This document shows, one piece after another, positions 1-64,000 of a DNA stretch of 64,000 bases. Origin of the DNA: a virus. Taxonomy: Duplodnaviria > Heunggongvirae > Uroviricota > Caudoviricetes. The translations under genes were made by a program, and so were the position numbers. Below the pieces are notes generated by a model. It saw only the letters and a list, made by a program, of their open reading frames with translations, did not search any database and was not told where the DNA came from. Position 1 is the first letter of the stretch, and every line of letters begins with the position of its first letter. The stretch is from the IMG/VR virus record IMGVR_UViG_3300031994_000051, positions 1 to 64,000 of that record. The stretch is one strand, 5' to 3'.

Positions 1-1540
1 AAAGACCGCTATAGAGATTGTTGATAAGATTTTGAAGATTTTCAAAGGTCTTCCGTTTTGGTTGAAACCTGGCACAAAGTCTTGGGGTAAGACTTCGATC
101 GAACTTGACAACGGGTCGAAAATTTTGTCAACAGCAACAACAAATACGGCATCGATCGGTTTTACGATTCATTGTGTTCTACTTGACGAGTTTGCTCATA
201 TTCCAGCTAACATAGTGAACAATTTCTGGAGATCTGTTTATCCGACTTTGTCTTCGTCTAAGGTTTCTCAGTGTATAATTACATCGACACCCAATGGAAC
301 AACCAATAAGTTCTATGAACTCTGGTCTGGTGCTATGGAAAAGAAGAACACATTTTACCCGATCAGGGTCGATTATTGGGAAGTTCCAGAACATGATGAC
401 GCTTGGGCTGCGAAACAACGTGCTAATTTTGGAGATGAGGAGTTCGCCCAAGAGTTCGAGCTTCAGTTCAACAAGAACTCTAAGATGTTGATGAAGGCTA
501 AGGACATGGACTTCATGGATCGTTTTGTTAAGGATTATGTCCATAAAGAAGTTTATGTAGGGAACCAGTATGCCAACGATGAACATATTACATGGCATCC
601 AGACTTTGATCCTAATAATATAGACGAGAACGATCGGTTCATTTTCCTTGTTGACATATCAGAGGGAAACGGAGATCCAGACGAAATCATGCAGACTAAG
701 GAACGCACGCCAGATTCAAACGCATTTACAATATTCAAGCTTGTTCTTAATTCAAAGGCAAATCTTAGGAGATATTCCCATTTGAGTTGTTCACCGAAGG
801 ATTGTGTAAGATTCGTTCAGGTTGGAAAGTATACATGCAGTTCTGAGGATGAGGTCCATATGGCAAAGGTGTGTTCGGCCCTCGCTTATAATTTGTTCAA
901 GGATCACGAACGCAGCAATGTGAGGGTTATGGTGGAGATGAATTTCAACGGCAAGTCTTTCTTTGAGGAGTTCCGCAGGCACCAGTTCTATACGGATTCT
1001 ACTGTGTTGAAGACGTATCACAAGAAACCCATCCCTGGTGAGCATCAGAAAAAGAAGTCTGGTTTCAAAACGACTTCAAACAAGGAAAGCTATTGTATCA
1101 AGGGCAACAAGCTTATATCTATGCACAGGGTTATTGTAACATGTAAGGACACTTTCAACCAGATGAAGTCGTTTGGTTATGTGAGAGGTAAATTGAAGGG
1201 GATTGCTTGCCACGACGATCTATCGATGCCAGTGTTCAACCATATTCCTAGGATGCTCGACGAGTCCAATTTCGTGAACTGGATAGAGGAGTATCTGTAT
1301 TTCAACGCAAACAGGAGCAAGGTCTATGAATTGAACGAGATTATACAGAAATGGGAGATTGATAACCCAGAGATGAGTGATGGTGATTTTATGGAACTTT
1401 TCGGAATGGATGAAACCGTTAATGAATCTAGTGACTTCGTTGATTTCGAACATGTCACTTATGGAACTGGATTTTCTTATCCTATGCAGCAGAACGCATA
1501 CGGGCAGCAAATATCATATGCTTCTCTTTTGAACAGATAA
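1..1540 (+). CDS. terL: terminase large subunit, C-terminal ~510 codons (frame open to window edge; 5' end upstream)
   Basis: Frame open from nt 2. Walker-B-like VLLDEFAH; terminase motif ITSTPNG; acidic nuclease-domain region FLVDISEGNGDPDE. TAA at 1538-1540. Confidence 0.8.
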   Translation, partial: KTAIEIVDKILKIFKGLPFWLKPGTKSWGKTSIELDNGSKILSTATTNTASIGFTIHCVLLDEFAHIPANIVNNFWRSVYPTLSSSKVSQCIITSTPNGTTNKFYELWSGAMEKKNTFYPIRVDYWEVPEHDDAWAAKQRANFGDEEFAQEFELQFNKNSKMLMKAKDMDFMDRFVKDYVHKEVYVGNQYANDEHITWHPDFDPNNIDENDRFIFLVDISEGNGDPDEIMQTKERTPDSNAFTIFKLVLNSKANLRRYSHLSCSPKDCVRFVQVGKYTCSSEDEVHMAKVCSALAYNLFKDHERSNVRVMVEMNFNGKSFFEEFRRHQFYTDSTVLKTYHKKPIPGEHQKKKSGFKTTSNKESYCIKGNKLISMHRVIVTCKDTFNQMKSFGYVRGKLKGIACHDDLSMPVFNHIPRMLDESNFVNWIEEYLYFNANRSKVYELNEIIQKWEIDNPEMSDGDFMELFGMDETVNESSDFVDFEHVTYGTGFSYPMQQNAYGQQISYASLLNR

Positions 1541-1544
1541 AACG

Positions 1545-1585
1545 CTTTTTTGTTATCTTCTTTTTCCGTATATTTGCATCATAAA
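1545..1585 (+). promoter_or_regulatory. class-I promoter (Bacteroidetes type: -33 TTTG, -7 TATATTTG)
   Basis: ttttttg...ttccgtatatttgca upstream of the ClpX-like gene. Confidence 0.6.
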
Positions 1586-1602
1586 TTCAAATATAGGATA
1601 TT

Positions 1603-2739
1603 TTGAAAGAAGTAGAGTTACCGAATAGTGTCAAGTTCAGATATTATACGCCTAAAGAGCTGAAAGCCCATCTAGACGAGTTTATCATAGGTCAGGACGA
1701 AGCGAAGAAGATCCTGTCTGTTGCTGTCTATAATCATTACAAGCGCATATTGCTTTCTTATGTTAACCCAGATGCCATGGTTGAGAAAAGCAATATCATC
1801 ATGGCTGGTCCAACTGGTTGCGGGAAGTCTGCAATGATCAGGTGCATCGCGGATTATATGGGTGTGCCTTGTTATATCGCAGATGCAACGACATTGACAC
1901 AGGCTGGTTATGTTGGGGATGACGTGGAGTCTATCATAACAGGTCTTCTTAGGAAATGTGGGTGGAGTGTCGCCCAAGCGCAATATGGGATCGTTTCCAT
2001 AGACGAGATTGACAAGTTGGCTAAAAGAGGAAGCAACCAGCATATTTCCCGTGATGTCGTTGGTGAAGGTGTGCAACAGGCTTTGTTGAAAATGGTAGAA
2101 GGTGATTTGGTTGGTGTTCCACCGCAAGAGGGTAGGAAACATCCAGATCAACCTTTGATTTATGTCAACACAAAAAACGTCCTTTTCATAGGTACAGGAG
2201 CTTTTTCTGGTATAGAGGACACTATCAAGTCAAGGATCAACGCAAACAAGATAGGGTATTCTATATCTTCAAATAGCGGAATAGATGTTGGATCGGAAGA
2301 TTTCAATCCGTTTGACTATCTGTCGCAGGATGATTTGAAAAAGTATGGAATGATTCCAGAGTTCATAGGAAGGTTTCCTGTCATATCTACGGTGAATTCC
2401 TTGAAAAAGGAGGATCTTGTCAGGATATTGACTGAACCTAAGAATTCTCTTGTGAACCAGTACAAGCTTATGATGTCGTTGGATGGGATCGATCTTATCG
2501 TGACAAATGATGCTCTTGAACGTGTGGCAGAAATTGCTTTGAAGATTGGAACTGGAGCGCGTGGTTTGAGATCCATGATGGAATCCGTATTGAATGATTT
2601 CGTTTATGAATATTCTGATTCAAACGATTCTTCTTGCTCCGATGAAGATGGAGAAATTAAACTTGCTCCTTTGGAAATTACAAAGGATGATGTAGAGAAA
2701 ACCATATCGAAAAGATACGCAAATTATCTGGAGGATTAA
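1603..2739 (+). CDS. clpX: ClpX-like AAA+ unfoldase lacking the N-terminal zinc-binding domain
   Basis: LDEFIIGQDEAKKILSVAVYNHYKRI; Walker A MAGPTGCGKS; ATTLTQAGYVGDDVESI; sensor/IGF-like region GYSISS. Class-I promoter at 1545-1585. Confidence 0.85.
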   Translation: MKEVELPNSVKFRYYTPKELKAHLDEFIIGQDEAKKILSVAVYNHYKRILLSYVNPDAMVEKSNIIMAGPTGCGKSAMIRCIADYMGVPCYIADATTLTQAGYVGDDVESIITGLLRKCGWSVAQAQYGIVSIDEIDKLAKRGSNQHISRDVVGEGVQQALLKMVEGDLVGVPPQEGRKHPDQPLIYVNTKNVLFIGTGAFSGIEDTIKSRINANKIGYSISSNSGIDVGSEDFNPFDYLSQDDLKKYGMIPEFIGRFPVISTVNSLKKEDLVRILTEPKNSLVNQYKLMMSLDGIDLIVTNDALERVAEIALKIGTGARGLRSMMESVLNDFVYEYSDSNDSSCSDEDGEIKLAPLEITKDDVEKTISKRYANYLED

Positions 2740-2743
2740 AGCA

Positions 2744-3271
2744 ATGAAAAAGAAGACAATAATAGCAATAGTTGGTCCATCTGGATCTGGAAAGACAACT
2801 CTTTCTTTATTTCTGTATGGAAGGTATGGAATACCTTATGTGTGTTCATATACAACAAGACCCATGCGGGATAGAGAGATGAATGGTGTCGAACACATAT
2901 TTGTCACTGAAAACGATGTTCCAGATCAATCGGAAATGATTGCATACACGGTTTTCGGAGGATATCAATATTGGGCAACGAAGTCTCAAGTAAAGGATGT
3001 TACGTCATATGTGATCGACGAGAAGGGGTTGGTTTATCTTATGGAAAAGTTTGGAGATGAGTTCAACATATTTTCTGTGTATGTCACCAGAGAGAACAAT
3101 GATACAGATCAAGAGCGAAGGGACAGGGACAACGATAGGATTTTGTTTGATGAATCAGAATACGATCTAATTCTTCATAACAATTTCCCTACAAAATCTG
3201 AAATGTGCATAACGGATGGTGAGCTTATCGTTAATGCTTTAAAAGATAAAGGGATAGAAATAAATTGTTAA
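2744..3271 (+). CDS. P-loop nucleotide kinase, guanylate-kinase-like
   Basis: Walker A IVGPSGSGKTTL. GMP-kinase-like signature YTTRPMRDREMNGVEHIFV. Confidence 0.6.
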   Translation: MKKKTIIAIVGPSGSGKTTLSLFLYGRYGIPYVCSYTTRPMRDREMNGVEHIFVTENDVPDQSEMIAYTVFGGYQYWATKSQVKDVTSYVIDEKGLVYLMEKFGDEFNIFSVYVTRENNDTDQERRDRDNDRILFDESEYDLILHNNFPTKSEMCITDGELIVNALKDKGIEINC

Positions 3272-3275
3272 TAAA

Positions 3276-4226
3276 ATGCCAGTAACAAACAAATTATTCA
3301 CGGAGCTTTTCAGGGCAAAGTCCATAGACAATATGGTTCTTCCCGACAGGGTAAGGAACGCTGTGAGCAAGGGTCTTGTTCAGAATATGTTCCTTTATGG
3401 ACCTCAAGGCACTGGGAAAAGCACAATTGCCAGAATCCTTGTTGAAGGGTTTGATGTGTTGAAGATTAACGGTTCTTCAGAGAACGGAATCGATGTCATA
3501 CGAAATCAGGTTGTCAGTTTCGCGAGTGCTGTTTCCCTTGAGTTTGGATCGGAGAAGATGAAGGTCATATACATAGACGAGGCAGATGGACTAACAGATA
3601 ATGCTTGGGATGCACTTAGAGAAACTATCGAGCATTATGCTGGTTCCGTTAGGTACATTTGCACATGCAACAAAATCGACAAGATTCCTGGTCCGATCAA
3701 GTCAAGGTTCGAGTGTATCCCTGTGTTTCCAGTGACAAAGGACGAGGAATCCCAGATGATCGCTGGATATTGCGCATGGGTTGGGCAGATTCTTACAGCG
3801 ATCAAGGTTGAGTATGATAATGAGACTCTTGAGACTTTTGTCAGGAACAGTTTCCCAGACATGAGAAGCATCCTGAATTCGATTCAGTCTCTTTATACGC
3901 AGGATATAAAGATTCTGAATAAGGATGCCTTGGTTAAGACGTTCGATTGTTCGGACTTGTTTAATGTGATAATAAACGGATCGGATCCAGTGGAGAACTA
4001 TAAGTTCGTCATGTCCAACTACGCTTCAAGTCCAGACGACGCGATGCTTGAGATAAGTAGATCGATTGTCGATTTCATCCGTGTGAATTATCCTCAATAT
4101 ACTCCTAAGGTTCCTTATCTCATTACAACGATTGCTGAGTACATGTTCCAGCTGACAACTGCTCCAGACAGGGTGTTGGTGTTGCTTGCATGTATGTATA
4201 AACTTCAAATGGTATTGAAATCATGA
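3276..4226 (+). CDS. clamp-loader AAA+ ATPase (RFC small subunit / gp44-like)
   Basis: LYGPQGTGKST Walker A; IYIDEADGL Walker B; SRC-like KSRFECIP; sensor-2 region. Confidence 0.7.
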   Translation: MPVTNKLFTELFRAKSIDNMVLPDRVRNAVSKGLVQNMFLYGPQGTGKSTIARILVEGFDVLKINGSSENGIDVIRNQVVSFASAVSLEFGSEKMKVIYIDEADGLTDNAWDALRETIEHYAGSVRYICTCNKIDKIPGPIKSRFECIPVFPVTKDEESQMIAGYCAWVGQILTAIKVEYDNETLETFVRNSFPDMRSILNSIQSLYTQDIKILNKDALVKTFDCSDLFNVIINGSDPVENYKFVMSNYASSPDDAMLEISRSIVDFIRVNYPQYTPKVPYLITTIAEYMFQLTTAPDRVLVLLACMYKLQMVLKS

Positions 4227-5416
4227 GTGAAGGGAATACAAATAAGATAAACCTTATCCTTGACTTCAACAATTTTGCCATGAGATCCATGTTTACATGT
4301 AATTTCATGGATCCGACGATCAAGATTAACAACTTCGACACGGATGAAGAATGCCGAATGCTTGTTGAGAAGATTCTTCTTGATATGTGCAAGGTTGTAA
4401 GGATGTTCTCGCCGAAAAGGGTGATCGTGTCGTGTGATTCAAAGTTGCCTTGGAGAAACGATCTTTATAAGGATATCGACGGTGAGACGTATAAGGGGAC
4501 CCGTATAAAGGATGAGAAGAAGAACTGGAAGAAAATCTATGCGACATTAGACGAACTCAGGGACATACTGAAGGACAAGGGGTTTATTGTCACCCTTATC
4601 GATAGGACGGAGGCAGATGACATTACAACTATGTGGAAGGAGCATCTTTTCTCTATAGGGGAGGATGTTGTCATAGTGTCTTCCGATATGGACTGGGTCC
4701 AACTTGTTGGCATGAGCCAAAAAGGTAATGTTTGTGTATGTTTCAACCCTATAGCAAATAACAAGGGAAGGAAACATCTTTATATGGATGAATCAATCCA
4801 AGATTGGCTGAACCAAAAGGATACGACGGATATCTTTTTCAGGAACTATAATCTGACGAGGGCTACTATTAACAAACTTCCATCGATCGACGTCAAGGTT
4901 GATTTTGATGTTATCGATCCAAAGAAGGTTCTTTTGAATAAGATCATGGCTGGAGACAGATCCGATAATGTGCCCGCGTTCTGGCACTACTACAGGAACG
5001 GGAAGAAGCAGAACGTGACGGAGCTGAAGGCAAGCCATGTATTTGAGTCCCTTGGTATCAGTACGTTGGATGATCTTATCAAGGCGAATGATGATCGATT
5101 GTTGAAAGACGCACTGGAGAAGGAGATGAAACAGGATATCGATCTTGACTTTAAGGAGAGGATGGATCGCCAGAGAAAACTTGTTGAATTGAACAGTTCT
5201 TTGTTCCCTAAGAAGATTGTAAAGGCTTTCGCTGGGATGGTCGATGATGCGATGAATCAGTGCAGCGTGAATACGGCAAGCGTTCGATCTGACGAAATAT
5301 TGAATGGAACCAAGTATGCAATCAAAAAGGCTCCAGAGGGAAGGTTGAATTCCGTGTTTGATGACATAGATGCGCTTGGGAAGTTCTCTTTCCCGTCAAA
5401 TAAATTATTCGATTGA
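4223..5416 (+). CDS. 5'-3' exonuclease / flap endonuclease (T4 RNase H-like), putative
   Basis: N-terminal LILDFNNFAMRS resembles the T4 RNaseH opening. Acidic clusters VSCDS, VSSDMDW. ATGA overlap with upstream gene. Confidence 0.5.
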   Translation: MSEGNTNKINLILDFNNFAMRSMFTCNFMDPTIKINNFDTDEECRMLVEKILLDMCKVVRMFSPKRVIVSCDSKLPWRNDLYKDIDGETYKGTRIKDEKKNWKKIYATLDELRDILKDKGFIVTLIDRTEADDITTMWKEHLFSIGEDVVIVSSDMDWVQLVGMSQKGNVCVCFNPIANNKGRKHLYMDESIQDWLNQKDTTDIFFRNYNLTRATINKLPSIDVKVDFDVIDPKKVLLNKIMAGDRSDNVPAFWHYYRNGKKQNVTELKASHVFESLGISTLDDLIKANDDRLLKDALEKEMKQDIDLDFKERMDRQRKLVELNSSLFPKKIVKAFAGMVDDAMNQCSVNTASVRSDEILNGTKYAIKKAPEGRLNSVFDDIDALGKFSFPSNKLFD

Positions 5417-5425
5417 TTTAAATTT

Positions 5426-5632
5426 ATGAAGGGAACAGTAAAAATAGTTCGCGATAGTCGAAATGGAGTTTACAATGTTTTTTGTAAAAATTATTTTTGG
5501 CAAAGATGGAAACCGTTGATCGTCAACGGAAAACAATTAAGTTTCAAGTCATTCAAAGATTTTAGCGACATAACAAAGATAGAATCGTTTGGTGAAATTC
5601 GAATAAGGGTCGAAAAATATCAAGGAATGTAG
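5426..5632 (+). CDS. small hypothetical protein
   Basis: 68-codon ORF, no motif. Confidence 0.3.
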   Translation: MKGTVKIVRDSRNGVYNVFCKNYFWQRWKPLIVNGKQLSFKSFKDFSDITKIESFGEIRIRVEKYQGM

Positions 5633-5639
5633 TTTGCCA

Positions 5640-5667
5640 AATAGCGAAATTTCCGTATATTTGCATC
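5640..5667 (+). promoter_or_regulatory. class-I promoter
   Basis: TTGCCA-N16-TATATTTGCA; TTCCGTATATTTGCA at 5651-5665. Confidence 0.55.
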
Positions 5668-6198
5668 ATGAAAGAATTGAATAATACTGGAGAATCATTC
5701 AATATAGTTGACGATGATCAATGTCAGATCGATGTAGAGGTTATTGAGGAAAATCCGAAGGGAAAGAAACAGAGTCCGTTCGTTGCAATAGTTAACGCGC
5801 TGTTCATGGATCCGAACTATATCTATAACCTGACATATGAGACCGCAAGGCAGAACATATTTATGGTGTTGAGAAGGCTTGCGATCAAATATCCGATCGA
5901 AGCGAATGTGTTCAACGACGGTAAGGTGAACGCATTTGATGTGTTGAAGTTCTGGTCTGATTTCCTTTACAACGGTGTCTCGGTTCCGAGATGGACATAC
6001 ACGGCTGGTGCTTCCAAGTCAAAGGCAGTAAAGTCTGATGTCACACAAGATCAGATAAGACTCTATAAGAAACACTACGACATAACGGATAAGGAGTTTA
6101 GTGACGCGATGCGGTTCTTTCCAGAGGAAACAATAAACGAGATAAAGGAGATCGTCGCTTTCTATGATCAGTTAGAAAAATTTAAAAAGGAAAATTAA
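5668..6198 (+). CDS. hypothetical protein
   Basis: ATG 18 nt downstream of class-I promoter element 5651-5665. Confidence 0.5.
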   Translation: MKELNNTGESFNIVDDDQCQIDVEVIEENPKGKKQSPFVAIVNALFMDPNYIYNLTYETARQNIFMVLRRLAIKYPIEANVFNDGKVNAFDVLKFWSDFLYNGVSVPRWTYTAGASKSKAVKSDVTQDQIRLYKKHYDITDKEFSDAMRFFPEETINEIKEIVAFYDQLEKFKKEN

Positions 6199-6199
6199 A

Positions 6200-6730
6200 A
6201 TGCAAAAGTTGAGTTTAATTTCCGATGACTTGAAAAAACTTGTTGATGCAAGTCTGTCAACAGCAAATATAAAGAAATACGAGCTTTGTTGCATGAATAG
6301 GTTCAACATTGGGAGAGTTATCGTGAAGTGTGTTAAGGGAGAAAAACCAGTAATAGAGCTTCCAGAAACTGCGAATAAGGCTTACATGAAACTGTGGAAA
6401 AATGACGTAGGAAGCGTTTTGGTATCCGAGTTGAAGAAAGAGACGCCAGAGTTGTTCGAACTCGTTACGGCGAACTTTAGGGCACTCCTGAAGAAGATTT
6501 CCGACGATGAGTTTGATGCGTTCAAAGAGAAAGGCTTTGTTCATGTAGTTTTGGCTGATTCTAGATATACGATATTGAAGGCTGTTGGCCAGAAAAAATC
6601 ATATAGCGAGTCATCTGATGATTATGATTTTGAAGATGATTTTGACGAAAGTATGAATTCATCACAGATTATAGAGCAGGATGAGATATATAAAGAGCCT
6701 GTTGCAAACGATAGTTATCAACTCTTTTAA
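6200..6730 (+). CDS. hypothetical protein, acidic C-terminus
   Basis: Start 2 nt after upstream stop; ORF length 176 aa. Confidence 0.5.
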   Translation: MQKLSLISDDLKKLVDASLSTANIKKYELCCMNRFNIGRVIVKCVKGEKPVIELPETANKAYMKLWKNDVGSVLVSELKKETPELFELVTANFRALLKKISDDEFDAFKEKGFVHVVLADSRYTILKAVGQKKSYSESSDDYDFEDDFDESMNSSQIIEQDEIYKEPVANDSYQLF

Positions 6731-6742
6731 AAATACAATATA

Positions 6743-7390
6743 ATGCAAAAACTAACCAAAGAATTGATCATTGGTGATAACAGGATCACCCATCAGGAAA
6801 AGATTCAGATCTTCGAGGAACTTCTTAGATCAACTGGAAGGCAAGGGATCGATCAAGTTATAGACTTTGCCAAGAGAACTGATTTTTACACAACACCAGC
6901 TTCTTCTAAGTATCATTCGAATTACGATGGCGGATTGTTAGATCATTCCCTATGCGTTTATGCAATTGCCGAAGAATATTTGACATCGATCAGTTCTTTC
7001 TCCCCAGATGTCGCTGAGAAAATGGATCATAATAGTGTTATCATTTCTTGTCTTTTGCACGATTTTTGTAAGATCTGTTTCTACAAGAAAGGCCAAAAAT
7101 GGAAGAAGGATGAGACGAATTCGTGGGTTCAATATGATTCATATATAATTGAGGATACGTTTCCTATTGGACATGGAGAAAAGTCTGTAATTATGTTGCA
7201 AAGTCTCGGTTTGCAAATGACTGCAGAAGAGATGCTTGCTATCAGGTTCCATATGGCTGGGTGGGGTGATGAATCTAAGGAATATGCGGCTTCGAGGACA
7301 AATGCTTTGAAGATTTCTCCATTGGTTCATCTTGTCCAGATGGCTGATTTTTCTTCGTCAATTCTTTTTGAAAAAACTATCGAAATTTGA
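6743..7390 (+). CDS. HD-domain phosphohydrolase
   Basis: H...HD pattern (KYHSNYDGGLLDHSL ... LLHDFCK). Confidence 0.7.
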   Translation: MQKLTKELIIGDNRITHQEKIQIFEELLRSTGRQGIDQVIDFAKRTDFYTTPASSKYHSNYDGGLLDHSLCVYAIAEEYLTSISSFSPDVAEKMDHNSVIISCLLHDFCKICFYKKGQKWKKDETNSWVQYDSYIIEDTFPIGHGEKSVIMLQSLGLQMTAEEMLAIRFHMAGWGDESKEYAASRTNALKISPLVHLVQMADFSSSILFEKTIEI

Positions 7391-7391
7391 T

Positions 7392-7430
7392 TTTTTGGTT
7401 TAAATATAATTCCGTATATTTGCAGTAAGA
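7392..7430 (+). promoter_or_regulatory. class-I promoter
   Basis: TCCGTATATTTGCA at 7411-7424. Confidence 0.55.
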
Positions 7431-7457
7431 AAAACATAAACGTTAAAATTCAAAAAT

Positions 7458-8336
7458 ATGTTAGATTTAGACAAAATCTTTAAGACTTTCTTGAATATGT
7501 TTGGGGAGTCTAGCTATTCAAAATCGGATTATGATTCCTATCAGGAAAGTGTTGTTGACGGAAAACGTCATGTAACCTATGGGTTTAATGGTGATTACGA
7601 TCACGAAAAGATGAAAGGTGCAATCATCAAGGCAATGGCCCATTGGTGTAATTTCGTAACTGTTTCCGATGACTTCGATTCGTTTGTTATCACATTTGTG
7701 TTTGACGGAAAGGAATGTTTCCATTTCACATGGGATAAGGAGACAAAGAGATTCCTTACGGAGGATCCAGATGGAACCGTGTTCGCGTACAATTTCGCCA
7801 CTGGTACGATTGAACAGTGTAATCCTATCTCAAATACTCAGTGCAATCACGAAGAAGATAACGAAAAAAAGAATAATTCTATTGATTTCTGTGTACCAGA
7901 GAACAAATGTGATGAAGAACTGCCTAAAAACAAAAATCTTGCTAGTGTTATCAAAGAGCGTATAGAATCTTATGATAAAACATATGACATCAATCCTTGT
8001 GATGGATGTGAGTCGTTGTTCTGTCCAGTGAAAGCGATTGATATGTTTATTAATAATATCCAAAATAATACGAATTACGCATCCCTTCGCGACGAAGATG
8101 GTAATGTCACTGGTTTGGTTACCGATGTGATTGAACTTATTTCAGATGACGTTGAATTTCCCCTTGATATGTCGAATATAGACATCTACAACAAATTGTA
8201 CCATGATGAATCAGATCTTCTTGATGCTTTTTGTGAGGATTTCGTTGAGCTGTATGGATTCACAAAGTGTTATTGGGTCGCCAATAAGGATGAAATCGGA
8301 AACGTTGTTCAACTTACAGTGAATTGGGTGTTCTGA
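7458..8336 (+). CDS. hypothetical protein (Cys-containing, acidic)
   Basis: Class-I promoter 7392-7430 upstream; terminator 8370-8406 downstream. Confidence 0.5.
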   Translation: MLDLDKIFKTFLNMFGESSYSKSDYDSYQESVVDGKRHVTYGFNGDYDHEKMKGAIIKAMAHWCNFVTVSDDFDSFVITFVFDGKECFHFTWDKETKRFLTEDPDGTVFAYNFATGTIEQCNPISNTQCNHEEDNEKKNNSIDFCVPENKCDEELPKNKNLASVIKERIESYDKTYDINPCDGCESLFCPVKAIDMFINNIQNNTNYASLRDEDGNVTGLVTDVIELISDDVEFPLDMSNIDIYNKLYHDESDLLDAFCEDFVELYGFTKCYWVANKDEIGNVVQLTVNWVF

Positions 8337-8432
8337 GCATATCAATATTTATAAAATGAATATTTAAATGATCAGGGGAATTGATAAAGTTCTCCTGATC
8401 TTTTCTAAAAACATAAAATCAAATACATAAAT

Positions 8433-10340
8433 ATGTCTAAGATTATCGGTATAGATTTAGGTAGTACCATGAGTGCTGTTGCCGTATGTCAGAACGGCAA
8501 ACCAGAAATTATCGTGAATCAGGACGGCGAAAGAACAACACCGTCCGTTGTCGGATATGGCAAAGATGGTGAAATCAAGGTTGGCTCAGCGGCAAAGAGA
8601 CAAAGTGTTATCAACTCAAAGAGCACGATCGAAGTCATTAAGAGGTTCATTGGAAACTCATGGAAAAAGACAAAGCAATACGCAAAGGACTTTACGTATG
8701 AATTGGTGGAAGGCCCTAATGATTCCGTAAGAGTCAAGATCGGTGAAAAGGAATATACCCCACAGGAAATCAGTGCAGAGGTCTTGAGGAAACTGAAATC
8801 AGCAGCTGAGGATTTCCTCGGCGAGAAAGTGGATGGTGCCGTTATCACGGTTCCAGCTTATTTTGATGATCAACAACGTACAGCAACGATCGAAGCAGCC
8901 AAGATTGCTGGTCTTGACTGCAAGCGTATCATCAACGAGCCAACAGCGGCTTGTCTGGCTTTCGGATATGACAAACCTGATAAGACCAATGTGATCCTTG
9001 TCCTTGACCTTGGCGGGTCAACGGCTGATGTCTCCATCATTGAGATGGGTGACGGCGTGTTCGAGGTCAAGTCTACCCAAGGCGACATGGTTTTGGGAGG
9101 ACGTGACCTTGACAATGAGATTGTGAAGTGGATCGTGGACGAATTCAACAAACAGTTCGGATATGATGTGTCCAAGGATCCTATGGCGTTCCAGAGAGTC
9201 ATCGAGGAAGCTGAAAAGGCAAAGATCAGTCTTTCTTCTTCGGTCTCGACAGAAATAAACATGCCTTACCTTGCTGTTGTCGATGGTCTCCCGAAACATT
9301 TTGTTGCTACACTTACAAGGGCACAATTCGAACGTATGGCAGAAGGGTTCATGGCAAAGGTGGAAAATCTTGTGAAAGGTGCATTGAGTGCAGCCAATAT
9401 GGGAACATCACAAATCAATGAGGTCCTTCTTGTCGGAGGAACGACACGTGTTCCTTTGATTCAGGACTTTGTCCGTAAGTATTTCGGCAAGGAAGGAAAC
9501 AAGTCTGTCAATCCCGATGAAGCAGTAGCTTTGGGCGCAGCAGTACAAGGATCGATCCTCGCTGGTGACATGGGAAGCGATCTTGTGCTGCTTGACGTTA
9601 CTCCGATGAACCTCAATATCACAACACTTGGTGGCGTCGCAACAGTTATGATTCCAGCAAACACTACAATCCCTACCTCTCATGATAACATATTCTCGAC
9701 GGCTGATGATAACCAAACATCGATCACAGTTATCGTTACGCAGGGAAACAGGCCGATCGCATCGCAGAACAAACAACTAGGTTTGTTCAATCTCGATGGG
9801 ATTGCCCCAGCCGAACGTGGTGTCCCTCAATTGAAGGTTACGTTCGATATTGACTCGAATGGTGTTCTGAGTGTCACTGCAAAGGATATGGCGACCAATA
9901 AGGAACAGAGTATTCGCATAGAGGGTTCCTCTAACTTGAGTGATGAGGAGATCGATCGTATGCGTAAGGATGCTGAGGCTCATGAGGCTGATGACAAGGC
10001 TTATACGGAGAAGGTTCAAAAGAACAACATGTATGAGACTCAGATTTTCGCTGCGGAAAAGACATTGAAGAACAACGGGGATGACATTAGCGAGGAACTG
10101 AAGACAGAACTTCAGGAAAAGACTGACGCTATGAAGGCTGTGTTCAATGTCAACGAGTCTGACAGGGACATGTCTGCTGTGGAATCAGCATCGAAGGCTT
10201 TGCAGGAAATCCAGTGGAAGGTTAGCGCGGAGATTTATAAGAAATCCAATCCAGACGCAAGCGTTGGTGCAAACCCGTTTTCTGGACAAGGTAATCCTTT
10301 TTCTGGGTTTGATTTTGCTCAAGCGCAGCCTCAACAGTAA
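8433..10340 (+). CDS. dnaK: Hsp70 chaperone DnaK
   Basis: [39 protein letters not shown], substrate-binding and lid regions. Terminator 10359-10403. Confidence 0.95.
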
Positions 10341-10358
10341 TTTTATTGTTATTTTGGA

Positions 10359-10403
10359 AAAGGATCGATTAAATTTATTTGATCGATCCTTTTTCTTTTT
10401 TTA
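10359..10403 (+). terminator. intrinsic terminator after dnaK
   Basis: aggatcgat-taaatttattt-gatcgatcct + T-run. Confidence 0.65.
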
Positions 10404-10426
10404 TATTTTTTCCGTATATTTGCTGT
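10395..10426 (+). promoter_or_regulatory. class-I promoter
   Basis: TCCGTATATTTGCT at 10411-10424. Confidence 0.5.
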
Positions 10427-10846
10427 ATGAAACGTGAAAGAAAATATTTAACCAAGGACGAGATGAATCTTTTGTACAAATATGGTATCAAAATTACAAG
10501 AGACCGTTATGATGTGCATGATTTATTGTCCATATTGCCATATAAGTGGAAAGAAGGTTCTAAGAAAAATAGAGATGAGCATTGGGAATATATCAACTTT
10601 TATAAGGATGATATTGAATGGACATGTACAACTCCATATTGGCAATATGAGGGTGCTTGTGGATTGGTTGGATGGAACATAGTTCATGGCGAAACGTTGG
10701 TTGAATGTTTGTTTAACGCTGTTATTAGATTGGCTATTAACGACAGGACATCATTACATGTTTCAAAATTGGCAAAGACTGGCTTTTTTGCTGATGATCT
10801 ATATCATGTGACAAAAGAAGCGATGGAAAGATATTATGCAGAGTAG
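10427..10846 (+). CDS. hypothetical protein
   Basis: ATG (MKRERKY) immediately after class-I promoter 10411-10424. The ORF-track start at 10379 lies inside the terminator/promoter. Confidence 0.5.
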   Translation: MKRERKYLTKDEMNLLYKYGIKITRDRYDVHDLLSILPYKWKEGSKKNRDEHWEYINFYKDDIEWTCTTPYWQYEGACGLVGWNIVHGETLVECLFNAVIRLAINDRTSLHVSKLAKTGFFADDLYHVTKEAMERYYAE

Positions 10847-11156
10847 GTTTATTTGGCTCGCGGTTGACTCAAATGGAGATGAACGATTAACTTCAAATCC
10901 ATGTGGGTTTCAGAGATTTTCTCCAAAAGCGTTTAATGAAGGAGATAGATACGAAAATAAGAAGGTTGTTTCATATGATCAAACGATTCTTGACCATGAT
11001 GTTTGGATTGAATATCATGATTCGGATGATATTCCTAAATTTGGCGTAGTTCCACGTTGGAACTATCTTCCAAGGGGGACGATAGAAAAGATAATTGGAA
11101 GAAAACTAACATGGGAAGACGAACCAGTAAAAGTGACAGAAATAGAAAATGATTAG
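10836..11156 (+). CDS. hypothetical protein
   Basis: ORF with overlap to upstream stop. Confidence 0.45.
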   Translation: MQSRFIWLAVDSNGDERLTSNPCGFQRFSPKAFNEGDRYENKKVVSYDQTILDHDVWIEYHDSDDIPKFGVVPRWNYLPRGTIEKIIGRKLTWEDEPVKVTEIEND

Positions 11157-11589
11157 CAGTTATAAGGTTATAGAAGAAAGACTTACACCAAGTGGTCGTA
11201 TAGAATATTTGACTTTGCCACTTTATGTTTGGTTGACTGTTGATGAGGTTGAAGGCCATTCTAAAATGATAGCAAAACCTCAATATTCTTCAAAAATTAT
11301 TCATGGTATTCATTCGTTTGTAAATCTGGAAGATGCAAAAAAATGGATGGTTGAAAATTTTCTTGGTTATTATGCCACAAGACCAGCTATCTATCGATGC
11401 GAGTCCGAAGAATCTAAATGCCATATAGAGGATGGAAAGGTGATTTCTGAAGAGATTCGTTTTTGTGAACCGTTGTTTCATATGGTTAACGGGAAGATTT
11501 CCGATTATGTAAGGATGACAATTCCAGAGAAGAAAAAGTCTTCTTATGGTATCATTTACGAAGAGTCTGAAATCACTGGGGATGTGTAA
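11149..11589 (+). CDS. hypothetical protein
   Basis: ORF, 8-nt overlap with upstream gene. Confidence 0.45.
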   Translation: MISSYKVIEERLTPSGRIEYLTLPLYVWLTVDEVEGHSKMIAKPQYSSKIIHGIHSFVNLEDAKKWMVENFLGYYATRPAIYRCESEESKCHIEDGKVISEEIRFCEPLFHMVNGKISDYVRMTIPEKKKSSYGIIYEESEITGDV

Positions 11590-11609
11590 AAACTAAAGAA
11601 AATAATTAT

Positions 11610-11954
11610 ATGGAATACGAAGATTTTATGAAGAATTATAATAAAATGCACAAATGTTGCCCAGTTTGTGGATCAAAGCATCATTTAACAACACTTGTTG
11701 CATGTTTGTATGATCAAAATCATCCAGAGAAATATGTAGATAGGAATAAAGTAGAGTGTTGCAATTGTGGATGGATAGGGATTAAACACGATATGGTTCC
11801 AGAAATAATAACTGGTGTTGAACTAATCGCTGAAGAGAGAAAACGTCAAATCGAAAAAGAAGGCTGGACCAAAGATCATGATAAAGAACATTATCTAGGA
11901 CAACTTGCTGATGCTGCAGTTTCATATGCGTTGACAGAAACAGAAAGAAAATAA
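11610..11954 (+). CDS. Zn-ribbon protein (CCPVCGS...CCNCGW). An in-frame stop-free extension follows to 12131
   Basis: Two CxxC pairs. TAA at 11952 is followed by 58 sense codons in the same frame, ending at the terminator. Confidence 0.5.
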   Translation: MEYEDFMKNYNKMHKCCPVCGSKHHLTTLVACLYDQNHPEKYVDRNKVECCNCGWIGIKHDMVPEIITGVELIAEERKRQIEKEGWTKDHDKEHYLGQLADAAVSYALTETERK

Positions 11955-12119
11955 ATCTGGAAATTATACACTACAGATGAGAACGTTCCTGATGTGCCAC
12001 CAATTTGGCCATGGGAAAAATCTTGGTGGAAGCCGACACCTAATGATAGAGTAAAGGAACTTGTCAAAGCTGGAGCATTGATCGCTGCAGAAATTGACAG
12101 ATTGCTTGAACAAAATAAA

Positions 12120-12151
12120 GCCGCCAACTGAGTTGACGGCTTTCCTTTTTC
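12120..12151. terminator. bidirectional terminator between convergent genes
   Basis: ccgccaac-tgag-ttgacgg, A-run upstream, T-run downstream. Confidence 0.5.
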
Positions 12152-12163
12152 TGTAACTTCATC

Positions 12164-12979
12164 TTATTTTACATATCGTTCGAAATATTTCAGTATTGCC
12201 CTGACGTATATTTCCACGATCGCATCAAATCCTTCTTTACTCTTTAAGAACAAAACGTTATCGATATTAGTCATGAACAGGGATTCCACAAGTACAGCTG
12301 GTATGTCTGTCTCTTTAAGGACAGTGTAATTTGCCTCCCAATCCTTGTCCCCGTCAGACGTCTGTGTAGATATTTGTATTCCATATCTTGGGAGAATCTC
12401 TTCAGCTGCTTCATAGAAACAATCTGCAAGTTTATCTCCAGCTGTTTGCCCAATAGATGTAAATGCAGACCAGTAAGCAGCATTGTTCCCCGTATCCCAC
12501 TTGTCTCCGTTTCCGTGTGCATTGACATGGCATGATATGAATATGTGTTTCAGTTCTGGATATCTGTTCTTCATTTCGTTAGATCTGTTTGCTCTTACCA
12601 TAACTGGAACGTCATAGTCGAGTTCTGGTGTGACCATGTACGTTTTAAATCCGAGTTTTTTCAATCTTTCGTTTACGGCTTTGGAAACTCTCCTGTTGTA
12701 TTCATACTCGTATAATGTAAGTTCATCTACTGTATGGTTCCCGTAACTGAGTCCTATCAGCGCCGCTGGGCTTCTTTTCCCAGCTGTTGTGCTCGCGTGA
12801 CCGTTATCTATATGTACCATGAGTTTTCCGTGATCTTTCATTTCTTGTTCTGGTTCGTTTTGGTCCACTATTTGGGTTGATGCTGAAGAATCGATCCCAC
12901 TGGGATCTTCTGTATGCTGTGGTTCAGGATCGATATGTTTTTGTTTCCATTTTTCAAACAAGGATCTGAAAATACACAT
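12164..12979 (-). CDS. N-acetylmuramoyl-L-alanine amidase (Amidase_3-type endolysin)
   Basis: HIFISCHVNAHGNGDKWDTGNNAAYWSAF with Zn-ligand pattern. Convergent with the Zn-ribbon gene at a shared terminator (12120-12151). Confidence 0.8.
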   Translation of the reverse strand: MCIFRSLFEKWKQKHIDPEPQHTEDPSGIDSSASTQIVDQNEPEQEMKDHGKLMVHIDNGHASTTAGKRSPAALIGLSYGNHTVDELTLYEYEYNRRVSKAVNERLKKLGFKTYMVTPELDYDVPVMVRANRSNEMKNRYPELKHIFISCHVNAHGNGDKWDTGNNAAYWSAFTSIGQTAGDKLADCFYEAAEEILPRYGIQISTQTSDGDKDWEANYTVLKETDIPAVLVESLFMTNIDNVLFLKSKEGFDAIVEIYVRAILKYFERYVK

Positions 12980-12985
12980 TATTTT

Positions 12986-14056
12986 TTATATTGGATTTAA
13001 TGTTAATCTTATTGCTCTTGAATCACCGTCTTCTTCATAACTTAATTCGAAATATGTATTCCCTATACAATATAATGTACAGTTTCCTATTTTTTTAGGT
13101 TGTTTATCTCCAATTGTGATTGTTACGTCTTGTAATTCAATAGTCTTATCTTTTGTTAATGTACAATTTCTGTTTTGTGTTTTTCCATTTATTGTAACGG
13201 GAGTATATTTCTCACCCCATGCATAAAATGTTCTGTAAAATATTTGTTGACTCTCGTTTTCTTTTAGAATGTTGTTTGTGTATTTTTTGATAAAGGAATC
13301 TGATAATGGTATATATGTTCTTTGTTCGTTTATATTTGTATTAATCCAAGATTTGTTAAAGATGGTATTTTTCATCTTTTCTTCGTCGTTGCAATCATAT
13401 TCGGTTTGCATTAATTTTTTTCCGTTTTTGTTGTTTATTTGAATAAGAACTGAGTTTTTATCGACAACGCCAAGTCCAACAAATATAGTATTTCCGTTCT
13501 TTCCTTTCAGTGAATAAGTTCCAGTGATATTATTCGTCCCATCCCATTTTGTGTAACCGTATGATAACAATTTGTTTTGCAATGAATCTAAACAATTATT
13601 GTAAGATTCGTTACAATTTTCGTTATTTGTAACATAGTCCGATCTTTTGATAATTTGTTCAGATGATGGTGAATATTTTATCCATTCATTGTATATTATT
13701 GATGCGAAACATTCTTTGATGTCATTAACGATTCCTGTGCATCCGATCGCTATTGTGCTCATTTTTGTTCCTTTCGGAAAATCTAGGTTTCTGAATGCCC
13801 AGTCTGTTAGATCCCTGACACCATCAACAATCCCGATATACTCATATTCATCCTCGAATCCTGGGATTTGTGTAAGGATGATGTAATTCTTCAGATCGTC
13901 GATTTCATTCATTTCGTTCTTGAACTCATATATACCAACTTCACTCCAGAGTTTGATGACATATACGCTACCGTTTCTTGATTTGCATTCTCTCCTGACT
14001 TCAACGATTTCATCAACAGTATCAAAAGTTAGGAGTTGTTCTTTTATGTTTGTCAT
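12986..14056 (-). CDS. hypothetical protein (alternative upstream starts up to 14200)
   Basis: Long ORF. Start chosen at MTNIKEQ; the longer N-terminus is hydrophobic/low-complexity and overlaps the plus-strand promoter. Confidence 0.5.
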   Translation of the reverse strand: MTNIKEQLLTFDTVDEIVEVRRECKSRNGSVYVIKLWSEVGIYEFKNEMNEIDDLKNYIILTQIPGFEDEYEYIGIVDGVRDLTDWAFRNLDFPKGTKMSTIAIGCTGIVNDIKECFASIIYNEWIKYSPSSEQIIKRSDYVTNNENCNESYNNCLDSLQNKLLSYGYTKWDGTNNITGTYSLKGKNGNTIFVGLGVVDKNSVLIQINNKNGKKLMQTEYDCNDEEKMKNTIFNKSWINTNINEQRTYIPLSDSFIKKYTNNILKENESQQIFYRTFYAWGEKYTPVTINGKTQNRNCTLTKDKTIELQDVTITIGDKQPKKIGNCTLYCIGNTYFELSYEEDGDSRAIRLTLNPI

Positions 14057-14074
14057 TTGTATAAATTGGCTTTC

Positions 14075-14110
14075 TCTATTTATCGGAATTCCGTATATTT
14101 GCATGAGTAA
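14075..14110 (+). promoter_or_regulatory. class-I promoter (GrpE-DnaJ unit)
   Basis: TTCCGTATATTTGCA at 14089-14103. Confidence 0.55.
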
Positions 14111-14125
14111 AGATAGATATTCGAA

Positions 14126-14599
14126 ATGGAAGAAAAAGATAATTTGAATCAAGAACAAGAAATCGTTCAACAAACTGAAGTACAACAGGTTGATTGGCAT
14201 GAGATGTATCTGAGATCTGTTGCGGATTTCACAAACATGAGAAACCGATACGAGAAGATGTTATCGGATTGCAATAGATCTGGCATAAGAGAAACAATAG
14301 AAAAGGTTGTTTCTCCTTTGTTCAATGATATTGCCCGTGGTATGAAAAACGGTGTAGACGGGTGTGATCTTATGTACAAGAATTTGTATAATAATCTTCG
14401 TTCGATAGGAATTGAACCGATCGGGTGGAATATAAAATATGGAGTGTTTAACGAGGAGACAATGGAAGCGATTGGTATTTATCCTACGGATAAATCTGAA
14501 TATGATAACACCGTAAGCGATGTTTATGAATATGGATTTTTCGATGAAATAAACAAGAAGGTTATTACTCACGCTAAGGTTGTAATTTATAAAAAATAA
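14126..14599 (+). CDS. grpE: GrpE-like nucleotide exchange factor
   Basis: YLRSVADFTNMRNRYEKM (cf. GrpE AEFENxRKR), VSPLFNDIARGM, MYKNLYNNLRSIGIEPIG...FNEETMEAIG, C-terminal KVITHAKVVIYK. Class-I promoter 14089-14103. Confidence 0.7.
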   Translation: MEEKDNLNQEQEIVQQTEVQQVDWHEMYLRSVADFTNMRNRYEKMLSDCNRSGIRETIEKVVSPLFNDIARGMKNGVDGCDLMYKNLYNNLRSIGIEPIGWNIKYGVFNEETMEAIGIYPTDKSEYDNTVSDVYEYGFFDEINKKVITHAKVVIYKK

Positions 14600-14627
14600 T
14601 TGATAAAGATAAACAGGAGAAATAATC

Positions 14628-15668
14628 ATGGAAGGAAAAAGAAATTACTATGATGTTCTCGGTGTTCAGAAGAATGCCAGTGAAAACGAGATAAAGAGTG
14701 CTTTCCGTAAACTGTCCAAGAAATATCATCCAGATGTTTGTAAGGATACTGATGCCGAGGAGAAGTTTAAGGAAGTGAACGAGGCTTATGGTGTATTGTC
14801 GGATCCAGAAAAGAAACAGATGTATGACACATATGGGACTGTGGATCCTAATGATATCAGACAGCAGGATCCTTTTGCAGGTATGGATCCGTTTGGAATG
14901 ATGCGTGGATTCGGAATGCGTCGCGGAGGACAGGTAAAGGAAAGAGGCGGTGACTTGAAGATTCAAATCGAGCTTTCTTTTGATGAAATCTATACTGGAA
15001 TACACAAGAAGATTAAGATGGGTAGGATGTGTACTTGTCATAGATGCAATGGTTCTGGGAGTGAAAGCAATTCCACAGGGACATGTAAGAGATGTGATGG
15101 TCATGGAATGGTTTATGAGGAAATAAGGAAGGGGAATTTTGTCCAGCGAAGTATGCATCCTTGTCCAGATTGCCATGGGACTGGAAGGACAATAACGGAT
15201 CCGTGTCCGAATTGTGGAGGAAGTGGTTTAGAAAAGAAGACTGTTGATATAGAGTTCGATGTTCCTGCTGGCATATATGATAATTCATATTTCGTGATCG
15301 AAGGAAAAGGTAATGCTGGTCCACATCGAGGTGTGCCAGGTGATTTGCTTGTTTTTGTTACTGAGAAGCCTAATCAATATGGATTGAAGAGAGATCAAAA
15401 GAACAACATCCTTTATAAGGTAAAGGTTCCTTATAAGACAATGATTTTCGGAGGAGATGTCAAGTTGCCGTATGTGAATGGAGGAACAAAGAAGATTCAC
15501 ATAGGTGAAGGAACCGAGTCTGGAAAGATTGTCACATTAAGTGGTCAAGGGTTCCCAGATCCTAACAATCCGAGAATTAAGGGAAATTATGTCGTTGATG
15601 TTGAGTGTGATATTCCAAAGCCAAGCGATTTGAGTGAGGACCAGAAATTTAAGATAATGAACATCTAA
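14628..15668 (+). CDS. dnaJ: DnaJ co-chaperone (J domain, 4x CxxCxGxG zinc finger, C-terminal domains)
   Basis: YYDVLGV...YHPD; [32 protein letters not shown]. Confidence 0.9.
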
Positions 15669-15717
15669 AAAAACGATCGATCATATGTCTGTAAGTTGAT
15701 CGATCGTTTTTCTTTTT
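15667..15717. terminator. bidirectional intrinsic terminator (dnaJ / 922-aa gene)
   Basis: aaaaacgatcgatca...tgatcgatcgttttt. Confidence 0.7.
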
Positions 15718-15728
15718 ATGTAAATGCA

Positions 15729-18497
15729 TCACTCGTCTTCTTCACTAAACGCAGAAGATATTGTTCGTTTTTCCCCGTTTAATTCGACATTAAATGTGTA
15801 CTCATCGTTCTCCTCGTCATATATTGCTGGTTCGACCTTGTCGTACCATTGCGGTATAGATCGTTCGGAGAACTCTAGACAGAAGAGGTCTGTGTCAAAA
15901 TAAGTATATTTCCCCTTTGATTCTACGATGGGGTATCTTGAAGATCTATCAGATATTGAATCAAACCTTAAACCTCCAAGATATTTGTCACAAAAACTTT
16001 TTCCACTCGACAAGTTTATGATGTCGAATTTTCCATTTTCGTCTTCAACATAGCATATACTTTCGTCTTCTGAATGTTCTTCTACACCAAAACGACTAAC
16101 AGGAAGAAGTTTGCAATTTTTAAGAAGCAGATAATATTTTCCGTCTTTTTTTATTTCAAGGATCCTTTGTTCCTCTCCTATGATGTATATACTTTGAACA
16201 GGTTCATCAAGAATCTCACGTAAATATGAGTCTTCAGAGTCGTTAAGACCAATGAGATAAATGTTTTTGTTTCTTTTCAAAGCGACAATATATTCCCGAT
16301 CGTATCCTGTTATTTCTTTATCTATATAAACTATATCATCGAACCAATCTTCATCATAAAGTTCAAGAGTGTCGCATAATATAAGATTACATTTTCCATC
16401 CGTTCTTTTAACATAATCAATCATTTCAACGTCTGGAATAAATTCATTGTTTATTTTTTCTGCTGGCTTATCAAAGAACCTGCGGCCTCCTTTACCTACC
16501 ATATTATATCCTTCATCTGTCCTTACATAAATCATCTGGATATAGTCACCTATTCTCTTTGTGTCGTAAGTATAGATATTCTCAAATATCAGTTGCATAT
16601 TATAGTTGTATATGTTTTGGCTTTTGCCATATTTAGATGCAACAGTTATTACAAAAACAGGCTCTTCTATGTTTCCATCTCGATCATATTCGTGTGATTT
16701 GCGATACATAAGGGTAACGTCGTCTTCGTCGATAGATTCGACACTATCAATGATAACATTGTAATTCTTGTCCAGCACTTTATTGCCATCATCCGATTCC
16801 ATATATAGGAAATCTATATTGTTCTCGAACTCTCTTATCTCTATGATGTCTTTCATTTTGTAAGATCCATCCATGTTCCACAAAAACGGGTATTCTTCAT
16901 CCTTTATGTCATATGGTTCTACAATAAAATCACCATTGTATAGATCTCTTATATATGCCCATCCGTCAAAAACCAATCCGTTTTCAGAAAGAAGATTGTC
17001 GTGCTCGCTATCGTATTTTCTGTCAATATGTTTTATTAAAAAGAATTTTTCTTTTGCTGTTGATTTTTTGTTAAGGTAATAAATGTTACTTATAGGTTCT
17101 GGGGTTAAGACCTTTTTGTTGTCGAAACAATACACAACCTTATTGTTTTCATATGATGAATTTGTTTTTTTGACGATAACACATATAGAAAATCCTCCAT
17201 TGTCCATATAATATGTTTTTTCAATATCGTCTGCTAATAATATGCCTTGATCAACAACAGCATTTATAGCCTCTTGTGTGTTATATTCGTTTTCTGACAC
17301 GGACTCTTCGAGTCTGTCTTGAAGAATAGATTTTGCTTTGTTAAGAACCGTTTTGTTCTCAATGTTCTTTCCAACCCTGTTCATGTAGAAAGTAAGTCGT
17401 TTGATGGCTTGTCCAATGTCTTTTGAATGTTTAGATAGATAATCTGCTATGTATTTTGGTGATTTGGATTTGAACAAACCTTCTTTTGGCTCCCATTTCG
17501 TGTCAACGTCGGATAATTGTTCTTCATTTATGACGTTATTCTCAACAGGAACGATCACATCTGGGTCAAAAATACACAAAGATTCCACATCGAATATGGC
17601 TAAACCTTCATAATATTCATCATTGTGTTTTAATCCATCTCTTATACTCCAAATTGCTCTGTCTGTTACGAACAATCCATCATATCCGTTCTTAATTAAT
17701 TCGTCATAGTTAATGTAGTGTATTCCAAATCGATCAACCAAAGTTGATGCGGCAATAAGATCATCTTGGGAGTCGATTACATAGATTCTTGCATTTTCTG
17801 TTAATGTGAACAAGAAATGACTTGATAATCTTTCCACACGAAAATCCTCTTCCCTGCACCATTTTTCCCACCCGTTATTTGTTAATGGACATGCCCATAA
17901 TCCACCAGTGTATTTCTGGAACATAAATCCATGTTTATGGTCTGCCAGATTATTTGGGCGTAAACGTTCGAACCTGTTTCGATCGAATCTGTCGGATCCA
18001 TAAGTGACAAAAATCCAATTGTTGTTGAACACAATATTATCGTTTTCCGTGGATTCATACATCACGTCATCGTCATCAAGGTATTGATCGGAAACATACC
18101 TCATTGATGTCTCTGGCGGATTGTTCTCTATATATTGAATGTAGTCGTTTTCCTGATCATGATCGATTTCGTGCCACATTTTTTCAATCTCTTTAGGTGG
18201 TCTTTTGTATTCCTTTATTGCTTTTTCCTGTCTTTGACGAATTTCTTCACTTGTTAGTTTGTTGTATCTAATGGTCTCGATTATGTCGTTTATTCTTCTT
18301 CTTCCGAATGATGTGTCAAAATAACCCTCGATGATGGATATAGGGTATATGTTTGCTCCATCAGAGTTTTTATATTTTCCGAAAGGGTATTTCAAATAAG
18401 TCAGAATCGCAGTCGTCATGTCTGCGTCTATGCTTTTGTCAATCTTTCTTCTAAAAAAAGAAACGACTTCGTTGAACCACATCCAATTTTTATTCAT
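15729..18497 (-). CDS. large hypothetical protein (922 aa)
   Basis: Uninterrupted 2.8-kb ORF. Convergent bidirectional terminator at 15667-15717. Confidence 0.6.
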   Translation of the reverse strand: MNKNWMWFNEVVSFFRRKIDKSIDADMTTAILTYLKYPFGKYKNSDGANIYPISIIEGYFDTSFGRRRINDIIETIRYNKLTSEEIRQRQEKAIKEYKRPPKEIEKMWHEIDHDQENDYIQYIENNPPETSMRYVSDQYLDDDDVMYESTENDNIVFNNNWIFVTYGSDRFDRNRFERLRPNNLADHKHGFMFQKYTGGLWACPLTNNGWEKWCREEDFRVERLSSHFLFTLTENARIYVIDSQDDLIAASTLVDRFGIHYINYDELIKNGYDGLFVTDRAIWSIRDGLKHNDEYYEGLAIFDVESLCIFDPDVIVPVENNVINEEQLSDVDTKWEPKEGLFKSKSPKYIADYLSKHSKDIGQAIKRLTFYMNRVGKNIENKTVLNKAKSILQDRLEESVSENEYNTQEAINAVVDQGILLADDIEKTYYMDNGGFSICVIVKKTNSSYENNKVVYCFDNKKVLTPEPISNIYYLNKKSTAKEKFFLIKHIDRKYDSEHDNLLSENGLVFDGWAYIRDLYNGDFIVEPYDIKDEEYPFLWNMDGSYKMKDIIEIREFENNIDFLYMESDDGNKVLDKNYNVIIDSVESIDEDDVTLMYRKSHEYDRDGNIEEPVFVITVASKYGKSQNIYNYNMQLIFENIYTYDTKRIGDYIQMIYVRTDEGYNMVGKGGRRFFDKPAEKINNEFIPDVEMIDYVKRTDGKCNLILCDTLELYDEDWFDDIVYIDKEITGYDREYIVALKRNKNIYLIGLNDSEDSYLREILDEPVQSIYIIGEEQRILEIKKDGKYYLLLKNCKLLPVSRFGVEEHSEDESICYVEDENGKFDIINLSSGKSFCDKYLGGLRFDSISDRSSRYPIVESKGKYTYFDTDLFCLEFSERSIPQWYDKVEPAIYDEENDEYTFNVELNGEKRTISSAFSEEDE

Positions 18498-18515
18498 AAA
18501 ATATTGATTATTAGT

Positions 18516-19256
18516 TTATTGGAACATTAGGAACCAGTCTGGATTTTGTTGTTTGTCAATATATTCCTTAACTTCATCCAGATATTGTTTGCCAAGGTCC
18601 ATGAAATATGTTCCTATAGTGACTCCGCCAACGAGTGTAACCTCGAATGTTTTCAGTACCCTGTGGATTTGAATCATGGTTTTCCCTATGCATTGCTTTA
18701 GAAAATAATAGTCGTCATAAAGGGCAGAGTCTTCTATCTGGACATAAACCCTGCACAGGACTGGAGCGATAGGATCGTGGCCTATGACTTTCAGTCTCTT
18801 TGTGTTCAAGTTGAACTGGAAGTTGATGTCGGTAAGGGTGAATGATCTTGCCAAATCGAACCAGCTATAGCTAATTGTACGACCAGTAATGATGTCCGAT
18901 GAGAAGGGGGAAAGCCATAGATCGGATCCCATGACCCTTTCTATGTTAAGGTCTGGATCGTTGATTCCAAATAACCTGCTTCCGTCCTTTATCTCCCTGA
19001 ATTCTTCTATACCCCAGACGCAATCTGGAAATTGAATGGTCCTTGATGCACGGAATTCTGGAGTTCTAAACTGGGTGACTGGAACTATTCCGTATCTTAA
19101 TTCAACGGTGTCCCTCCAGTTTCGGAAAACATTGCGTTTCTCGTTGTCTATGATACGTTCGATCTCATCTTTTTTCACTTCTATCTGAAGTGATCCAGAA
19201 ATAGTTATTTCATCTATTATATTTTGGACAAAATCATCTCTTGTCATTGCTTGCAA
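18516..19256 (-). CDS. hypothetical protein
   Basis: ORF directly upstream (same strand) of the 922-aa gene. Confidence 0.55.
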   Translation of the reverse strand: MQAMTRDDFVQNIIDEITISGSLQIEVKKDEIERIIDNEKRNVFRNWRDTVELRYGIVPVTQFRTPEFRASRTIQFPDCVWGIEEFREIKDGSRLFGINDPDLNIERVMGSDLWLSPFSSDIITGRTISYSWFDLARSFTLTDINFQFNLNTKRLKVIGHDPIAPVLCRVYVQIEDSALYDDYYFLKQCIGKTMIQIHRVLKTFEVTLVGGVTIGTYFMDLGKQYLDEVKEYIDKQQNPDWFLMFQ

Positions 19257-19328
19257 AATGCCTTTGTTTATTTATCTGAACGGATAAATAACGAAAATGA
19301 TTTTGTTTAATATAAAAGTGACATTTGT

Positions 19329-20609
19329 TTGAATATGAGAAGAGTAAACGAAAATTCATCCATTTATGATATAAATTCAGATATGAAAGAGGCTTTCGAG
19401 GCCGTTATTAATTCTAATCCAAATAATTTAACCATAGATAACATAGATATAAAAGGATCCTATAAAGTTAATCTTATAGATTGGACCGCTGGGGTTATTT
19501 ATATAAACGATTATGGCCACGAACGTTGTGCTGTATATTCTTTTAATGATCATAAAATAATAGTATCAGATCTAGAAAATGTTGATATAATGACAGATCC
19601 AATATGTCATAAATTAAAAGGAAATTCTGGTACTATGGTTGCTTTGTTGGCAGAAAAAAACTATAACAGTAATCGTGTATTTTGCCCAGTTAATAGAAAC
19701 GGAATAATGTTTAATGGAAAGAAATGGTTCTGGATGATTGATAGAATATGGTCTAAAAATGTTGTTTTTGTCGGTAGAGATTTTTCTGATGAACATTCTT
19801 GTACAATATTTAATTTATCTGGAGATGTTTTGTTTTATGAAAAACATGTAAATATTCGTTTATTTACGTATGGGTTTATAATTTATCACGGAGTTCACGA
19901 TACATTAAATCCTACGATGGGGAATAAAGAATCTTGGGATAATATTACAATTTATGATAAGAATATTAATATTGTTCAGGATAATGTAGATGATATTATT
20001 TGGGAGAATTATAATATTGAACATAATAGTTATTCTATTATTATTGCGAAATCAAAAGATCTATGTTGTGTTTTTGATCATAAGTTGCGATTACTTTATA
20101 GAAATATAGATAACATAGAAATTGTTGATACAATATTTTATCTTGGTCATATTCAGTTTAAAATTATTATTTTTAAAAATAAAAATAAATTGAATATTTT
20201 AAAAGAAGATTATGAACTTATGGTTGGAGATTTTGATGATATTTCATCTTGGTTTGATTCTATAGATTTTGAAAGTAGTGGAAATTATGGGAAACAAAGT
20301 AAAGACATAATAAGAATTTCAAAAAATGGAAAAGAGAAATTAATAAATGCGTTTGATTTAATACCGTTTGGGGATCGATGGTTTGATGAAATAGTTTTGC
20401 TGGATTCAGATAAAACATCATTTAGACGTGTAGCCGCTGTAGCAAACAAAGATGCATGTAATTTGATAGGTATTGATATAGGGGATCGTAAAACTTTTGG
20501 TAAATATATTCTTGATGAATTTGTTGATGATATTTTTGAATATAGAAATATTATTTTTGTTGAAATAGATGGGGATAGATATGCATTGTGGAGATTATTA
20601 AAACAATAA
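19329..20609 (+). CDS. repeat-containing hypothetical protein, paralog A
   Basis: Shares ordered blocks with the next gene (MKEAFEAVI..., CPVNRNGIMFNGKKWF, ISKNGKEKLIN..WFDEIV, YVEIDGDRYALWRLLK). Confidence 0.6.
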   Translation: MNMRRVNENSSIYDINSDMKEAFEAVINSNPNNLTIDNIDIKGSYKVNLIDWTAGVIYINDYGHERCAVYSFNDHKIIVSDLENVDIMTDPICHKLKGNSGTMVALLAEKNYNSNRVFCPVNRNGIMFNGKKWFWMIDRIWSKNVVFVGRDFSDEHSCTIFNLSGDVLFYEKHVNIRLFTYGFIIYHGVHDTLNPTMGNKESWDNITIYDKNINIVQDNVDDIIWENYNIEHNSYSIIIAKSKDLCCVFDHKLRLLYRNIDNIEIVDTIFYLGHIQFKIIIFKNKNKLNILKEDYELMVGDFDDISSWFDSIDFESSGNYGKQSKDIIRISKNGKEKLINAFDLIPFGDRWFDEIVLLDSDKTSFRRVAAVANKDACNLIGIDIGDRKTFGKYILDEFVDDIFEYRNIIFVEIDGDRYALWRLLKQ

Positions 20610-20623
20610 TTATTTTTTGTATC

Positions 20624-21835
20624 ATGGACAGTAATAGACTAGATGCGAAACCAGAAATGAGAGAGGCTTTTGAAGCTGTTATAGATGCTGGGTTTATAAA
20701 AGAACATATGATCGACATCAAACAATCATATAAAGTTGATCTTATTGGTTGGTCCGTTGGAATCGTTAAGAGACTTGGTGGAGCTTCTCAGGTATTTGTA
20801 TATTCTTTCACAGATCATAAGATATTGATAACAGAAACAGATAATGACGGAGTGTTTTTTGATCAAAAATGCTATAAATCGTATGATGATTCAGAACTTT
20901 GTACATTCTTTGTTCAACAATGGAAAGGAAAAAACCTTTTATACTGTCCTGTAAACAAAGACGGTATTATGTTTGGTGGAAGAAGATGGTTCTTACAGAT
21001 CGATCGAGTTTGGGGTGACAAGGTAATGTTTGTCGGAAAGGATATTTTTCTTTCATGTGTGGTTTTTGATATTGACGGTAACGTTTTGTTTGAAAGTTCC
21101 GTTTCGGATTATATGTCAAACAAAGGTGGTTTATTGATAATGGAGTTAGGGAAAAACTCATCAATAATGTTTGATAACAACATGGAAATTGTTGTAGATA
21201 AAATAAAGAAAACGTATTTTTTAAAATATAATTATTGTGATAAACCAATATCAGCTAAGATTCATGAAAAGACTTTGTTTATTGCGGAAACAAAAAATAA
21301 GAGTTTTATATTTGATGATAACTTTAATATTCTAATTAAAGATGTGTTTATTGTACAGAAAGTGAATACGGTAAAATCTCATGGAAACATAAATCTGAGT
21401 GCAATTTGGGTAAGCAAAGACTCAAAAGAGAATTTGTTTGGGCAAAATTTTCAACTGGTTGATGGTGACTATAACGATACGGCAACATGGTTTGATTCTA
21501 TTAAGTTTGTTGAAAATGGTTCTAATGTGATAAAAATATCCAGAAACGGAAAAGAAAATCTTGTAAATGAGTGGGATTTGACACTTATATTTGATGAATG
21601 GTTCGATGAGATCGTACCGCTCAAATCAAACAAAACGTCGTTTAGATATGTTGCTGCAGTTGAAAATAAAGGTCAAATTAACCTATTAAACATAGATCCT
21701 TTGTTTTTTAATGATTTTAGTAAACCAGTCACCAATATTCGTCTCGATGATATATTTGAGTATAAAGACATCATCTATGTTGAGATAGACGGAGACAAAT
21801 ATGCTCTTTGGCGACTCTTAAAAAATAACCCGTAA
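20624..21835 (+). CDS. repeat-containing hypothetical protein, paralog B
   Basis: Collinear similarity to 19329-20609; C-terminus YVEIDGDKYALWRLLK. Confidence 0.6.
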   Translation: MDSNRLDAKPEMREAFEAVIDAGFIKEHMIDIKQSYKVDLIGWSVGIVKRLGGASQVFVYSFTDHKILITETDNDGVFFDQKCYKSYDDSELCTFFVQQWKGKNLLYCPVNKDGIMFGGRRWFLQIDRVWGDKVMFVGKDIFLSCVVFDIDGNVLFESSVSDYMSNKGGLLIMELGKNSSIMFDNNMEIVVDKIKKTYFLKYNYCDKPISAKIHEKTLFIAETKNKSFIFDDNFNILIKDVFIVQKVNTVKSHGNINLSAIWVSKDSKENLFGQNFQLVDGDYNDTATWFDSIKFVENGSNVIKISRNGKENLVNEWDLTLIFDEWFDEIVPLKSNKTSFRYVAAVENKGQINLLNIDPLFFNDFSKPVTNIRLDDIFEYKDIIYVEIDGDKYALWRLLKNNP

Positions 21836-21837
21836 TT

Positions 21838-23694
21838 TTATTTTTTCTTCGCCAAGTTCATCACTTGATTGAACACTTGGAAACTACCAGTCAGTTTCAT
21901 TATTTTTCCTCTCCACTTAAAAACTATACCTTCGCTCGCATACACACTTGTTGTCTCTCCAAGTCTGAACAGAAGATATTCTAGTTTGTCAAGATCTTTT
22001 TCCGAACCAGTTTCTTCTATAGCGGAAATGGCATCAGTTATGCTCTTTTTTATTTTAGATATTGCTTTGGTTTGGTTTTTGTCGTTTATCGTACCAGAAA
22101 TGTGTTCTATGACGTCGTTCCCTATGTTGATGAACAATGTGTCGATCGGAAGCATTATTCTCTTCTGTAAAGTTTTTAATGATGTCTTTTCATAGCTTCT
22201 AACTTTATCCGTTATATAACAGTCTTTCATAATCTTGTTAATGATCTTCTTGTCTGGCTTGTTCCAACCAGACCACTTTCTTGCAATAACATCAAGACTT
22301 TCTTGAGAATAATCTCCGAATGGTTTGTTGTGTATGATGTATTTTCTTACCGCATTGTATCTATATTTTGCAATCGTATCTTCGTCTGACAGTTCATATT
22401 CATCCATGATATCATGCAGGTCATCCATATATTTTGGGAACAAAGCAGAGAAATCCCTTGATTCATCCATGATGATCCTTGGTGTTACATTTGCCCTGTA
22501 TCCTGAAGCTTCCTTGTTTGCGTCTTCGATAGCCTGTTCTATCGCTATGGAGTCTGGCTCTATGTTTGGATCCTCAAAAATCTCATATTGCGTAGGATCG
22601 CCTTCTTTTCCGTATTTGACACATGTAGTAAGCATTGTTTTCGTATGGAAAGACACAAAGTTCTCTGGGTATGGTATTACATTTATGTTTTCTGAGTTTA
22701 CGATTTCCACACTGATCCATGTCCTGTATTTTAGACTATCGAGTCCGTCGTTGTAGTTGAACAGTTTCTTTGGGTCCTTCAGATTGGAGAAAACTTTCTT
22801 TATCGTGTCTGCCCCTTTGATAAACGATTCTTTCGTGATTTCATTCCATCCGCTATTGTTCTTTATGTCGTCGATCGTCATAGGGTCTGTACACATGTGC
22901 CTTTTGTTCCGTGCGAATATGATTCTTCCTGTGTTGTCAACAGAAGCGAACAGGTTTATTCCGTCGATCTTTTCCGTTACGTCATCCAGTCTGCACCAGA
23001 ATATGTCATGGATGAGATCCTCTATATCCTTGAAAGTCATTTCGTCGTCTTCCCATGCGTGGTTAATATGACCCCCAGCTGCAGTTTCGTTGACTGGTCG
23101 AACGCTACCGTTGGTGCAGTTTTTTAGTGTATTAAAATATTGTTTTAATGCGAAGTCATCTACTATATTTTTATTGTCTATGATGTATGCTGAGCGGAAA
23201 TTGTTGAAATCGTCGTTTCTTACATCCATCCTGACAACTCTGGATGATATCGGTGTGTAGTTATATTCGTCGTCCCTGTTTCTGTATATTTGTTTACGAA
23301 TAGGATCAATGAATATAGCTTTAACCCCTGGCGTGAAATATTTCCCATCGTTTGAGAAGTTGTTTGCATAGTCGATCGATCTCGTTATATCATCATCCTT
23401 ATCTGCTGCGGCCATCGCATATATACCATCACCAAATTCCTTTGTTGCTGTAAGGTTATACGCAAGCTTGACTGGACTCTGGTTATCAGATACAATCTGA
23501 TGAAAGTTTCTGTATTCTCCAAATATGGATTTCAAGAAGTCCATAGTAGGAATAACTGTAAATCCTTCTCTTGGTTTTGATGACAACAGGACATACACAT
23601 CGTTTTCTGGGGTCGACAGGAGTTCGTGTATAGCTTTTATATGTCCACCGTGTACTGGTTTGAACGATCCAGGGACAAGGATGAATTTTCTCAT
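21838..23694 (-). CDS. HxGH-motif nucleotidyltransferase (cytidylyl/adenylyl-transferase-like N-domain) with ~450-aa C-terminal extension
   Basis: ILVPGSFKPVHGGHI matches the GxFxPxHxGH signature (NadD/PPAT-like). ATG overlaps the TGA of the upstream gene (ATGA). Confidence 0.55.
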   Translation of the reverse strand: MRKFILVPGSFKPVHGGHIKAIHELLSTPENDVYVLLSSKPREGFTVIPTMDFLKSIFGEYRNFHQIVSDNQSPVKLAYNLTATKEFGDGIYAMAAADKDDDITRSIDYANNFSNDGKYFTPGVKAIFIDPIRKQIYRNRDDEYNYTPISSRVVRMDVRNDDFNNFRSAYIIDNKNIVDDFALKQYFNTLKNCTNGSVRPVNETAAGGHINHAWEDDEMTFKDIEDLIHDIFWCRLDDVTEKIDGINLFASVDNTGRIIFARNKRHMCTDPMTIDDIKNNSGWNEITKESFIKGADTIKKVFSNLKDPKKLFNYNDGLDSLKYRTWISVEIVNSENINVIPYPENFVSFHTKTMLTTCVKYGKEGDPTQYEIFEDPNIEPDSIAIEQAIEDANKEASGYRANVTPRIIMDESRDFSALFPKYMDDLHDIMDEYELSDEDTIAKYRYNAVRKYIIHNKPFGDYSQESLDVIARKWSGWNKPDKKIINKIMKDCYITDKVRSYEKTSLKTLQKRIMLPIDTLFINIGNDVIEHISGTINDKNQTKAISKIKKSITDAISAIEETGSEKDLDKLEYLLFRLGETTSVYASEGIVFKWRGKIMKLTGSFQVFNQVMNLAKKK

Positions 23695-24077
23695 TTCTTT
23701 GTGGTTTCTTTGATTGTGAGCCACTTTTTCATCGGGCATTCTGAATCCTCCGATTTCGTCTTCGCTTTCAACAGACAACCGCATATGTCACAGAATCCGT
23801 GTGAATTGTGATCGCAGGTTTTGCATATCTCGTATCTTTCATCAAATTCTCTCTTGTATTTGATGTCGGATATGAGATCAAGTAGCATGTTTGTCCAACC
23901 TTGCCATATAAGTCTGATTGTGTTGAAAAAGTTTCTCATTGGATTATTTATCAAAAACGGCCAATATCCTATAAAGGAAATGGCCGTTGATGTAAGGTTG
24001 GAATGGAAGTTCAAATAGCGGATTTCTTGACAGTGAAAATAATGGCACTGTCTTTTGTACCACTGAAATCCTGCCAC
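23691..24077 (-). CDS. Cys-rich Zn-finger protein (true start may be internal Met at 23939)
   Basis: CKTCDHNSHGFCDICGC...C. Confidence 0.4.
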   Translation of the reverse strand: MAGFQWYKRQCHYFHCQEIRYLNFHSNLTSTAISFIGYWPFLINNPMRNFFNTIRLIWQGWTNMLLDLISDIKYKREFDERYEICKTCDHNSHGFCDICGCLLKAKTKSEDSECPMKKWLTIKETTKK

Positions 24078-24880
24078 GATTCGCGTGTGGTTCCATTCCG
24101 CAAGGAGTTTGCGTAATCGTATGCCAAAGTCCTGATGTCGTTCAGTTTTCCGATATATCCGTTCCTCCTAAGGACTTTGAATACTAGATTCCCTGTCGAC
24201 AGTTCGAAGGATTTTGACTTGACTTCTTTTCTCCTTGTACCCTTTATTTCGTCGAATAGATCGTTAGCGTCTTTTAGAACGTTTTCTATCGTTTCGCTGC
24301 TTATCCCATCCGTAATTAGTAAGAATCTTTCCTCTATGAAATCAATTTGTATCATAAATGAATCTGCCATTTCTTTGACCTTTTCGTCGTCTATTTCAAC
24401 AGACATTTTTTCTACAGATGGCTCTATGATCCATTCATCCGTTAATATAGAGTATACTCCACCTGATGAATATTCGTCGTTTTTATCTTGAACATATATT
24501 TCAACTGGATATCCGTATACTTTAAGTCCAGAATGTTTCAGATTCCAGTTTGTTTTAAGTTCATAAAAGAAAGCGTCGACAAGTTCTTTATTATTGTCTA
24601 CATCTTCAAAATCTACTACTATGTGTAAATCTATGTCAGAATTTTCTTCGTCCCAGTTATAATTTGCGATCGATCCAATGATAACTACATCTTCTATGCC
24701 AAAATCAGAAACATCGAAAGAACTGATGAAATCTTTTGCGATTTTAAGAAGTTGTTTTCTGACGAATATGTCGAGCTTATTGTTCTTCCAAATATAGGGG
24801 TTGAGCGATGCTTTTGGATGAAGTGATGATGTGTCTATGTCTTGTCTATTTTTAAGCATTTCTCTATTCAATAGAGGCAT
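24011..24880 (-). CDS. minimal nucleotidyltransferase (Pol-beta superfamily)
   Basis: hG[GS]x9-13DxD pattern: VVIIGSIANYNWDEENSDIDLHIV. Confidence 0.55.
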   Translation of the reverse strand: MPLLNREMLKNRQDIDTSSLHPKASLNPYIWKNNKLDIFVRKQLLKIAKDFISSFDVSDFGIEDVVIIGSIANYNWDEENSDIDLHIVVDFEDVDNNKELVDAFFYELKTNWNLKHSGLKVYGYPVEIYVQDKNDEYSSGGVYSILTDEWIIEPSVEKMSVEIDDEKVKEMADSFMIQIDFIEERFLLITDGISSETIENVLKDANDLFDEIKGTRRKEVKSKSFELSTGNLVFKVLRRNGYIGKLNDIRTLAYDYANSLRNGTTRESWQDFSGTKDSAIIFTVKKSAI

Positions 24881-24888
24881 TTCTCTAT

Positions 24889-25338
24889 TTATTTATATTT
24901 GACATATCCAGTATACACTATTTCTATATCAAATATATTATCAAAAGTTGGAGCGTTGATTAGCAATTTGTTACGTAGACAATGTTTGATCATCTCAAAC
25001 ACGTCTTTCGCGCTTAGTCCGCTTTCAAGGATAGGAATGATGAATGCGAATCTGAATTTTGCAATACAGACATATTCAAAATAACGCAATGCTATGATGA
25101 TAGTGGAGTTCCTGTCTATCTTGGATAAATCGAAATGATCCTTTTCTTTCTTGACATCAAATTGATCGTATTCGTTGAATATCAGAAGTCCAGTGTCTTG
25201 GAGGAGATTTCCAGTTTCTATAGTGAAATCTGGAGTGTTCTCAACATGGAGTAGGGGGTTCTCGTTTGGATCGTCTGTGTCTGGTCTTGTTTTCTTTCTG
25301 CCTTTCTGTGACTTAGGCTTCTTTTTTGTATCATTCAT
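24889..25338 (-). CDS. hypothetical protein
   Basis: Basic N-terminus. First gene of the minus-strand operon, adjacent to the TCTAGA repeat region. Confidence 0.5.
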   Translation of the reverse strand: MNDTKKKPKSQKGRKKTRPDTDDPNENPLLHVENTPDFTIETGNLLQDTGLLIFNEYDQFDVKKEKDHFDLSKIDRNSTIIIALRYFEYVCIAKFRFAFIIPILESGLSAKDVFEMIKHCLRNKLLINAPTFDNIFDIEIVYTGYVKYK

Positions 25339-25340
25339 TT

Positions 25341-25402
25341 TTGTCTAGATTTAATTTTAACTTATAAGAATCTAGACATTTGTCTAGATTCTTGTCTAGA
25401 TT
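25341..25402. promoter_or_regulatory. operator-like cluster: 3x TTGTCTAGATT plus inverted AATCTAGACA in a divergent intergenic region
   Basis: ttgtctagatt (25341), aatctagacatttgtctagattcttgtctagatt (25369-25402). Lies between the minus-strand start at 25338 and the plus promoter at 25438. Confidence 0.5.
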
Positions 25403-25419
25403 TTTTTGTATAGTTATTT

Positions 25420-25455
25420 TTCGATTTTCAAAAAATGTCCGTATATTTGCAATGT
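25420..25455 (+). promoter_or_regulatory. class-I promoter
   Basis: TCCGTATATTTGCA at 25438-25451. Confidence 0.5.
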
Positions 25456-25474
25456 CAAAACAAATCAAAAAATG

Positions 25475-25756
25475 GATAAAAGAATACATTTCCATCACAT
25501 TAAAAAGAACGAAATATCTCTTTTTGTTAGAGCTTTTACGGATCTGGAGAGTGGAAACCATTTGTGTTGTAAGAGAAGCCCTGAACAAATTTCTGCAATA
25601 AATGAGGTGTGCGATGTATTGGAGAAGGATGACTCTAACAGAACAGGAAGAGACGAAGAGATATTGCTTCTTGAAAAATTATGTACAGATTACTATTGGT
25701 GCGTAGCTAATGGATACGAAAGCTTGAATCTTGAAAAAATCAAAACTGATGAATAA
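25475..25756 (+). CDS. hypothetical protein
   Basis: Downstream of class-I promoter 25438-25451. Alternative 50-codon ORF at 25451-25601 in another frame. Confidence 0.4.
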   Translation, partial: DKRIHFHHIKKNEISLFVRAFTDLESGNHLCCKRSPEQISAINEVCDVLEKDDSNRTGRDEEILLLEKLCTDYYWCVANGYESLNLEKIKTDE

Positions 25757-25928
25757 TGATAGAGAAATATGCAAGTGGAATATTGCATCCAAGCGAGGTG
25801 TATGCTCAGTTTAAGAGTCTTGATATATTTGATCAAGAAGTTTTTCTGCAAATGTTACTTGATGATGAGGATGTAATGTCAAGAAATACAGATTTCCGAA
25901 ACGCTATAAATTAAACTAAGATAATTAT

Positions 25929-26138
25929 ATGAATTACTTTTATTTAAGTGACAACAAAGAAGATCTAAAAATTTCACGCGATTTGGCGATCGATCTTCTT
26001 GAAACTGTAACGGACGAGAGGATCCGTGAAAAAATTCAGGAGGATCTTTGGGATCTAAATGACGCTATCAATCGGGATGAGCCTCCTGTCGTACTTGAGG
26101 AAAACATTGAAACTTTATCAGAAAATGAAGAAATTTGA
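25929..26138 (+). CDS. small acidic hypothetical protein
   Basis: 69-codon ORF. Confidence 0.35.
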   Translation: MNYFYLSDNKEDLKISRDLAIDLLETVTDERIREKIQEDLWDLNDAINRDEPPVVLEENIETLSENEEI

Positions 26139-26463
26139 CGCAAAACGTGAGGAGTATCGAGGTGCTATAAAGCAGCTCATGGTGGTACGTAATCTGAGGA
26201 TGATTAATCTTGCTAATTTCAATGTATGGGCTGGCAATAAACCAAGAGGGATCGAGAATGTTCATTCAGTAAAGATCGATCTTCTCACTGGACAAATTAA
26301 TGTATTCGCCAACGGTGCTGGAGCAAAGGCTGGCCCTGTGATTGATGACGTGTCAACAGAAACATATAAGAAGATCTACGATCGTGTCATTGAAGTCTTT
26401 AGGAGTGAAGATTACATCAAAGCTTCCGAAAAAAGGAACATACTCGTAAGAGTTTCTCGTTAA
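26125..26463 (+). CDS. hypothetical protein
   Basis: ORF, 14-nt overlap with upstream gene. Confidence 0.45.
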   Translation: MKKFDAKREEYRGAIKQLMVVRNLRMINLANFNVWAGNKPRGIENVHSVKIDLLTGQINVFANGAGAKAGPVIDDVSTETYKKIYDRVIEVFRSEDYIKASEKRNILVRVSR

Positions 26464-26861
26464 TGACAGATCCTATTGTAAAATTCATTGTTACAAGGAA
26501 CTTTAAAGAAGGTGATGAAAATCTGTTCGAGTTGACAGTTTCTGTTGTTATGTATGATCCTATAATCTTACATTTCAATTTGTTTGCTAACGGAATAGCA
26601 GACGATGTGAAGCGAGTTCAATATGCTTTTACGATAGACTCTATCAGAGATCTCATCCCTACTGTAGGCATCCATTATTATGCTGTTTATTTTGTGGAAC
26701 ATGTCTTTGGAGAGTTGTTCAAGGACACAACAAGATACAACTTCAATGCCCTGAAGAAATATCACGAGGATTTCGGAAAATTCATACAAGAAGTGACACA
26801 GAATCTTGAAAATACGATCGACGAGGTTATCTCACCAATAAACACAACAAATAGACAGTGA
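26463..26861 (+). CDS. hypothetical protein
   Basis: Starts at upstream stop. Confidence 0.45.
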   Translation: MTDPIVKFIVTRNFKEGDENLFELTVSVVMYDPIILHFNLFANGIADDVKRVQYAFTIDSIRDLIPTVGIHYYAVYFVEHVFGELFKDTTRYNFNALKKYHEDFGKFIQEVTQNLENTIDEVISPINTTNRQ

Positions 26862-27090
26862 TAAAGAAAATCATCAAATATATCGCATTTCCATTTGTTT
26901 TTCTTTGGATTTGTATCGCATATGGAATCTATTACTTTGGTAGAGGGTTTTGTTATGTTGGTAATTGGATGACTGGATGGAAACTGGATAAAAGTGTTGG
27001 AACTATAGAAGTAAATTAATCAGAAAAACGATCGACGAGGTTATCTTGTCTTTCAATAAAAAATAAATGTTAAATCTTTAAATCAACAAA

Positions 27091-28149
27091 ATGAAGAAAA
27101 TCTTTTTTATGCTGACCCTGTGCTTGGGTCTTATTTTTGGTGCAACTGCACAGAATGTCGAGAAATCAAAATTATTTGACAATGTTTATGTCGGTGTTGA
27201 TGGTGGAATTGTTTCACGCATCGCTCAACCTGAAGGAAGCACTTTCTTTGGAAGCGCATTACCTACGTTTGGGATCGAATTGGGAAAGAACGTAACTCCA
27301 GTTGTCGGATTCAGCATTGCCGAGCAAGGCCAGTTTAATTTTACAGACAAGAAAGTTGTAAGGTTGAATACGATTTGTAGTGTTAAGATCAATCTCAACA
27401 ATCTGTTCGCTGGATATTCTGGAAGCCCTGATGTCGTAGAGGTTATTCTTGTCCCAGGAATCGGTTGGATGCATGATTACTATAACCATCAAGATCCTAA
27501 TTACATTACTTATAACACTGGATGTGAGGTTAATTTCAATCTCGGATATAAGCAGGCATGGCAGATTGGGCTGCGTCCATCAGTCGTCTGGAATAATCGC
27601 GAAGGTACAGGAATGGGGTTCTATAAGAGTAAGGCTGATCTGAGAATTGTTTGTGGGGTTGTCTATAAGTTCGGATATAAGAACTCTAAAGGAAAGACTG
27701 TTCATAACTTTACTTTGGCAGAAAAAGGGGTATCAAATAGCGAGTATCAACAACTGAAGAAAGATTATAACGATCTTCTGAATAAGACTCCAGATAGTGT
27801 AGTCGTCGAAAAGACTGTTGTTGTCGAGAAAGTTGTTAACGAAGCGGTTCCTATGGATATAGTTGTTTATTTTGACAAGGGAAGTTCTCTTATATCTCAA
27901 TTGAAGGAATCCCAGATCGTGGCTTTTGCAAATGCTGTTAAGGACGGTATGACGGTCAAGGTGATCGGCTCAGCTGATACTGGAACTGGAAATGCTGAAC
28001 AGAACAACACATTAGCTGAACAACGCGCAAACGCTGTTGCGGATATCCTTTCTCGTAACGGTGTGAGTAATATTGAGATCGGCGTGTCGCTTGATGTTGA
28101 CAAAGATCCTTCAACAAGTCGTTGTGCAATCGTTGAGGTTGTTCGATAA
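27091..28149 (+). CDS. OmpA-family outer-membrane protein (signal peptide, N-terminal beta-barrel, C-terminal OmpA peptidoglycan-binding domain)
   Basis: MKKIFFMLTLCLGLIFGATAQ signal peptide. OmpA_C motif NNTLAEQRANAVADILSRNGV. Terminator 28170-28210. Confidence 0.75.
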   Translation: MKKIFFMLTLCLGLIFGATAQNVEKSKLFDNVYVGVDGGIVSRIAQPEGSTFFGSALPTFGIELGKNVTPVVGFSIAEQGQFNFTDKKVVRLNTICSVKINLNNLFAGYSGSPDVVEVILVPGIGWMHDYYNHQDPNYITYNTGCEVNFNLGYKQAWQIGLRPSVVWNNREGTGMGFYKSKADLRIVCGVVYKFGYKNSKGKTVHNFTLAEKGVSNSEYQQLKKDYNDLLNKTPDSVVVEKTVVVEKVVNEAVPMDIVVYFDKGSSLISQLKESQIVAFANAVKDGMTVKVIGSADTGTGNAEQNNTLAEQRANAVADILSRNGVSNIEIGVSLDVDKDPSTSRCAIVEVVR

Positions 28150-28169
28150 TTTTTATTGCGCATTATTTG

Positions 28170-28210
28170 GAACGGCTGGAGTCTTTTTGAAACCAGCCGT
28201 TTCTTTTTTG
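28170..28210 (+). terminator. intrinsic terminator after OmpA-like gene
   Basis: aacggctgg-agtctttttgaaa-ccagccgtt + T-run. Confidence 0.65.
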
Positions 28211-28234
28211 AAAAAAATATTTCCAGAAACTTTT

Positions 28235-28266
28235 TTGCGAAGAAATAATTCCGTATATTTGCTGCG
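28235..28266 (+). promoter_or_regulatory. class-I promoter
   Basis: TTCCGTATATTTGC at 28249-28262. Confidence 0.5.
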
Positions 28267-28277
28267 CAAAACAAACA

Positions 28278-28574
28278 TTGTATATGTTATTTGTAGTATT
28301 CATATTGGTTATTTTTTGTATAATCTGTATAGTCAGAGAGACAAATAGAAAATTACAAGAGAAAAGAGTACAAGTAGGTACTGTAATGAAAAACAGGCAC
28401 AATGGTTTCTATGTTGTAGACATAAAAGGAAGGAAGTTCAATGCGGAGTCTGTTGACTGGGACATTGCCATAGGTTCAAAGGTGACTTTACAAATGTATT
28501 ATGGAATGCTTCATATCACTGGTATGTTCATTAAGGAGATGGAAGATGCTGAAATTGTTTCGGAGATTAACTAA
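28278..28574 (+). CDS. small membrane protein
   Basis: N-terminal TM helix. Class-I promoter 28249-28262. Confidence 0.4.
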   Translation: MYMLFVVFILVIFCIICIVRETNRKLQEKRVQVGTVMKNRHNGFYVVDIKGRKFNAESVDWDIAIGSKVTLQMYYGMLHITGMFIKEMEDAEIVSEIN

Positions 28575-28588
28575 TAAATTATAAATCA

Positions 28589-29128
28589 ATGAGTTGGTAT
28601 ACAATACTTTTTATTGCATGTATCTTGACAATCGTCGTTAAGGCTGTATTGTCTTGGATTGTCGGAGACGTTGATGTTGACGTTGATGTCGATGGTGATG
28701 TCGATACGGATCTCGGAAGTGTCTTTTCTTTTAAGGGGATTCTTCATTTCCTCACAGGATTCTCTACATATTTGACAATGTGTTCACGTTACATCACTCA
28801 TGGCAACATGACTTTTGTTGACTATTCGATTGCTTTTCTTGTTGGTATTGGTCTTATGTTCCTTCTGTACTGGGTCTACAAGCTGATGAAGAAGCTGGAC
28901 AATGTTCCAGATCAGATTGATGATTTCGAGGGACATATTGGAACAATCTATAACAATCTTGGTAACGGATCATATGTCGTGTCAGTGAACACTTTCAACG
29001 GCACACATTTCCCGACAGGTGTTTATAACCCAGAGACTCCAGAGGAAGCTGACAGCCTGATTGAAGGAACCTCTGTCTGCTTAGGTAAGATACGTCAGGA
29101 TGGTTCATATGAAATTATAATTAAATAA
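28589..29128 (+). CDS. NfeD-like membrane protein (partner of SPFH proteins)
   Basis: N-terminal TM helices, (DV)n acidic repeat, C-terminal beta-rich OB-like region. Immediately upstream of the flotillin gene. Confidence 0.5.
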   Translation: MSWYTILFIACILTIVVKAVLSWIVGDVDVDVDVDGDVDTDLGSVFSFKGILHFLTGFSTYLTMCSRYITHGNMTFVDYSIAFLVGIGLMFLLYWVYKLMKKLDNVPDQIDDFEGHIGTIYNNLGNGSYVVSVNTFNGTHFPTGVYNPETPEEADSLIEGTSVCLGKIRQDGSYEIIIK

Positions 29129-29164
29129 TCCACTTATTACAAACCTATTTAAAATTACAAAATT

Positions 29165-31249
29165 ATGTTTACATCAACAAGTGCAGTAATTCTCACAGTT
29201 TTCGGTGTGTGCGCATTCCTTGCGGTCATCACCATCATCACCCTTCTTGCTCGTTACCGTAGAGCGGCACCTGATGAACTCCTTATCGTTTTCGGTAAAT
29301 CTGGAAAACAAAAGGTTAAAGTTAAAGTTAAGGACAAAGTCAAGGCTAAAGACGCTGATGGAAATGATATCGAGAAGGAAATTGAAAAGGAAATTGAAGT
29401 CGTAGCTCCTTCAAAGATCTTGAATGGTGGAGGAACATTTGTGTGGCCCATTATTCAAGATTATAAGAAGATGTCCATGGCACCTCTTCAAATCAAGGTC
29501 ACAGTGGATGGTATTGACTCAAATGCTATCCCGATGCACCTGCCAGTGGTTTTAACAACGGCAATTAGTCGCGACAAAGAGATTCAACAGAATGCTGCTA
29601 TTCGTTTTTTGAGTGCATCTTCGCAAGAGATTCAGAAGCAGATTTCTGAGATTCTTATCGGTGAAACTCGTGCTATTATGGCGACGATGCTTATTGAGGA
29701 AATTAATGCTGAACGTGGAAAGTTCCTCGGTAAGGTTAGAGGCTCGCTTGAACAGGAACTTGCAAAGGTTGGTTATGATGTAACCAATATTAATATCAGC
29801 GAGATTAAGGATGATGTTGATTATATCACGAACCTTGGTAAAAAGGCCGCAACCAAGGCACAGGCTAACGCTGAGGCTGATATCGCTGAACAAAGAAAAC
29901 AAGGTAATGTGAAGATTGCAGAAACCAAGAAGGAAGAGGCAATCGCAGTAGCAGAAGCCCAGTATAAGCAACAGGTAAAGGTAAATGAGACAAAAAAGAT
30001 GCAGGATGTTGAGGTTGCCAACATTAATCGTGAGAAAGAAATTCAACTCGCTGAGGCAGAGAAGGAACAGGAGTCTGGTATTGCCGAACAGAATGCTGAA
30101 AAGGTTGCTAACATTGCTAATGCGAATGCTGAAGCTGAGTCAAAGAAAGCTGAGGCACAAGCCCGTCAGATTGCCGCTGTAGCTGAAGCGGCAGCAGATG
30201 CTGAGACAAAGAAAGCCGAAGCTGAGTCGCGTCAGGTATCTGCAGTAGCAAAGGCTGAATCACAGGCTGAATCAAATAAGGCTGCAGCCGAAGCTGAAAA
30301 GAAAAAAAACGTGGCACAATCTTTGGCTGATGCAGAAGCTGCAGAAAATGAAGCAATTGCGAAGAAACAAATTCGTATTAATATTGCTAAGCAAGAACAG
30401 GAAGCTGAGACAATTAGGGCTACTCAGGAGAAAGAGGCAAAGGCTGCGCAATACGAGTCCGAGAAACGTCAGAAAAAAGCAGAGCAAGACAAACTCGCTG
30501 GCGTTGCAGAACAAGAGGCTAAGATTGATGTTGCAAGTGCAACAGCAAGGGCTGGTAAGGCAGAGGCAGAAGCTGTTAAGGTAACAGAGACAGCTAAAGT
30601 TGAAGCTGAGATGTCAGTTGCAAAGACTCTTCAGGAGAAACAACTTGAGGTTAATAAGGTTAAGGCTGCAGCTGAAGCGGAGATGCTGAACGCTACAGAG
30701 ATTGTGCCAGCACAAAAGGCAAAGGAAAAATTGGTGATAGAGGCTGAAGCTATTAAGGATAAGGCAATCCTTGAAGCAGAAGCTGAAAAACAGAGAATCT
30801 TAAAGCAGGCCGAAGCTGATGCAAAGGCTGTCCAGATGAAATTGGAAGCAGAGGCTGAAGGTACTCGTCAGAAACTTCTTGCCGAGGCTGAAGGTGCGAA
30901 GGCTCTCGCTCTCGCAAAGGCAGAAGGTATCCAACAGGAAGCCCTAGCCCCAGCCATGGCATTCGAGAGAATGATTCAAGCTGCTGGATCACCTGACATG
31001 GCAGTCCAGTGGAAGATGGCAGATAAGTGGGATGCTATTCTCGGTGCTCAGGCCGCTGCTCTTGAGAGAATCCAACTCGGAAACGTTACGGTATATGGAG
31101 ACTCCAACACTGGAGCGGAATTCGCTAAGAGTTTTATCAAGAACTTCGCTCCTGCGATCGACATGGTTAACGGAGGTATCAAGGACAAGATTGCTTCGCT
31201 GTTCGGAAAGAACCAACCTCAGATCGAGCAAACCAAACCTGAGGAATGA
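29165..31249 (+). CDS. SPFH/band-7 flotillin-like protein (YqiK/FloT-type)
   Basis: N-terminal TM segment, SPFH core, ~350-aa Ala/Glu/Lys coiled-coil repeats, conserved C-terminus. Terminator 31271-31308. Confidence 0.8.
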   Translation: MFTSTSAVILTVFGVCAFLAVITIITLLARYRRAAPDELLIVFGKSGKQKVKVKVKDKVKAKDADGNDIEKEIEKEIEVVAPSKILNGGGTFVWPIIQDYKKMSMAPLQIKVTVDGIDSNAIPMHLPVVLTTAISRDKEIQQNAAIRFLSASSQEIQKQISEILIGETRAIMATMLIEEINAERGKFLGKVRGSLEQELAKVGYDVTNINISEIKDDVDYITNLGKKAATKAQANAEADIAEQRKQGNVKIAETKKEEAIAVAEAQYKQQVKVNETKKMQDVEVANINREKEIQLAEAEKEQESGIAEQNAEKVANIANANAEAESKKAEAQARQIAAVAEAAADAETKKAEAESRQVSAVAKAESQAESNKAAAEAEKKKNVAQSLADAEAAENEAIAKKQIRINIAKQEQEAETIRATQEKEAKAAQYESEKRQKKAEQDKLAGVAEQEAKIDVASATARAGKAEAEAVKVTETAKVEAEMSVAKTLQEKQLEVNKVKAAAEAEMLNATEIVPAQKAKEKLVIEAEAIKDKAILEAEAEKQRILKQAEADAKAVQMKLEAEAEGTRQKLLAEAEGAKALALAKAEGIQQEALAPAMAFERMIQAAGSPDMAVQWKMADKWDAILGAQAAALERIQLGNVTVYGDSNTGAEFAKSFIKNFAPAIDMVNGGIKDKIASLFGKNQPQIEQTKPEE

Positions 31250-31270
31250 TTATCGTCCCATAATCGAGAT

Positions 31271-31308
31271 GAGGGTGTTTCTAGAGAAACACCCTCTTTT
31301 CTTTTTTG
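31271..31308 (+). terminator. intrinsic terminator after flotillin gene
   Basis: gagggtgtttc-tagagaaacaccctc + T-run. Confidence 0.7.
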
Positions 31309-31338
31309 TGTAAACTAAAATCCGTATATTTGCATCAG
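31305..31338 (+). promoter_or_regulatory. class-I promoter
   Basis: TCCGTATATTTGCA at 31321-31334. Confidence 0.5.
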
Positions 31339-31372
31339 GTTTCAACCAAATAACTAAACTAATGTCAAATAA

Positions 31373-32077
31373 ATGAAAACAGGGATGATAGTATACGATA
31401 AAATTGCAAGACACAATTTCCTTTGCGAGGAGTTGTGCAAAAAGCTTGTCGATGCTGGAATCGACATGTCTGACGCTTCATATTACTTGATTAAAGTGGA
31501 TGGTGTTACATATGTTTCACCAATGCCTAATATAGAAATAACAAACAACACGATTGATGGGGATCCTATTCCTACATACACCTTAGCTGACATGATCTAC
31601 AAGATGAATGAATATCCATTTAAAAATGGAAAATCATTCGGACCATTGGGTTTTATGAAAGATGCACCGTTTTATAGTTTTCACTATCACACGTCTAACG
31701 AAATTGACGCGAATGTTGAAGGAGTGTCGAGGACACCGATCGAAGCCGCAGCATATTTGTTGATACAATCCATGAAAAACGGGATAAATGTTAACTTTGA
31801 TATTAGGGGAAATACGATGAATAGTAGTGAAATAGTAAGTTTTGAACAAGCAAAATCTCTTACTTATATTCGTGAGTTTGATACAGTAAGATGCAATGCA
31901 CGATATAATTCGAAGACGAAAGATCTTCATATTCTCCCAGAAGAAGTTAATTGCAGCAATTCGATGACTAAACAATGGAGGGGAGATCATTGGGAATTCG
32001 ATTATTACACCGCTCCAACAAAAGATCAGGCTATTAATTTTCTTATGAGTCTTTTTATGCGTTCTCAAAAATTTTAA
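31373..32077 (+). CDS. hypothetical protein
   Basis: Class-I promoter 31321-31334. Confidence 0.5.
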   Translation: MKTGMIVYDKIARHNFLCEELCKKLVDAGIDMSDASYYLIKVDGVTYVSPMPNIEITNNTIDGDPIPTYTLADMIYKMNEYPFKNGKSFGPLGFMKDAPFYSFHYHTSNEIDANVEGVSRTPIEAAAYLLIQSMKNGINVNFDIRGNTMNSSEIVSFEQAKSLTYIREFDTVRCNARYNSKTKDLHILPEEVNCSNSMTKQWRGDHWEFDYYTAPTKDQAINFLMSLFMRSQKF

Positions 32078-32087
32078 AAATAACAGT

Positions 32088-32636
32088 ATGGATAAAAATA
32101 TAGTTTATGTATCTCCAACAAAAGAATGTTATTCGATCGATGACATCTATGTTACACAATTCAAACCAGTGTTCACTGTTCAGGATGAACGCGGTGAAAG
32201 TATAAGCACGACGCATGACGCTTTTGCTGTTTATCAGAAATCAACAAACAGACCGTTGGACACTTTTAACGGATTCGGTTATGGAACAAAGGAAGAGGCT
32301 GAGAAATCGATCGAAGGAAGGATGGTGGCCATTCTTTCGACAGATGAACCTATTGTAACAGATCATTTCAATTATCAGTCTGTAGAGGAAGTCCCGACTA
32401 TCCTTGAGGAAGACATGGATGCCATGAATAGGAACCTTATCCTGATGAAGCTTGAATACTACAGGTTGTGCCTGTTCAAGGAGAATCATGCCGATTGCGG
32501 AAAAGGCAGGAACCACGGGACGATTGGTGCAGGGTACAGGATTGTTTTCACCTACAATGCCATTGGTAGATCTGTTACAGTTGAATGTCCGTTTTGTGGG
32601 CATAGTGCTGACATTACGGATTATTCCGCTTGGTAG
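32088..32636 (+). CDS. hypothetical protein with C-terminal CPFCGH Zn-ribbon-like motif
   Basis: ORF. Confidence 0.5.
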   Translation: MDKNIVYVSPTKECYSIDDIYVTQFKPVFTVQDERGESISTTHDAFAVYQKSTNRPLDTFNGFGYGTKEEAEKSIEGRMVAILSTDEPIVTDHFNYQSVEEVPTILEEDMDAMNRNLILMKLEYYRLCLFKENHADCGKGRNHGTIGAGYRIVFTYNAIGRSVTVECPFCGHSADITDYSAW

Positions 32637-32639
32637 TAG

Positions 32640-32676
32640 TTTCTTTATAAAGGTATAATCCGTATATTTGCACACA
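32640..32676 (+). promoter_or_regulatory. class-I promoter
   Basis: TCCGTATATTTGCA at 32659-32672. Confidence 0.5.
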
Positions 32677-32695
32677 CAATAAAAAAGATAAATCT

Positions 32696-33088
32696 ATGTC
32701 AAAGTCACAAATTCTAACAGATGATGGGAAGCATGTCAGAATCTTGACAAATGTCCAGATTGACAAGAATCTTCCGAAATACAAGAAAGCCGAGGAAAGG
32801 AATGCATCAGACGAACGTTATCAGATGAGCTACGCAAACATGAACAATCCTTATCTAATCAAAGAGATGAGGGATACAATGACTTATGCTAACCTGAAGA
32901 GGATTGTTAACGAGAAAAATTCGGATATAGAAGATTTTAATCTTACCGTAACAGATAGTGTAAACGAAATTATCAAACAGACTTCTATGAATGGATTCAC
33001 GTTTGCACAATCAGAAAACTCTGTGATTAGTATACCTGTATACAGAAATGGTTCAAAAAGTTTTAAATTGTTATCTGCAATAAGGTAG
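32696..33088 (+). CDS. hypothetical protein
   Basis: Class-I promoter 32659-32672. Confidence 0.45.
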   Translation: MSKSQILTDDGKHVRILTNVQIDKNLPKYKKAEERNASDERYQMSYANMNNPYLIKEMRDTMTYANLKRIVNEKNSDIEDFNLTVTDSVNEIIKQTSMNGFTFAQSENSVISIPVYRNGSKSFKLLSAIR

Positions 33089-33127
33089 TGGATTGCTGAC
33101 AAATTTGGAAAAAAACATCAAAAAGAA

Positions 33128-33763
33128 TTGAACAATGAACAAAAAGATAACGAAAAAAAGTTCGATGTTCTTGCGTTTTTTTCAGATATTCACGATCTAC
33201 TTGATGACGAACAATCTAAGGTTTATATCAACAGGGTCTCAGACATCATCGAATGTATCGGTCTTGCAGAGATTTCGGGACAGATTGCATATAAGGAGAA
33301 ACTCATGCGTATGCTAGTAATCAACAAACTTGAGTCAATCTTATATGCAAAGGGCATGTACAAGGTCCTGAACGAGAAAGCTATCATCAAACTGTGCAAA
33401 AATAGTCCAAGGGCCTTACGTTTAGACTATATATCCAATTTCACAAGGACAATCCCTATCGATGTCATTCGCAAGAAGGTTTCCGTCGACAAGATGCAGA
33501 TTTTTGATAACTATGCAATCCTCCATTTCGATCCAGATGGAACTGGAATCGAAAAAACAGATAAAGAAAAGAAAAAAGAGATTGACGCGAAGCGTGATCC
33601 AATTATGTTCGGTTTGATAGCTGGTTCCAACAAGTTGTACTTCATTTCTGACTGGATTGACGATAAGTGCGATCTCACTCTGGATAAGGTGATAGAATTG
33701 ACAAGCAAGGAGATTGTTGAATCTGGTTTCTTAAAGGAAGATGCTGAAATCGAGCAATCATAG
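33128..33763 (+). CDS. hypothetical protein
   Basis: ORF. Confidence 0.5.
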   Translation: MNNEQKDNEKKFDVLAFFSDIHDLLDDEQSKVYINRVSDIIECIGLAEISGQIAYKEKLMRMLVINKLESILYAKGMYKVLNEKAIIKLCKNSPRALRLDYISNFTRTIPIDVIRKKVSVDKMQIFDNYAILHFDPDGTGIEKTDKEKKKEIDAKRDPIMFGLIAGSNKLYFISDWIDDKCDLTLDKVIELTSKEIVESGFLKEDAEIEQS

Positions 33764-33994
33764 TGAACTGTGCAAACTGTCAATCTCAGGTGATGGATAC
33801 TGTTGCTGTAATTGCAGATATAGGGCCGTGCTTGAGGTTGACAGTTTTCCTATGGGATATTATTGTACATGTCCAGAGTTTACACATACTGTGCAGTTTA
33901 TAGGATTCACTGGACATTCAATGTGTGAATGCCATCAACATGTTGATGATTTAGAAATAAGAATAACTAATTGAAAAAGAAATAACTTATTATC

Positions 33995-34492
33995 ATGGAA
34001 GATAACAATATGTCATTAAAGGAAAGATTCCTTGAACTTGTTGAAGATTATGTCGATGGGACAAAGTCTGTAAAGAAAATGGTGGAAAAAGAACTCATCA
34101 AGATATGCGAACCGATCATCAGACTAAGGTATGGGATAGCGAAAAAATACAATCAGGAACTTGTGGAGATCGGACACGACTACGATCCATCATCTGGACA
34201 GATCGAACGTGTCTATGAAATAAAGGAGCCTACATCAACCAACCCGAAGATCGTGTTCAAGTACAGGGATCTCTACGAAGATGAGCATAGTAATGTCACG
34301 GAATATAAGGCTTATATAGAATTTCCATCATCTTGGTTGGAATCAGATGATGCATTAAATTTTGAGAAATTTTGCAGGCAAAAGAAAATCGACTATTTAA
34401 AAATAGCTATTTCTTACCAGAGACATCAAGTCGAAGATATGGAAAAGGAACTGGCTGAACTTCTCGTAGAAGGTAATGAAGACATTAATTGA
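33995..34492 (+). CDS. hypothetical protein
   Basis: ORF. Confidence 0.45.
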   Translation: MEDNNMSLKERFLELVEDYVDGTKSVKKMVEKELIKICEPIIRLRYGIAKKYNQELVEIGHDYDPSSGQIERVYEIKEPTSTNPKIVFKYRDLYEDEHSNVTEYKAYIEFPSSWLESDDALNFEKFCRQKKIDYLKIAISYQRHQVEDMEKELAELLVEGNEDIN

Positions 34493-34688
34493 AATCGTTT
34501 TTGCTATTATCTTAATCGTTGTTTTCTTCGTATATAAAGATCGAATTTTTAAAAGGCTCCATATATGTCCACATAAGGCCGTAAACATAATTTATGAAGA
34601 GGCGATAATAGATGGAGAACATCATACGTTTAGGCACTATGTGTGCTTTGATTGCAACAAGACTATCAAGATAGAAAAATTACAATAA
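34476..34688 (+). CDS. small membrane protein
   Basis: TM helix plus CxxC. Confidence 0.3.
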   Translation: MKTLIEIVFAIILIVVFFVYKDRIFKRLHICPHKAVNIIYEEAIIDGEHHTFRHYVCFDCNKTIKIEKLQ

Positions 34689-34706
34689 TTCTGAAAAATC
34701 AACATC

Positions 34707-35204
34707 ATGGCAACAATTCCTAGAAGATTTTACCAGCATATCGATCCACGTTGGAAACTTTTGACAGAGATAAAGTTTATCGATTCTATAGATAAGTATA
34801 CGGATGGAATTGTTCCAGCGATCGTTCCTGTCCAGTTTTGTAAAGGAATTGGATATCCAATCGAAACCCTTGCTGTATTGTGTGATGTTGCAATGAACAG
34901 CGATGGATCGTTCGCCGTCCGAATGAACAGGAATTTCTGCTGGACAAAGGAGATGGGTCGATATGGAGAACATGATTGGCGTGTTTATCCGTCTGATAAT
35001 TTTCCAGAACTATATGACATTGACTGCATATCACTTGAAAGTAGATTAGTTATGGCTTTGGGTGTATCGTGGAATATGGAAACTATGGAGATGCGAGACA
35101 TGGACTATTCACTTACAACATATGATCTTTATGAAAGGAACAGACTGAGGGAAAGTTTCTCTATGGATCCATTTGTCGAAAACAAAGAAGCGAAGGATTT
35201 TTAA
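34707..35204 (+). CDS. hypothetical protein
   Basis: Terminator 35187-35220. Confidence 0.45.
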   Translation: MATIPRRFYQHIDPRWKLLTEIKFIDSIDKYTDGIVPAIVPVQFCKGIGYPIETLAVLCDVAMNSDGSFAVRMNRNFCWTKEMGRYGEHDWRVYPSDNFPELYDIDCISLESRLVMALGVSWNMETMEMRDMDYSLTTYDLYERNRLRESFSMDPFVENKEAKDF

Positions 35205-35214
35205 GTCCTTCGCT

Positions 35215-35250
35215 TTTTTGTGTCTTTTTTATTCCGTATATTTGCATAGT
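35215..35250 (+). promoter_or_regulatory. class-I promoter
   Basis: TTCCGTATATTTGCA at 35232-35246. Confidence 0.5.
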
Positions 35251-35265
35251 AAAAAGATTGTTCAT

Positions 35266-35559
35266 ATGAATAATAAGACAGAAGAACTTTTAGAAGTCGC
35301 TGACGTGTATGCTGCTAGGCATAATCCATCTGATATGTATTACACAAAAGATGGAGTTCCTACAGGTATTGGAGTAGAATTGTCAGATGCTGTGGTCTTT
35401 GGTGCGAGATGGATGGAGAAGAAGATCCTCGATAGATCCATGGACGAAGGGACTCTGGTTGATTGGTATATAAGTTCGATCGACGAAACTATTCCTCCGA
35501 TATGGACGCCAGAACATATTTCAGAACTTTTGAAAGATTTCTATGTTATACCAAAATAA
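35266..35559 (+). CDS. hypothetical protein
   Basis: First ATG after class-I promoter 35232-35246. Confidence 0.45.
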   Translation: MNNKTEELLEVADVYAARHNPSDMYYTKDGVPTGIGVELSDAVVFGARWMEKKILDRSMDEGTLVDWYISSIDETIPPIWTPEHISELLKDFYVIPK

Positions 35560-35567
35560 TAACGACA

Positions 35568-36293
35568 ATGACTGATTCAGAGAAAAATTTATATGTCAGC
35601 AACAAGTTTCTGACTTGCATGGTTGATTTCGGAGACTTCAAGAAGGGAGAGAACTATTGGCTCGAATATGTCGGAGACGACACTTATGTCGTCAGAAGCG
35701 AAGATCTCCTTATTAACATGAAAACCGTGATTAAACCATATCAGCTTTTATATTTCATTTATATCCCGTATGGAGACAAGGGGTATACGAAAAGATTGGT
35801 AGAATGGCTTTCGCGTTGCTTTTATAGTGTAAGGACGTGGGGTCTCCTTGGCAACGAATCTAATGAACAATTTTGCACAAGAGAGGCTATATTGGCTTTT
35901 AATGAACTAAATGGACTATTATGTTCTGGCAAGAATATGATCGACATGTCGAGATGCCCTAAAGAAGATACTATTCCTTGGGAATGGCATTCTCCAGACG
36001 GAAAGGTTTTCGCAACAACATCAGGTTTCCATAATCCAAAAGGATTATACATACTCGCGGAGATTGCAGAAAACGAATATGAAGGATATTATGTCACACA
36101 TGGTGATAATAAAATCCTGATCAATAAAGATGGGTCTACCGATCCATGGGAATCTGAGAAGATCGGAGACACAAATTGTGATAACATAATGGAACAAATA
36201 TTAAGAATCAATGAAATTAGAAATAGAAAATCTAACGAACAATATGCAAATGTGATGGGACAAATTGTAAAAATTCAGAAACATGAAAACTAA
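35568..36293 (+). CDS. hypothetical protein
   Basis: Start chosen after upstream stop (MTDSEKN). Confidence 0.5.
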   Translation: MTDSEKNLYVSNKFLTCMVDFGDFKKGENYWLEYVGDDTYVVRSEDLLINMKTVIKPYQLLYFIYIPYGDKGYTKRLVEWLSRCFYSVRTWGLLGNESNEQFCTREAILAFNELNGLLCSGKNMIDMSRCPKEDTIPWEWHSPDGKVFATTSGFHNPKGLYILAEIAENEYEGYYVTHGDNKILINKDGSTDPWESEKIGDTNCDNIMEQILRINEIRNRKSNEQYANVMGQIVKIQKHEN

Positions 36294-36513
36294 GTTTATA
36301 TTAATCATTATTTTATTGTTGGTGGTTCTGTCGTCATGCCAAGTTCCTATCGAAAATTACAAGGGATCGATCGTCATTGATAAAGAAGGGAAAACGCCTT
36401 CTGGATATAAAATTGTAATACAAATAAACAAAAAGTATGGAGCTATTGATAGAACCATATATGTTTACAAATATGATTATGAACGATTCAAGGTAGGAGA
36501 TACAATAAAATGA
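36283..36513 (+). CDS. small lipoprotein (lipobox LSSC)
   Basis: MKTKFILIIILLLVVLSSCQ. A further 51-codon ORF follows with ATGA overlap (36510-36665). Confidence 0.45.
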   Translation: MKTKFILIIILLLVVLSSCQVPIENYKGSIVIDKEGKTPSGYKIVIQINKKYGAIDRTIYVYKYDYERFKVGDTIK

Positions 36514-36678
36514 GAGTGGAAGATTTATCTGACGTTAAAGATAAGTTCAACGAGGATTACGATGCAGAGATCATATCTTGTTCTGTTGTAGTCAAAACGA
36601 AATCTGGTGATATACATTCGTATTCCCTCGATCAATATGGTGGTTTTAACCAAGTTTATCCATAAAATTGATTTTTTT

Positions 36679-36712
36679 CTTGCGTCGTATCGATCTTTTT
36701 CGTATCTTTGCC
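36679..36712 (+). promoter_or_regulatory. class-II-like promoter inside region 2
   Basis: cttgcgtcgtatcgatctttttcgtatctttgcc. Confidence 0.5.
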
Positions 36713-36731
36713 GCGTAAAAAATAAAATGAA

Positions 36732-37181
36732 ATGAAAGCTAAAGTTATCGAAACTGGAGAAATCGTAGATGTTTTCGCGTATCCTACGATATATCAAGAA
36801 GATGGTCAAGGCCCTGATAGAAGGGAATGGTATGATGACGAATTGGAAATCATACGTCCGTCTATTAAGGATTCCAAAAATAATATCGCAAAAGAATTGG
36901 TTAGGTATCTTCCATATTGCGATGACATATCAAAAGATACTAAAGAAAGATGGATTTCTTGGCTCAAAACCCAAGACGATCAAAATCCTGCAGACATTAA
37001 GCCACATTGTCCGAACGGGAGTATTCCTTACGACAGAGGGTTTGAAGAAGCTCAGGAATATCTAAGCGAAAGGGGTTTTGACATTCCTTGGAACGATTGT
37101 GATGTTTTCGTTGATACGAGGTACGTCACACAAACTATCGCTAATGTGCTAACATGGGCGGACGAACATCCAAAAATATAA
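36732..37181 (+). CDS. hypothetical protein
   Basis: Class-II-like promoter 36679-36712. Confidence 0.5.
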   Translation: MKAKVIETGEIVDVFAYPTIYQEDGQGPDRREWYDDELEIIRPSIKDSKNNIAKELVRYLPYCDDISKDTKERWISWLKTQDDQNPADIKPHCPNGSIPYDRGFEEAQEYLSERGFDIPWNDCDVFVDTRYVTQTIANVLTWADEHPKI

Positions 37182-37182
37182 T

Positions 37183-37440
37183 ATGAATAAGGAAGATATA
37201 CACGATCTGAACGGTAAGACACCATCGATCGGGGACATGATAGCTGTTTCCGTAGGATGGATGACCAACGATTCTTATATAGCAATAGCCACTGTGGATT
37301 CTTTCACAGAAACACCAAAGACAGTGACAATGAATTTCTCCATATCAAAGTCTGGACTTGGAGGATATGGGGATTATGGAACAATTCGTAAGTCTTCTTT
37401 AAGGTTCCCATCAAAGCACACAAAATTTATAATCTTATAG
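37183..37440 (+). CDS. hypothetical protein
   Basis: Tightly packed ORF. Confidence 0.4.
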   Translation: MNKEDIHDLNGKTPSIGDMIAVSVGWMTNDSYIAIATVDSFTETPKTVTMNFSISKSGLGGYGDYGTIRKSSLRFPSKHTKFIIL

Positions 37441-37442
37441 AA

Positions 37443-37907
37443 ATGGAATCAAAAGAACAAATTCAGTCATGTGAAGAGTATAAGATCTACAAAAAAAGGA
37501 TCGAAGATGCGGCCAAGAGGTATTCGTGGTCACACGACACGATCGGTGTGGACAAGGAAACTTTCGAAACAGAATCATTCAAGGGTAGACATATAAATGT
37601 AAAAAATGAAGTTAGGATTCCAGTTTTCCATGAGATGGAAGTTGCAGTCAAGTTCGGTGCAAACTTTATCATCAGGAATATGTGGATTTCCGTTGATGAA
37701 GATCTTCCTCCATATGATAAATCTGTTATAGCTATTGAATATGATTCAGATCTTCCATGGGAAGAACAACGAATATTGTTCGCTCACAGGAGCGAAAATC
37801 CAGATGTCGTCACAGACAATAATAAGTTCTGTGTCTATCCTCCAGCGATCATGAAAATAACACATTGGATTCCAGTTCCTTATCTGGAAAAGAATCAGAA
37901 CAACTAA
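37443..37907 (+). CDS. hypothetical protein
   Basis: Tightly packed ORF. Confidence 0.5.
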   Translation: MESKEQIQSCEEYKIYKKRIEDAAKRYSWSHDTIGVDKETFETESFKGRHINVKNEVRIPVFHEMEVAVKFGANFIIRNMWISVDEDLPPYDKSVIAIEYDSDLPWEEQRILFAHRSENPDVVTDNNKFCVYPPAIMKITHWIPVPYLEKNQNN

Positions 37908-37917
37908 ACGTCACAAA

Positions 37918-38307
37918 ATGTCAGTACAATATTTAGGTTGGACAACAATTAAGCAGACGGAGAGTCTCTTGAACGCTGGACTCGATCCAGATACAGCTGA
38001 TATGTATATACCGCAAGATGACAGCACTCCTGTAGTAATCGATTTTTCTCTTAAAGAACACCATGCATATTATCCATGCTGGTCCTTGGGAAAGCTTATT
38101 AGTTTGATTCCAGACTATATTTGGAACGAGAATGGATATGATATGTTCTTCCATTTGCAGAACAACTATATCAATTACGAACATTTTGTAAAGGAAAAGG
38201 ATTTTTATGTCAACGACTTCATTTCTGCTGGTAAAGGGATTGTCCAGAATGTTATAGATACTATAATTTGGTTATTAAAGGAAGGCTATATTAAGAAAGG
38301 ACATTAA
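37918..38307 (+). CDS. hypothetical protein
   Basis: Tightly packed ORF. Confidence 0.45.
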   Translation: MSVQYLGWTTIKQTESLLNAGLDPDTADMYIPQDDSTPVVIDFSLKEHHAYYPCWSLGKLISLIPDYIWNENGYDMFFHLQNNYINYEHFVKEKDFYVNDFISAGKGIVQNVIDTIIWLLKEGYIKKGH

Positions 38308-38308
38308 C

Positions 38309-38560
38309 ATGAGAAGATATATAGACGAATATTATGAGTTGCCAATATATCAAAGATATTCAGTAACACCAGAAAAAATAAAGGAGATTGTCGTTAAGAT
38401 GCATGACGAAGGATCTTCAACAGAAGCAATAGTTGAGCATCTACAAGAAGAACTATATCTTTTCTTGGACGATGAAGAAACTTCTTGGGAAGCAACCGTT
38501 GTGAACAATATAATAGAAAATAAGCCCGTATTGAACAGATTCACAAACATAGAATTTTGA
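38309..38560 (+). CDS. hypothetical protein
   Basis: Tightly packed ORF. Confidence 0.4.
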   Translation: MRRYIDEYYELPIYQRYSVTPEKIKEIVVKMHDEGSSTEAIVEHLQEELYLFLDDEETSWEATVVNNIIENKPVLNRFTNIEF

Positions 38561-38877
38561 AAATGACAACACAGAAAAAGAAAGAGATCGAGCTTGAAAC
38601 CGCCAGCTGGTTCGTGAACCTCTCTGGCATATTCGGCCACCATTACTTCTTCCTGTATGACGAGTGGAAGAAGGTCCCAGGGTTCCACGAGACCGACGCT
38701 GCACAAATTATTGCAGCTTTCCTGCATTACTGGTTCCATAACAAAACTGGATACTTCACTTGTCCGATCGGTGCTTCGTGGTTCCACGAGTGTGACGAGG
38801 AGTCATACAATGCATATATCTCTCAGTATATGCCAGTTATCAGTGCATACGAGGATTGGAGCGAGAGACAGAGGTAA
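38557..38877 (+). CDS. hypothetical protein
   Basis: ATGA overlap with upstream. Confidence 0.45.
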   Translation: MKMTTQKKKEIELETASWFVNLSGIFGHHYFFLYDEWKKVPGFHETDAAQIIAAFLHYWFHNKTGYFTCPIGASWFHECDEESYNAYISQYMPVISAYEDWSERQR

Positions 38878-38898
38878 CAAACATCAACAACAAAGGAA

Positions 38899-39252
38899 AT
38901 GACACAGGAGCAAATCACACAGAAGGCTTTAGAAGTCTATCCTATTAGCAATGTCCGTAACACACTTGGGTACATATACGACGAAAACCGTGACAAAAGG
39001 GAAGGATATATCCAAGCATTAACCGAGATCGAGTCGATGCCGAGTGTCAAAGGATGGCTGGTGAGGGATTGGATTGGAAATTTTCTATGTTTTTTCAGAA
39101 AAGGAAAGCCAATCACCAAGAGAGAAGGAAGATGGGAAGATAATGATGGACAAACTGGGGAGATATTGGGTGCCTATTATTCTGACAAAATAGATGACTT
39201 GACATGGAATTCAGAACCAGTCGATGCAGAAATCATAATTCGTACAATATAA
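38899..39252 (+). CDS. hypothetical protein
   Basis: ORF. Confidence 0.45.
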   Translation: MTQEQITQKALEVYPISNVRNTLGYIYDENRDKREGYIQALTEIESMPSVKGWLVRDWIGNFLCFFRKGKPITKREGRWEDNDGQTGEILGAYYSDKIDDLTWNSEPVDAEIIIRTI

Positions 39253-39348
39253 TGCCGATAGACTATAAATCATATTTCCAGTCAAAAGAAACAGAAAGGT
39301 GGTTGATCGCAGTTCTGAACGATCCATATGATAACAGCTATATAAAAA

Positions 39349-39717
39349 ATGACACAACAAGAAAAGAAACAGTTTAAGGAAGGTTTATTCGGATATCTTC
39401 CGTTTGGATTAAAATGTGTCGCAACAGCAACCACTGTTGATCCACACCATGTCGATATGGATGGATTCTATAAAGAAGTCGACTTTGATGCTGATGTTGA
39501 ACTCTTGTCGATCGATATCATAGTTGATCCTCTAAATGATGATCAAGGATTGTATGATTTCGTTTTCGAGGAACCTTTTACTCTAAATGAGTTTATTCCA
39601 TATCTTCGTGGCTTATTCAGCATAACAAACGAAGAGAAAATATTGGTGTTCGGATCTGAAGAATGTGATGGAAGATATTGCTATAAGGATTATCTTTATG
39701 TCGGTGACGGAATGTAA
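39349..39717 (+). CDS. hypothetical protein
   Basis: ORF. Confidence 0.45.
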   Translation: MTQQEKKQFKEGLFGYLPFGLKCVATATTVDPHHVDMDGFYKEVDFDADVELLSIDIIVDPLNDDQGLYDFVFEEPFTLNEFIPYLRGLFSITNEEKILVFGSEECDGRYCYKDYLYVGDGM

Positions 39718-39740
39718 TTTTATAAAAAATCAAATAAAAC

Positions 39741-40352
39741 ATGGCAGACAAAGAACTTATCAAGAAAGAAATTGAAAGACGGATTGAAAAATATGGGCCT
39801 GACTTTAAGACGCCATACGATGCGATGTATCAACTGTTGACTTTACTTGACTTAATCAACTCCCTTCCAGAAGAACCTGAAAGCGAGGATTTGGAAGAAG
39901 AAATTGAAAACTATATCAAGGATAGTCTTGCTATTAAGTTCCCAACAACAGACAAGGATCAAATAAAGGCTGACATCAGATATATCGCCCGTCACTTCGC
40001 TGAATGGCAGAAAGAAAAAGATTATAAAATGTATGCTCATATGTCTTTAAAAGATATACATGATGCTTGGCAAGAATTAAAAAAGAATAAGCCAGACATT
40101 GAAAAATATCCTGCTATTTGTTTTCAAAAAGGTGCAGACTGGAGAGAAAATCAGATGAAAGAAGCTCTCCAAACTGAGTATGAAAAAGGTAGGTTTGATG
40201 TGAGAGAGGAAATGATGAAAGATACTATAAATGGAATAATGGACTGTGATGATGATAATGAGTGGATTGAAATTACAGATAAACTAATTGTAACACCATC
40301 GATAGCAGGAAACAAAGTAAAAATAATCATCGTTAAAACTGAACAACAATGA
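39741..40352 (+). CDS. hypothetical protein
   Basis: ORF. Confidence 0.5.
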   Translation: MADKELIKKEIERRIEKYGPDFKTPYDAMYQLLTLLDLINSLPEEPESEDLEEEIENYIKDSLAIKFPTTDKDQIKADIRYIARHFAEWQKEKDYKMYAHMSLKDIHDAWQELKKNKPDIEKYPAICFQKGADWRENQMKEALQTEYEKGRFDVREEMMKDTINGIMDCDDDNEWIEITDKLIVTPSIAGNKVKIIIVKTEQQ

Positions 40353-40579
40353 GCAAGATTGCAGAACAAAAAGCATTGAAAATTGTAAAGCAATATGATT
40401 ATCCTTGGGATACAGGTTCTATATTTAAAGGTTATGTCCAAGGTTACGACCAAGCCATGCAAGACTTATTGGAGAAGGCTTGTGAATGGCTAATGCACAA
40501 TAATGACTGGCATGATGGTGAAGTAGACTTTTACGTCAAGAATTTCAAAAACTACATGCAAAATGAAAGCGAGAATTAA
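40349..40579 (+). CDS. hypothetical protein
   Basis: ATGA overlap. Confidence 0.4.
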   Translation: MSKIAEQKALKIVKQYDYPWDTGSIFKGYVQGYDQAMQDLLEKACEWLMHNNDWHDGEVDFYVKNFKNYMQNESEN

Positions 40580-40946
40580 ACACTCAGATAAAATCATTGA
40601 TGTTGAGTATAATATTTTCGGATGGCTTTTTGATAGTCCAGAATGCAAAAGAATTTTTAATACAGAAGAACTTGATTTTTTTGATAGTGACAATATAGAT
40701 TGGCAATCCTTCCGCAATCAAGTGGCGAAGGATATTTTGTGCGTTGTGTTTGAGAAGGCAATAAGCAGCGGAGATTTATTGTCGATTGGCTCAATACTAA
40801 ACACCTCGACTACAGAGGATCGATCGGCAAAGGTATCGCACTTGACGCTAAAGACATGTATAACAATAAAACAGAATAATAATCATGGATTACGAAAGAA
40901 AATACAAAGAACTCGTCGACAACTTCAAGTCCGTGCTGAATCTTAG
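40563..40946 (+). CDS. hypothetical protein (3' end overlaps next gene by 62 nt in another frame)
   Basis: ORF; the overlap is unusual. Confidence 0.35.
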   Translation: MKARIKHSDKIIDVEYNIFGWLFDSPECKRIFNTEELDFFDSDNIDWQSFRNQVAKDILCVVFEKAISSGDLLSIGSILNTSTTEDRSAKVSHLTLKTCITIKQNNNHGLRKKIQRTRRQLQVRAES

Positions 40947-41976
40947 GGCAGTGAAAGAAAACGGAACAATCCCAACAGAAGACGTGAGAAAACTGATTCC
41001 AGAATTGCAAACCCCAAATGACGGGGAAATAATAAAAGAACTTATCGACTATCTTGACGTCCAAGACGCTATCGCAAAAGGAAAAGATTCCGACTTCAAA
41101 AACTGGATCGCATGGCTGAAAAAACAAAACGAAAAAGAACTAGACACAAGATATAACTATCTCGAAGAATTGATCGCAGCCGACGACATCTATCAAATGG
41201 CCATGAATGACGCAATGCTAGAAGAAGCAAAAACAAAGGCCATGCAAGCACTATCGAAACTAGAAATATCAAAACTATTATTCCAAGAACGAGAGGGAAA
41301 AGGGTGTACTGATTTGATAAAAGAATTAAATAATTATATTGAAAATACACCAGAAAAACAACGCGAAAACGATTGGAATGAACTTAAACCATATAGTAAT
41401 CCAGACTCTAATAAATTTAAAGTTGAAGGCTATCAAAGTGATGATGGAAAGATGGAACATCAAATTGCAATAGAAACAGTTAATGCATTGTATCATAAAA
41501 AGCCTGCTGAGTGGAGTGAAGAGGATGAAGAAATGTTTGACGCTGTTATTGCTGATATACAATTTACGCAGAAAGCTCATAATCACGAAGTCAACCAAGT
41601 TGTTTATGAAAGAGAAATTGATTGGCTTAAATCCATCAAAGACAGAATACAACATCAATCAAAACAAGAATGGAGTGAGTATGACAAAATCCAACTTAGC
41701 GAAGCAATACAAATGATTGAAGCAAATGGTACTTGGATTAGAAGTAAAGATGCTGTTAAGAAAGTATCAAATTGGCTTAAATCCCTCAAGCCACAATCAA
41801 GTCTATATGATAAAGGTTATAACGATGGTTATTCTGCTGCAAAGTATAACAGTTGGAAGCCGAGCGAGGAACAGATGAAATGGTTAAAAGATGTCATTGA
41901 AACCGTCCCTATGACTTGTAGGCAGCAAATTTCATTAGAATCACTTTACAACGACCTTAAAAACTTTAAATCATGA
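40885..41976 (+). CDS. hypothetical protein (363 aa)
   Basis: ORF. Confidence 0.55.
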   Translation: MDYERKYKELVDNFKSVLNLRAVKENGTIPTEDVRKLIPELQTPNDGEIIKELIDYLDVQDAIAKGKDSDFKNWIAWLKKQNEKELDTRYNYLEELIAADDIYQMAMNDAMLEEAKTKAMQALSKLEISKLLFQEREGKGCTDLIKELNNYIENTPEKQRENDWNELKPYSNPDSNKFKVEGYQSDDGKMEHQIAIETVNALYHKKPAEWSEEDEEMFDAVIADIQFTQKAHNHEVNQVVYEREIDWLKSIKDRIQHQSKQEWSEYDKIQLSEAIQMIEANGTWIRSKDAVKKVSNWLKSLKPQSSLYDKGYNDGYSAAKYNSWKPSEEQMKWLKDVIETVPMTCRQQISLESLYNDLKNFKS

Positions 41977-42398
41977 CAAAAGAAGAAAAAGAATTACTCC
42001 TTAAAGATATTTGTTCAAGATTACCGCATAGAGTAAAAGTGAACATTTCGGCATCAATCAAATATGATAACTACATTCCATCCATAAATGATGCCACTAT
42101 TATAGCATTAGACCTTCGTAACGAAAGATGTAACTTTAATGAGTTTTATTGGGATAAAGAAATTGTAAATGTTCGTCCATATCTCCGTCCAATGTCAAGT
42201 ATGACTGAGGAGGAAAAATCTACTTATCTTTCGTATTGTGAATGTGATGATGGTGATTATACAGGTGAAACTATATATTTTGATACTATAGAGTCTTTTG
42301 ACTATCTTAATCAAATTCATGTAGATTATAGAAACTTGATTCCTAAAGGTCTTGCATTAGAAGCACCAAAAGGGATGTATAATATTAAAACTGAATAA
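41973..42398 (+). CDS. hypothetical protein
   Basis: ATGA overlap. Confidence 0.5.
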   Translation: MTKEEKELLLKDICSRLPHRVKVNISASIKYDNYIPSINDATIIALDLRNERCNFNEFYWDKEIVNVRPYLRPMSSMTEEEKSTYLSYCECDDGDYTGETIYFDTIESFDYLNQIHVDYRNLIPKGLALEAPKGMYNIKTE

Positions 42399-42400
42399 TT

Positions 42401-42970
42401 ATGGAACAATTTTCATTAGAAAAATGGCTCCAAGACAAGAGTCGTAAAATCCGTACAAGAGACGGTAGAGCAGTAAGAATACTTTGTACTGACGCAAAGG
42501 CAAAAGATGGTTGTTGCATAATTGCAGCAATAGAAACAGATGGTGAAGAAGAAGGCTACCAATTTTTTAAGGATGGTACAGCTTATTCAAGTAAATCTTC
42601 AATAGAAGATTGTGCTGACCTTTTCTTTGCAGACGAGAAAAATGAATTAACGGAGTTTGACTATGCAGTTTTATCAATAATTTCAGACCACAATAGTCAT
42701 ACTGATTCAATTGAAGCGTTTGCAAAAAGAAGCTCAAAGAAACTTCTCGACTTGGCAAGAAAGCAACTTGAATCGAACTATTATGACATGGGTAAACAAG
42801 ATGCCTTGAAAGACTTGCCGAAGTTAGAAAAGACTAAAGATGTGATTGACCCAACAATACCAGTGATGTACACTAATTCTGCATCAATGAAAAGCTATGT
42901 GGAATATAATGGATATAAATTATGCATCAACGATGTGTTTGAGAAACTATCAAAAGAAGAACAACAATGA
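42401..42970 (+). CDS. hypothetical protein
   Basis: Last gene before the non-coding block. Confidence 0.5.
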   Translation: MEQFSLEKWLQDKSRKIRTRDGRAVRILCTDAKAKDGCCIIAAIETDGEEEGYQFFKDGTAYSSKSSIEDCADLFFADEKNELTEFDYAVLSIISDHNSHTDSIEAFAKRSSKKLLDLARKQLESNYYDMGKQDALKDLPKLEKTKDVIDPTIPVMYTNSASMKSYVEYNGYKLCINDVFEKLSKEEQQ

Positions 42971-43129
42971 TACGAGAAGAGACAAGAACACAATGATCTC
43001 ACTCCTGCAAAAGGAAACAGGAATGGGCTGCATGGATCTAAGCAAAAAATCGGCACTTTCCTCGAAGCACTAAAAAGAATATCACACCAACCCTGCGATG
43101 TAGGACTAAGAATGAAAATAGAGTGAGAG

Positions 43130-43995
43130 ATGTATCCACTAAGATAGTCTATAAAAAACAAACCACCATCCCTCCCATAACATGAACATCATAGACCATA
43201 TACTCCAAAACACTAACCTCACCCCATACAAAATATGCGCCAGATACAACATCATCAACGAACCAACAATAGCCATCCCACTGCTATCAGACCTCACACC
43301 CCAAGAAATCTCCAAACTATCCCCCTCACTAACACACCACCACGACAACACCATCTCACAAATCACCACCCAAGAACTCGACAACCTACTACACATCATA
43401 AACATCCCACTGGAATTCCACCCCGTCACCCTGCCACTCACAATCATATCCTCCAAACCACTACCCCTCACCGCCAAACCATCACACGAAGAACCGTTCA
43501 TATACATAATATCCCCATAAACCCACAAAAACACACCGTACAGACACTTTACAACAAAAAACACCCACCAACCCCACCAACCAACCAAAAACCCCTCCAC
43601 AACCACAAAAACGACCTCCATACCAAATAAGATCGATCACCCACTCACAAAAATACATCAAAAAACCAATTTTTCAATAAAAACAAAAACAAAAACCAAA
43701 TTTTTCCAGAATTTTCCAGAATTTTCAAAAAACAATACAGAACAATTAAAACAACCAAAACAAACAGGATCGATCCAAACCATAAAACCCCAACCATTCT
43801 AAAACAAACAAAAACACAACCAACAATAACCACACAAACAACCAACAATATAACAACACCCATATACGAAGTATATGGAATACACAAAATATACACCAAC
43901 CATAACATATCCCAATATACCAATAACAATAATACTATACACATCACCCTATACCCCCATATATATACCCATAACAATATAACCAAACCCAATCA
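43130..43995 (+). other. ~870-nt G-depleted A+C-rich non-coding tract (plus strand almost only A and C, few T)
   Basis: Direct reading. ORF-track products here (His/Pro/Thr-rich on plus, Trp/Gly/Val-rich on minus) are compositional artefacts. Confidence 0.8.
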
Positions 43996-44345
43996 ATCCA
44001 GATAAAACTATTATGGAAATGATATGTACATTGTAAATCAATGACTTAATTTGTTTTCCCACCACATTTCCATACAAAAACACCCCCGTCAGCGCCACAT
44101 CTGGATCGATCCACTATCAACAACACACAAACACCTGTAAAACAATATTATAACCGACATCAAACAAAGGGAAATCAAACACCTGAAAATGGAGCGATCG
44201 ATCGCCCTGAAAATCAACTGGTTATCAATATCCTTGAAAGAAAGTGTTTGACATACAACAAGTTATACAAATGAGGGGGATCGATCTTAAAAACGAAAAT
44301 TTAGCACTTTTTTCTTGGTTAAATACCTGTGTATCAGGATGTTAG

Positions 44346-44430
44346 ATGGCACTTCCGAATACCCTTTTTTAGGGCACTTCCGAATACCCTTTTTTAGGGC
44401 ACTTCCGAATACTACTTCCGAATATTAGTT
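44346..44430. repeat. iteron set A: 2 full + 2 partial copies of GGGCACTTCCGAATACCCTTTTTTA (core ACTTCCGAAT x4)
   Basis: Tandem direct repeats read at 44346-44430. Confidence 0.8.
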
Positions 44431-44473
44431 TTAGATCCCATTGGGATCTCTAATCTGGACGAAGTTATTGATT

Positions 44474-44582
44474 GCACTTCCGTTTACAATTCCGTTTACA
44501 CTTCCGTTTACACTTCCGTTTACAATTCCGTTTACAATTCCGTTTACAATTCCGTTTACAATTCCGTTTACTAATTCAAAGT
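44474..44582. repeat. iteron set B: 9 tandem 12-bp units (A/C)TTCCGTTTACA
   Basis: cacttccgtttaca attccgtttaca cttccgtttaca ... attccgtttac. Followed by the perfect 14-bp palindrome GTTTCATGTGAAAC (44585-44598) and an AT-rich stretch to ~44700. Confidence 0.85.
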
Positions 44583-45013
44583 GTTTCATGTGAAACGTTT
44601 AATATAAAACGTTTATTATCAATGAGTTAGAAAACTTATATGAAAATATAGCATATATTGGTATAATGAATCATATAACATGGCATTACGATCGATCACA
44701 TTATAGGTTCCCAATGGGATCGTAACTGGTGATTTTGGCGTTTTGATCGTTGTCATATATGTCTTTTGGAACTAATATGTTGGTGAATCCCTTTGATGTT
44801 CAGTGTTTTATGATCCAAATGGGATCGATCTTTCGTGTTTTTCTGTTTCTTCACATATCGTTTAGCCGTCAGAATCGTGTGCGGGCAAGGTTCCATGCAT
44901 GGTTGTTCAGGGCGAGGATCCAGTTGGGATCTTTCCATCCACGGTAAGGATATGTTCCATGATGCCAAACATCAATCATGTGAAGGGAAAGATATAAAAA
45001 TTTCTGAAAAATC

Positions 45014-45050
45014 TTTGCACGTATTGGTATTTTCCGTATCTTTGCATCGT
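45014..45050 (+). promoter_or_regulatory. class-II promoter (array)
   Basis: ...tattttccgTATCTTTGCAtcgt. Confidence 0.5.
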
Positions 45051-45061
45051 AATTAAAATCT

Positions 45062-45208
45062 ATGGTTATGAATAAGAACGTATGTTTGTCAAAGGGTTGC
45101 CCTTATTTGGTAAAGAAGACAATTTATTTTCCGTGGTATGAGAAGATGTACATGTGTGCGAAGCGTTTCATGGTTGACGTGAGCAAGGTTGTTGGATGTG
45201 AAAAGTGA
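45062..45208 (+). CDS. array cassette 1: 48-aa Cys-containing peptide
   Basis: First ATG after class-II promoter 45014-45050. Hairpin+T-run 45243-45271. Confidence 0.3.
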   Translation: MVMNKNVCLSKGCPYLVKKTIYFPWYEKMYMCAKRFMVDVSKVVGCEK

Positions 45209-46116
45209 ATGATTATCAATTGTTTATTTTCGATTGCTTATAGTCGTCCTCTGTCGGGGGCGACTTTTTTGCTGATTACCCTCAATGGATGGTGAACTCA
45301 TGGGATGATCGATCGGTTAGATGGATCCCAATGGGATCGTAACCTGTTGACATCGAGGTTGTTGACGAAGAAGTCCTATGACTCTTCTTGTTTTTCTATA
45401 GTGCTGGTTGCGAAATGTTAAAATCATGATTGAAAAATGGCGATAAACCCAATAAAAAGTTTGTCGTTTTCGAGGTGTTTTCTGCATTTATTAATTTTTA
45501 TTAAGATTTATGTAAATGATTGATGTTTAATGATTTACGATGATGCGAGTTCAAAAAGTCCCCTATAGGGGAAAATTGGTTTTTTGGGTGTGGTTTATGG
45601 TTGTTTTTTGAAATGTTAAAAATGGTGTCCGAAACTGTTGATGGAACGAGTGTTCATGTCGGCGTGTTATCGATCCCATTCGGATCCGTGTCTGGGTTGG
45701 ACATCCGACGGGGGTCGGTTTGGTGACGGACGACTACTACTTCGTCCGTCGTGATCTGGTTATGGATCCCGATGGGATCTGTACTGGATCTTCCCAGCAT
45801 CGTTGTCTAGAGAGTGTCTGCATGGGATGCGCAGAGAAATGGCCTGCCTTCTGGGGAAGGATCCGAGTTGGATCCAATACTGTTGTGGATGCATGGGCCT
45901 TCATGTGAGTTTCCTGCTCATGCATGGAATTTCCTGGGTGTCGGATCCGAGTGGGATCGATCCCGTCGAGTCCAGAAAACCTGCGTAATTTTTGGTGGAT
46001 TCTCTTGACCCGTCCAAAAAATTTTCGTGACGCTGTATAGCTGGGTGTCGGATCCGAGTGGGATCAGTATCCTGTGGGACCTTCTTTCTCCCTGTATGAA
46101 AATTTTTCAGATTTTC

Positions 46117-46150
46117 CTTGACACGTGTCATATTTTTCCGTATCTTTGCC
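46117..46150 (+). promoter_or_regulatory. class-II promoter
   Basis: CTTGACAcgtgtcatatttttccgTATCTTTGCc. Confidence 0.6.
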
Positions 46151-46173
46151 GAGTAATTCAAAAACATAGAGTC

Positions 46174-46365
46174 ATGAAGGAAATATTGAAAGTGTTCTTT
46201 ATATTGCTTGTTGCTGTGTTCGTTGTTCCGCTGCTTTGGTTGTTAATCAAAGAGATATGGTGGCTTATAGTCCCGTTGTTCGCTGGGATTGTGATCGGTG
46301 ACATATTTTGGGTTGCCGTGCTCGTCATATCAATAGTTGTGATTATATGGGCTTTGGCGAGCTGA
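46174..46365 (+). CDS. array cassette 2: 63-aa two-TM membrane peptide
   Basis: Promoter 46117-46150. Hydrophobic MKEILKVFFILLVAVFVVPLLWLL... Confidence 0.5.
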   Translation: MKEILKVFFILLVAVFVVPLLWLLIKEIWWLIVPLFAGIVIGDIFWVAVLVISIVVIIWALAS

Positions 46366-46985
46366 AATTTGGTTTCGCTTGTTTCATAATCGTTTAATTG
46401 TTGGCGGTGGCCGATTCCGAGTATCGGGGTCGGCCATTCGTTTTTTGAAGGGCAATCCGACACTCATTCGGGGCAGGCACTGTGGGAGGATCCCAACGGG
46501 ATCGATCCACGCCGTGGACAGACAAAGTCGCGGGTATCACCGATATGCCTCTGATGGCCATCCAGCTGGAATTCGGATGAGGATCCCAACGGGATCGATC
46601 GGGACGTGCCAGCATATTCTACGTGTTCTTGGCAGTGGATGGGTATGCAAGAAATAGGCTTCACTCTTGACTGGAACGATCCGATTCGGATCCTTACTGG
46701 GAAAATCCAGACTCTTGTTCGGGAAGGCGGCTCTGAGGAAGGTGTCCCGTGATCGAATATCGGATCCGATTCGGATCCTTCTCTGTCAAGAAAAAGTGGA
46801 ATCTCCGTACATGGTAGGATTCCAACGTCTGGTTGTTCAGGATGCAGATCCTAACGGGATCGATCGGCTGGGAAACCATTGTTTTGATCGATCCAGATTT
46901 TTTCTGTTGATTGTTTTTGTAAATTATTGTAAAATAATTAGTTACAAAGATTAGAAAAAATAATTGAAACTTTTTTGAAAAAATG

Positions 46986-47020
46986 CTTGCCAATTCGGGA
47001 AAAAGTTGTACCTTTGTAGC
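46986..47020 (+). promoter_or_regulatory. class-II promoter variant (TACCTTTG), embedded in the ~115-bp conserved upstream module 46910-47022
   Basis: cttgccaattcgggaaaaagttgtacctttgtagc. Confidence 0.5.
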
Positions 47021-47084
47021 ACAAACAAAGGGGGAAACCCCGAAGGACAGACAACACAATTATCAACAATCTAAATTCAAAGTT

Positions 47085-47411
47085 ATGGAAAACAATATCG
47101 AAACCATCACAATCGCAATCAACGGAAAGAGTTACAGACTTGTAGAGGTCAGCGCGGAGCAGGCAAATGGTGAGAAAACCATGTGTCTTGTCACGTTGGT
47201 GACACCTGTCGGTGGAATCACCAAAGCATATCCATTGAAGGATATTTGCGTCCCCGAGGGGACATACGACAACGAGGGCGACCGCTTCATCGTGCGCCAC
47301 TGCACGGACGCGGAGTTCGAGGAGTACAAGAAGCACGCAAAGGAAATAGAGGAGCCAGCCATGCTGCTGCAAGTCCTGCTTGACGTTGCATTGTCGGAAA
47401 TCGACTGCTAA
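47085..47411 (+). CDS. array cassette 3: hypothetical protein
   Basis: Promoter 46986-47020; terminator 47437-47478. Confidence 0.55.
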   Translation: MENNIETITIAINGKSYRLVEVSAEQANGEKTMCLVTLVTPVGGITKAYPLKDICVPEGTYDNEGDRFIVRHCTDAEFEEYKKHAKEIEEPAMLLQVLLDVALSEIDC

Positions 47412-47436
47412 ACTGATTTTTGCCATAATTTTTTAG

Positions 47437-47478
47437 GTCGGGGTTGTCCCTTTCGGGGGCGACCCCTTCCTTTTTTTG
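47437..47478 (+). terminator. intrinsic terminator (cassette 3)
   Basis: GC-rich hairpin gtcgggg...cgacccc + T7. Confidence 0.6.
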
Positions 47479-47877
47479 TGTGTGTCGGCAAGCAACTTCC
47501 GTCGGCAGGAATAAAGGCGGATGCTGGGCAGGATCGATCCCGTTGGGATCCCGTCCAGCCGACGAAGACTTCCATGAGGCGGGAGGTTACTTCGGTGAAG
47601 ACACATCGATGGACATCGATGGGACGATCCAACTGGGATCCGTCACGGCGGAGGGTACCACTCTCTATGTATGTCTTCTTTTCTTCGGCATTTCTTCGGC
47701 ATTTGGTGGCGGATGCGGATTGGCCCCAGTAAGGATCCCAATGGGATCTGTGTCGATCGAGAACCATGACTGCATCCTTTCTTAGAATTTTTCTTGGTTT
47801 TTGTTTTTGTAAATTATTGTAAATTAATTAGTTACAAAAATTAGAAAAAATAATTGGAAAATTTCTCGATTTTTTAT

Positions 47878-47911
47878 CCGTTGTATTGATATTTTTCCTA
47901 TCTTTGCAAAG
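47878..47911 (+). promoter_or_regulatory. class-II promoter, within conserved module 47800-47912
   Basis: ccgttgtattgatatttttccTATCTTTGCAaag. Confidence 0.55.
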
Positions 47912-48008
47912 TAATAAAATATTGTTGTAAGATTATCTATAAGAATCTAAACAACTTGTGTTAAAAACAACAAAGACATAGTTATAAACCATCAAAAATT
48001 AAAGAGTT

Positions 48009-48575
48009 ATGGCAAAACAAATTACAAAGTCACAACTTCAAGCAATGCTTGAAAACATTCAAGGCGAAACCGAAATCACAGTCACAGTCAAGGGCGAGGT
48101 CAAGATGAACAAGACAAACAACCCTTTTTACGAGAAGCAGGGTCGCGCTTGGGTAGCGAAGGATAATGTTGAGAAAATACAAACGAGCGTGTACGCTTTC
48201 GGCGGATCGTATGAGGAAAGGGTCAACGAGGCTCTCGTTGCAGACGGAAGCGCAGGCGACTTCAAGGCCGCTTCGTTGCCGTGGGGCGAGTGGATTGTGG
48301 AGGGCAAGACCATTTCCCACAACGGCAAGGTGTACGCCCGTTGCTACATCGTGGAGGGAAAATCGTCTGTTGTTTCAGTGTCGTACTTGGTCAACGGCAA
48401 GGAAGCCACATCGGAGCAGGAGCAGAGCATCAAGGACTTCACCCCAGAGAAGAAGCCGAGCGCGAAGCAGGAGGCCGCAGGGCTTGAAAGTGGAAAGCAG
48501 GTAATCCCCAATAACATCGACTTGGACAAGGTTGTCCGCGTTGAGGTTGACGGGGCGGAGTACGAAATCGCATGA
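48009..48575 (+). CDS. array cassette 4: hypothetical protein
   Basis: Promoter 47878-47911; terminator 48599-48636. Confidence 0.6.
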   Translation: MAKQITKSQLQAMLENIQGETEITVTVKGEVKMNKTNNPFYEKQGRAWVAKDNVEKIQTSVYAFGGSYEERVNEALVADGSAGDFKAASLPWGEWIVEGKTISHNGKVYARCYIVEGKSSVVSVSYLVNGKEATSEQEQSIKDFTPEKKPSAKQEAAGLESGKQVIPNNIDLDKVVRVEVDGAEYEIA

Positions 48576-48598
48576 CGGAATGTCAGTGACAAAATGTC

Positions 48599-48636
48599 AG
48601 GGGCGGCTCACTTGGTGGGTCGCCCTTTCCTTTTCC
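48599..48636 (+). terminator. intrinsic terminator (cassette 4)
   Basis: gggcgg...tcgccc + T-run. Confidence 0.6.
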
Positions 48637-49213
48637 ATTCCAGACAAGACCGACAGAGTTGGTGGAGGATCGCTGAATCGGATCCCATCGGGATCGATCG
48701 CCCTGGTGAATCCAGGGATGTCTGGACATCCCCTGGTATCCCGTCCAGTTCGGATCCCATCGGGATCGATCACTGTCCAGCATTCACCTCTTCCTCCTGC
48801 CGAAAAATTCAGCAAGGTTTTTTTGAAAAGTTTTCCAGATAAATATCCTGATTTCTTCTATGATTTTCCCACGGAAAATCCCATCGGGTTTTTCTTCATT
48901 TTCCCCGTGGGTTTTTTCCGTGGTTTTGGGCGGGGATTCCAGAGACTGGCCTCCCCGCCTTCTTTGTCTGGCAAACCCCCCCAAGAGATGTGATCCGTGA
49001 AGGAAGTCATTGGATCCCAATGGGATCGATCCTGTGGCCATCTCGTGTTCCATCTCGAACACGGCGTATTATGGATCCCGATGGGATCGATTCAGAACAG
49101 GTCCCCTTTCTTATTCCTTTTTCTGTAAGTTTTTGGTAATGTTTTTGTAAATTATTGTGAATCAAATTGTTACAAAGATTATCAAAAATAATTGAAAAAA
49201 ATCTCTCAAAATA

Positions 49214-49250
49214 CTTGACATATTGATTTTTTTCGTATCTTTGCTTCGTC
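49214..49250 (+). promoter_or_regulatory. class-II promoter, within conserved module 49130-49250
   Basis: CTTGACAtattgatttttttcgTATCTTTGCttcgtc. Confidence 0.6.
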
Positions 49251-49300
49251 AAACGACAAAGGGAAACAAACAATTTACAAACAATCTAAAACACAAGACT

Positions 49301-49597
49301 ATGGCAAAGCAACACAAAATTTACTGCGAAGGCTGCTATTGCAGGCCAATGCAGGTAATCGACAAGAACGGCAACACGGAATGGCGTTGGGTGGTGGTCA
49401 CATTTTCTGACGACTGCACCGAGAACGGCGAGGAAGTGGACATCAATGTCAAAGCGAAAACCGAGGAAGGGCTGGTCAATTCATCCGAGAGCGAGGACAA
49501 TGGCGAAACCGAGAAAATCGTCAAGAACTCAATGACGATGAAAGACCTCTACAAGGGAATCCCTGGCCTCGACCCAGACATGGACGAAGACATCTGA
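49301..49597 (+). CDS. array cassette 5: hypothetical protein (N-terminal CxxC, acidic C-terminus)
   Basis: Promoter 49214-49250; terminator 49627-49664. Confidence 0.55.
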   Translation: MAKQHKIYCEGCYCRPMQVIDKNGNTEWRWVVVTFSDDCTENGEEVDINVKAKTEEGLVNSSESEDNGETEKIVKNSMTMKDLYKGIPGLDPDMDEDI

Positions 49598-49626
49598 CGA
49601 CTTGTCTGTCCAGCATGACAAGATGG

Positions 49627-49664
49627 CCGACATCACTTTGGTGGTGTCGGCTTTCCTTTTTCGT
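49627..49664 (+). terminator. intrinsic terminator (cassette 5)
   Basis: gccgacatcac-tttggtg-gtgtcggc + T-run. Confidence 0.65.
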
Positions 49665-50122
49665 CAAGCTGCTCAGGAAAATCGTGATCCTTCGGTCCAG
49701 ATTCTGATCCCATTGGGATCCAAGACGCTGGATACCAGACTCTTGGATGTATGAACTCGGGTGGTCAGGACGACCTTGAGTCTGGAAAGGTTCCCGTGAT
49801 CTGGTATGGATCCGAGTGGGATCGATCGACAGGTCCCGTCGAGACTCTCTTCTTTGACGACAGGGTGGTATTGAGTACATGACGACATTGATCCTGAAGA
49901 TGTACTTTTGATCTGGTATGGATCCAAATGGGATCGATCCTGTCAGAATCTTGTTCTCTCGATGTCGTGCCTGTTAACTATTCGGTTCATTGTGCAAGAT
50001 TACTCTCACGAGATACTCAACCGTCGGTTAATCCGTTGGATCCCAATGGGATCCGTGATGACCGACGAAGTTTTCTTCGTTTTTTATTCCATAATTTTCC
50101 AGAAAAATTTTTTCCGTTTTTT

Positions 50123-50160
50123 CTTGCGTGGTATTCGGAAAATACTTATCTTTGCATCGT
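50123..50160 (+). promoter_or_regulatory. class-II promoter
   Basis: CTTGCGTggtattcggaaaatactTATCTTTGCAtcgt. Confidence 0.6.
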
Positions 50161-50182
50161 CAAACTTAAAATAAGAAAAACT

Positions 50183-50722
50183 ATGGAAAAAAGAAACGGA
50201 AAATTCGTGGGGAAAAAGGACATTCCCTTCGACAACGACAAAATCGCGGACATTCTTCAACTTAAATGCCGCATACTTGAAATGTTCAGGTCGCGCAATG
50301 TTACCGTAAGTTTCGCCCAGAACATTCCGAACGAGAACTACTATACAGCCGCAAGCGACTTCTCTAAGCTGATGAGTACGGAGCTTACAGTCAGGTTCAA
50401 GCCAGTTACGTCAAAGCGTGGGCTTGTTCAGAGGGGGGCTGGTTTGTGCAAGCGCAAGGTGTCGGCGATCGATCCTTGCGTGCATATCATGTTCTACAAC
50501 CAGCAGGGAATCGACGAGGTGACTGGTGATAGCGAGATACAGCCTTGTGTTTTCATAGGGGTTCATGGGTTTCAGGAAAGGGGATACAGGAAACATCATT
50601 GGGCAGACTATTCTCCGAAGCCTTCCTTCGGCTATGGATATGAAATAGAAACTTTGTGGCAAGATGCGGTCAAACCAGCTATGAATCAAATTTGGAACGA
50701 CATCAACTTGCTGATAGAGTGA
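50183..50722 (+). CDS. array cassette 6: hypothetical protein
   Basis: Promoter 50123-50160; terminator 50744-50780. Confidence 0.6.
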   Translation: MEKRNGKFVGKKDIPFDNDKIADILQLKCRILEMFRSRNVTVSFAQNIPNENYYTAASDFSKLMSTELTVRFKPVTSKRGLVQRGAGLCKRKVSAIDPCVHIMFYNQQGIDEVTGDSEIQPCVFIGVHGFQERGYRKHHWADYSPKPSFGYGYEIETLWQDAVKPAMNQIWNDINLLIE

Positions 50723-50743
50723 TTGTTATAGAAGCAATAAGGT

Positions 50744-50780
50744 AACGGCTTGGGCTTGTGTCCGAGCCGTTTCTTTTTTG
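50744..50780 (+). terminator. intrinsic terminator (cassette 6)
   Basis: acggcttgggc...gagccgt + T-run. Confidence 0.6.
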
Positions 50781-51020
50781 TGTGATAGTACGTCTTGACA
50801 CAGATGAGTCAGTGGATGCCCGTCGATCAGATCCCGATGGGATCCGTTACAGTGGGTTCAGGATCACCATGAGTCCGAGGTTGCGATTGACTTGCTTGAT
50901 GGACTTGGACGTCAATCATCTCGATGCCAGCTGGTTAGGATCCCATTGGGATCGTAACTGGGCATTCGCTGCCGATTCGATCGTCGAATTTTTGTCGAAT
51001 TTTTTCTGAAAACAAAAACA

Positions 51021-51056
51021 AAAAAATCCGCACAATTTTTGTACGGATTTTCTTTG
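51021..51056. terminator. bidirectional terminator (cassette 7 end)
   Basis: atccgcacaa-ttttt-gtacggat flanked by A-run and T-run. Confidence 0.5.
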
Positions 51057-51071
51057 GGGTTTTTCTGGAAT

Positions 51072-51257
51072 TTATTTCGGGAAAACCTCGTCAGCGTATG
51101 CTGTGAAAGTGTTGCCGCTTTCTCCTTGCAGGGTGTATTCCGTGCAGAACGCACCATCCTTGATGTCGGTTATCGTGAAAACCTTGTTTGCATCTGGTGT
51201 TTCCCCGTATGCACCGAACCTGACTTGTTTGCCGATTGTGAATTTTTTAATATCCAT
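51072..51257 (-). CDS. array cassette 7b: hypothetical protein (co-transcribed with 7a)
   Basis: 7 nt after 7a. Bidirectional terminator 51021-51056. Confidence 0.45.
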   Translation of the reverse strand: MDIKKFTIGKQVRFGAYGETPDANKVFTITDIKDGAFCTEYTLQGESGNTFTAYADEVFPK

Positions 51258-51263
51258 TGATTT

Positions 51264-51506
51264 TCATATTTTTGTCTTGTCAACCGAATAATATTGTTTC
51301 CCGTCTATATATTCAAGCTCACACACGAACTTGAATTTTCCCCTTCTGTAAAGGTGTGCAGTGAAAGAACCGACGAATACGCTGCGTCCAGCAACATCAT
51401 CAATGTTCCTTCCGCTTTCGCATATTATGGAACTCCGTTCTTTGTTGTAGCAGAATGTCCCCAAGGAAAGGGCGATTGCGTAATCATGTGTGTTTGTTAT
51501 TTCCAT
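51264..51506 (-). CDS. array cassette 7a: hypothetical protein
   Basis: Minus-strand class-II promoter 51521-51560. Start MEITNTHDY. Confidence 0.5.
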   Translation of the reverse strand: MEITNTHDYAIALSLGTFCYNKERSSIICESGRNIDDVAGRSVFVGSFTAHLYRRGKFKFVCELEYIDGKQYYSVDKTKI

Positions 51507-51520
51507 TATTCCGTTTGTTT

Positions 51521-51560
51521 GATGATGCAAAGATAAGCATTTTTCCTATACCACGCAAGG
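51521..51560 (-). promoter_or_regulatory. class-II promoter (minus strand)
   Basis: rc: ccttgcgtggtataggaaaaatgcTTATCTTTGCAtcatc. Confidence 0.6.
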
Positions 51561-51905
51561 AAAATCGTAAATTTTTTCATGGAGGTCCAACACCCGTCGA
51601 TCGTTTCGGCCTCAGTATGGATCCCATTTGGATCCTATACGATCCAGAGCATCTCCTCTCATATCCTCGTTGATCGATCAACTGTGATGAACTCGAAGAA
51701 ATGATCCTTCCGTGATCGATCAGATCCCATTGGGATCATATCATATCACGGCGTCTTCTTCAGACTCAAGGTCATCATCATACCAAGTGATGTCCACATC
51801 CAAGAGTCTGGTATCCAGGCATTTGGATCCCATTGGGATCGTATCGGGGCCTTCACGAGTTCACTGCTGTCGTTGTATGCGTTGTCATCTGGTTAATGTA
51901 AAAAG

Positions 51906-51940
51906 AAAAGCCGATCCAAAATTGGATCGGCTTTCATTTC
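51906..51940. terminator. bidirectional terminator (cassette 8 end)
   Basis: aaaagccgatccaaaattggatcggctttc. Confidence 0.65.
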
Positions 51941-51958
51941 GTGTGGGAATGATTGGGT

Positions 51959-52192
51959 TTAGTCCACTTTCTTGAATATAACTGACTTGCCGTCGGTTCT
52001 TGATGTTTTAGAGCAAAGCCCCACGACCTGCTTGATGTCTGGCCTGTTCATGCATTGGTGTCTGCACCAGCATTCCCTGCAAGTTCCAGTTAGGTCTTCT
52101 ACGACTTCAAGCGTGACAATCGTATCTGGCATATAGGGGTTATGTACGGTTTTCCTGAATCTCTCCCCTATCGGTCTTGTCATGTTGTCCAT
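51959..52192 (-). CDS. array cassette 8b: Cys-rich hypothetical protein
   Basis: 4 nt after 8a. CxxCxCxxxC. Terminator 51906-51940. Confidence 0.45.
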   Translation of the reverse strand: MDNMTRPIGERFRKTVHNPYMPDTIVTLEVVEDLTGTCRECWCRHQCMNRPDIKQVVGLCSKTSRTDGKSVIFKKVD

Positions 52193-52195
52193 TAT

Positions 52196-52519
52196 CTATT
52201 CCTCCTTGATTTTCACATTAAGAATTGTATTCCTGTGTTGCTCCTTTATTCTTGGCCTTGATTCCCAGTCAAGAATCTGGTACAACAATACGAATGTGCT
52301 TATTGATAGGCAGTTTTCTCCTTCATGGATTGGTTCAACGCGGTTCCAGCTCATGCAGTGCCATTTCATCTGCCTTGCCTTTTCAACATTTGCTTTTTCG
52401 ATCGATTGGTTTATGTCGTCAAGATGTTGTCTTGTCATGTTGACGGTAATTGTTTGCCTATATACGGTTCCGTCTTCACCGTATTTTGTCATGTAGTTTA
52501 CAGTTGTTTTCATTTTCAT
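52196..52519 (-). CDS. array cassette 8a: hypothetical protein
   Basis: Minus-strand promoter 52528-52566. Start MKMKTTVNY. Confidence 0.5.
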   Translation of the reverse strand: MKMKTTVNYMTKYGEDGTVYRQTITVNMTRQHLDDINQSIEKANVEKARQMKWHCMSWNRVEPIHEGENCLSISTFVLLYQILDWESRPRIKEQHRNTILNVKIKEE

Positions 52520-52527
52520 ATCGTTTT

Positions 52528-52566
52528 GATGATGCAAAGATAAGTAAAATACCAATACGTGTCAAG
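52528..52566 (-). promoter_or_regulatory. class-II promoter (minus strand)
   Basis: rc: CTTGACAcgtattggtattttacTTATCTTTGCAtcatc. Confidence 0.6.
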
Positions 52567-53110
52567 CTTTTTCCCCAATTTTTTCAGAAAATTTTTTTCG
52601 GAAATTATCTGGAAACTTTCCAGAGATTCTGGTCGGGATCTTGCGGCGGGATCGATCCCAATCGGATCCTTTACAGTTAATCTCGATGTTGATGAGGATT
52701 ATGTCTGAAGTTCGTCGGGGTGCCCTTGGCTGGATCGATCCAGTTGGGATCCAAGCACGCCGAACGATCTGTCCTGTCGATGCCCTTCACCGATCGATCA
52801 ACCCTGATCCGAACAGAGAGGATCCTGACTCAGGTCATCACGGATCCGATCCCATTGGGATCCAATGGATTACATGACGGCTGAGCATCTCGTGTGAGTA
52901 TCATGGCAAGAAGTCGTCTGGAAGTTTTCCGTGGCCTGATCGATCCCGTTGGGATCAATACTGGACGAAGTAGGATCTTTGCTCATCGATGTAATGGTTG
53001 TCCAACAGACTCTGAAGTCTCCTCATCTGTATGGGATCCTATTGGGATCCATACTGGCCATTCTGCGCGGATGTCTTGTACGCAATACTGGATGCGGCGG
53101 CAAAAAAACG

Positions 53111-53149
53111 AAAAGCCGATCGACCATTGTATTGATCGATCGGCTTCCC
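53111..53149. terminator. bidirectional terminator (cassette 9 end)
   Basis: aaaagccgatcgaccattgtattgatcgatcggcttcc. Confidence 0.65.
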
Positions 53150-53170
53150 TTATGATTGGAGCTTGAACAC

Positions 53171-53713
53171 TCACCAAAGGTCTTCAAGTTTCAGTCGCTT
53201 GAAGTTCCTTTCGTTCTCGATTGCCGTTTCCCAGTCTGGTTCCGATTTGCGGTAGACCAACGCGCTTTCGCCTTTCTTTGAAAGAAGCCGTATCTCCATG
53301 ATGTTTGTCCCGTCGTGGTGAAGCCCGTGTACATAGACGCGGCCATTGTCATAGACCACTTTGTAGTCTTGATAGTCGCTCGAAGAATTGAGGGCTTCCT
53401 TGATTGCTTCCGAGAGGGTCTCAAATGTTTTCTCGACATATCCTTTGTGGTGTCCGTCCCAAAGTCCCAAGTCGAAGGTGATTACATAGTGGCGGATTCC
53501 TTTGTCGGCAGTGGAATAAGAAAGGTTTGTGAAGAAGTCCTCATAGTCGATATATTCCTCGTCGCTTACCCAATCATAGTATTCTTGCGAGTCTTCCTTC
53601 GCTGGTTCGATTTCGTTTGCTTTGCACCATTCTACATACATTGCATAGTTGTAGAATTCCGTGCAATAGTTTGTTCCGATAAGGGTTCTTTCCTTTTTGT
53701 CTTGTTTGCTCAT
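53171..53713 (-). CDS. array cassette 9: hypothetical protein
   Basis: Promoter 53742-53778 (minus); terminator 53111-53149. Confidence 0.6.
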   Translation of the reverse strand: MSKQDKKERTLIGTNYCTEFYNYAMYVEWCKANEIEPAKEDSQEYYDWVSDEEYIDYEDFFTNLSYSTADKGIRHYVITFDLGLWDGHHKGYVEKTFETLSEAIKEALNSSSDYQDYKVVYDNGRVYVHGLHHDGTNIMEIRLLSKKGESALVYRKSEPDWETAIENERNFKRLKLEDLW

Positions 53714-53741
53714 GATTCAGATGTTTTTTATTGTTTGAATT

Positions 53742-53778
53742 ATGATGCAAAGATACGACTTTTTTCTTAATTGTCAAG
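53742..53778 (-). promoter_or_regulatory. class-II promoter (minus strand)
   Basis: rc: CTTGACAattaagaaaaaagtcgTATCTTTGCAtcat. Confidence 0.6.
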
Positions 53779-54130
53779 CGAAAAACGAAAAAATTTATCT
53801 TTATTCTTTATTTTTTTCTGGAACGATCGATCCTGTTGTCCGAGATGGCGATCTGTCTTGGATCCCAATGGGATCCGTTACTGTGGAAGTTGTATTCTTG
53901 GGGGCCTTTCTTCAGGATGTCCTGATAAGCGGGGACTAACTCATATCTGGAAATTACCTGGCGAGAGATCCCAGTGGGATCTATCGGATGGGAGATTCGG
54001 CTGTTGGCCTTGCCGACTGCTGTTGATCATCCTGATGTTCTGGATGGTGATCCTGAACGGATCCAAATGGGATCGATCAGCGGGCCGAAGGTTCCTTTTA
54101 CTTCAGGTTTGTGTCGGGACGAAAAAAGAC

Positions 54131-54164
54131 AAAGCCCGCTGGTATTGTCTCCAACGGGCTTTCC
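54131..54164 (-). terminator. terminator (cassette 10 end)
   Basis: aaagcccgctgg...ccaacgggcttt. Confidence 0.55.
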
Positions 54165-54189
54165 ACGAATATGAATAATGAAACAAGAG

Positions 54190-54708
54190 TTATGGCTTGA
54201 TGTCTTTCAGTATGATTGATGCTTTTATCCAATATACGGCTGGTTCCGTCTTGACGGAGATTTCCAACCCGTTGTCGTTCTTTTTGTAAGGGAACTTAGA
54301 CTTCGACATGATCGTTCCGATGAATTTGTCAGCTTTTTCGTTGGCATAGGACTTTGCTCCTTCCTTGCTCGCGAAGATGTCACTGGACACCGTATCACCG
54401 AATGGGGTGTGTTCGATTACTGTAGCCATGTATATGGGTTGAGGGTACTGTTCGCTTTCCGACAAATGTTCATACAGTTTGTTTTGTTCGATCGCATTCT
54501 CTATCATGGACTTGATTTCCTCTATGACGGAATCGCTGTCCTCGTCGTCTGGATCGTATGAAGGTGCTCCATGTAGCTCACCCCAATATCTTCCGTCCTC
54601 TCCATGGACGTCATAGAACGATTGATCCGTGTTGCAGTCATAGCATTGGGTCAGTAATAAGCTTTCCCCGTTTTCCGTGATGATTCTGATTCTGATTCTG
54701 TTTTCCAT
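54190..54708 (-). CDS. array cassette 10: hypothetical protein
   Basis: Promoter 54734-54771 (minus); terminator 54131-54164. Confidence 0.6.
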   Translation of the reverse strand: MENRIRIRIITENGESLLLTQCYDCNTDQSFYDVHGEDGRYWGELHGAPSYDPDDEDSDSVIEEIKSMIENAIEQNKLYEHLSESEQYPQPIYMATVIEHTPFGDTVSSDIFASKEGAKSYANEKADKFIGTIMSKSKFPYKKNDNGLEISVKTEPAVYWIKASIILKDIKP

Positions 54709-54733
54709 AGTATGTTTGTTTTTGAATTTGTTT

Positions 54734-54771
54734 GACGCTGCAAATATACGACTTTTTCCCGAATTGTCAAG
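54734..54771 (-). promoter_or_regulatory. class-II promoter (minus strand)
   Basis: rc: CTTGACAattcgggaaaaagtcgTATATTTGCAgcgtc. Confidence 0.6.
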
Positions 54772-55065
54772 TATTTTCCTTGAAATTTTTCCGAAAAATT
54801 TTTCTCAGGATTTTACCCGTATTCTTTCTAGGATTCCGATCAGAAAAAATCCAGATGGGATTCGACAGGTTGCCCACGGGTTTTGGGCAGGGAAAGATCC
54901 CGTTGGGATCTATCTGGGTGTGGACGTCGTGGGATGTCTTTTGTAAATTGCGTCCGACTCAGAATCATCACATCGTTTCTGTGGAATTGATCCTAATAGG
55001 ATCTGGAAAGGGGACGACGATCTGTGTTCCTCTGTTTCTTCTGGATCCAGCTTTTTTGCGGACAA

Positions 55066-55103
55066 CAAAAAAGGGGTTGCCATGTTATCGGCAACCCCTT
55101 CTC
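55066..55103 (-). terminator. terminator (cassette 11 end)
   Basis: rc: gaaggggttgccgataacatggcaacccc + T-run. Confidence 0.6.
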
Positions 55104-55129
55104 GTGATTAGGGCACGGCACGGGATTTC

Positions 55130-55678
55130 TTATTTGTTTTTCTTGTAGTATTTCGTTTCCACTACTTTGATAAGGACATGATCGGTGGAATAGCATCCGT
55201 CCATCCAGATATTGTAGCAGTCTGGTGTGTCGGTGAAGTCGTCCTTGCATGACTGGTTGTTTGGATCGATCCAAAGGTTTCCAGCTTCCGATAATTCAAT
55301 ATATTCGTCGCGTTTCAGTTTGAGTGCGGCGCGGGCGTGTTCCCTGTCAGAGAAAACACCAAGCGTTTCCACGGTGTCTTCGTCACCGTTGCAGCATACC
55401 GAGTGAAGCACCGCATAGCATGGTGTCCCCTTGCCGATGACGTTCTGTTTTTGGGCATTTGCTATCTGATCGCTTATTTCAAGGATTTTATCGATTGAAA
55501 GATCGTCGAAGTCGATCGGTTTCCCGTTGTATTCATATACTGGTGTAAGCCAGTCAGGTCTGAGGTAAACATATTCCCTTCTTCCTATTTTCAGTTTGCC
55601 TGTGATTTGTTTAGCCACATTGTCGATGGCGACGGCTTTGAGCTGTTGTGCCTGTGTCTTGATTTCGTAGTTCTTCAT
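55130..55678 (-). CDS. array cassette 11: hypothetical protein
   Basis: Promoter 55701-55736 (minus); terminator 55066-55103. Confidence 0.6.
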   Translation of the reverse strand: MKNYEIKTQAQQLKAVAIDNVAKQITGKLKIGRREYVYLRPDWLTPVYEYNGKPIDFDDLSIDKILEISDQIANAQKQNVIGKGTPCYAVLHSVCCNGDEDTVETLGVFSDREHARAALKLKRDEYIELSEAGNLWIDPNNQSCKDDFTDTPDCYNIWMDGCYSTDHVLIKVVETKYYKKNK

Positions 55679-55700
55679 TGTAGTCTTGTTTTTGAATTAT

Positions 55701-55736
55701 GGTGCAAAAATACGAAAAATATCGATACGTGTCAAG
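55701..55736 (-). promoter_or_regulatory. class-II promoter (minus strand)
   Basis: rc: CTTGACAcgtatcgatatttttcgTATTTTTGCAcc. Confidence 0.55.
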
Positions 55737-55925
55737 TAAAATCGAAATTATTTTTTCTCGATCGATCGCTGTCCACGGCAGTGGAGCCAGCTGTAATCCT
55801 GATTTGGATCCCACTGGGATCGAAACTGGGCCGAGTGGGTCGACGCGGGCGCGTGCGCGAGTGCGCGTGCGTTTCTTTTACTATTATAATGGGATAAAAA
55901 ATAAAATAGAATTTTTCGTTTTTTA

Positions 55926-55962
55926 CTTGACAATTCAGATTTTTTTCGTATCTTTGCGGCGT
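55926..55962 (+). promoter_or_regulatory. class-II promoter
   Basis: CTTGACAattcagatttttttcgTATCTTTGCggcgt. Confidence 0.6.
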
Positions 55963-56001
55963 GAATCAAACAGAAGTATAACCTATCAAAAACTTACAAC
56001 T

Positions 56002-56466
56002 ATGGGAAGAAGAAAATACAACGAGATTGAGAAGGCGCAGTCCAAGATCAACAAAGGGATCGACGATCTCTATGCAGCTGTATGCGATCGTGTCAAGGAT
56101 ATGCAGGAAGCTAATGGAAAAGGTTATGTCGACACGCAGGACAAAACCAAGGACACAATCTATTTCCTTGCATACGACAGCGAGGCTGTAAACGATATGC
56201 ACGAAGGCACTGTGTGCGGTGTCCGTGCGGTGCGTAACGGAAGCGGTCTTGATCTTCAATTTGTGGGATCGATCGTCAATGTGTATTTTGATCAAGAAAG
56301 CTTCGACGACTGTAACCGCAACTATGGAGATAGCAACGATATTGTAGACTACAACGGGTTTGACGGTGAATGGGAAGAGTCTTGGCAATATGTCAAGAAC
56401 CACGATCTCATCCTCTATGTGCCTACATTGCTCTCCATCGCGGAGTCGATAGACCAGTACATCTGA
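56002..56466 (+). CDS. array cassette 12: hypothetical protein
   Basis: Promoter 55926-55962. Confidence 0.55.
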   Translation: MGRRKYNEIEKAQSKINKGIDDLYAAVCDRVKDMQEANGKGYVDTQDKTKDTIYFLAYDSEAVNDMHEGTVCGVRAVRNGSGLDLQFVGSIVNVYFDQESFDDCNRNYGDSNDIVDYNGFDGEWEESWQYVKNHDLILYVPTLLSIAESIDQYI

Positions 56467-56669
56467 CAAACATTCATTTTTTCATAACTGCTTTTTCATG
56501 TGCGGCGATCGATCATCTTCGGTCTCCGCACTGTTTTATGCCAAGAACCAGAACAAGGAGTTCATCCTGTTGGTGACCCAGTATGGATCCCAATGGGATC
56601 CTATTTAGAGCCGCCAGATCCCGTCGGGTTTTATTCAAATAAAAAATAGAAATAAAAAATTGATTTTTT

Positions 56670-56707
56670 CTTGGATCGTATCGATATTTTCCGTATCTTT
56701 GCAGCGT
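56670..56707 (+). promoter_or_regulatory. class-II promoter
   Basis: cttggatcgtatcgatattttccgTATCTTTGCAgcgt. Confidence 0.6.
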
Positions 56708-56751
56708 AAAATAAAACGGAAAAATAAACCAAAAAAGAAAGGAAAAAAACA

Positions 56752-57168
56752 ATGAGCAGCGGACATGAATTGCCTTACAGAGGCGAGAGCTTCAAGATAG
56801 TTGGTTGCAAGAATGCAATGGAGAAAAACACACGATCGATGTTTCCAGATCCTAAAGACAATATCGGTATATGGGTCGATTATTTCAGGATCGTCTATGA
56901 CAGGGGTGAACGGATTGAACAAGGATTCGGTTCGGATTCGTTTGTCAGTTACGACAACGGGTATATCGGTATAGAGTGTGCCGATCGTTTCCAGACAGTG
57001 AAGGAAGCGGAGGACTTTATCAAGGTAAAGAAAAGTGTGGTAAACAACTGGTATCGTGGATTCGGCATCAGGAAGACCGAGTACGATAAATCAACGGGAA
57101 CTTACACGCATGAGATTATCAGGCCATGTGAGGCAACCAATAGCGTCACGGTCGATCACCTTAATTGA
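56752..57168 (+). CDS. array cassette 13: hypothetical protein
   Basis: Promoter 56670-56707. Confidence 0.55.
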   Translation: MSSGHELPYRGESFKIVGCKNAMEKNTRSMFPDPKDNIGIWVDYFRIVYDRGERIEQGFGSDSFVSYDNGYIGIECADRFQTVKEAEDFIKVKKSVVNNWYRGFGIRKTEYDKSTGTYTHEIIRPCEATNSVTVDHLN

Positions 57169-57178
57169 AAAAAAAAGA

Positions 57179-57212
57179 CTTGACATTGATATTTTGCTTA
57201 TCTTTGCATCGT
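57179..57212 (+). promoter_or_regulatory. class-II promoter
   Basis: CTTGACAttgatattttgctTATCTTTGCAtcgt. Confidence 0.6.
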
Positions 57213-57232
57213 AATTCAAAAACAACAGAGCT

Positions 57233-57481
57233 ATGGAAACTACAAACAGAAAATGGTATCGCTCCGACTTCACGGCAAAGGGGTTGTTTGACAACACGGA
57301 TATTGATTCGGAATACTACACGGCAGAGAGTGACGCGGAGGCGATCGATCACGGTAAGGAACTCGCGGCAAACGGGGTTGACTTCGCCGACATCGGTCAC
57401 ATCGACATCAAGCTGACCTATATCGCGGAGGTTGACGACACGCAGGAAACTTGGCCAGAGAAAAGAACTGTTTATTATTGA
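57233..57481 (+). CDS. array cassette 14: hypothetical protein
   Basis: Promoter 57179-57212. Confidence 0.5.
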   Translation: METTNRKWYRSDFTAKGLFDNTDIDSEYYTAESDAEAIDHGKELAANGVDFADIGHIDIKLTYIAEVDDTQETWPEKRTVYY

Positions 57482-57693
57482 AAAACAAAACCAGAATTTT
57501 TCAGAGAAAAAAGATCGGGGGAACATCCAAAAGTTCTCCCGATTTTTTTATTTGGGAAAATCCAGAGAAATTCCCACAGGGAATACATGGCGATCGATCC
57601 TGAACTGGATCCCACTGGGATCTATCCAACTTTCTCATCTTCAGAGTCTTGGATGCCATGTTTCATGTGGAACAAAAATTTTACAGAAAAAGC

Positions 57694-57730
57694 TTGACAC
57701 GTATCGATATTTTTCTTATCTTTGCACCGT
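57694..57730 (+). promoter_or_regulatory. class-II promoter
   Basis: CTTGACAcgtatcgatatttttctTATCTTTGCAccgt. Confidence 0.6.
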
Positions 57731-57771
57731 CAATTCAAAAACAGAGTATTAACCTATAAAAGAAAAGACCT

Positions 57772-58305
57772 ATGAAGTACACAAAAATTTTAAGGACTGT
57801 AGCCGATCGTTTAGACACTCAATACGGAGTGTTGTTAACCGACGGAAGAATCATTTCCCTTTACAACGAGGATAACCAGTTTTACCTGAGATGGGACTTC
57901 CCGATCGATCTGGAAACGATGACATACGAACCCCGTTTGGCTGACGAAAACAATGGGGAGATTTCCCTCAACTCACTTGACAGAATTGTTATCGCAGGCG
58001 TGGTCAAGTGCTATGACGAATGCAACTATTATCATGGCACATATCCAGAGGATTTCACCTGCCCAGAGCAGGAACGCTTGGAGATCAATCGTATCGAAGC
58101 CTTCTTCAAGGATAACGGTTATAATGTGTCAAGAGAAGCGATCGAACACAATTTCAACGCTTGGCTCGGTGACATGAAGTCAGGCTACCGTGACGACATC
58201 AACGGATACCACCTGTTCAGCCCGTGCGGTTGCAACCCGTTGTCAATGTGTCTGTCAACGCTCAACACACTGTGTGACGACTGGCAACAGACATACACCT
58301 GCTGA
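57772..58305 (+). CDS. array cassette 15: hypothetical protein
   Basis: Promoter 57694-57730; terminator 58339-58374. Confidence 0.55.
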   Translation: MKYTKILRTVADRLDTQYGVLLTDGRIISLYNEDNQFYLRWDFPIDLETMTYEPRLADENNGEISLNSLDRIVIAGVVKCYDECNYYHGTYPEDFTCPEQERLEINRIEAFFKDNGYNVSREAIEHNFNAWLGDMKSGYRDDINGYHLFSPCGCNPLSMCLSTLNTLCDDWQQTYTC

Positions 58306-58338
58306 GTTTTGCTCATACTCATATCATATTGTTTTTTT

Positions 58339-58374
58339 CCGATCGATCACACCCAGTGGTCGATCGGTTTTTTT
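58339..58374 (+). terminator. intrinsic terminator (cassette 15)
   Basis: ccgatcgatcacacccagtggtcgatcgg + T7. Confidence 0.6.
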
Positions 58375-58664
58375 ATTATCCTTTATTCATCTTTATTCTT
58401 TGATGGAGCATCTCCTCGTCAGGCTGGCGCCAGTCAGATCGATCCCACTTGGATCCATATCGACACGGATACATCCTCCTCATCCCAAGAGTCTGAAGAC
58501 GAACCAGTTAGGATCCCACTGGGATCGATCCTGTGCAGCTGTGCAGGATGTCTGCACACTTGGATCTTTTTCCCAGAAAATTTCCAGAATAATTTTGTAA
58601 ATTATTGACAGATAATAAGTTGGAATATATTTTGAAAAATAGTTGAAAATTTTCTTGGAAAAAG

Positions 58665-58701
58665 CTTGCCAATTCAGATAATTTTCGTATATTTGCATCG
58701 T
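58665..58701 (+). promoter_or_regulatory. class-II promoter (TATATTTG variant), within conserved module 58594-58701
   Basis: cttgccaattcagataattttcgTATATTTGCAtcgt. Confidence 0.6.
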
Positions 58702-58752
58702 CAAACGACAAAGGAACAAACATTATCATTAACATCTAAAAAACAATCAACT

Positions 58753-59391
58753 ATGGGACAGTATTATAAGCCAATCGTCCTGAAGAAGGACTGGAAAAAC
58801 GAGGAACAACCGATCGCTGGTACGCTTTCGCCTTATGACTATGACAACGGCGCGAAGCTCATGGAACATTCCTATGTAGGAAACAGTTTCGTCAAGGCCG
58901 CTATGAAGATGATCGATCTTATCGGTCAGGGAAATGCCGTGCCTTTCGTCTGGTGCGGTGACTATGCCGATCCAGTCGATACATCAAACCATCCCGTCAC
59001 GAAAGATAAAGACGGAAATCTCGTTGGTGGAATCGATTTGTATTCGTGTGCTTGCGCATGGCTTGGCGAGGACAAAAACAGCAAAGAGTACGAAGATCTG
59101 AAAAATACTCTGCAAAATGTAAGCACAGATGAAAAGTGTTACATCATCAACGAGACGAAGAAGCAGTTCGTGCGCATCCCCGATTATGATAAGGACAAGT
59201 GGTTTATCCATCCCCTTCCGATCCTGTGTGCCGACGGCAACGGTCGGGGCGGCGGAGACTACGGCTACTATGCGTCAAAGAACATGAAGCTTGTCGGAAC
59301 ATGGGCACATGACGAGATTCGTCTTGCCGAAAAGAAATCCGACACGGAGGGCTACGAGGATTGCGGCTGGATTCCAGAGTGCGAGGAATAA
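58753..59391 (+). CDS. array cassette 16: hypothetical protein
   Basis: Promoter 58665-58701; terminator 59422-59462. Confidence 0.6.
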   Translation: MGQYYKPIVLKKDWKNEEQPIAGTLSPYDYDNGAKLMEHSYVGNSFVKAAMKMIDLIGQGNAVPFVWCGDYADPVDTSNHPVTKDKDGNLVGGIDLYSCACAWLGEDKNSKEYEDLKNTLQNVSTDEKCYIINETKKQFVRIPDYDKDKWFIHPLPILCADGNGRGGGDYGYYASKNMKLVGTWAHDEIRLAEKKSDTEGYEDCGWIPECEE

Positions 59392-59421
59392 GGGTTCAAC
59401 CGACTTTCATAACTGACTTTG

Positions 59422-59462
59422 GGCGATCGATCCGATTAAGGATCGATCGCCTTTTCTTTTTC
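59422..59462 (+). terminator. intrinsic terminator (cassette 16)
   Basis: ggcgatcgatccgattaaggatcgatcgcc + T-run. Confidence 0.7.
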
Positions 59463-59617
59463 AGAGTGTCAACCCAGACGCAGTATCCCGTCGGTGAATA
59501 TGGCCCCAGTATGGATCCCACTTGGATCGATCGATACGGATTCGTCTTCAAAAGTATCCTCCTGATTTTCAGCAAATTAATTTCCAGAAAAATTCAAGAA
59601 AAATTTCCAAGAAATTT

Positions 59618-59655
59618 CTTGGATTGTATTGGAATTTTTCTTATCTTTGCATCGT
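59618..59655 (+). promoter_or_regulatory. class-II promoter
   Basis: cttggattgtattggaatttttctTATCTTTGCAtcgt. Confidence 0.6.
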
Positions 59656-59689
59656 AAAATAAAACAGGAAAACTAACCTATAAAATAAT

Positions 59690-60313
59690 ATGAATATGAA
59701 GGACAAACTTTTATCTCATGAATCGAAGCTGCAATCCGAACTTGCAGCAATCATGGAAAAACGGTGTGCGGTCAGGAAGGAACTGGAATCCTTGACATCA
59801 TCAATGCTTTTCAGAATGGGCGGATCGATCGACATTGACAACATTGATTCTCCATTATGCGTGTCGTATGACGGAGGCAACCATCCAGAGTACGCATCCG
59901 ATCTTTATGCCTCAGTGGAGACTGTCCGTGCTGTAGGCGGATCATTCGAGGTTGACCTGAACGACTGTGAGCCTAACGTGTATGCGGATCGTCTGTCTTT
60001 CGATGATGTGTGTGCCGTACACGACGCTATCGCTGGATTGTACAGAAGCTGCAACGCTGTTATTTTCGACGCAATCTTAGATGTATTCGGACCTTATATC
60101 GAAAAGATCTTTACCAGCAACGGCACGAGTCCTTATAATATAGAAGTGTCTGGCGGAGCTATCAAAGTTTTATTAAACACAACAGATCGCAGACATTTTC
60201 AGCAAACAAAGATCGATAGTATTGTCTGCAAGTTCCCAGACAGGATCGATAGCGGAGAGTTCCAATATGATCCGAGAAAAAAACCTATGCTTGTGTTCAA
60301 GTTGACGGAATAA
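59690..60313 (+). CDS. array cassette 17: hypothetical protein
   Basis: Promoter 59618-59655; terminator 60358-60398. Confidence 0.55.
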   Translation: MNMKDKLLSHESKLQSELAAIMEKRCAVRKELESLTSSMLFRMGGSIDIDNIDSPLCVSYDGGNHPEYASDLYASVETVRAVGGSFEVDLNDCEPNVYADRLSFDDVCAVHDAIAGLYRSCNAVIFDAILDVFGPYIEKIFTSNGTSPYNIEVSGGAIKVLLNTTDRRHFQQTKIDSIVCKFPDRIDSGEFQYDPRKKPMLVFKLTE

Positions 60314-60740
60314 ACATAAGACTGAACCATAATTCTCGACACATACTTGCTTTTATGGAAAAGTCCCGATCCAATTCGATCAGGGCTTTTCTTTTTTATG
60401 CAAAGACGAAACCACGACTCATCGTTCATTCTTTACCGAAACTTCAGGATCCGACTGGGATCCTTGAATTCCGATCCAGATCATTTAAGCTGCGATCTCA
60501 CGCGATCGATACAATGTTAGCCGATCGATCGAATAATCATACATCATAAGTTAAGTATGTTATATACATGATAAACAATATGTTATGAATATAATCGGAC
60601 AAAATCGGACAAAATTCGATCGTGAACCAGAGCATTTGATCGCAACTTAAAAGGATCTGGATCGGTTTTATGATCCCAGAGGGATCCATGACCTGTGCAG
60701 GAGTATTCTTTATACTTCTTGTCAAAATAAATATAGAAAC

Positions 60741-60777
60741 TTTCCTATATAAAATAACAGGAATTTTATATAGGAAA
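60741..60777. repeat. 37-bp palindrome (15-bp arms) tttcctatataaaat-aacagga-attttatataggaaa upstream of cassette 18
   Basis: Arms are exact reverse complements. Direct repeat aatcggacaaaatcggacaaaattcgatcg at 60593-60622 upstream. Confidence 0.7.
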
Positions 60778-60793
60778 ACTTCAAGAAATTTCT

Positions 60794-61066
60794 ATGGAAA
60801 AATTTTATACTTTTGATGGAGAGAATATTTCCGAAGACGACATAAGGGGAGTGTTCTCGGAAAACCCAGATTGCGGCATGGCTGTCGTATATACAGAGCG
60901 TACTGGTGGAAGGGAACTGGTTAACGGAAGGATGACATGGATCGATCGCGTCCAGACAAAGGTTATTCCGTTCGCTAAGAGGAAACCAGCTTTGGACTAC
61001 ATTGGGTTCCTGAGATCCCAGACGAACCGATCGATCTCGGACATGCACATAGAGGTTGCTGACTGA
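60794..61066 (+). CDS. array cassette 18: hypothetical protein (atypical upstream region)
   Basis: No class-II promoter. Preceded by a 37-bp palindrome 60741-60777. Confidence 0.4.
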   Translation: MEKFYTFDGENISEDDIRGVFSENPDCGMAVVYTERTGGRELVNGRMTWIDRVQTKVIPFAKRKPALDYIGFLRSQTNRSISDMHIEVAD

Positions 61067-61177
61067 AGTGAAGAGAGCTGCTGGCGCTGGTTAGGATCCC
61101 AGTGGGATCCTTTCTTGGACCGAGGAGATGGTCGTTACGGGCGATGATCGATCGTTGTCGAAAAATATCAGAAAAAG

Positions 61178-61215
61178 CTTGACACGTATTGATATTTTTC
61201 GTATCTTTGCACCGT
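61178..61215 (+). promoter_or_regulatory. class-II promoter
   Basis: CTTGACAcgtattgatatttttcgTATCTTTGCAccgt. Confidence 0.6.
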
Positions 61216-61253
61216 CAAACAAAGTAAGACTAACCGATCAAAATCACAACATT

Positions 61254-61841
61254 ATGGCAAACTGGGCATTAGTAACTTATAAATGCGAGTGCAGGGACAA
61301 CCAGCAGGCTGAGGCTTTCACCAAGCTTCTGGACAAACTGAAATCTTTGCCGAAACCATACGCCGAATCAGACTTCGGAAACCTTTGGATGGGATGTGTG
61401 GTGAAGGCACTGGGTGGAGACCCCGACGAAATCAAATGCAGGGGTAAGATATTTGATGACTACGATATTGACGGAAATGTGGTCACTCTCGTCACAGAAC
61501 AGGCTTGGAGTGAGCAGGAGGAGTTCCGCCACCTTGTTGAGGAGACGTATCCTGGCATGAAAATCTGGTATTGCTGCGAAGAGTCCAACGAAGGCATTTA
61601 TTGCACAAACGACACGGAAAGAAAGTTCTTCAAGAGCTGGTACTACCTTGACTACGAAGACGGAGGTGAGTATTTCGACACAATAGAACAGGCTGCGGAG
61701 TTCGTCAGCGACAAGATTGGTATACCAGTCGAGCCTACGATCGAATCGATCGAGGAAGAGATTGAGAAATACCAAGAGGATAACGACTGGTCTGACGAAA
61801 GCTGGATGAATTTTTACGTATTCGATATAATCGACGACTGA
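61254..61841 (+). CDS. array cassette 19: hypothetical protein
   Basis: Promoter 61178-61215; terminator 61877-61915. Confidence 0.55.
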   Translation: MANWALVTYKCECRDNQQAEAFTKLLDKLKSLPKPYAESDFGNLWMGCVVKALGGDPDEIKCRGKIFDDYDIDGNVVTLVTEQAWSEQEEFRHLVEETYPGMKIWYCCEESNEGIYCTNDTERKFFKSWYYLDYEDGGEYFDTIEQAAEFVSDKIGIPVEPTIESIEEEIEKYQEDNDWSDESWMNFYVFDIIDD

Positions 61842-61876
61842 CAAAGGTTGTTTTCATAGGTTCAAATATTGTTTTT

Positions 61877-61915
61877 CCGCTGGGTTTGGTTTTCATTCCC
61901 AGCGGTTTTTCTTTG
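61877..61915 (+). terminator. intrinsic terminator (cassette 19)
   Basis: ccgctggg...cccagcgg + T-run. Confidence 0.65.
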
Positions 61916-62084
61916 TTGCCGACACAAAAAACTCTGAAGTGGCAGGAGATGAGCTGATCTGGATCGATCCCATTGGGATCCGTTTCTGGGCCACGGGTGC
62001 CTTCGGCGTTCTCGGATCCAGATGGGATCGTTGGATTCCAGAATTTTTCTTGGAATTTTTCTGGAAAATTTTTTCGAGATTTTT

Positions 62085-62122
62085 CTTGGATCGTATTGAT
62101 ATTTTTCGTATCTTTGCATCGT
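62085..62122 (+). promoter_or_regulatory. class-II promoter
   Basis: cttggatcgtattgatatttttcgTATCTTTGCAtcgt. Confidence 0.6.
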
Positions 62123-62145
62123 CAAACAATAAAACAGAAAACACT

Positions 62146-62934
62146 ATGAAAAACATTGAAAAGTATTGTCCTGTATGTGGACACAAGTTCGTTCAAGGAG
62201 AAAGCGAATACAACAACGAAACGGCTAACACTGACTATGTTTGCACAGAATGTGGTTGGGAAGGAACTCACGATCAAGTTCTCGATACTGACAAAATCAT
62301 CGAGGATCTTGTTGATGAAATCGACAATGAAGGCATTGAAATCACAACAGAGGATGCAACCAACGTAATTAAGGAGATCCGTTGTGGAGAAAGTTACGAA
62401 AACGCGATCAAGTCGATCGTCAACGGAATACTGGATTGTCTCGGCAATGAAGATGACATCGATCTTTCCGACAAGCTCCAGACCTACAATGGAAGCTACA
62501 ACAAGCGCACCCTCAAAAAAGATGGTCTTTGTATCGTCACTTGGCCAGATTCCCAATCGCTTTGCGAGATGGAAAATTTCTGGGAACACGCTTGGCTTAT
62601 AAATGACGACTACGGCCTTAGAAGGTTCGGATCCTGCGCCTATGTCGTTGAGGAGGACTGGTACACGGAAAATGACATTATTCCAAACGATCTGGTTGAT
62701 ACGATTAGGAGAGCCATTGATCGAATTGGATGCAACGGATTAATCAATGTTGAAAACGACGGGATCGAATTATGTGATGGTGAGGATCCAGAAGGAAACC
62801 CAGAAGGGGAATGGCACTATGTCACCGAGATATTGCCTTGTGGGTTGAAGATGGACAACGGGGATTTCTATGAATACTCGGATCTGTCTGAAAGTGAACT
62901 TGAAAAGGTGCTGGACTATGTAAACGGTATCTGA
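62146..62934 (+). CDS. array cassette 20: hypothetical protein with N-terminal Zn-ribbon (CPVCGH...CTECGW)
   Basis: Promoter 62085-62122; terminator 62956-62998. Confidence 0.6.
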   Translation: MKNIEKYCPVCGHKFVQGESEYNNETANTDYVCTECGWEGTHDQVLDTDKIIEDLVDEIDNEGIEITTEDATNVIKEIRCGESYENAIKSIVNGILDCLGNEDDIDLSDKLQTYNGSYNKRTLKKDGLCIVTWPDSQSLCEMENFWEHAWLINDDYGLRRFGSCAYVVEEDWYTENDIIPNDLVDTIRRAIDRIGCNGLINVENDGIELCDGEDPEGNPEGEWHYVTEILPCGLKMDNGDFYEYSDLSESELEKVLDYVNGI

Positions 62935-62955
62935 TATAAAAAAATAAAAACAGAT

Positions 62956-62998
62956 AAAACCGATCGATCACAATTGGGTGATCGATCGGTTTTCTTTT
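62956..62998 (+). terminator. intrinsic terminator (cassette 20)
   Basis: aaaaccgatcgatcacaattgggtgatcgatcggtttt. Confidence 0.75.
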
Positions 62999-63124
62999 TA
63001 TAAACTATTCGGACGACAGATATGAGCAGATCGCATGGAACATGAGATCCCAGTGGGATCAGACTTCCAGTGAAGAAGACTCGTCGAATTCAGAAAAAAT
63101 AATATAGATTTTCCTTGCGTGGTA

Positions 63125-63162
63125 TCATATTTTTTCGTATCTTTGCACCGTAATTCAAAAAC
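63125..63162 (+). promoter_or_regulatory. class-II promoter
   Basis: CTTGCGTggtatcatattttttcgTATCTTTGCAccgt. Confidence 0.6.
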
Positions 63163-63171
63163 AGGAACAAT

Positions 63172-63864
63172 ATGAAAACAGAACAGCCAAGATGGGAAAA
63201 CGATTCCCCAATTCAAATCAACATCAGTATCAATGTGGAGAACGGAAAGATCAACGGAGCGAGGGAGTTCGCCGATCTCCTTTGCTCGAAACATCTTCAC
63301 GTCAAGGGCTATAGGATCCGCTTCACACAGAAACGCAACAACAAGAAGATCGTTGTCGTAGAGGCCAACTATCATATAATCGGAACTATTGACATACGCA
63401 AAGGCTATGTTTTCGGGAGCAATTGCATCATGTATGGTTCACCAGACAGGGAGAACGAAGGCAGCAAACAGGTAATCTCAGTACTTTTCCACGACGTATG
63501 CGGAATGAGAAACGAAATCGCCAGAGTGGAGAACGGTATGCTCAACACGTCCGACATCGAGCTTGCCCAGAGGATAGTCAACATCTACTCGGATTTCGTC
63601 GAGAGGATGATCGTACCAGTTACAAGTGAAAACTCCAAGTTCGACAAGATCTGCGACATAGTGTTGTCACTCAAAAAGTTTAACGGAAGGATTGTCGTCG
63701 ACGACAACACAAGACTGGATGCCAACGCCAATGGGAAACCAATTATCGTGAAGATAATCAAATACGGTGGAGTGTGTGACAACTATGGGGAAGATCACTT
63801 CTTTTATGAACTGGACGACAGATCCCTTGAATTAATAAAGGAATACATCGAAAGACAAAGATAA
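63172..63864 (+). CDS. array cassette 21: hypothetical protein
   Basis: Promoter 63125-63162; terminator 63884-63927. Confidence 0.6.
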   Translation: MKTEQPRWENDSPIQINISINVENGKINGAREFADLLCSKHLHVKGYRIRFTQKRNNKKIVVVEANYHIIGTIDIRKGYVFGSNCIMYGSPDRENEGSKQVISVLFHDVCGMRNEIARVENGMLNTSDIELAQRIVNIYSDFVERMIVPVTSENSKFDKICDIVLSLKKFNGRIVVDDNTRLDANANGKPIIVKIIKYGGVCDNYGEDHFFYELDDRSLELIKEYIERQR

Positions 63865-63883
63865 ACGGCATTGCATATTCTGT

Positions 63884-63927
63884 CGCCGATCGATCGCAAT
63901 TGGGTGATCGATCGGCTTTCTTTTTTG
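63884..63927 (+). terminator. intrinsic terminator (cassette 21)
   Basis: cgccgatcgatcgcaattgggtgatcgatcggc + T-run; near-duplicate of the cassette-20 terminator. Confidence 0.75.
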
Positions 63928-64000
63928 TGCCACCCAGAAATATCCCAAGAGGAAAGGATGATGCTGAGCTGGACGGGATCCCACTGGGATCGATCTTGGC

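What the first reader, a model, noticed from the sequence alone, without database searches (positions are those of the whole stretch)
44433..63993. 20-kb array of at least 23 autonomous single-gene cassettes separated by ~54 copies of a 17-bp perfect palindrome
From ~45 kb to the window end the genome stops looking like a compact phage operon. Each small gene (48 to 262 aa, no similarity between cargoes) has its own near-identical ~38-bp promoter and its own rho-independent terminator. Genes are separated by 300 to 900 bp spacers carrying 1 to 6 copies of GGATCCCAnTGGGATCC, commonly 60 to 105 bp apart. The palindrome is absent from every coding region and from the first 44 kb. The array has three strand blocks: plus 45.0-50.7 kb, minus 51.0-55.7 kb, plus 56.0-63.9 kb. 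Repeated promoter plus stem-loop units flanking heterogeneous cargo closely parallel the PeSL (promoter-early stem-loop) modules that drive modular gene shuffling in hyperplastic regions of T4-type phages. They also recall integron cassette arrays, but here each cassette carries its own promoter and there is no attC or integrase. The palindrome (GGATCC arms, CANTG centre) can form a 6-bp-stem/5-nt-loop hairpin in ssDNA or be bound by a dimeric protein. The cargo could be host-takeover or anti-defence genes.
Basis: partly seen in the sequence, partly recalled or inferred. Interest (0 to 1): 0.9.

Follow-up and report, generated by a model that had tools for sequence, protein, structure and literature searches.

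The report
Phased palindrome arrays between phage cassettes
A large uncultured phage of Bacteroidota carries a gene-shuffling region of at least 29 kb in which small unknown genes, each with its own promoter and most with a detected terminator, are separated by non-coding spacers holding 1 to 6 copies of a conserved, regularly spaced 15-bp palindrome, and related phages gain and lose genes exactly at these palindromes and promoters.

Summary
The array is real, but the repeat is not a "perfect 17-bp palindrome". Only 4 copies match the stated pattern. The true motif is a degenerate 15-bp quasi-palindrome, GATCC-CAnTG-GGATC, with invariant arms.

There are 52 copies in 44433-63992, all outside my gene calls. 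Elsewhere there are 2 in 51.7 kb. The array continues at least 10 kb past the window end.

Twenty of 21 genes have a Bacteroidota-type promoter (TTG..TAnnTTTG). Fourteen have a scanned intrinsic terminator. All cargo proteins are ORFans.

Four closely related metagenomic contigs share the architecture. All 17 structural differences end in a palindrome (8) or a promoter/5'UTR/ATG module (9). One crossover lies in the palindrome centre. This supports PeSL-like modular shuffling.

Three results are new:
- Palindrome cores are about 95% conserved between relatives, against about 86% for genes and other spacer DNA.
- Spacing between palindromes is quantised (about 72/83/93/103/116 bp) although the DNA between them is unrelated. 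That is helical phasing.
- A diverged relative has one ATCCCGnCGGGAT per spacer, sharing the ATCCC-N3-GGGAT core.

Best reading: a phased operator array for an unidentified oligomerising DNA-binding protein, inside a PeSL-like early region. It is a new variant of a known kind.

The parts
44433..64000 (.). Cassette array: 21 small genes and 52 palindrome copies. It runs off the window end and continues at least 9.9 kb in the identical contig.
44348..44577 (+). Iteron cluster at the left edge of the array: 25-bp unit x2.6 at 44348-44412 and 12-bp unit TTCCGTTTACAA x8.2 at 44478-44577. An AT-rich stretch follows to about 44700. Candidate replication origin.
44433..44932 (.). Palindrome cluster, 4 copies (44433, 44706, 44811, 44916)
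45015..45265 (+). Cassette 1: promoter 45015-45044, gene 45062-45208 (48 aa), terminator 45242-45265
45323..46066 (.). Palindrome cluster, 6 copies (45323, 45671, 45764, 45859, 45943, 46050)
46118..46438 (+). Cassette 2: promoter 46118-46148, gene 46174-46365 (63 aa, hydrophobic), terminator 46406-46438
46488..46862 (.). Palindrome cluster, 4 copies within 3 mismatches (46488, 46581, 46677, 46762) plus a 4-mismatch copy at 46846 with perfect arms
46987..47466 (+). Cassette 3: promoter 46987-47016, gene 47085-47411 (108 aa), terminator 47440-47466
47535..47749 (.). Palindrome cluster, 3 copies (47535, 47625, 47733)
47881..48627 (+). Cassette 4: promoter 47881-47906, gene 48009-48575 (188 aa), terminator 48599-48627
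48680..49089 (.). Palindrome cluster, 4 copies (48680, 48752, 49012, 49073)
49215..49652 (+). Cassette 5: promoter 49215-49243, gene 49301-49597 (98 aa), terminator 49625-49652
49705..50054 (.). Palindrome cluster, 4 copies (49705, 49808, 49920, 50038)
50124..50771 (+). Cassette 6: promoter 50124-50154, gene 50183-50722 (179 aa), terminator 50744-50771
50829..50954 (.). Two palindromes (50829, 50938) between the two convergent terminators. There is no promoter in this gap.
51020..51558 (-). Cassette 7: promoter 51558-51528, gene 51506-51264 (80 aa), terminator 51054-51020
51619..51841 (.). Palindrome cluster, 3 copies (51619, 51722, 51825). Relatives L136 and L141 carry one extra unit here.
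51906..52565 (-). Cassette 8: promoter 52565-52535, gene 52519-52196 (107 aa), terminator 51935-51906
52653..53050 (.). Palindrome cluster, 5 copies (52653, 52736, 52847, 52941, 53034). L141 lacks one 93-bp unit.
53110..53777 (-). Cassette 9: promoter 53777-53748, gene 53713-53171 (180 aa), terminator 53149-53110
53860..54075 (.). Palindrome cluster, 3 copies (53860, 53966, 54059)
54131..54770 (-). Cassette 10: promoter 54770-54741, gene 54708-54190 (172 aa), terminator 54162-54131
54895..55004 (.). Palindrome 54895 plus a degenerate copy at 54988. This is the left junction of the g55130 cassette, which is replaced in L136 and absent in L141.
55130..55735 (-). Cassette 11: promoter 55735-55705, gene 55678-55130 (182 aa). 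It varies between relatives.
55806..55822 (.). Single palindrome between the divergent promoters. It is the right junction of the g55130 cassette loss in L141.
55927..56466 (+). Cassette 12: promoter 55927-55956, gene 56002-56466 (154 aa). Homologues P0001-P0008 are 140-158 aa (P0001-P0007: 154-158 aa), which confirms the short start.
56585..56601 (.). Single palindrome. Relative L046 has two here, an indel of one 94-bp unit.
56671..57168 (+). Cassette 13: promoter 56671-56701, gene 56752-57168 (138 aa). Absent in L136 through a promoter-to-promoter crossover.
57180..57481 (+). Cassette 14: promoter 57180-57206, gene 57233-57481 (82 aa). No palindrome upstream.
57607..57623 (.). Single palindrome
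57694..58367 (+). Cassette 15: promoter 57694-57724, gene 57772-58305 (177 aa), terminator 58339-58367
58440..58527 (.). Two palindromes (58440, 58511)
58666..59452 (+). Cassette 16: promoter 58666-58695, gene 58753-59391 (212 aa; matches phrog_3156, function unknown), terminator 59421-59452
59513..59529 (.). Palindrome that forms the left crossover of the 934-bp g59690 cassette indel against L136
59619..60313 (+). Cassette 17: promoter 59619-59649, gene 59690-60313 (207 aa). Absent in L136.
60447..60687 (.). Two palindromes (60447, 60671). 60447 is the right crossover of the g59690 indel.
60794..61066 (+). Gene 18 (90 aa). No consensus promoter found. Conserved at 90% aa in L136.
61094..61110 (.).
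61179..61841 (+). Cassette 19: promoter 61179-61209, gene 61254-61841 (195 aa)
61965..62030 (.). Two palindromes (61965, 62014)
62086..62993 (+). Cassette 20: promoter 62086-62116, gene 62146-62934 (262 aa, N-terminal zinc ribbon), terminator 62956-62993. Absent in L136.
63045..63061 (.). Single palindrome
63115..63916 (+). Cassette 21: promoter 63115-63145, gene 63172-63864 (230 aa), terminator 63885-63916
63976..63992 (.). Last palindrome in the window. The array continues beyond it.

Best explanation
This is the hyperplastic region of ORFan genes in an uncultured phage of at least about 263 kb. The phage has a T4-type terminase and Bacteroidota-type promoters. The region is presumably the early region.

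Each small ORFan is a self-contained unit. A promoter matching the host sigma-A consensus (TTG-N~19-TAnnTTTG) drives it, and an intrinsic terminator usually closes it.

Between one unit's terminator and the next unit's promoter lie 1-6 copies of a 15-bp quasi-palindrome, GATCC-CAnTG-GGATC. I propose these are operator sites for a sequence-specific dimeric DNA-binding protein that has not been identified. The protein would oligomerise between sites lying on the same face of the helix, about 8, 9 or 10 turns apart. It would loop or coat the intergenic DNA, and so insulate the strong transcription units from each other, switch them off together, or both.

The palindromes and the promoter/5'UTR modules are the only sequences repeated through the array. 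They are therefore also where recombination occurs. Whole cassettes and single ~100-bp palindrome units are gained, lost and swapped precisely at them, as in PeSL-type modular shuffling.

Shown: the anatomy, the enrichment, the extra conservation, the quantised spacing, the breakpoints, and the related motif in a diverged lineage. Inferred: that a protein binds, that it oligomerises, what it does to transcription, and that these genes are expressed early.
For: Enrichment and location
- 52 copies lie in 19.5 kb, against 0.24 expected. In the extended sequence, 62 perfect-arm cores lie in 29.4 kb, against 2 in 51.7 kb outside the array.
- None lies in a gene.

Sequence-specific recognition rather than structure
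- The arms GATCC/GGATC are invariant in 60 of 60 copies. Positions 7, 8, 10 and 11 are 75-92% C, A, T, G. The centre is free.

Purifying selection
- Cores are 95.9% and 95.1% identical to L136 and L141. Promoters are 89-94%, genes 85-88% and other spacer DNA 85-87%.

Spacing constraint without sequence constraint
- Distances between neighbouring palindromes fall in peaks at 71-73, 81-85, 93-96, 103-109 and 115-118 bp. None falls at 74-80, 86-89 or 97-102 bp.
- For the window alone, the Rayleigh test gives p of about 0.0006-0.003 for periods of 10.5-11 bp.
- The fillers between palindromes are only 25% identical pairwise, which is the random expectation.
- Loop-dependent repression in vivo shows an apparent helical repeat near 11 bp per turn (PMC3001091).

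Older than the GATC context
- The diverged relative L160 has the same layout: gene, terminator, one palindrome, promoter. Its motif is ATCCCGnCGGGAT, with 8 hits against 0.49 expected. It shares the ATCCC-N3-GGGAT core.

Not a cellular repeat
- 185,579 species genomes contain no palindrome pairs, and 6 single hits where about 4 are expected.

Recombination
- All 17 structural differences from four relatives end in palindromes (8) or in promoter/UTR/ATG modules (9).
- The g59690 indel crosses over between palindrome positions 7 and 11.

Promoters and terminators
-. The promoter consensus is taken from PMC7366714.
Against: - No candidate binding protein was found. Pfam scans of 40 ORFs in the first 44 kb gave no credible regulator; the only helix-turn-helix match is a sub-threshold MerR hit in ORF 5668-6198. 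I saw only about 81 kb of a genome of at least 263 kb.
- Two palindromes sit between convergent terminators where there is no promoter. The distance from the last palindrome to the -7 box varies from 83 to 207 bp and is only weakly phased (p about 0.055). A simple promoter-operator role therefore does not fit every copy.
- The quantised spacing rests on 29 distances in the window. The distances from relatives are not independent. Periods from 10.3 to 12 bp fit about equally well.
- Part of the extra conservation of the cores is ascertainment, because I chose sites that have perfect arms in the window.
- The link to L160 rests on one locus.
- There are no expression data. 'Early' and 'monocistronic' are inferred from promoter type and terminators.
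Confidence: 0.5

Rival explanations
1. The palindromes are dedicated recombination sites. A phage-encoded recombinase or structure-specific nuclease recognises the GATCC..GGATC arms and exchanges strands in the central spacer. This would actively excise and insert promoter-bearing cassettes, making an integron-like capture system that needs no common promoter.
For: - Two whole-cassette indels (g59690 in L136, g55130 in L141) and six unit-size indels have their junctions in palindromes.
- In the g59690 event the two parental palindromes share only about 14 of 17 bp and have no flanking homology. The crossover maps to the central ACT, between positions 7 and 11. That is little homology for RecA/UvsX-type exchange.
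- Palindromic arms around a free centre is the layout of tyrosine-recombinase core sites (established knowledge).
- The PeSL authors themselves speculated that a protein targets their stem-loop (PMC2839356).
Against: - About half of the events (9 of 17) cross over in promoter, 5'UTR or ATG modules instead. That points to general recombination at any repeat.
- No integrase or recombinase domain appeared in the ORFs scanned or in the precomputed Pfam hits of L134 and L161.
- Recombination sites do not need helically phased tandem arrays of up to 6 copies.
- Units do not fold like attC.
Confidence: 0.17
2. The palindromes serve replication or methylation. They would be clusters of GATC pairs, densest next to an iteron-type origin, acting as binding sites for an initiator, a sequestration factor or a Dam-sensitive protein. 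Their function would have nothing to do with the cassettes themselves.
For: - Each site carries two GATC 11 bp apart, and often a third (GGGATCGATC).
- GATC observed/expected is 5.8 in spacers and about 2 across the rest of the window.
- Palindrome density falls from 4-6 per spacer next to the iteron/AT-rich block at 44.3-44.7 kb to 1 per spacer further right.
Against: - The L160 version of the motif (ATCCCGnCGGGAT) contains no GATC but occupies the same position. GATC is therefore not the conserved feature.
- CC/GG and CA/TG next to the GATC are conserved as well.
- No Dam-type methylase was found in the parts of this genome that I saw.
- Sites extend at least 29 kb from the iterons, one per transcription unit.
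Confidence: 0.1
3. The units are selfish or passively expanding repeats, REP/MITE-like or slippage-driven minisatellites. They accumulate in dispensable spacer DNA and matter only as accidental substrates for recombination.
For: - Copy number per spacer differs between close relatives, for example 6 against 5, 4 against 3 and 2 against 1.
- Indels are of unit length.
- The motif is confined to a narrow lineage.
Against: - Fillers between palindromes are unrelated in sequence (25% identity). The arrays are therefore not recent tandem duplications, yet their lengths stay quantised.
- Palindrome cores are conserved well above the surrounding DNA.
- A related motif holds the same position in a lineage about 50% diverged at protein level.
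- No host copies and no transposase were found.
Confidence: 0.1
4. The palindrome works as a hairpin in RNA or single-stranded DNA. It would be the counterpart of the PeSL stem-loop, acting as attenuator, RNA-stability element or replication-fork signal.
For: - It can form a 5-7-bp stem with a 3-5-nt loop.
- PeSL stem-loops are often G-run/C-run hairpins (PMC2839356), and this core is CCC..GGG.
Against: - The arms never covary. They are invariant in sequence.
- The sites lie downstream of strong terminators, in DNA that is probably untranscribed.
- There is no T-run.
- There is no strand or orientation bias with respect to the genes (Fisher p = 0.26).
- A hairpin role does not explain the helical phasing.
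- Rfam finds nothing.
Confidence: 0.05

Closest known systems
PeSL (promoter-early stem-loop) cassettes in hyperplastic regions of T4-type phages (Arbiol et al. 2010, PMC2839356; Comeau et al. 2014, PMC4122927)
   Same: - The phage has a T4-type terminase.
- The region is packed with ORFans.
- Each ORFan is flanked by a strong host-type early promoter with an AT-rich upstream part, plus stem-loop terminators.
- Indels and replacements between close relatives cross over inside the repeated regulatory modules, at the -10/-7 box, the 5'UTR/SD-ATG, or the stem-loop.
- A short G/C-run palindrome is part of the module.
   Different: - The promoter is the Bacteroidota -33/-7 type, not sigma-70.
- In most gaps the module is stretched to 190-965 bp instead of about 100 bp.
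- The terminator and the conserved palindrome are separate elements.
- The palindrome occurs in helically phased arrays of up to 6 copies and is sequence-invariant.
- About half of the region is non-coding.
- Mini-circles were not tested.
Stoperators of Cluster A mycobacteriophages (PMC9283540)
   Same: - There are tens of copies of one short protein-binding motif spread through intergenic gaps of a phage genome.
- One regulator would be able to silence many units.
   Different: - Stoperators are asymmetric 13-mers bound by a monomer and oriented with transcription. They lie inside transcribed DNA and belong to temperate phages with a known repressor.
- Here the sites are symmetric and show no orientation bias. 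They lie behind terminators, occur in phased tandem arrays, and no repressor is known.
Integron cassette arrays (attC/IntI)
   Same: - It is a linear array of unrelated single-gene cassettes, each bounded by an imperfect palindrome.
- Cassette content differs between close relatives.
   Different: - Each cassette has its own promoter and most have a detected terminator.
- The site is 15 bp, not a 57-141-nt folded attC.
- No integrase was seen.
- Many crossovers lie in promoters rather than in the palindrome.
Small repression loops between phased operators (LacI O1-O3 92 bp, GalR OE-OI 113 bp; PMC3001091)
   Same: - The operators are palindromes of about 15-17 bp.
- Centre-to-centre spacings are about 70-120 bp, restricted to values one helical turn apart.
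- The apparent repeat is 10.5-11 bp.
   Different: - Those systems have 2-3 operators at one promoter.
- Here more than 60 sites are spread over at least 29 kb, some of them in promoter-less gaps.
- The protein is unknown.
REP/BIME elements of bacterial chromosomes
   Same: - They are short imperfect palindromes, strictly intergenic, often clustered behind terminators, and variable in copy number.
   Different: - This motif is specific to a phage lineage. It is absent from 185,579 species genomes beyond chance.
- No RAYT was found.
- The spacing is phased.

Membership tests
PeSL-type hyperplastic region | Lies in a T4-type phage genome, in a region rich in non-conserved ORFans | tested here: met
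   - TerL matches Terminase_6N / phrog_2. Its nearest GenBank relatives are Prevotella Lak phages at 31%.
- 20 cargo proteins have no Pfam family above threshold; one matches phrog_3156 and one matches phrog_33327, both of unknown function.
PeSL-type hyperplastic region | Repeated strong host-type early promoter with an AT-rich upstream region in front of the ORFans | tested here: met
   - 20 of 21 genes are preceded by TTG-N15-23-TAnnTTTG, mostly CGTATCTTTGCA, within a 55-69-nt repeat family.
- The consensus comes from PMC7366714.
- Promoter activity was not measured.
PeSL-type hyperplastic region | Stem-loop/terminator fused with the promoter in one compact intergenic motif of about 100 bp | tested here: not met
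   Terminators exist, but 190-965 bp of palindrome-bearing spacer separates them from the next promoter in most gaps. Only the 57168-57232 gap is compact.
PeSL-type hyperplastic region | Indel and replacement breakpoints between closely related phages fall inside the repeated modules | tested here: met
   All 17 differences over 50 bp against L136, L141, L158 and L046 end in palindromes or in promoter/5'UTR/ATG modules.
PeSL-type hyperplastic region | Formation of excised mini-circles during infection | not testable with these tools
   This needs inverse PCR or junction reads from infected cells.
Integron | Tyrosine integrase IntI next to the array, with attI and a common promoter Pc | tested here: inconclusive
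   No integrase domain appeared in the ORFs scanned or in the precomputed Pfam hits of about 81 kb. More than 180 kb of the genome was not seen. Every cassette has its own promoter.
Integron | attC: an imperfect inverted repeat of 57-141 nt that folds as a single-stranded hairpin at the 3' end of each cassette | tested here: not met
   Units between palindromes give ssDNA folding z-scores of -0.1 to -2.8 and form no long hairpin. The conserved element is 15 bp.
Stoperator system | Asymmetric site oriented with the direction of transcription and lying within transcribed DNA | tested here: not met
   The site is symmetric and has no orientation bias (Fisher p = 0.26). It lies downstream of terminators.
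REP/BIME | Hundreds of copies dispersed in the host chromosome, with a RAYT transposase | tested here: not met
   185,579 species genomes contain 0 palindrome pairs, and 6 single 20-mers where about 4 are expected.
CRISPR array | Identical direct repeats of 23-47 bp separated by unique spacers of constant length | tested here: not met
   The repeats are degenerate 15-mers. Spacing is 49-118 bp. Genes lie between the clusters.

The most novel reading that the evidence does not exclude
The palindromes are recognition sites of a dedicated phage protein that both organises the early region and catalyses or targets cassette exchange. The protein would form phased looping arrays and promote exchange in the centre of the site. 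This would be a promoter-carrying 'phage integron' with its own site-specific machinery. It would also be the protein long suspected, but never found, for the stem-loops of T4-type PeSLs.
Probability: 0.15. Interest if true: 0.9.

Novelty: new variant of a known kind. Interest (0 to 1): 0.65.

Why it matters
PeSL-mediated shuffling has so far been described only for T4-type phages of Proteobacteria and cyanobacteria. Whether a protein targets the PeSL stem-loop is an open question raised by its discoverers (PMC2839356).

This locus shows the same evolutionary behaviour in a distant phage of Bacteroidota, but with a sharply defined motif. The motif is invariant, more conserved than its surroundings, and helically phased. 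That makes it an ideal bait for identifying such a protein.

The locus is also a rare case of a phage spending about 10 kb of a 19.5-kb stretch on non-coding DNA under a spacing constraint. This points to higher-order organisation of early transcription units.

Finally, it marks out at least 37 rapidly exchanged ORFans as candidates for host-takeover or anti-defence functions in phages of Bacteroidota, whose nearest GenBank relatives infect Prevotella.

Tried and rejected
**No close relatives in curated collections**
- Megablast of both window halves against GenBank phages found nothing.
- IMG/VR scans for the palindrome gave only chance hits.

**Metagenome scan mostly wasted**
The apparent best loci, L028 and L107, are eukaryotic subtelomeric simple repeats (TTAGGG next to GGGATC-type minisatellites) and were discarded.
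- It did yield L046, which led to the real relatives.

**Motif orientation**
- My first impression was that the GATC extension is oriented with the gene strand. Counting rejected this (15 right / 7 left in the + blocks against 1 / 3 in the - block; p = 0.26).

**attC-like folding and known RNAs**
- attC-like folding of the units was rejected.
- Rfam found no hits at E up to 0.1.

**Cargo function**
- Pfam and PHROGs identified no function. The only hits were weak or sub-threshold Pfam matches and PHROGs of unknown function.
- PDB sequence search gave nothing.
- The AlphaFold model of g56002 (pLDDT 69) has no PDB fold match.
- The conserved gene just left of the array (42401-42970) gave a better model (pLDDT 84) but also no fold match.

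**Search for a binding protein**
- Pfam scans of 40 ORFs in the first 44 kb found chaperones, clamp-loader-like ATPases, an exonuclease, an amidase and similar proteins, but no credible regulator, methylase or recombinase. The only helix-turn-helix match is a sub-threshold MerR hit in ORF 5668-6198.

**First-step-transfer idea**
- I considered a T5/SPO1-like terminal region that enters the cell first. I dropped it because the terminase is T4-type, where headful packaging is expected (established knowledge), and no end is visible.

**Walking along the genome**
- Walking further was blocked. The exact protein at the end of L134 was not returned by the homologue search.

**Other arrays**
- Other Bacteroidota-phage promoter arrays in IMG/VR, such as L187 with 6 promoters, and further relatives (L159, L163-L165) have no such palindrome.

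Full report

With up to 3 mismatches there are 53 hits. Of these, 52 lie in 44433-63992 and one at 12892. Dinucleotide-preserving shuffles give 0.24.

A position matrix of 60 copies (window plus downstream extension) shows what is actually conserved:
- GATCC and GGATC are present in 60 of 60 copies.
- Between the arms, C, A, T and G at positions 7, 8, 10 and 11 are 75-92% conserved, and the centre is free.
- The flanks are only weakly conserved.

Seven 17-mers and 22 15-mers are perfectly symmetric. The repeat is therefore a degenerate 15-bp quasi-palindrome, not a perfect 17-mer.

**2. Anatomy of the array**

A scan for the Bacteroidota promoter form TTG-N15-23-TAnnTTTG finds 25 sites after 44.4 kb, 21 of them followed by an array gene. 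Most read CGTATCTTTGCA. About 8 similar sites (CCGTATATTTGCA) precede genes in the first 44 kb. The consensus is taken from PMC7366714.

These sites define 21 genes of 48-262 aa in three strand blocks. One gene (60794) has no recognisable promoter. The promoters belong to a 55-69-nt repeat family. A simple scan flags intrinsic terminators after 14 of the 21 genes, and many stems are built from CCGATCGATC...GATCGATCGG.

All 52 palindromes lie outside the genes, between the terminator of one unit and the AT-rich upstream region of the next promoter. Spacers add up to 9.9 kb of 19.5 kb, so only about 49% of the region is coding.

Palindrome number falls from 4-6 per spacer (585-965 bp) on the left to 1-2 per spacer (190-480 bp) on the right.

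Two palindromes lie between the convergent terminators at 50.7-51.1 kb, where there is no promoter. One lies between the divergent promoters at 55.8 kb.

The cargo proteins have no paralogues. No cargo protein reaches a Pfam threshold. One matches phrog_3156 and one matches phrog_33327, both of unknown function. Rfam finds nothing.

**3. What genome is this?**

The first 44 kb encodes a T4-type large terminase, a ClpB-like ATPase, a clamp-loader-like ATPase, a 5'-3' exonuclease, DnaK, DnaJ, an amidase and an SPFH protein. The nearest terminases in GenBank phages are those of Prevotella Lak megaphages, at 31%. There is no nucleotide match in GenBank phages.

The window is 100% identical to two contigs of ENA assembly ERZ27256871, one of 90,046 bp and one of 173,474 bp, which abut at about window position 41.5 kb. 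The genome is therefore at least about 263 kb.

In the 173-kb contig the array continues for at least 9.9 kb beyond the window. That stretch holds 9 more palindromes and 10 more promoters, now heading operons of 1-3 genes. The array is thus at least 29.4 kb long with at least 37 genes.

Outside the array I saw only 2 perfect-arm palindromes in 51.7 kb.

The motif is not a cellular repeat. Among 185,579 species genomes there are no palindrome pairs, and 6 single 20-mers where about 4 are expected by chance. IMG/VR holds only chance hits.

**4.

Four metagenomic contigs at about 80-90% nucleotide identity share the architecture, palindromes included: L158 and L046 (both JGI Ga0247611_10002176), L136 (JGI Ga0452095_0008417) and L141/L142 (ENA).

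L136 lacks 6 of about 24 window genes in the shared span and carries others of its own.

I traced every structural difference over 50 bp, 17 in all.
- Eight end in palindromes.
  - Six are gains or losses of single units (66, 85, 93, 94, 104 and 111-116 bp). Most of these lengths are not multiples of three, which argues that the spacers are non-coding.
  - Two are whole-cassette indels: g59690 (934 bp, in L136) and g55130 (817 bp, in L141).
- Nine end in the promoter -7 box, the 5'UTR or at the ATG. Examples are g56752, g62146, g64246 and g67662.

In the g59690 event the recombinant palindrome carries the left arm of one parental site and the right arm of the other. The crossover lies between positions 7 and 11, and there is no flanking homology.

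This is the behaviour described for PeSL cassettes of T4-type phages, where crossovers map to the -10/SD region, the AT-rich part or the stem-loop (PMC2839356).

**5. Evidence that the palindrome is more than a passive repeat**

(a) *Extra conservation.* In alignments with L136 and L141 the 15-bp cores are 95.9% and 95.1% identical. Promoters are 89-94%, genes 85-88% and other spacer DNA 85-87%. Some ascertainment bias applies, because sites were chosen for perfect arms in the window.

(b) *Quantised spacing.* Distances between neighbouring palindromes form discrete peaks at 71-73, 81-85, 93-96, 103-109 and 115-118 bp. None falls at 74-80, 86-89 or 97-102 bp among 72 distances pooled from the window and three relatives. 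The window alone (n = 29) gives Rayleigh p of about 0.0006-0.003 for periods of 10.5-11 bp.

(c) *Unrelated fillers.* The DNA between palindromes is 25% identical pairwise, which is the random expectation, beyond 3-6 bp next to the site. The equal lengths are therefore not recent duplications. Length, not sequence, is what is constrained.

Operators restricted to integral-turn spacings of 70-120 bp are the hallmark of cooperative binding and small-loop formation. In vivo the apparent repeat is about 11 bp per turn (PMC3001091).

(d) *Sequence invariance.* The arms are invariant in sequence rather than covarying. The sites lie behind terminators and show no orientation bias (p = 0.26). All three points argue against an RNA or ssDNA hairpin role. 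Units do not fold like attC.

(e) *A related motif in a diverged lineage.* In L160 the conserved gene bordering the array is 54% identical in protein. L160 has the same layout: gene, terminator, one palindrome, about 110-125 bp, then a promoter (cGTATCTTCGCA). Its palindrome is ATCCCGnCGGGAT, with 8 hits against 0.49 expected, and 5 of the 6 in the small-gene region are intergenic. It shares the ATCCC-N3-GGGAT core with the window motif G-ATCCC-AnT-GGGAT-C.
- L160's lineage is GATC-poor and CCGG-rich. The window's lineage has no CCGG at all and twice the expected GATC.
- The non-shared positions therefore differ in the direction of each lineage's restriction-site avoidance. This is an inference from one locus.
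- It suggests that GATC is not itself the functional feature.

More distant relatives have compact single-gene arrays with other promoter modules and no palindrome (L137). Other relatives also lack it.

**6. Interpretation**

The best-supported account is a PeSL-like hyperplastic region of presumably early genes. Its intergenic modules contain, besides promoter and terminator, an operator for an unidentified dimeric DNA-binding protein that oligomerises. In this lineage the operator has expanded into helically phased arrays.

I infer that the protein loops or coats the spacers to insulate or co-repress the strong units. The data do not show this. Sites in promoter-less gaps, and the variable distance to the promoter (83-207 bp, weak phasing, p about 0.055), fit insulation or architecture better than classical operator control.

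Recombination at the sites is shown. Whether it is merely homology- or microhomology-driven, or protein-assisted, is open. The mid-site crossover with minimal homology keeps the second option alive, at about 15%.

The rivals are scored in their own sections: an origin- or methylation-related role, selfish repeats, and hairpins.

**7. Comparison and novelty**

The locus works like PeSL regions and meets three of four testable PeSL criteria. It fails the criterion of one compact ~100-bp promoter/stem-loop motif. It is not an integron, a stoperator system, REP/BIME or CRISPR; each fails a defining feature that was tested.

In the searchable literature I found no description of phased palindrome arrays between phage early cassettes. 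That search covers open-access papers only.

I rate the locus a new variant of a known kind, with interest 0.65.

**8. Limits**
- Only about 81 kb of a genome of at least 263 kb was examined.
- There are no expression, methylation or binding data.
- The host is inferred from the promoter type and from distant similarity to Lak-phage terminases.
- Spacing statistics from relatives are not independent.
- The L160 link rests on one locus.
- Cargo functions remain unknown: a fold search on one cargo model (g56002) and one on the flanking gene 42401-42970 were uninformative.

Noticed in passing
window 1-64000; also L136, L141, L158, L161: CCGG is completely absent from the 64-kb window, where about 100 sites are expected, and from all close relatives. 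CTAG has an observed/expected ratio of 0-0.17, and GATC about 2 even in coding DNA. More distant relatives show different profiles: L137-L140, L151-L153, L159, L163 and L164 have almost no GATC (0-0.2 per kb), and most of them, as well as L160 and L165, do contain CCGG. These are lineage-specific patterns of restriction-site avoidance.
   Followed up: partly
window 44348-44700: This is the only strong tandem repeat in the window: a 25-bp unit x2.6 (GGCACTTCCGAATACCCTTTTTTAG) and a 12-bp iteron x8.2 (TTCCGTTTACAA), followed by an AT-rich stretch. It sits exactly at the left edge of the array. Its position is conserved in L158, where the iterons are less homogeneous. It is a candidate replication origin.
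   Followed up: partly
window 46897-46974, 47787-47864, 49125-49202, 58593-58652: A second repeat of about 60-78 bp, AT-rich, with an inverted repeat (TTGTAAATTATTGTAAAATAATTAGTTACAA), is inserted between the last palindrome and the promoter at four cassettes. It may be another operator or an UP-like element.
   Followed up: no
window 8433-10340, 14628-15668, 1603-2739: The phage encodes its own chaperone set: a full-length DnaK/Hsp70 (E = 1.7e-211), a DnaJ with its zinc-finger domain, and a ClpB-like AAA+ protein.
   Followed up: no
window 53110-53149, 58339-58367, 59421-59452, 62956-62993, 63885-63916: Many terminator stems are built from the same GATC-rich arms (CCGATCGATC...GATCGATCGG). 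The terminators are therefore a further partly repeated element and contribute to the excess of GATCGATC in the spacers (37 copies).
   Followed up: no
L137:3500-15000 (ENA ERZ28613101, STEW19 scaffold_451): A distant relative (39% aa identity in one cargo gene) has a compact single-gene array. Its repeated module is different, about 65-80 bp: TGTTAACACG-N~22-GTATATTGG...CATCAAA...ATAGCACTATG. It has no long spacers and no palindromes. This is possibly another promoter class.
   Followed up: partly
window ~41500-41600: In assembly ERZ27256871 the genome is broken into two contigs (90,046 and 173,474 bp) whose ends overlap by about 92 bp inside gene 40885-41976. The reason for the break (strain variation or a repeat) was not examined.
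   Followed up: no
L163:19000-20534 (ENA ERZ1667807 scaffold_36): Another relative, AT-rich and lacking both GATC and CCGG, shows a cluster of 7 copies of TAATTnnAATTA in the gaps between small minus-strand genes. This may be an analogous element or mere AT-rich chance.
   Followed up: no

What the first reader, a model, noticed from the sequence alone, without database searches (positions are those of the whole stretch)
45014..63162. Two promoter classes, and >100-bp promoter modules duplicated between cassettes
Regions 1-2 use TTCCGTATATTTGCA with a loosely conserved -33 element (class I). The array uses a much longer, nearly invariant element, CTTGACAcgtatcgatatttttcgTATCTTTGCAtCGT (class II), seen about 21 times on both strands. 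Class II resembles a sigma70-type -35/-10 pair (TTGACA-N17-TATCTT). The Bacteroidetes -7 motif TAnnTTTG is superimposed on its -10. One class-II-like copy sits at 36679 inside region 2. Four cassettes also share a ~110-bp upstream module, tttttgtaaattattgtaaa..aattagttacaaagattagaaaaaataattgaaa.., at 46910-47022, 47800-47912, 49130-49250 and 58594-58701. So entire regulatory modules, not just core promoters, have been copied. Together this suggests a separate temporal class, possibly read by a phage-modified or phage-encoded polymerase or sigma, and a mobile regulatory module.
Basis: seen in the sequence. Interest (0 to 1): 0.6.

Follow-up and report, generated by a model that had tools for sequence, protein, structure and literature searches.

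The report
Shuffling promoter cassettes in jumbo phage
A very large phage of a Bacteroidota bacterium carries a roughly 30-kb array of small unknown genes, each with its own copy of a strong host-type promoter, and comparison with related phages shows that recombination between those promoter copies adds, removes and swaps genes, much as described for T4-like phages but in a different bacterial phylum.

Summary
The window has 10 class I sites (ttCCG-TATATTTG-CA, all on + at 1.5-35.3 kb) and 21 class II sites (cTTGaCA-N17-TATCTTTGCAyCGT; one at 36.7 kb, 20 at 45-63.2 kb, on both strands). Four cassettes share a further 60-78-nt AT-rich upstream module. All of this is far above chance.

Class II is not exotic. 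It is a full-consensus Bacteroidota sigma-A promoter (-33 TTG, 19-20 nt, -7 TAnnTTTG). The same core occurs in many unrelated viral contigs, and about 79% of the listed bacterial genomes with it are Bacteroidota. No sigma or RNA polymerase gene is found in the roughly 81 kb I could read.

Each cassette is promoter, A-rich leader, ORFan, intrinsic terminator, then 1-6 copies of a 17-nt palindrome. The array runs at least 10 kb past the window, giving at least 31 promoters.

Five related contigs show 19 cassette-level rearrangements. Twelve have a breakpoint in a class II promoter or leader, and four are clean promoter-promoter crossovers. This is a Bacteroidota counterpart of the T4 "PeSL" regulatory cassettes.

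Early timing for class II and a later class for class I are inferred, not shown.

The palindromes, about 110 nt upstream of the promoters, remain unexplained. A distant relative has them at the same spacing but with a different sequence.

The parts
36679..36716 (+). Class II promoter (TTGCGT...TATCTTTG) outside the array, upstream of ORF 36732-37181
45013..45050 (+). Class II promoter, upstream of 48-aa ORF 45062-45208
46117..46154 (+). Class II promoter, upstream of 63-aa hydrophobic ORF 46174-46365
46985..47022 (+). Class II promoter, weakest copy (TTGCCA / TACCTTTG), upstream of ORF 47085-47411
47875..47912 (+). Class II promoter lacking TTG at the -33 position, upstream of ORF 48009-48575
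49212..49249 (+). Class II promoter, upstream of ORF 49301-49597
50123..50160 (+). Class II promoter (TTGCGTGGTAT subfamily), upstream of ORF 50183-50722
51522..51559 (-). Class II promoter, upstream of ORF 51506-51264
52529..52566 (-). Class II promoter, upstream of ORFs 52519-52196 and 52192-51959
53742..53779 (-). Class II promoter, upstream of ORF 53713-53171
54735..54772 (-). Class II promoter (TATATTTG variant), upstream of ORF 54708-54190
55699..55736 (-). Class II promoter, upstream of ORF 55678-55130; divergent partner of the next promoter
55925..55962 (+). Class II promoter, upstream of ORF 56002-56466; a crossover partner in relative L220
56670..56707 (+). Class II promoter, upstream of ORF 56752-57168; a crossover partner in relative L220
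57175..57212 (+). Class II promoter with a short spacer, upstream of ORF 57233-57481
57693..57730 (+). Class II promoter, upstream of ORF 57772-58305
58664..58701 (+). Class II promoter (TTGCCA / TATATTTG), upstream of ORF 58753-59391
59618..59655 (+). Class II promoter, upstream of ORF 59690-60313
61178..61215 (+). Class II promoter, upstream of ORF 61254-61841; a crossover partner in relative L033
62085..62122 (+). Class II promoter, upstream of ORF 62146-62934
63114..63151 (+). Class II promoter, upstream of ORF 63172-63864; a crossover partner in relative L033
1545..1579 (+). Class I promoter, upstream of the ClpX-like AAA gene / guanylate kinase / clamp loader / 5'-3' exonuclease operon
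5632..5666 (+). Class I promoter; the ATG at 5668 lies 4 nt after the -7 box, so the mRNA is probably leaderless
   Evidence: PMC6847099 for the start-site distance
7391..7425 (+). Class I promoter, upstream of 7458-8336 and the Hsp70/DnaK gene 8433-10340
10391..10425 (+). Class I promoter directly abutting a -22.5 kcal/mol terminator hairpin; the ATG at 10427 would give a leaderless mRNA
14070..14104 (+). Class I promoter, upstream of the GrpE-like gene (14126-14599) and DnaJ-like gene (14628-15668)
25418..25452 (+). Class I promoter in a divergent control region
28230..28264 (+). Class I promoter, upstream of 28284-28574 and the SPFH/Band-7 gene
31301..31335 (+). Class I promoter abutting a -24.7 kcal/mol terminator hairpin whose T-run forms the '-33' T block
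32639..32673 (+). Class I promoter
35213..35247 (+). Class I promoter abutting a -25.2 kcal/mol terminator hairpin
46897..46974 (+). Long AT-rich upstream module, reference copy (TTTTGTAAATTATTGTAAA...AAAAATAATTGAAA)
47787..47864 (+). Long upstream module, 87% identical to the reference copy
49125..49202 (+). Long upstream module, 73% identical to the reference copy
58593..58652 (+). Long upstream module, 70% identical (most diverged copy)
44433..63992 (.). 52 copies of the 17-nt palindrome GGATCCCAnTGGGATCC, at most 3 mismatches each. They always lie between a cassette's terminator and the next promoter. Palindrome-to-palindrome gaps are mostly 80-120 bp, and the last copy is centred about 85-125 nt upstream of the -7 box.
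45242..63916 (.). About 15 strong intrinsic terminators, one directly after most cassette ORFs (for example 45242-45265, 46406-46438, 47440-47466, 53110-53149 on -, 62956-62993, 63885-63916). Many stems contain CCGATCGATC.

Best explanation
The window comes from a jumbo phage of at least 263 kb that infects a Bacteroidota host. From about 44.4 kb to at least window-equivalent 73.9 kb it carries a hyperplastic array of at least 30 self-contained expression cassettes.

Each cassette has the same order:
- an A/T-rich upstream tract;
- a full-consensus host sigma-A (sigma-ABfr type) promoter, with -33 TTG, a 19-20 nt spacer, -7 TATCTTTG and an initiation region GCAyCGT;
- an A-rich leader without a Shine-Dalgarno sequence;
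- one ORFan, rarely two;
- a strong intrinsic terminator;
- 1-6 copies of a 17-nt palindrome.

Class II promoters are most likely read by the unmodified host RNA polymerase holoenzyme. By analogy with T4 and SPO1, they would drive early accessory or host-takeover genes.

Class I promoters keep the same -7 box. In place of -33 TTG they have a T-run, which in 3 of 10 cases is the tail of an abutting terminator. They also have an invariant CCG just before the box. They head long operons for replication, chaperones and packaging-adjacent functions and probably form a second kinetic class.

The similarity among class II copies, and the longer shared modules, result from duplication. They also result from homologous recombination between copies, and that same recombination inserts, deletes and swaps cassettes between related phages.

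Shown: the motif classes, the cassette anatomy, the host-type nature of the core, the promoter-located recombination junctions, and stronger conservation of promoter cores than of coding sequence.

Inferred: recognition by host sigma-A alone, early timing for class II and later timing for class I.
For: Motif counts and class separation are.

Anatomy. The order promoter, ORF, terminator, palindromes holds on both strands.

Host-type core:
- TTG lies 19-20 nt from TAnnTTTG in 18 of 21 class II sites. This matches the published sigma-ABfr consensus (PMC7366714, PMC6847099, PMC2483708).
- The same core occurs in 53 stretches of unrelated low-GC viral contigs, with an A-tract upstream and tt(c/t)G before the box.
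- It occurs in at least 120 bacterial genome stretches, and 63 of the 80 listed are Bacteroidota.

The array proteins are ORFans with no paralogy among them.

The array extends beyond the window, with 10 more class II sites.

Recombination:
- In L033 the upstream half of the 61202 promoter is joined to the 63172 cassette. The crossover lies in or just after the shared TTTTTCGTATCTTTGCACCGT.
- In L034 two extra cassettes sit between two promoter copies that correspond to a single hybrid promoter in the reference.
- L220 lacks cassette 56002-56466, with a 52-bp promoter overlap at the junction.
- Overall, 12 of 19 unique events have a breakpoint within -35..+66 of a class II -7 box, against 3.8 expected (P = 5e-5).

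Constraint. Between orthologous positions, class II cores are 92-94% identical, against 86-89% for coding sequence and 84-89% for other intergenic DNA.

The two-architecture layout is conserved in a relative with 70% TerL identity.

Published precedent: the PeSL cassettes of T4-type phages (PMC2839356, PMC4122927).
Against: - There are no expression data, so the order of class I and class II in time is unknown.
- In Flavobacterium johnsoniae the -33 element is weak or dispensable (PMC6847099). Class I could therefore also be read by host sigma-A unaided and at the same time as class II.
- BLAST breakpoints tend to fall at the edges of conserved elements whatever the mechanism, which inflates the 12-of-19 figure. 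The four overlap junctions are the clean evidence.
- The strongly conserved class II spacer (CGTATYGATAT) and the palindromes about 110 nt upstream are not needed by a plain sigma-A promoter. They hint at an extra factor.
- Only about 81 kb of a genome of at least 263 kb was readable, so a phage sigma or RNA polymerase cannot be excluded.
- The array, including its coding sequence, has 45-46% GC against 37.5% elsewhere. This is unexplained.
Confidence: 0.6

Rival explanations
1. Class II is a distinct temporal class recognised by a phage-encoded or phage-modified RNA polymerase or sigma factor, and its long conserved element is that enzyme's recognition sequence.
For: - The class II element is longer and more conserved than a sigma-A promoter needs. 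Its information content over -60..+30 is 66 bits, against 51 for class I.
- The spacer and initiation region are conserved, and orthologous cores are more conserved than coding sequence.
- Many jumbo phages do encode their own polymerases (PMC7598289).
Against: - The conserved determinants are exactly the host-type -33 TTG and -7 TAnnTTTG at host spacing.
- The core is common in unrelated viral contigs and in Bacteroidota chromosomes.
- No RNA polymerase or sigma domain was found in the roughly 81 kb that could be read.
- Extra conservation is expected from recent duplication and gene conversion, and that process is documented here.
Confidence: 0.1
2. There is no functional class difference. 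Both classes are ordinary host sigma-A promoters fired together. The two 'classes' only reflect ancestry: the array promoters descend from one duplicated ancestor and the operon promoters from another.
For: - Both classes share the -7 box and the CG before it. Between-class identity is 51%, against about 60% within a class.
- The -33 element is weak in at least one Bacteroidota species (PMC6847099).
- Duplication of the array promoters is directly shown.
Against: - The same two architectures are kept in a relative with only 70% TerL identity, where the array promoters are much less alike. One architecture has a T-run with a lineage-specific flank and heads operons. The other has TTTG at 20 nt and sits in an ORFan/palindrome array. 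This argues for selection on the distinction.
- Segregation by gene context is strict.
Confidence: 0.2
3. The cassettes are moved by a dedicated site-specific system rather than by general homologous recombination. The 17-nt palindromes at each cassette's 3' side act as recombination sites, in an integron-like or REP-like manner, and the promoter identity is a by-product.
For: - Palindromes flank every cassette.
- Three of the 19 rearrangements are bounded by palindromes. One is a copy-number change of palindrome units, 3 versus 5.
- Palindromes are 93-95% conserved between orthologous positions.
- A distant relative has a different palindrome of the same 8+1+8 geometry.
Against: - Four times as many junctions lie in promoters as at palindromes.
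- No integrase, recombinase or HUH transposase domain was found in the readable region. The single 'transposase' PHROG label has no Pfam or PDB support.
- The fixed distance of about 110 nt from palindrome to promoter, seen in two lineages, fits a transcription-linked role better.
Confidence: 0.1

Closest known systems
PeSL (promoter-early stem-loop) regulatory cassettes of T4-type phages (Arbiol et al. 2010, PMC2839356; Comeau et al. 2014, PMC4122927)
   Same: - A repeated composite motif built on the host's consensus vegetative promoter, with an AT-rich upstream tract.
- Concentrated in hyperplastic regions directly upstream of ORFans.
- Associated with stem-loop terminators.
- Indels and replacements between close relatives have their junctions in the repeated motif.
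- The terminase is T4-type.
   Different: - The host phylum differs, and so does the promoter grammar: Bacteroidota -33/-7 rather than -35/-10, with no Shine-Dalgarno sequence.
- The terminator is a separate element 60-600 bp upstream, not interleaved with the promoter. The exception is 3 of 10 class I sites.
- There is an additional periodic 17-nt palindrome array.
- The phage is only distantly related to T4 (31% TerL identity to Lak phages as the best annotated match).
- Mini-circle formation was not tested.
Bacteroidota sigma-ABfr housekeeping promoters (-33 TTTG / -7 TAnnTTTG; PMC7366714, PMC6847099)
   Same: The -7 box is present in all 31 sites, and TTG lies at 19-20 nt in 18 of 21 class II sites. 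Leaders are A-rich and lack a Shine-Dalgarno sequence. The core is enriched in Bacteroidota genomes.
   Different: Conservation of the spacer, the initiation region and up to 80 nt upstream goes far beyond the host consensus. Class I replaces -33 TTG with a T-run and fixes CCG before the box.
SPO1 host-takeover module and T4 early regions (from my own knowledge, not checked in the paper library)
   Same: A dense cluster of small genes of unknown function, each or nearly each with its own strong host-type early promoter and terminator.
   Different: Those clusters are shown experimentally to be early. Here the timing is inferred. No periodic palindromes are described for them.
Upstream operator or activator sites acting at about -100, such as KorB OB palindromes of IncP plasmids and FIS sites of rRNA promoters (from memory; a lead only)
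   Same: Short palindromes at a preferred distance of about 100-110 nt upstream of many promoters. They are lineage-specific in sequence, which suggests a co-evolving dimeric DNA-binding protein.
   Different: No ParB/KorB-, FIS- or HTH-type protein was identified. There are up to six tandem copies about 95 bp apart. The function is untested.
Integron cassette arrays (attC sites)
   Same: A tandem array of single-gene cassettes, each with an imperfect palindrome at its 3' side. Cassette content varies between relatives.
   Different: Cassettes carry their own promoters and terminators. The palindrome is 17 nt, not a 57-141-nt attC. No integrase was found. Most junctions are in promoters.

Membership tests
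PeSL-type mobile regulatory cassettes | Repeated motif containing the host's consensus vegetative (early) promoter plus an AT-rich upstream tract | tested here: met
   21 copies in the window and 10 beyond it. There is a host-type -33/-7 at the right spacing and an A/T tract upstream.
PeSL-type mobile regulatory cassettes | Stem-loop (terminator or attenuator) forming part of the same composite motif | tested here: inconclusive
   Strong terminators and palindromic hairpins lie between cassettes but 60-600 bp upstream of class II cores, not interleaved with them. Three of 10 class I promoters do abut a terminator hairpin.
PeSL-type mobile regulatory cassettes | Preferential location in hyperplastic regions upstream of ORFans | tested here: met
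   20 of 21 sites are in the array. The array proteins have essentially no Pfam or PHROG matches and no paralogy.
PeSL-type mobile regulatory cassettes | Indels and replacements between close relatives with junctions inside the motif | tested here: met
   12 of 19 events have such a junction, and 4 are promoter-promoter junctions with 29-52 bp of overlap.
PeSL-type mobile regulatory cassettes | Formation of excised mini-circles by recombination between neighbouring motifs | not testable with these tools
   Needs outward-facing PCR or long-read data from infected cells or virions.
Sigma-ABfr (Bacteroidota sigma-A) promoter | -7 element TAnnTTTG (TAHHTTTG) | tested here: met
   All 31 sites have it, and none has G at the two variable positions (PMC6847099).
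Sigma-ABfr (Bacteroidota sigma-A) promoter | -33 element TTTG/TTG about 19-21 nt upstream of the -7 element | tested here: met
   Class II: 18 of 21 sites at 19-20 nt. Class I: not met as such, because a T-run occupies the position and TTG lies at 16-19 nt in 6 of 10 sites.
Sigma-ABfr (Bacteroidota sigma-A) promoter | Initiation by host holoenzyme 4-5 nt downstream of the -7 element | not testable with these tools
   Needs dRNA-seq or in vitro transcription.
Sigma-ABfr (Bacteroidota sigma-A) promoter | The same core is used in Bacteroidota chromosomes | tested here: met
   CTTGACA-N17-TATCTTTGCA occurs in at least 120 genome stretches, and 63 of the 80 listed titles are Bacteroidota.
E. coli-type sigma-70 -35/-10 promoter | TTGACA, 16-18 nt, TATAAT-like hexamer | tested here: met
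   The literal match is 10-11 of 12 for nine class II sites. This is a formal match only. The host phylum's sigma does not use this grammar (PMC6847099), so it says nothing about the enzyme used.
Phage-polymerase or phage-sigma promoter class | A cognate phage RNA polymerase or sigma gene in the genome | tested here: inconclusive
   None was found in the window or in 17 kb of flanks. More than 180 kb of the genome was not readable.
Integron | Integron integrase plus attC sites of 57-141 nt; cassettes usually promoterless | tested here: not met
   No integrase domain was found. The palindrome is 17 nt. Every cassette has its own promoter.
CRISPR array | Near-identical direct repeats of 23-50 nt separated by uniform 26-72-nt spacers, uninterrupted by genes | tested here: not met
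   The repeat is 17 nt with 0-3 mismatches. Gaps are 49-224 nt. The palindromes are interspersed with genes, promoters and terminators.

The most novel reading that the evidence does not exclude
The real regulatory unit may be larger than a promoter. It would be a lineage-specific 17-nt palindrome held about 110 nt upstream of each array promoter, and repeated about every 95 bp further upstream. The palindrome would be the binding site of an unidentified phage-encoded protein, which would co-evolve with it. That protein would switch the whole ORFan array on or off as one block, as a phage-wide early-gene enhancer, silencer or insulator. It might also mark cassette boundaries for exchange. If so, this clade of Bacteroidota jumbo phages has a previously undescribed array-level control system layered on PeSL-like shuffling.
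Probability: 0.2. Interest if true: 0.8.

Novelty: new variant of a known kind. Interest (0 to 1): 0.5.

Why it matters
- It extends the one well-documented mechanism for ORFan turnover in large phages, recombination between repeated promoter cassettes, from T4-like phages of Proteobacteria to an uncultivated jumbo phage clade of Bacteroidota. That phylum has a different promoter grammar.
- The evidence is direct junction data from five related metagenomic contigs.
- It supplies a ready-made set of about 31 natural, strong, compact Bacteroidota expression cassettes (promoter, leader and terminator). These could serve as parts for Bacteroides or Prevotella engineering.
- It gives a clear, testable prediction of an early and a later promoter class for a phage group with no transcription data.
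- The conserved palindrome-to-promoter spacing in two lineages with unrelated palindrome sequences points to an unknown DNA-binding regulator worth finding.

Tried and rejected
- Near-identity search of 1-25000 against annotated phages found no match. The best annotated relatives are Lak megaphages, at only 31% TerL identity.
- The exact class II 22-mer and the palindrome were searched in IMG/VR. There were no hits and only single chance-level hits respectively. The 21-mer around the -7 box hit only unrelated contigs with generic Bacteroidota promoters.
- No tRNA or tmRNA was found in the window, and no Rfam family in 43-64 kb. The palindrome spacers are therefore not known RNAs.
- The palindrome regions were read as a repeat-protein gene. 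Their ORFs translate to Arg/Ser-rich, noncoding-looking sequence. The spacings are not multiples of three, and the ORFs show no similarity to each other or to the array proteins.
- CRISPR-like and integron-like readings were rejected on repeat length, interspersed genes, and the lack of cas or integrase genes.
- The long AT-rich module was tested as an RNA structure. Its fold z-scores of -1.3 to -1.7 are not significant.
- The 'transposase' PHROG label on 33305-33763 has no Pfam or PDB support.
- Helical phasing of the palindrome gaps is only suggestive. The Rayleigh P is 0.008 at 10.5 bp, uncorrected, and the gaps are not independent.
- The lineage-specific flank of class-I-like promoters in relatives, AAGTTG-TAnnTTTG-CAAC, was considered as a sign of a phage-specific factor. 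That motif is itself generic in viral contigs, with at least 120 stretches.
- A sigma, anti-sigma or RNA polymerase search in all window ORFs and in the precomputed Pfam hits of the flanks found nothing.

Full report
**What the window is**

The window encodes a T4-type large terminase, a ClpX-like AAA protein, a clamp loader, a 5'-3' exonuclease and Hsp70/DnaK. It also encodes DnaJ, GrpE, an amidase/endolysin and guanylate kinase.

Exact-protein look-ups place it on two contigs of one metagenome assembly, ENA ERZ27256871. These are k141_5109889 (173,474 bp) and k141_1823860 (90,046 bp), so the genome is at least 263 kb. No annotated phage is close. Megablast finds nothing, and the best terminase matches are Prevotella Lak megaphages at 31% identity.

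A Bacteroidota host is inferred from three features: the TAnnTTTG promoter boxes, the A-rich leaders without a Shine-Dalgarno sequence, and the taxonomic distribution of the promoter core described below.

**Check of the observation**

I listed all 95 TAnnTTTG occurrences with their context. This gives two extended families.
- Class I is ttCCG-TATATTTG-CA. It has 10 sites, all on the + strand, with -7 boxes at 1569, 5656, 7415, 10415, 14094, 25442, 28254, 31325, 32663 and 35237.
- Class II is cTTGaCAcgtatygatatttttcg-TATCTTTG-CAyCGTmA. It has 21 sites. One is at 36703, fifteen more are on + and five are on - (51535, 52542, 53755, 54748, 55712).

Shuffle controls give 0.13-0.15 expected matches, against 6 and 18 observed for the two test patterns. 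Position-weight matrices built from the two sets recover exactly these 31 sites on both strands. Leave-one-out scoring assigns every site to its own class.

All sites precede ORFs. For class II the first ATG is 23-110 nt from the -7 box and the ORFs are 48-262 aa.

'Nearly invariant' is overstated. Only three copies lie within one mismatch of the 33-nt consensus. Mean pairwise identity over -30..+16 is 62%. There are at least four spacer subfamilies.

The long upstream module is real. Copies lie at 46897-46974, 47787-47864 (87%), 49125-49202 (73%) and 58593-58652 (70%). Four exact hits to a 22-specified-base pattern compare with 0.12 expected. Local alignment scores are 27-58, against a shuffled maximum of 18. 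Other promoter pairs also share long upstream stretches, for example 59642 with window-equivalent 66462.

**Anatomy of the array**

Between 44.4 and 64 kb the order of elements is strictly repeated on both strands. It runs class II promoter, A-rich leader, one ORF (rarely two), a strong intrinsic terminator with a 9-17-bp stem and a T-run, then 1-6 copies of the 17-nt palindrome GGATCCCAnTGGGATCC, then the next promoter.

There are 52 palindromes here and one elsewhere in the window, against 0.24 expected.

Only about half of the array is coding. The array ORFs have almost no Pfam or PHROG matches and no detectable paralogy.

Sequence from the source contig shows that the array continues at least 10 kb past the window end, with ten more class II promoters and nine more palindromes. 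A further class I site lies 5.9 kb upstream of the window start, in front of the DNA polymerase B gene.

**What class II is**

In 18 of 21 class II sites a TTG lies 19-20 nt upstream of the TAnnTTTG box. This is the published layout of the Bacteroidota housekeeping promoter: -33 TTTG and -7 TAnnTTTG, with initiation 4-5 nt after the box (PMC7366714, PMC6847099, PMC2483708).

The core CTTGACA-N17-TATCTTTGCA is not specific to this phage.
- It occurs in 53 stretches of many unrelated, mostly low-GC IMG/VR contigs. These typically have an A-tract before it and tt(c/t)G just before the box.
- It occurs in at least 120 stretches of bacterial genomes. Of the 80 listed, 63 are Bacteroidota by their titles.
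- Even the downstream GCAcCGTCAAA is seen in unrelated phage contigs.

The match to E. coli -35/-10, at 10-11 of 12 positions, is therefore a formal coincidence. Class II is the more host-like of the two classes.

What is specific to this lineage is the spacer (CGTATYGATAT), part of the leader (for example TAACCnATnAAA in eight cassettes) and the upstream modules.

**What class I is**

Class I keeps the -7 box and fixes CCG directly before it. A T-run (cTTTtTtg) occupies the -33 position.

In three of ten sites (10415, 31325, 35237) this T-run is the tail of a -22 to -25 kcal/mol terminator hairpin that abuts the promoter. That is a composite terminator-promoter arrangement.

Two sites, 5656 and 10415, place an ATG 4 nt after the box, which predicts leaderless mRNAs (start-site distance from PMC6847099). 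A 93%-identical relative keeps the 5656 arrangement.

In relatives with 70-73% TerL identity, the syntenic promoters have the same architecture but the flank aGTTG-TAnnTTTG-CAAC. That flank is itself generic in viral contigs, so it is not evidence for a phage-specific factor.

**Are modules mobile?**

A metagenome scan with a class II 22-mer, and look-ups of homologues of one array protein, gave five related contigs. These are L033, L034, L220, L221 and L222, at 72-90% nucleotide identity in aligned blocks. They carry the same promoters and palindromes and are largely colinear, but they differ by whole cassettes.

Clear cases:
- In L033 the region upstream of, and through, the 61202-type promoter is joined directly to the homologue of gene 63172. 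The two cassettes at 61254-62934 are therefore absent there. The switch of similarity occurs in or just after the stretch TTTTTCGTATCTTTGCACCGT, which both window promoters share.
- In L034 two extra cassettes (129 and 108 aa) lie between two promoter copies. Their outer halves together correspond to the single promoter at window-equivalent 72769.
- L220 lacks cassette 56002-56466, with 52 bp of promoter overlap at the junction.
- L221 has an extra 272-bp unit, with a 52-bp overlap at the 68953 promoter.

After merging events shared between relatives, there are 19 rearrangements.
- Twelve have a breakpoint within -35..+66 nt of a class II -7 box, against 3.8 expected (binomial P = 5e-5).
- Three are bounded by palindromes. 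One of these is a change from 3 to 5 palindrome units.
- Four lie elsewhere, including C-terminal domain swaps that create a chimeric gene in L033.

One caveat applies. Alignment ends tend to coincide with the edges of conserved elements, so the overlap junctions are the strongest evidence.

Between orthologous positions, class II cores are 92-94% identical and palindromes 93-95%. Coding sequence is 86-89% identical and other intergenic DNA 84-89%. Promoter cores and palindromes are thus constrained or homogenised, and the spacers are not.

**Most likely mechanism**

The array is a hyperplastic region of accessory ORFans. Each ORFan is packaged as an autonomous expression unit built on a strong host-type promoter. 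Homologous recombination between the repeated promoter and leader sequences, and occasionally the palindromes, duplicates, deletes and exchanges units. This also keeps the regulatory sequences alike.

This matches what was shown for PeSL cassettes in T4-type phages. There the repeats are sigma-70-consensus early promoters with AT-rich upstream tracts and stem-loops. They lie in front of ORFans, and recombination between them explains the differences between sister phages (PMC2839356, PMC4122927).

By analogy with those phages, and (from my own knowledge) with the SPO1 host-takeover module, class II units are probably early genes read by unmodified host polymerase. Class I operons for replication, chaperones and packaging-adjacent genes probably form a second kinetic class. 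A switch that disables -33 recognition, like T4 AsiA/MotA, would fit the difference between the classes. That is pure inference.

**What does not fit a plain promoter story**

The palindromes do not fit. The promoter-proximal palindrome is centred 85-125 nt upstream of the -7 box in 17 of 30 array promoters (median 113). It is at 155-169 nt in the five promoters that carry the long AT module, as if that module were an insertion of about 55 nt. Gaps between neighbouring palindromes are 80-120 bp in 27 of 32 cases.

The 220-kb relative, IMGVR_UViG_3300012983_000031 (TerL 70% identical), has an equivalent array. Its palindrome has the same 8+1+8 geometry but an unrelated sequence, TAATGTCAnTGACATTA. 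At all seven of its array promoters that I could read, the palindrome is centred 103-116 nt upstream.

Conserved geometry and spacing with a lineage-specific sequence suggest a co-evolving dimeric DNA-binding protein, or a cruciform with a structural role, linked to promoter function. I found no candidate protein. As RNA the element would form an 8-bp stem of about -12 kcal/mol with no U-tail. It lies downstream of strong terminators, so a DNA-level role seems more likely.

**On the phage-polymerase idea**

No sigma, anti-sigma or RNA polymerase domain appears in any window ORF. None appears in the precomputed Pfam hits for genes on 7 kb upstream and 10 kb downstream of the window. More than 180 kb of the genome could not be read with the tools available, so the idea is unsupported rather than excluded.

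**Verdict**

The two classes and the mobile modules hold. The special-polymerase idea does not.
- The feature is a new variant of a known kind, namely PeSL-like regulatory cassettes in a Bacteroidota jumbo phage clade.
- The palindrome array is an unexplained addition that deserves its own follow-up.

Noticed in passing
window 44433-63992 (52 copies); one more at 12892-12908; nine more on L215 10805-19441: A 17-nt palindrome, GGATCCCAnTGGGATCC, often extended to CCAGTAT...ATACTGG. It always lies between a cassette's terminator and the next promoter, in runs of 1-6 about 95 bp apart, within GC-rich, poorly conserved spacers. The palindromes themselves are 93-95% conserved in relatives. Function unknown.
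   Followed up: partly
L267 1-5800 and L255 (IMGVR_UViG_3300012983_000031, 220 kb): A relative with 70% TerL identity has an analogous array. Its palindrome, TAATGTCAnTGACATTA, has an unrelated sequence but the same 8+1+8 geometry. It is centred 103-116 nt upstream of all seven array promoters that were readable there.
   Followed up: partly
window 44348-44412 and 44478-44577: Two perfect or near-perfect tandem repeats sit at the left edge of the array: GGCACTTCCGAATACCCTTTTTTAG x2.6 and TTCCGTTTACAA x8.2. They look like iterons (an origin or a protein-binding array). They share TTCCG with the class I flank, and two public assemblies break there.
   Followed up: no
whole window: CCGG is completely absent (0 observed, about 98 expected). 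CTAG is at 0.03-0.17 of expectation. GATC is 2-4-fold over-represented and GATCGATC 37-175-fold. This suggests strong restriction avoidance together with a favoured GATC-containing word.
   Followed up: partly
window 44600-64000 versus 1-44000: The array has higher GC (coding 46%, spacers 45%) than the rest of the window (37.5%), while its promoter segments are 29% GC. The cause is unknown. Different origin or recombination-associated bias are possibilities.
   Followed up: no
window 1603-2739, 8433-10340, 14126-14599, 14628-15668: The phage encodes a ClpX-like AAA protein and a full Hsp70 system: DnaK, a GrpE-like protein and a DnaJ with J, CXXCXGXG and C-terminal domains. All are behind class I promoters. 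Assignment of GrpE and DnaJ to these particular ORFs is inferred from batch Pfam hits plus sequence.
   Followed up: partly
window 5656-5670 and 10415-10429: Two class I promoters place the ATG 4 nt after the -7 box, which predicts leaderless mRNAs. The arrangement at 5656 is kept in the 93%-identical contig L029.
   Followed up: partly
window 25339-25440: The divergent control region between the minus-strand operon ending at 25338 and the class I promoter at 25442 contains four copies of TGTCTAGA(T/C), including a perfect hairpin. It looks like an operator.
   Followed up: no
window 12164-25338, minus-strand genes: The large minus-strand genes (for example 15729-18497 and 21838-23784) have neither a class I nor a class II promoter upstream. 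A third promoter type, possibly late, may exist.
   Followed up: no
L033 (reverse complement 1572-2291) versus window 62146-62934 and 63172-63864: A relative encodes a chimeric 239-aa protein. Its N-terminal part matches gene 63172 and its C-terminal part matches gene 62146. Domains as well as whole cassettes are therefore exchanged.
   Followed up: partly
window 51000-55800: A block of five cassettes is inverted relative to the rest of the array. It ends in a divergent promoter pair (55712 on -, 55949 on +). The inversion is shared by relatives L220-L222.
   Followed up: no
window 33305-33763: A 152-aa ORF matches a PHROG family labelled 'transposase' (E = 2e-11) but has no Pfam or PDB support. 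Its relevance to the palindromes is doubtful.
   Followed up: yes

What the first reader, a model, noticed from the sequence alone, without database searches (positions are those of the whole stretch)
45210..46900. Gene-free cassette slots and extreme GATC clustering in array spacers
Two stretches carry six palindrome copies each plus terminator-like hairpins but no credible ORF or promoter: 45.3-46.1 kb (e.g. cccctatagggg at ~45563) and 46.4-46.9 kb. These look like emptied or degenerate cassettes, or landing pads. Throughout the array, spacers and terminator stems are built from GATC/GATCGATC (each palindrome has two GATC and is usually flanked by CGATCGATC). This gives GATC densities far above the coding regions. 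That points to Dam-type methylation control, a GATC-directed nuclease or decoy function, or simply a common origin of all spacers by duplication.
Basis: seen in the sequence. Interest (0 to 1): 0.55.

Follow-up and report, generated by a model that had tools for sequence, protein, structure and literature searches.

The report
Phased GATC palindrome arrays between phage cassettes
The two "empty" stretches are ordinary members of about twenty long non-coding spacers in a jumbo phage's accessory-gene region. The spacers are filled with a strictly conserved, regularly phased 15-bp palindrome (GATCC-N5-GGATC) that looks like a protein docking site, an arrangement I could not find described for any bacteriophage.

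Summary
Window 45.2-46.2 kb and 46.4-47.1 kb are non-coding under any genetic code. They carry 6 and 5 copies of GATCC-N5-GGATC. GATC reaches 22.6/kb in the array's spacers against 8.1/kb in its genes.

The two slots are not special. They are the longest of about 19 spacers in an array of at least 28 kb (44.4 kb to beyond 72.6 kb) that is only 51% coding. The array consists of small cassettes with no known homologues, each with its own promoter and terminator, in a Lak-related jumbo phage.

Every cassette boundary holds 1-6 palindromes, always after the terminator and before the next promoter.
- The outer pentamers are invariant in 62/62 copies and kept in 57/63 orthologous comparisons, while flanks are 72% identical and the inner 5 nt drift.
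- The dyad stops at 15 bp and the hairpins are weak.
- Spacings fall on an 11-bp ladder (61/72/83/94/105; p≈0.003).

Best reading: operator-like sites for an unidentified dimeric protein that bridges neighbouring sites.

GATC excess is largely a by-product of this site, of GATCGATC-stem terminators, and of a genome-wide HIP1-like excess of GATCGATC. A common origin by duplication and hidden coding are refuted. A Dam link is untested. Slot 1 may hold a relic terminator.

The parts
44434..63991 (.). Part of the palindrome array inside the window: 54 strict GATCC-N5-GGATC sites. All are intergenic. The region is 51% coding. The array continues beyond the window to at least 72.6 kb.
45062..45208 (+). 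First small cassette gene (48 aa, four Cys), conserved in relative L255. It lies upstream of slot 1.
45242..45265 (+). Intrinsic terminator of the 45062-45208 gene (stem plus T-run). It marks the left edge of slot 1.
45324..45338 (.). Slot 1, palindrome 1 (GATCCCAATGGGATC). Kept in L255.
45339..45671 (.). Slot 1, AT-rich palindrome-free gap of 333 bp. It is poorly conserved against L255 apart from a hairpin, has no paralogue in the window and no RNA-fold signal (z -1.0). Candidate relic of a lost small cassette.
45559..45572 (.). Hairpin TCCCCTATAGGGGA with an A-run before and a T-run after (a bidirectional terminator shape). It is the only well-conserved element within the slot 1 gap.
45672..46065 (.). 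Slot 1, five palindromes (45672, 45765, 45860, 45944, 46051) spaced 93, 95, 84 and 107 bp apart. The 45944 unit (107 bp) is absent in L255 and is bounded by 25-bp direct repeats that include the palindrome.
46118..46148 (+). Promoter of the next cassette (TTGACA-N17-TATCTTTG, Bacteroidota-type -7 box). It marks the right edge of slot 1.
46176..46365 (+). 62-aa predicted membrane protein gene between the two slots.
46406..46438 (+). Strong intrinsic terminator (ssDNA fold -12.3 kcal/mol, z -4.2). It marks the left edge of slot 2.
46489..46861 (.). Slot 2, five palindromes (46489, 46582, 46678, 46763, 46847) spaced 93, 96, 85 and 84 bp apart. All are kept in L255.
46900..47016 (+). Conserved promoter module (TTGTAAATTATTGTAAA..TTACAAA upstream element plus -7 box at 47009) for gene 47085-47411. 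Paralogous modules lie at ~47.80-47.91 and 49.13-49.26 kb.
47085..47411 (+). 108-aa cassette gene downstream of slot 2 (substitution periodicity p=2e-14).
47536..47748 (.). Cluster of 3 palindromes. Relatives L218 and L255 carry one extra unit here.
48681..49088 (.). Cluster of 4 palindromes, split by a highly conserved structured element. L234 carries an extra 107-bp unit.
49706..50053 (.). Cluster of 4 palindromes.
50830..50953 (.). Two palindromes in a convergent spacer, between two terminators, with no promoter present.
51620..51840 (.). Cluster of 3 palindromes (minus-strand gene zone).
52654..53049 (.). Cluster of 5 palindromes (minus-strand gene zone).
53861..54074 (.). Cluster of 4 palindromes, including an overlapping double site 11 bp apart that shares a central GGATCC (54049/54060).
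54896..55003 (.). Cluster of 2 palindromes.
55807..63991 (.). One or two palindromes at each remaining cassette boundary: 55807, 56586, 57608, 58441, 58512, 59514, 60448, 60672, 61095, 61966, 62015, 63046, 63977.
59421..59452 (+). Example of a terminator whose stem is built from GATCGATCC/GGATCGATC (-14.9 kcal/mol, z -6.6). Others lie at 51906-51935, 53110-53149(-), 58339-58367, 62956-62993 and 63885-63916.
12893..12907 (.). The only strict palindrome outside the array in the window. It lies inside the 5' part of the amidase gene 12164-12979(-).

Best explanation
The finding covers two of about 19 long non-coding spacers. These spacers separate small cassettes, each with its own promoter and terminator, in an accessory-gene array of at least 28 kb. 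The array belongs to a jumbo phage of more than 260 kb, distantly Lak-like, probably with a Bacteroidota host.

The spacers are populated by a 15-bp dyad, GATCC-N5-GGATC (consensus GATCCCAnTGGGATC). I interpret it as an operator-like binding site for a sequence-specific dimeric DNA-binding protein that I could not identify. Sites sit at every cassette boundary, in DNA that lies after the terminator and before the next promoter.

Neighbouring sites are kept at distances on an ~11-bp ladder, mostly 83, 94 or 105 bp. This is what is expected if bound proteins contact each other across small DNA loops or a wrapped filament.

The most likely role is architectural or regulatory: insulating neighbouring strongly transcribed cassettes from each other, or switching the whole array together.

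The high GATC density is largely a consequence of three things:
- the site sequence itself, which carries two GATC per site and accounts for about half of spacer GATC
- terminator stems made from GATCGATC
- a genome-wide, HIP1-like excess of CGATCG/GATCGATC

The short identical sites also serve as crossover points, so whole ~92-107-bp units come and go.

Shown: the anatomy, the conservation pattern, the spacing ladder and the non-coding status. Inferred: protein binding, looping and the insulating or switching role.
For: - Occurrence: 55 sites against 0.08 expected. 62 sites across the 73.8 kb reachable, all but one in the array.
- Outer pentamers: invariant in 62/62 copies. The gap is exactly 5 bp in 62 copies, against 0-3 copies for any other gap from 0 to 15 bp. 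Only about one truly decayed copy exists.
- Orthologous comparison with nine contigs at 80-90% identity: the strict site is kept in 57/63 cases, and three of the six failures are alignment artefacts or a unit deletion. Flanks are 72% identical, spacers 77% and CDS 82%. The inner 5 nt change freely.
- GATC conservation inside sites is 123/126.
- Not a structural hairpin. The dyad does not extend beyond 15 bp (49/62 copies have no extra pair). The pair at positions 0/16 is complementary less often than chance (13 observed, 21.6 expected). Inner pairs are broken in 26-34% of copies, with about 3 compensatory cases. ssDNA folding energy is -3.8 to -6 kcal/mol, against -12 to -15 for true terminators.
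- Placement: every spacer of at least 237 bp has at least one site. Sites always lie between the terminator and the next -7 box, and two sit in a promoter-less convergent spacer.
- Spacing ladder at 49/61/72/83/94/104/115 bp with empty gaps between rungs. For the window alone, maximum Rayleigh R is 0.51 at 11.2 bp, p=0.003-0.004 after scanning periods. With relatives, R is 0.61 at 11.1 bp.
- Orthologous intervals hop between rungs: 83<->93, 82<->73, 61<->82.
- In vivo lac repression loops of 59-100 bp show the same ~11 bp/turn apparent repeat (PMC3001091).
- Overlapping double sites 11 bp apart share a central GGATCC.
Against: - No binding protein was identified. All array proteins lack Pfam and PHROG function.
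- The ladder rests on 29 independent spacings in the window, and the relatives are not independent data.
- 11-bp stepping could arise partly from gain or loss of a third half-site around the self-complementary GGATCC, rather than from selection on helical phase.
- Phasing between the last site and the promoter is not significant.
- Transcription boundaries are predicted, not measured.
- Insulation or array-switching is inference only.
- GATC outside the sites is also preferentially conserved in spacers (78/102 against 53% for other 4-mers). That points to an additional GATC-level constraint.
Confidence: 0.5

Rival explanations
1. Methylation-centred element. The functional unit is the GATC pair, two GATC 11 bp apart, often with a third abutting. 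It would be read in methylated or hemimethylated form by a SeqA-, DpnI- or Lrp-type reader. Alternatively it would be created and maintained by a methylation-linked repair bias, as proposed for cyanobacterial HIP1.
For: - GATCGATC is the most over-represented 8-mer even in the densely coding left 43 kb (14 observed, 0.49 expected). CGATCG is the top 6-mer (37 observed, 5 expected).
- Spacer GATC outside the palindromes is conserved in 78/102 cases, against 53% for other 4-mers.
- Distant relatives avoid GATC completely (0 in 20 kb in L005-L007). This lineage has therefore changed its relation to GATC.
- MboI-like GATC restriction-modification systems and orphan GATC methyltransferases occur in Prevotella (PMC5608340).
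- HIP abundance tracks cognate methyltransferases (PMC4390886).
Against: - The invariant positions go beyond GATC (C5 and G11) and the gap is fixed at 5 bp.
- GATC in CDS is not conserved above background (26/52 against 57%).
- This reading is compatible with the best explanation if the binder is methylation-sensitive, so it is not exclusive.
Confidence: 0.15
2. Recombination sites for cassette traffic. The palindromes would be crossover points (attC-like, PeSL-like, or targets of a site-specific nuclease or recombinase) that excise, insert or shuffle cassettes. The slots would be emptied cassettes or landing pads.
For: - There is a site at every cassette boundary.
- Whole-unit indels of 92-107 bp are bounded by palindrome copies.
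- Two gene-for-gene replacements by unrelated ORFs of the same size occur in relatives L205 and L248.
- The exact 3-nt centre inversion GAT<->ATC is seen at orthologous sites 50830 and 48753.
- PeSL-mediated shuffling is known in T4-type phages (PMC2839356, PMC4122927).
Against: - Breakpoints of both gene replacements lie at the start codon/promoter and the next gene, 135 bp or more from any palindrome.
- No integrase or recombinase appears in the gene tables.
- The central 5 nt differ between copies, which would block tyrosine-recombinase exchange.
- Up to six phased copies per boundary, and strong per-copy conservation, are not needed for a crossover site.
Confidence: 0.12
3. Origin-, centromere- or genome-entry-related array. 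Site density peaks next to an iteron-like region at 44.3-44.6 kb and decays rightwards. The sites could load a ParB-, SopB- or initiator-like protein, or a protein that coats or ratchets the first DNA to enter the cell.
For: - Density falls from 5-6 sites per spacer at 45-47 kb to about 1 per spacer after 55 kb.
- Adjacent features are a 12-bp x 8.2 and a 25-bp x 2.6 tandem repeat, and a 1.1-kb strongly strand-asymmetric A+C tract.
Against: - 62 or more sites spread over at least 28 kb is far more than known centromeres or origins use.
- No ParB- or Rep-like protein was found.
- The genome ends are unknown.
Confidence: 0.1
4. Selfish REP- or MITE-like palindromic elements that spread in tolerant non-coding DNA.
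For: Short intergenic palindromes in clusters, with unit gain and loss between relatives.
Against: - Almost no decayed copies exist.
- Each copy is conserved at orthologous positions.
- There is no conserved flank or terminal repeat.
- No RAYT or transposase was found.
- The spacing is quantised.
Confidence: 0.06
5. RNA-level hairpins: back-up terminators, RNase processing sites or mRNA stabilisers.
For: The sites are palindromic. Terminator stems in the same region are built on the same GATCC/GGATC core.
Against: - The sites lie downstream of strong terminators.
- They form weak stems without U-tracts.
- There is no compensatory variation.
- G.U-compatible and A.C variants are equally frequent on the sense strand (4 against 5).
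- There are no Rfam hits.
Confidence: 0.05

Closest known systems
Baculovirus homologous regions (hrs) bound by IE-1
   Same: A large dsDNA virus with dispersed intergenic clusters of 1-8 regularly spaced palindromes centred on a restriction-type site. A dimeric viral protein binds the half-sites. The hrs serve as enhancers or origins (PMC6669502).
   Different: - The host is eukaryotic.
- The hr palindrome is ~30 bp, and the whole ~70-bp repeat unit is conserved.
- Here only 15 bp are conserved and the DNA between sites is unique.
- The binder and function are unknown here.
PeSLs (promoter-early stem-loops) of T4-type phage hyperplastic regions
   Same: - An array of small non-essential cassettes.
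- Recurring terminator and promoter modules.
- Gene replacement by recombination in the conserved promoter module (PMC2839356, PMC4122927).
   Different: PeSLs are the terminator-plus-promoter unit itself. The phased 15-bp dyads between terminator and promoter, and the 49% non-coding content, have no PeSL counterpart.
HIP1 (GCGATCGC) and other highly iterated palindromes of cyanobacteria
   Same: A GATC-core palindrome over-represented about 30-fold genome-wide, including in genes. Function is unknown. HIP1 is linked to GATC and CGATCG methyltransferases and to nucleoid structure (PMC4390886, PMC5861425).
   Different: - This is a phage, not a cyanobacterium.
- The octamer is GATCGATC.
- Sites in CDS are not conserved.
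- The 15-bp dyad family is restricted to spacers and phased at ~94 bp rather than at 10-90 kb.
Multi-operator looping systems (lac O1-O3, gal, deo, lambda cI) and the phi29 p6 nucleoprotein complex
   Same: Dyad sites with conserved outer half-sites and a tolerant centre. Site spacing of 60-115 bp is quantised at ~11 bp, the apparent in vivo helical repeat (PMC3001091).
   Different: Those systems use 2-6 sites at one promoter. Here there are at least 62 sites over at least 28 kb, placed at unit boundaries rather than over promoters. No repressor gene was identified.
REP/BIME elements of enterobacteria
   Same: Short intergenic palindromes in clusters at gene ends. They are known to bind architectural proteins and gyrase (my own knowledge).
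   Different: REPs are 20-40 nt imperfect palindromes, transcribed in 3' UTRs, and come with RAYT transposases. Here the sites lie after terminators, are 15 bp long, are strictly conserved, and no RAYT was found.
Integron attC cassette arrays
   Same: A series of small cassettes separated by palindromic elements.
   Different: Here the cassettes carry their own promoters and terminators, there are several sites per boundary, the sites are 15 bp rather than 57-141 bp, and no integrase was found.

Membership tests
Integron cassette array | intI integrase with attI and a Pc promoter next to the array | tested here: not met
   No integrase Pfam hit appears in gene tables covering window -8.4 kb to +73.8 kb. 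The left boundary holds tandem repeats and an A+C tract instead.
Integron cassette array | Promoter-less cassettes, each ending in one attC of 57-141 bp with R''/L''/L'/R' boxes | tested here: not met
   Each cassette has its own TTGACA-N17-TAnnTTTG promoter and terminator. There are 1-6 sites of 15 bp per boundary, with no extended symmetry.
CRISPR array | Identical direct repeats of 23-47 bp with uniform spacers, uninterrupted by genes | tested here: not met
   Only 10 outer bases are invariant and flanks are not conserved. Spacing ranges from 49 to 118 bp, and genes lie between clusters.
Intrinsic terminators | Stable GC-rich stem followed by a T/U-run | tested here: not met
   The palindromes fold at -3.8 to -6 kcal/mol (z -0.5 to -2.5) and lack T-runs. 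Real terminators nearby fold at -12 to -15 kcal/mol (z -4 to -6.6).
REP/BIME (REPIN) elements | Imperfect 20-40 nt palindromes with conserved sequence, many decayed copies, and an associated RAYT transposase | tested here: not met
   The core is 15 bp. There is about one decayed copy against 62 intact. No transposase is present in the gene tables.
PeSL regulatory cassettes (T4-type hyperplastic region) | Conserved terminator stem-loop plus early promoter repeated between small non-essential genes, with indels and replacements whose breakpoints lie in them | tested here: met
   Promoter modules and GATCGATC-stem terminators recur. Two gene replacements have a breakpoint at the promoter/start codon. 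This applies to the array as a whole, not to the 15-bp dyads.
PeSL regulatory cassettes (T4-type hyperplastic region) | The repeated element itself is the promoter/terminator unit | tested here: not met
   The 15-bp dyads lie between terminator and promoter and are separate from both.
HIP-type highly iterated palindrome | Octameric palindrome over-represented at least 15-fold genome-wide, including coding DNA | tested here: met
   GATCGATC: 14 observed against 0.49 expected in the left 43 kb, and 49 against 0.28 in the array.
HIP-type highly iterated palindrome | Sites conserved within ORFs between genomes | tested here: inconclusive
   GATC in CDS is kept in 26/52 cases, against 57% for other 4-mers. 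GATCGATC in CDS is kept in 5/5, but the count is tiny.
HIP-type highly iterated palindrome | Cognate GATC or CGATCG methyltransferase in the genome | not testable with these tools
   None was found in ~94 kb. About 170 kb of the phage and the host genome were unreachable.
Baculovirus-type hr | Clusters of regularly spaced palindromes dispersed in intergenic DNA of a large virus | tested here: met
   About 19 clusters of 1-6 sites with modal spacing of 94 bp.
Baculovirus-type hr | The whole repeat unit is homologous between copies, and the palindrome is bound by a viral transactivator (IE-1) | tested here: not met
   DNA between sites is unique. No IE-1-like or any annotated DNA-binding protein was found. 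Binding itself is not testable here.
Operator array with cooperative looping | Dyad site with conserved half-sites at fixed separation | tested here: met
   GATCC/GGATC is invariant with a gap of exactly 5 bp. The sites are conserved in orthologues.
Operator array with cooperative looping | Inter-site distances phased with the helical repeat | tested here: met
   Period 11.1-11.2 bp, p=0.003-0.004 for the window alone.
Operator array with cooperative looping | An identified cognate oligomeric DNA-binding protein | not testable with these tools
   No candidate emerged from Pfam, PHROGs or PDB searches.

The most novel reading that the evidence does not exclude
A jumbo phage devotes about half of an accessory-gene region of at least 28 kb to a chromatin-like scaffold. 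An architectural protein, possibly sensitive to GATC methylation, would read a GGATC dyad. It would link helically phased sites into chains of ~95-bp loops that bracket every cassette. This would be a bacteriophage counterpart of baculovirus hr/IE-1 elements, acting as insulator, array-wide switch or origin. It would have evolved in a lineage that flipped from total GATC avoidance, as seen in relatives, to GATC hyper-abundance.
Probability: 0.27. Interest if true: 0.8.

Novelty: new variant of a known kind. Interest (0 to 1): 0.62.

Why it matters
Phage genomes are normally more than 90% coding, so a region that is 49% non-coding yet under strong site-level selection implies a DNA-level function that current annotation misses.

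If the sites are docking points for a looping or insulating protein, this would be the first phage example of a virus-wide array of phased architectural sites. It would bear on how jumbo phages organise and co-regulate fast-evolving accessory or anti-host genes.

The contrast between zero GATC in relatives and 9-23 GATC per kb here also offers a natural experiment on how phages escape, and then exploit, a restriction or methylation target.

In practice, the motif is a simple marker for finding this phage group and delimiting its cassettes in metagenomes.

Tried and rejected
- Alternative genetic code or hidden ORFs: rejected. Spacers show several long open frames at once. They show no codon-phase substitution pattern and their indels are not multiples of 3.
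- Common origin of spacers by duplication: rejected.
- Extended hairpin or cruciform: rejected.
- CRISPR, integron and REP membership: rejected (see the membership tests).
- ncRNA families and tRNAs: none found.
- Methyltransferase search: no DPPY/NPPY-type motif in ORFs of at least 120 aa in the window, L002 or L249, and no methyltransferase Pfam hit in the gene tables. The rest of the genome could not be reached, because look-ups are restricted to window proteins.
- Search for the binding protein: 20 array and boundary proteins were run against Pfam and 20 against PHROGs, and one against PDB sequences. Only a Zn-ribbon emerged, with a sub-threshold DpnI-family hit (E=0.003) confined to the CxxC region.
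- Pattern scan of IMG/VR: no hit.
- Protein-based search for relatives of an array gene in IMG/VR: none.
- Pattern scans of genomes and metagenomes: mostly unrelated families of long repeats that share a GATCCC-NNN-GGGATC hairpin, in Verrucomicrobiota, Planctomycetota, Bacteroidota and high-GC bacteria. This gave no host assignment, but eight true relatives were recovered, plus L255 through a protein search.
- 10-11-bp compositional periodicity inside spacers: absent.
- Phasing of the promoter-proximal site to the -7 box: not significant after the period scan (p=0.16), and confounded by paralogous promoter modules.
- Orientation of the abutting GATC relative to transcription: weak (about 20 to 8) and mixed beyond 64 kb.
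- INPHARED nucleotide searches: no match.
Full report
**Context**

The window is part of a large phage genome. It carries a T4-type large terminase, a clamp loader, a 5'-3' exonuclease, Hsp70 and a ClpB-like AAA protein. In one ENA sample the same sequence lies on a 173-kb and a 90-kb contig that meet at window ~41.5 kb, so the genome exceeds 260 kb.

The nearest deposited terminases are those of the Prevotella Lak megaphages, at 33% amino-acid identity. The recurrent promoter TTGACA-N17-TATCTTTG carries the Bacteroidota -7 box TAnnTTTG. No nucleotide match exists in INPHARED.

**Checking the observation**

The strict motif GATCC-N5-GGATC occurs 55 times in the window, against 0.08 expected from shuffles. 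54 copies lie between 44.4 and 64 kb, and 8 more follow in the next 10 kb of the source contig.
- Slot 1, the spacer 45209-46175, has six copies.
- Slot 2, the spacer 46366-47084, has five.
- The hairpin cccctatagggg is at 45560-45571.

GATC per kb is as follows:
- left 44 kb: 6.6
- array genes: 8.1
- array spacers: 22.6 (3.0 times a first-order Markov expectation)
- the two slots: 20 and 35

About half of spacer GATC lies inside the palindromes. Of the 108 others, 37 are in GATCGATC, 25 abut a palindrome, 23 are lone GGATC/GATCC and 6 are in CGATCG.

**Are the slots coding?**

No. Nine metagenomic contigs at 80-90% identity cover window 43.7-57.3 kb.
- In real genes, substitutions pile up at one codon position (p down to 1e-29). 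In all ten spacers tested, including both slots, they do not (p=0.09-0.95).
- Only 21 of 147 intergenic indels are multiples of three, against 16 of 26 in genes.
- This test is independent of the genetic code.
- The spacers do show several long open frames at once. This explains spurious gene calls such as 45901-46167(-), which is broken by a 107-bp indel in L255.

**The slots are not a special class**

With my gene set, which is consistent with the substitution test, the 44.4-64 kb region is only 51% coding. Every spacer of at least 237 bp has the same order in the direction of transcription: stop codon, strong terminator, 1-6 palindromes, promoter module, next gene. The convergent spacer 50723-51071 has two palindromes between two terminators and no promoter.

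Slot 2 is simply a long spacer. Slot 1 differs in one respect. A 333-bp palindrome-free, AT-rich gap (45339-45671) diverges fast from L255, except for the hairpin plus T-run at ~45545-45600. It has no paralogue and no fold signal (z -1.0). An orphan terminator in decaying DNA fits a lost small cassette.

**Anatomy of the repeat**

- The outer pentamers are invariant in 62 of 62 copies. Positions 6, 7, 9 and 10 prefer C, A, T and G (71-89%), and the centre is free.
- The gap is exactly 5 bp in 62 copies, against 0-3 copies for any other gap.
- Symmetry stops at 15 bp. 49 of 62 copies have no further complementary pair. The first flanking pair is complementary less often than chance (13 observed, 21.6 expected).
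- As single strands the sites fold at only -3.8 to -6 kcal/mol, whereas neighbouring terminators reach -12 to -15 kcal/mol.
- Inner pairs are broken in a quarter to a third of copies, with about three compensatory cases.
- Truly decayed copies are almost absent. Most one-mismatch matches are a third half-site 11 bp upstream that shares a central GGATCC with the main site.

**Evolution of the repeat**

- At orthologous positions the strict site is kept in 57 of 63 comparisons. Three of the six failures are alignment artefacts or a unit deletion.
- Flanks are 72% identical, spacers 77% and genes 82%. The inner five bases change freely.
- GATC inside sites is kept in 123 of 126 cases.
- DNA between sites is unique.
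- Large indels of 92-107 bp remove or add exactly one unit and are bounded by palindrome copies.
- Two orthologous sites show an exact inversion of the 3-nt centre, GAT<->ATC.

**Spacing**

Distances between neighbouring sites cluster at 49, 61, 72, 83, 94, 104 and 115 bp, with empty gaps between clusters.
- For the window alone (29 spacings), the maximum Rayleigh R is 0.51 at 11.2 bp, with p=0.003-0.004 after scanning periods.
- With relatives, which are not independent, R is 0.61 at 11.1 bp.
- Orthologous intervals hop between rungs: 83/93, 82/73 and 61/82.
- No 10-11-bp compositional periodicity exists inside the spacers. A faint period-3 signal (z 2.6 against 11 for genes) hints that some spacer DNA is fossil coding sequence.
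- In vivo lac loops of 59-100 bp show the same ~11 bp/turn apparent repeat (PMC3001091).

**Interpretation**

Six features describe a dimer-binding operator-like site rather than a hairpin, a mobile element or a recombination core:
- invariant half-sites at a fixed gap
- a tolerant centre
- no extended dyad
- per-copy purifying selection
- exclusion from predicted transcripts
- helically phased neighbours

Chains of phased sites at every unit boundary suggest a bridging or wrapping protein that insulates or co-switches cassettes. That functional step is inference, and no binder was found.

**GATC**

The enrichment has three layers:
- the dyad itself
- terminator stems built from CCGATCGATC
- a genome-wide excess of GATCGATC (14 observed, 0.49 expected in the left 43 kb) and CGATCG (37 observed, 5 expected)

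The third layer recalls cyanobacterial HIP1 (PMC4390886, PMC5861425).

Spacer GATC outside the dyads is conserved (78/102 against 53% for other 4-mers). Genic GATC is not (26/52 against 57%).

Distant relatives found through gene 40885-41976 have 0-2.9 GATC per kb, with none at all in 20 kb of L005-L007. That is the pattern expected under MboI-type restriction, which is known in Prevotella (PMC5608340). This lineage has therefore escaped that pressure. No methyltransferase was found in the ~94 kb I could reach, so a Dam link stays open.

**The array as a hyperplastic region**

Relatives L205 and L248 each replace one gene (51264-51506 and 52196-52519) with an unrelated ORF of the same size. 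The breakpoints lie at the start codon/promoter and at the next gene. This is PeSL-like modular shuffling (PMC2839356, PMC4122927), and it does not use the palindromes.

**Verdict**

The closest analogues are baculovirus hrs in architecture (PMC6669502), looping operator arrays in logic, PeSL regions for the cassette context, and HIP1 for the GATC excess. None fits as a family. I rate it a new variant of a known kind, with interest 0.62.

Noticed in passing
window 43000-44600: A 1.1-kb tract made almost only of A and C on the + strand (GC skew -0.65, AT skew +0.47). It is followed by a 25-bp x 2.6 repeat (44348-44412) and a 12-bp x 8.2 repeat TTCCGTTTACAA (44478-44577). This looks iteron- or origin-like, sits exactly at the left edge of the array, and is conserved at 82% in L255.
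   Followed up: partly
window 48795-48975: A 170-bp element inside a spacer that is ~97% identical to L255, while surrounding spacer is ~77%. It folds at -65 kcal/mol (z -4.9) and ends in a GC-rich hairpin plus U-run. It is a candidate small RNA or tiny unannotated cassette, and has no Rfam match.
   Followed up: partly
window 41509-41648, 41853-41963, 42177-42217: Coding segments of genes 40885-41976 and 41973-42398 are 88-95% identical at nucleotide level to phages whose proteins are otherwise 30-47% identical (L004-L008). The two contigs of the source assembly break exactly here. This suggests a recently exchanged module.
   Followed up: partly
L005, L006, L007 (IMG/VR relatives): There is no GATC at all in 17-20 kb at 40-42% GC, where about 75 would be expected. 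This is the opposite extreme to the window's 9.25 per kb.
   Followed up: partly
window 51264-51506 and 52196-52519; L205:1449-1676, L248:2206-2529: Gene-for-gene replacement by unrelated ORFs of nearly identical length, in relatives that are otherwise 82-92% identical in the flanks.
   Followed up: yes
window 50830, 48753 vs L234/L205: Orthologous palindromes differ by an exact inversion of the 3-nt centre (GAT<->ATC). Three coordinated changes are unlikely by point mutation. The cause is either template switching at a transient hairpin or short-patch conversion between copies.
   Followed up: partly
window 46900-46975, 47800-47870, 49130-49200: A conserved upstream promoter module containing the inverted repeat TTGTAA...TTACAA, shared by several cassettes and 85-93% identical between paralogues. 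It may be a second operator.
   Followed up: no
window 12893-12907; L249:6777: Two isolated strict palindromes lie far from the array. One is inside the 5' end of the Amidase_3 endolysin gene. The other is in a 109-bp intergenic gap upstream of the terminase region.
   Followed up: no
window 62146-62934: A 262-aa array protein with an N-terminal CxxC...CxxC zinc ribbon. It has a sub-threshold Pfam hit to the DpnI/Dam-replacing family (E=0.003, 17.7 bits against a cut-off of 26.7) that is confined to the ribbon. This is probably not meaningful.
   Followed up: partly
L012-L131 (genome contigs) and L132-L248 (metagenome contigs): Many unrelated bacteria carry long conserved repeats built around a GATCCC-NNN-GGGATC hairpin. 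Examples are an Akkermansia MAG with more than 25 loci at 96-bp spacing, Haloferula, Planctomycetota, Saprospiraceae, and high-GC contigs with 84-bp tandem units. These swamp pattern scans for the motif.
   Followed up: no
window 1-43000: TTCCGTAT, CCGTATAT and TTTTCCGT are among the most over-represented 8-mers. This reflects a genome-wide promoter core, TTTTCCGTATnTTTG, shared by the dense left region and the array.
   Followed up: no
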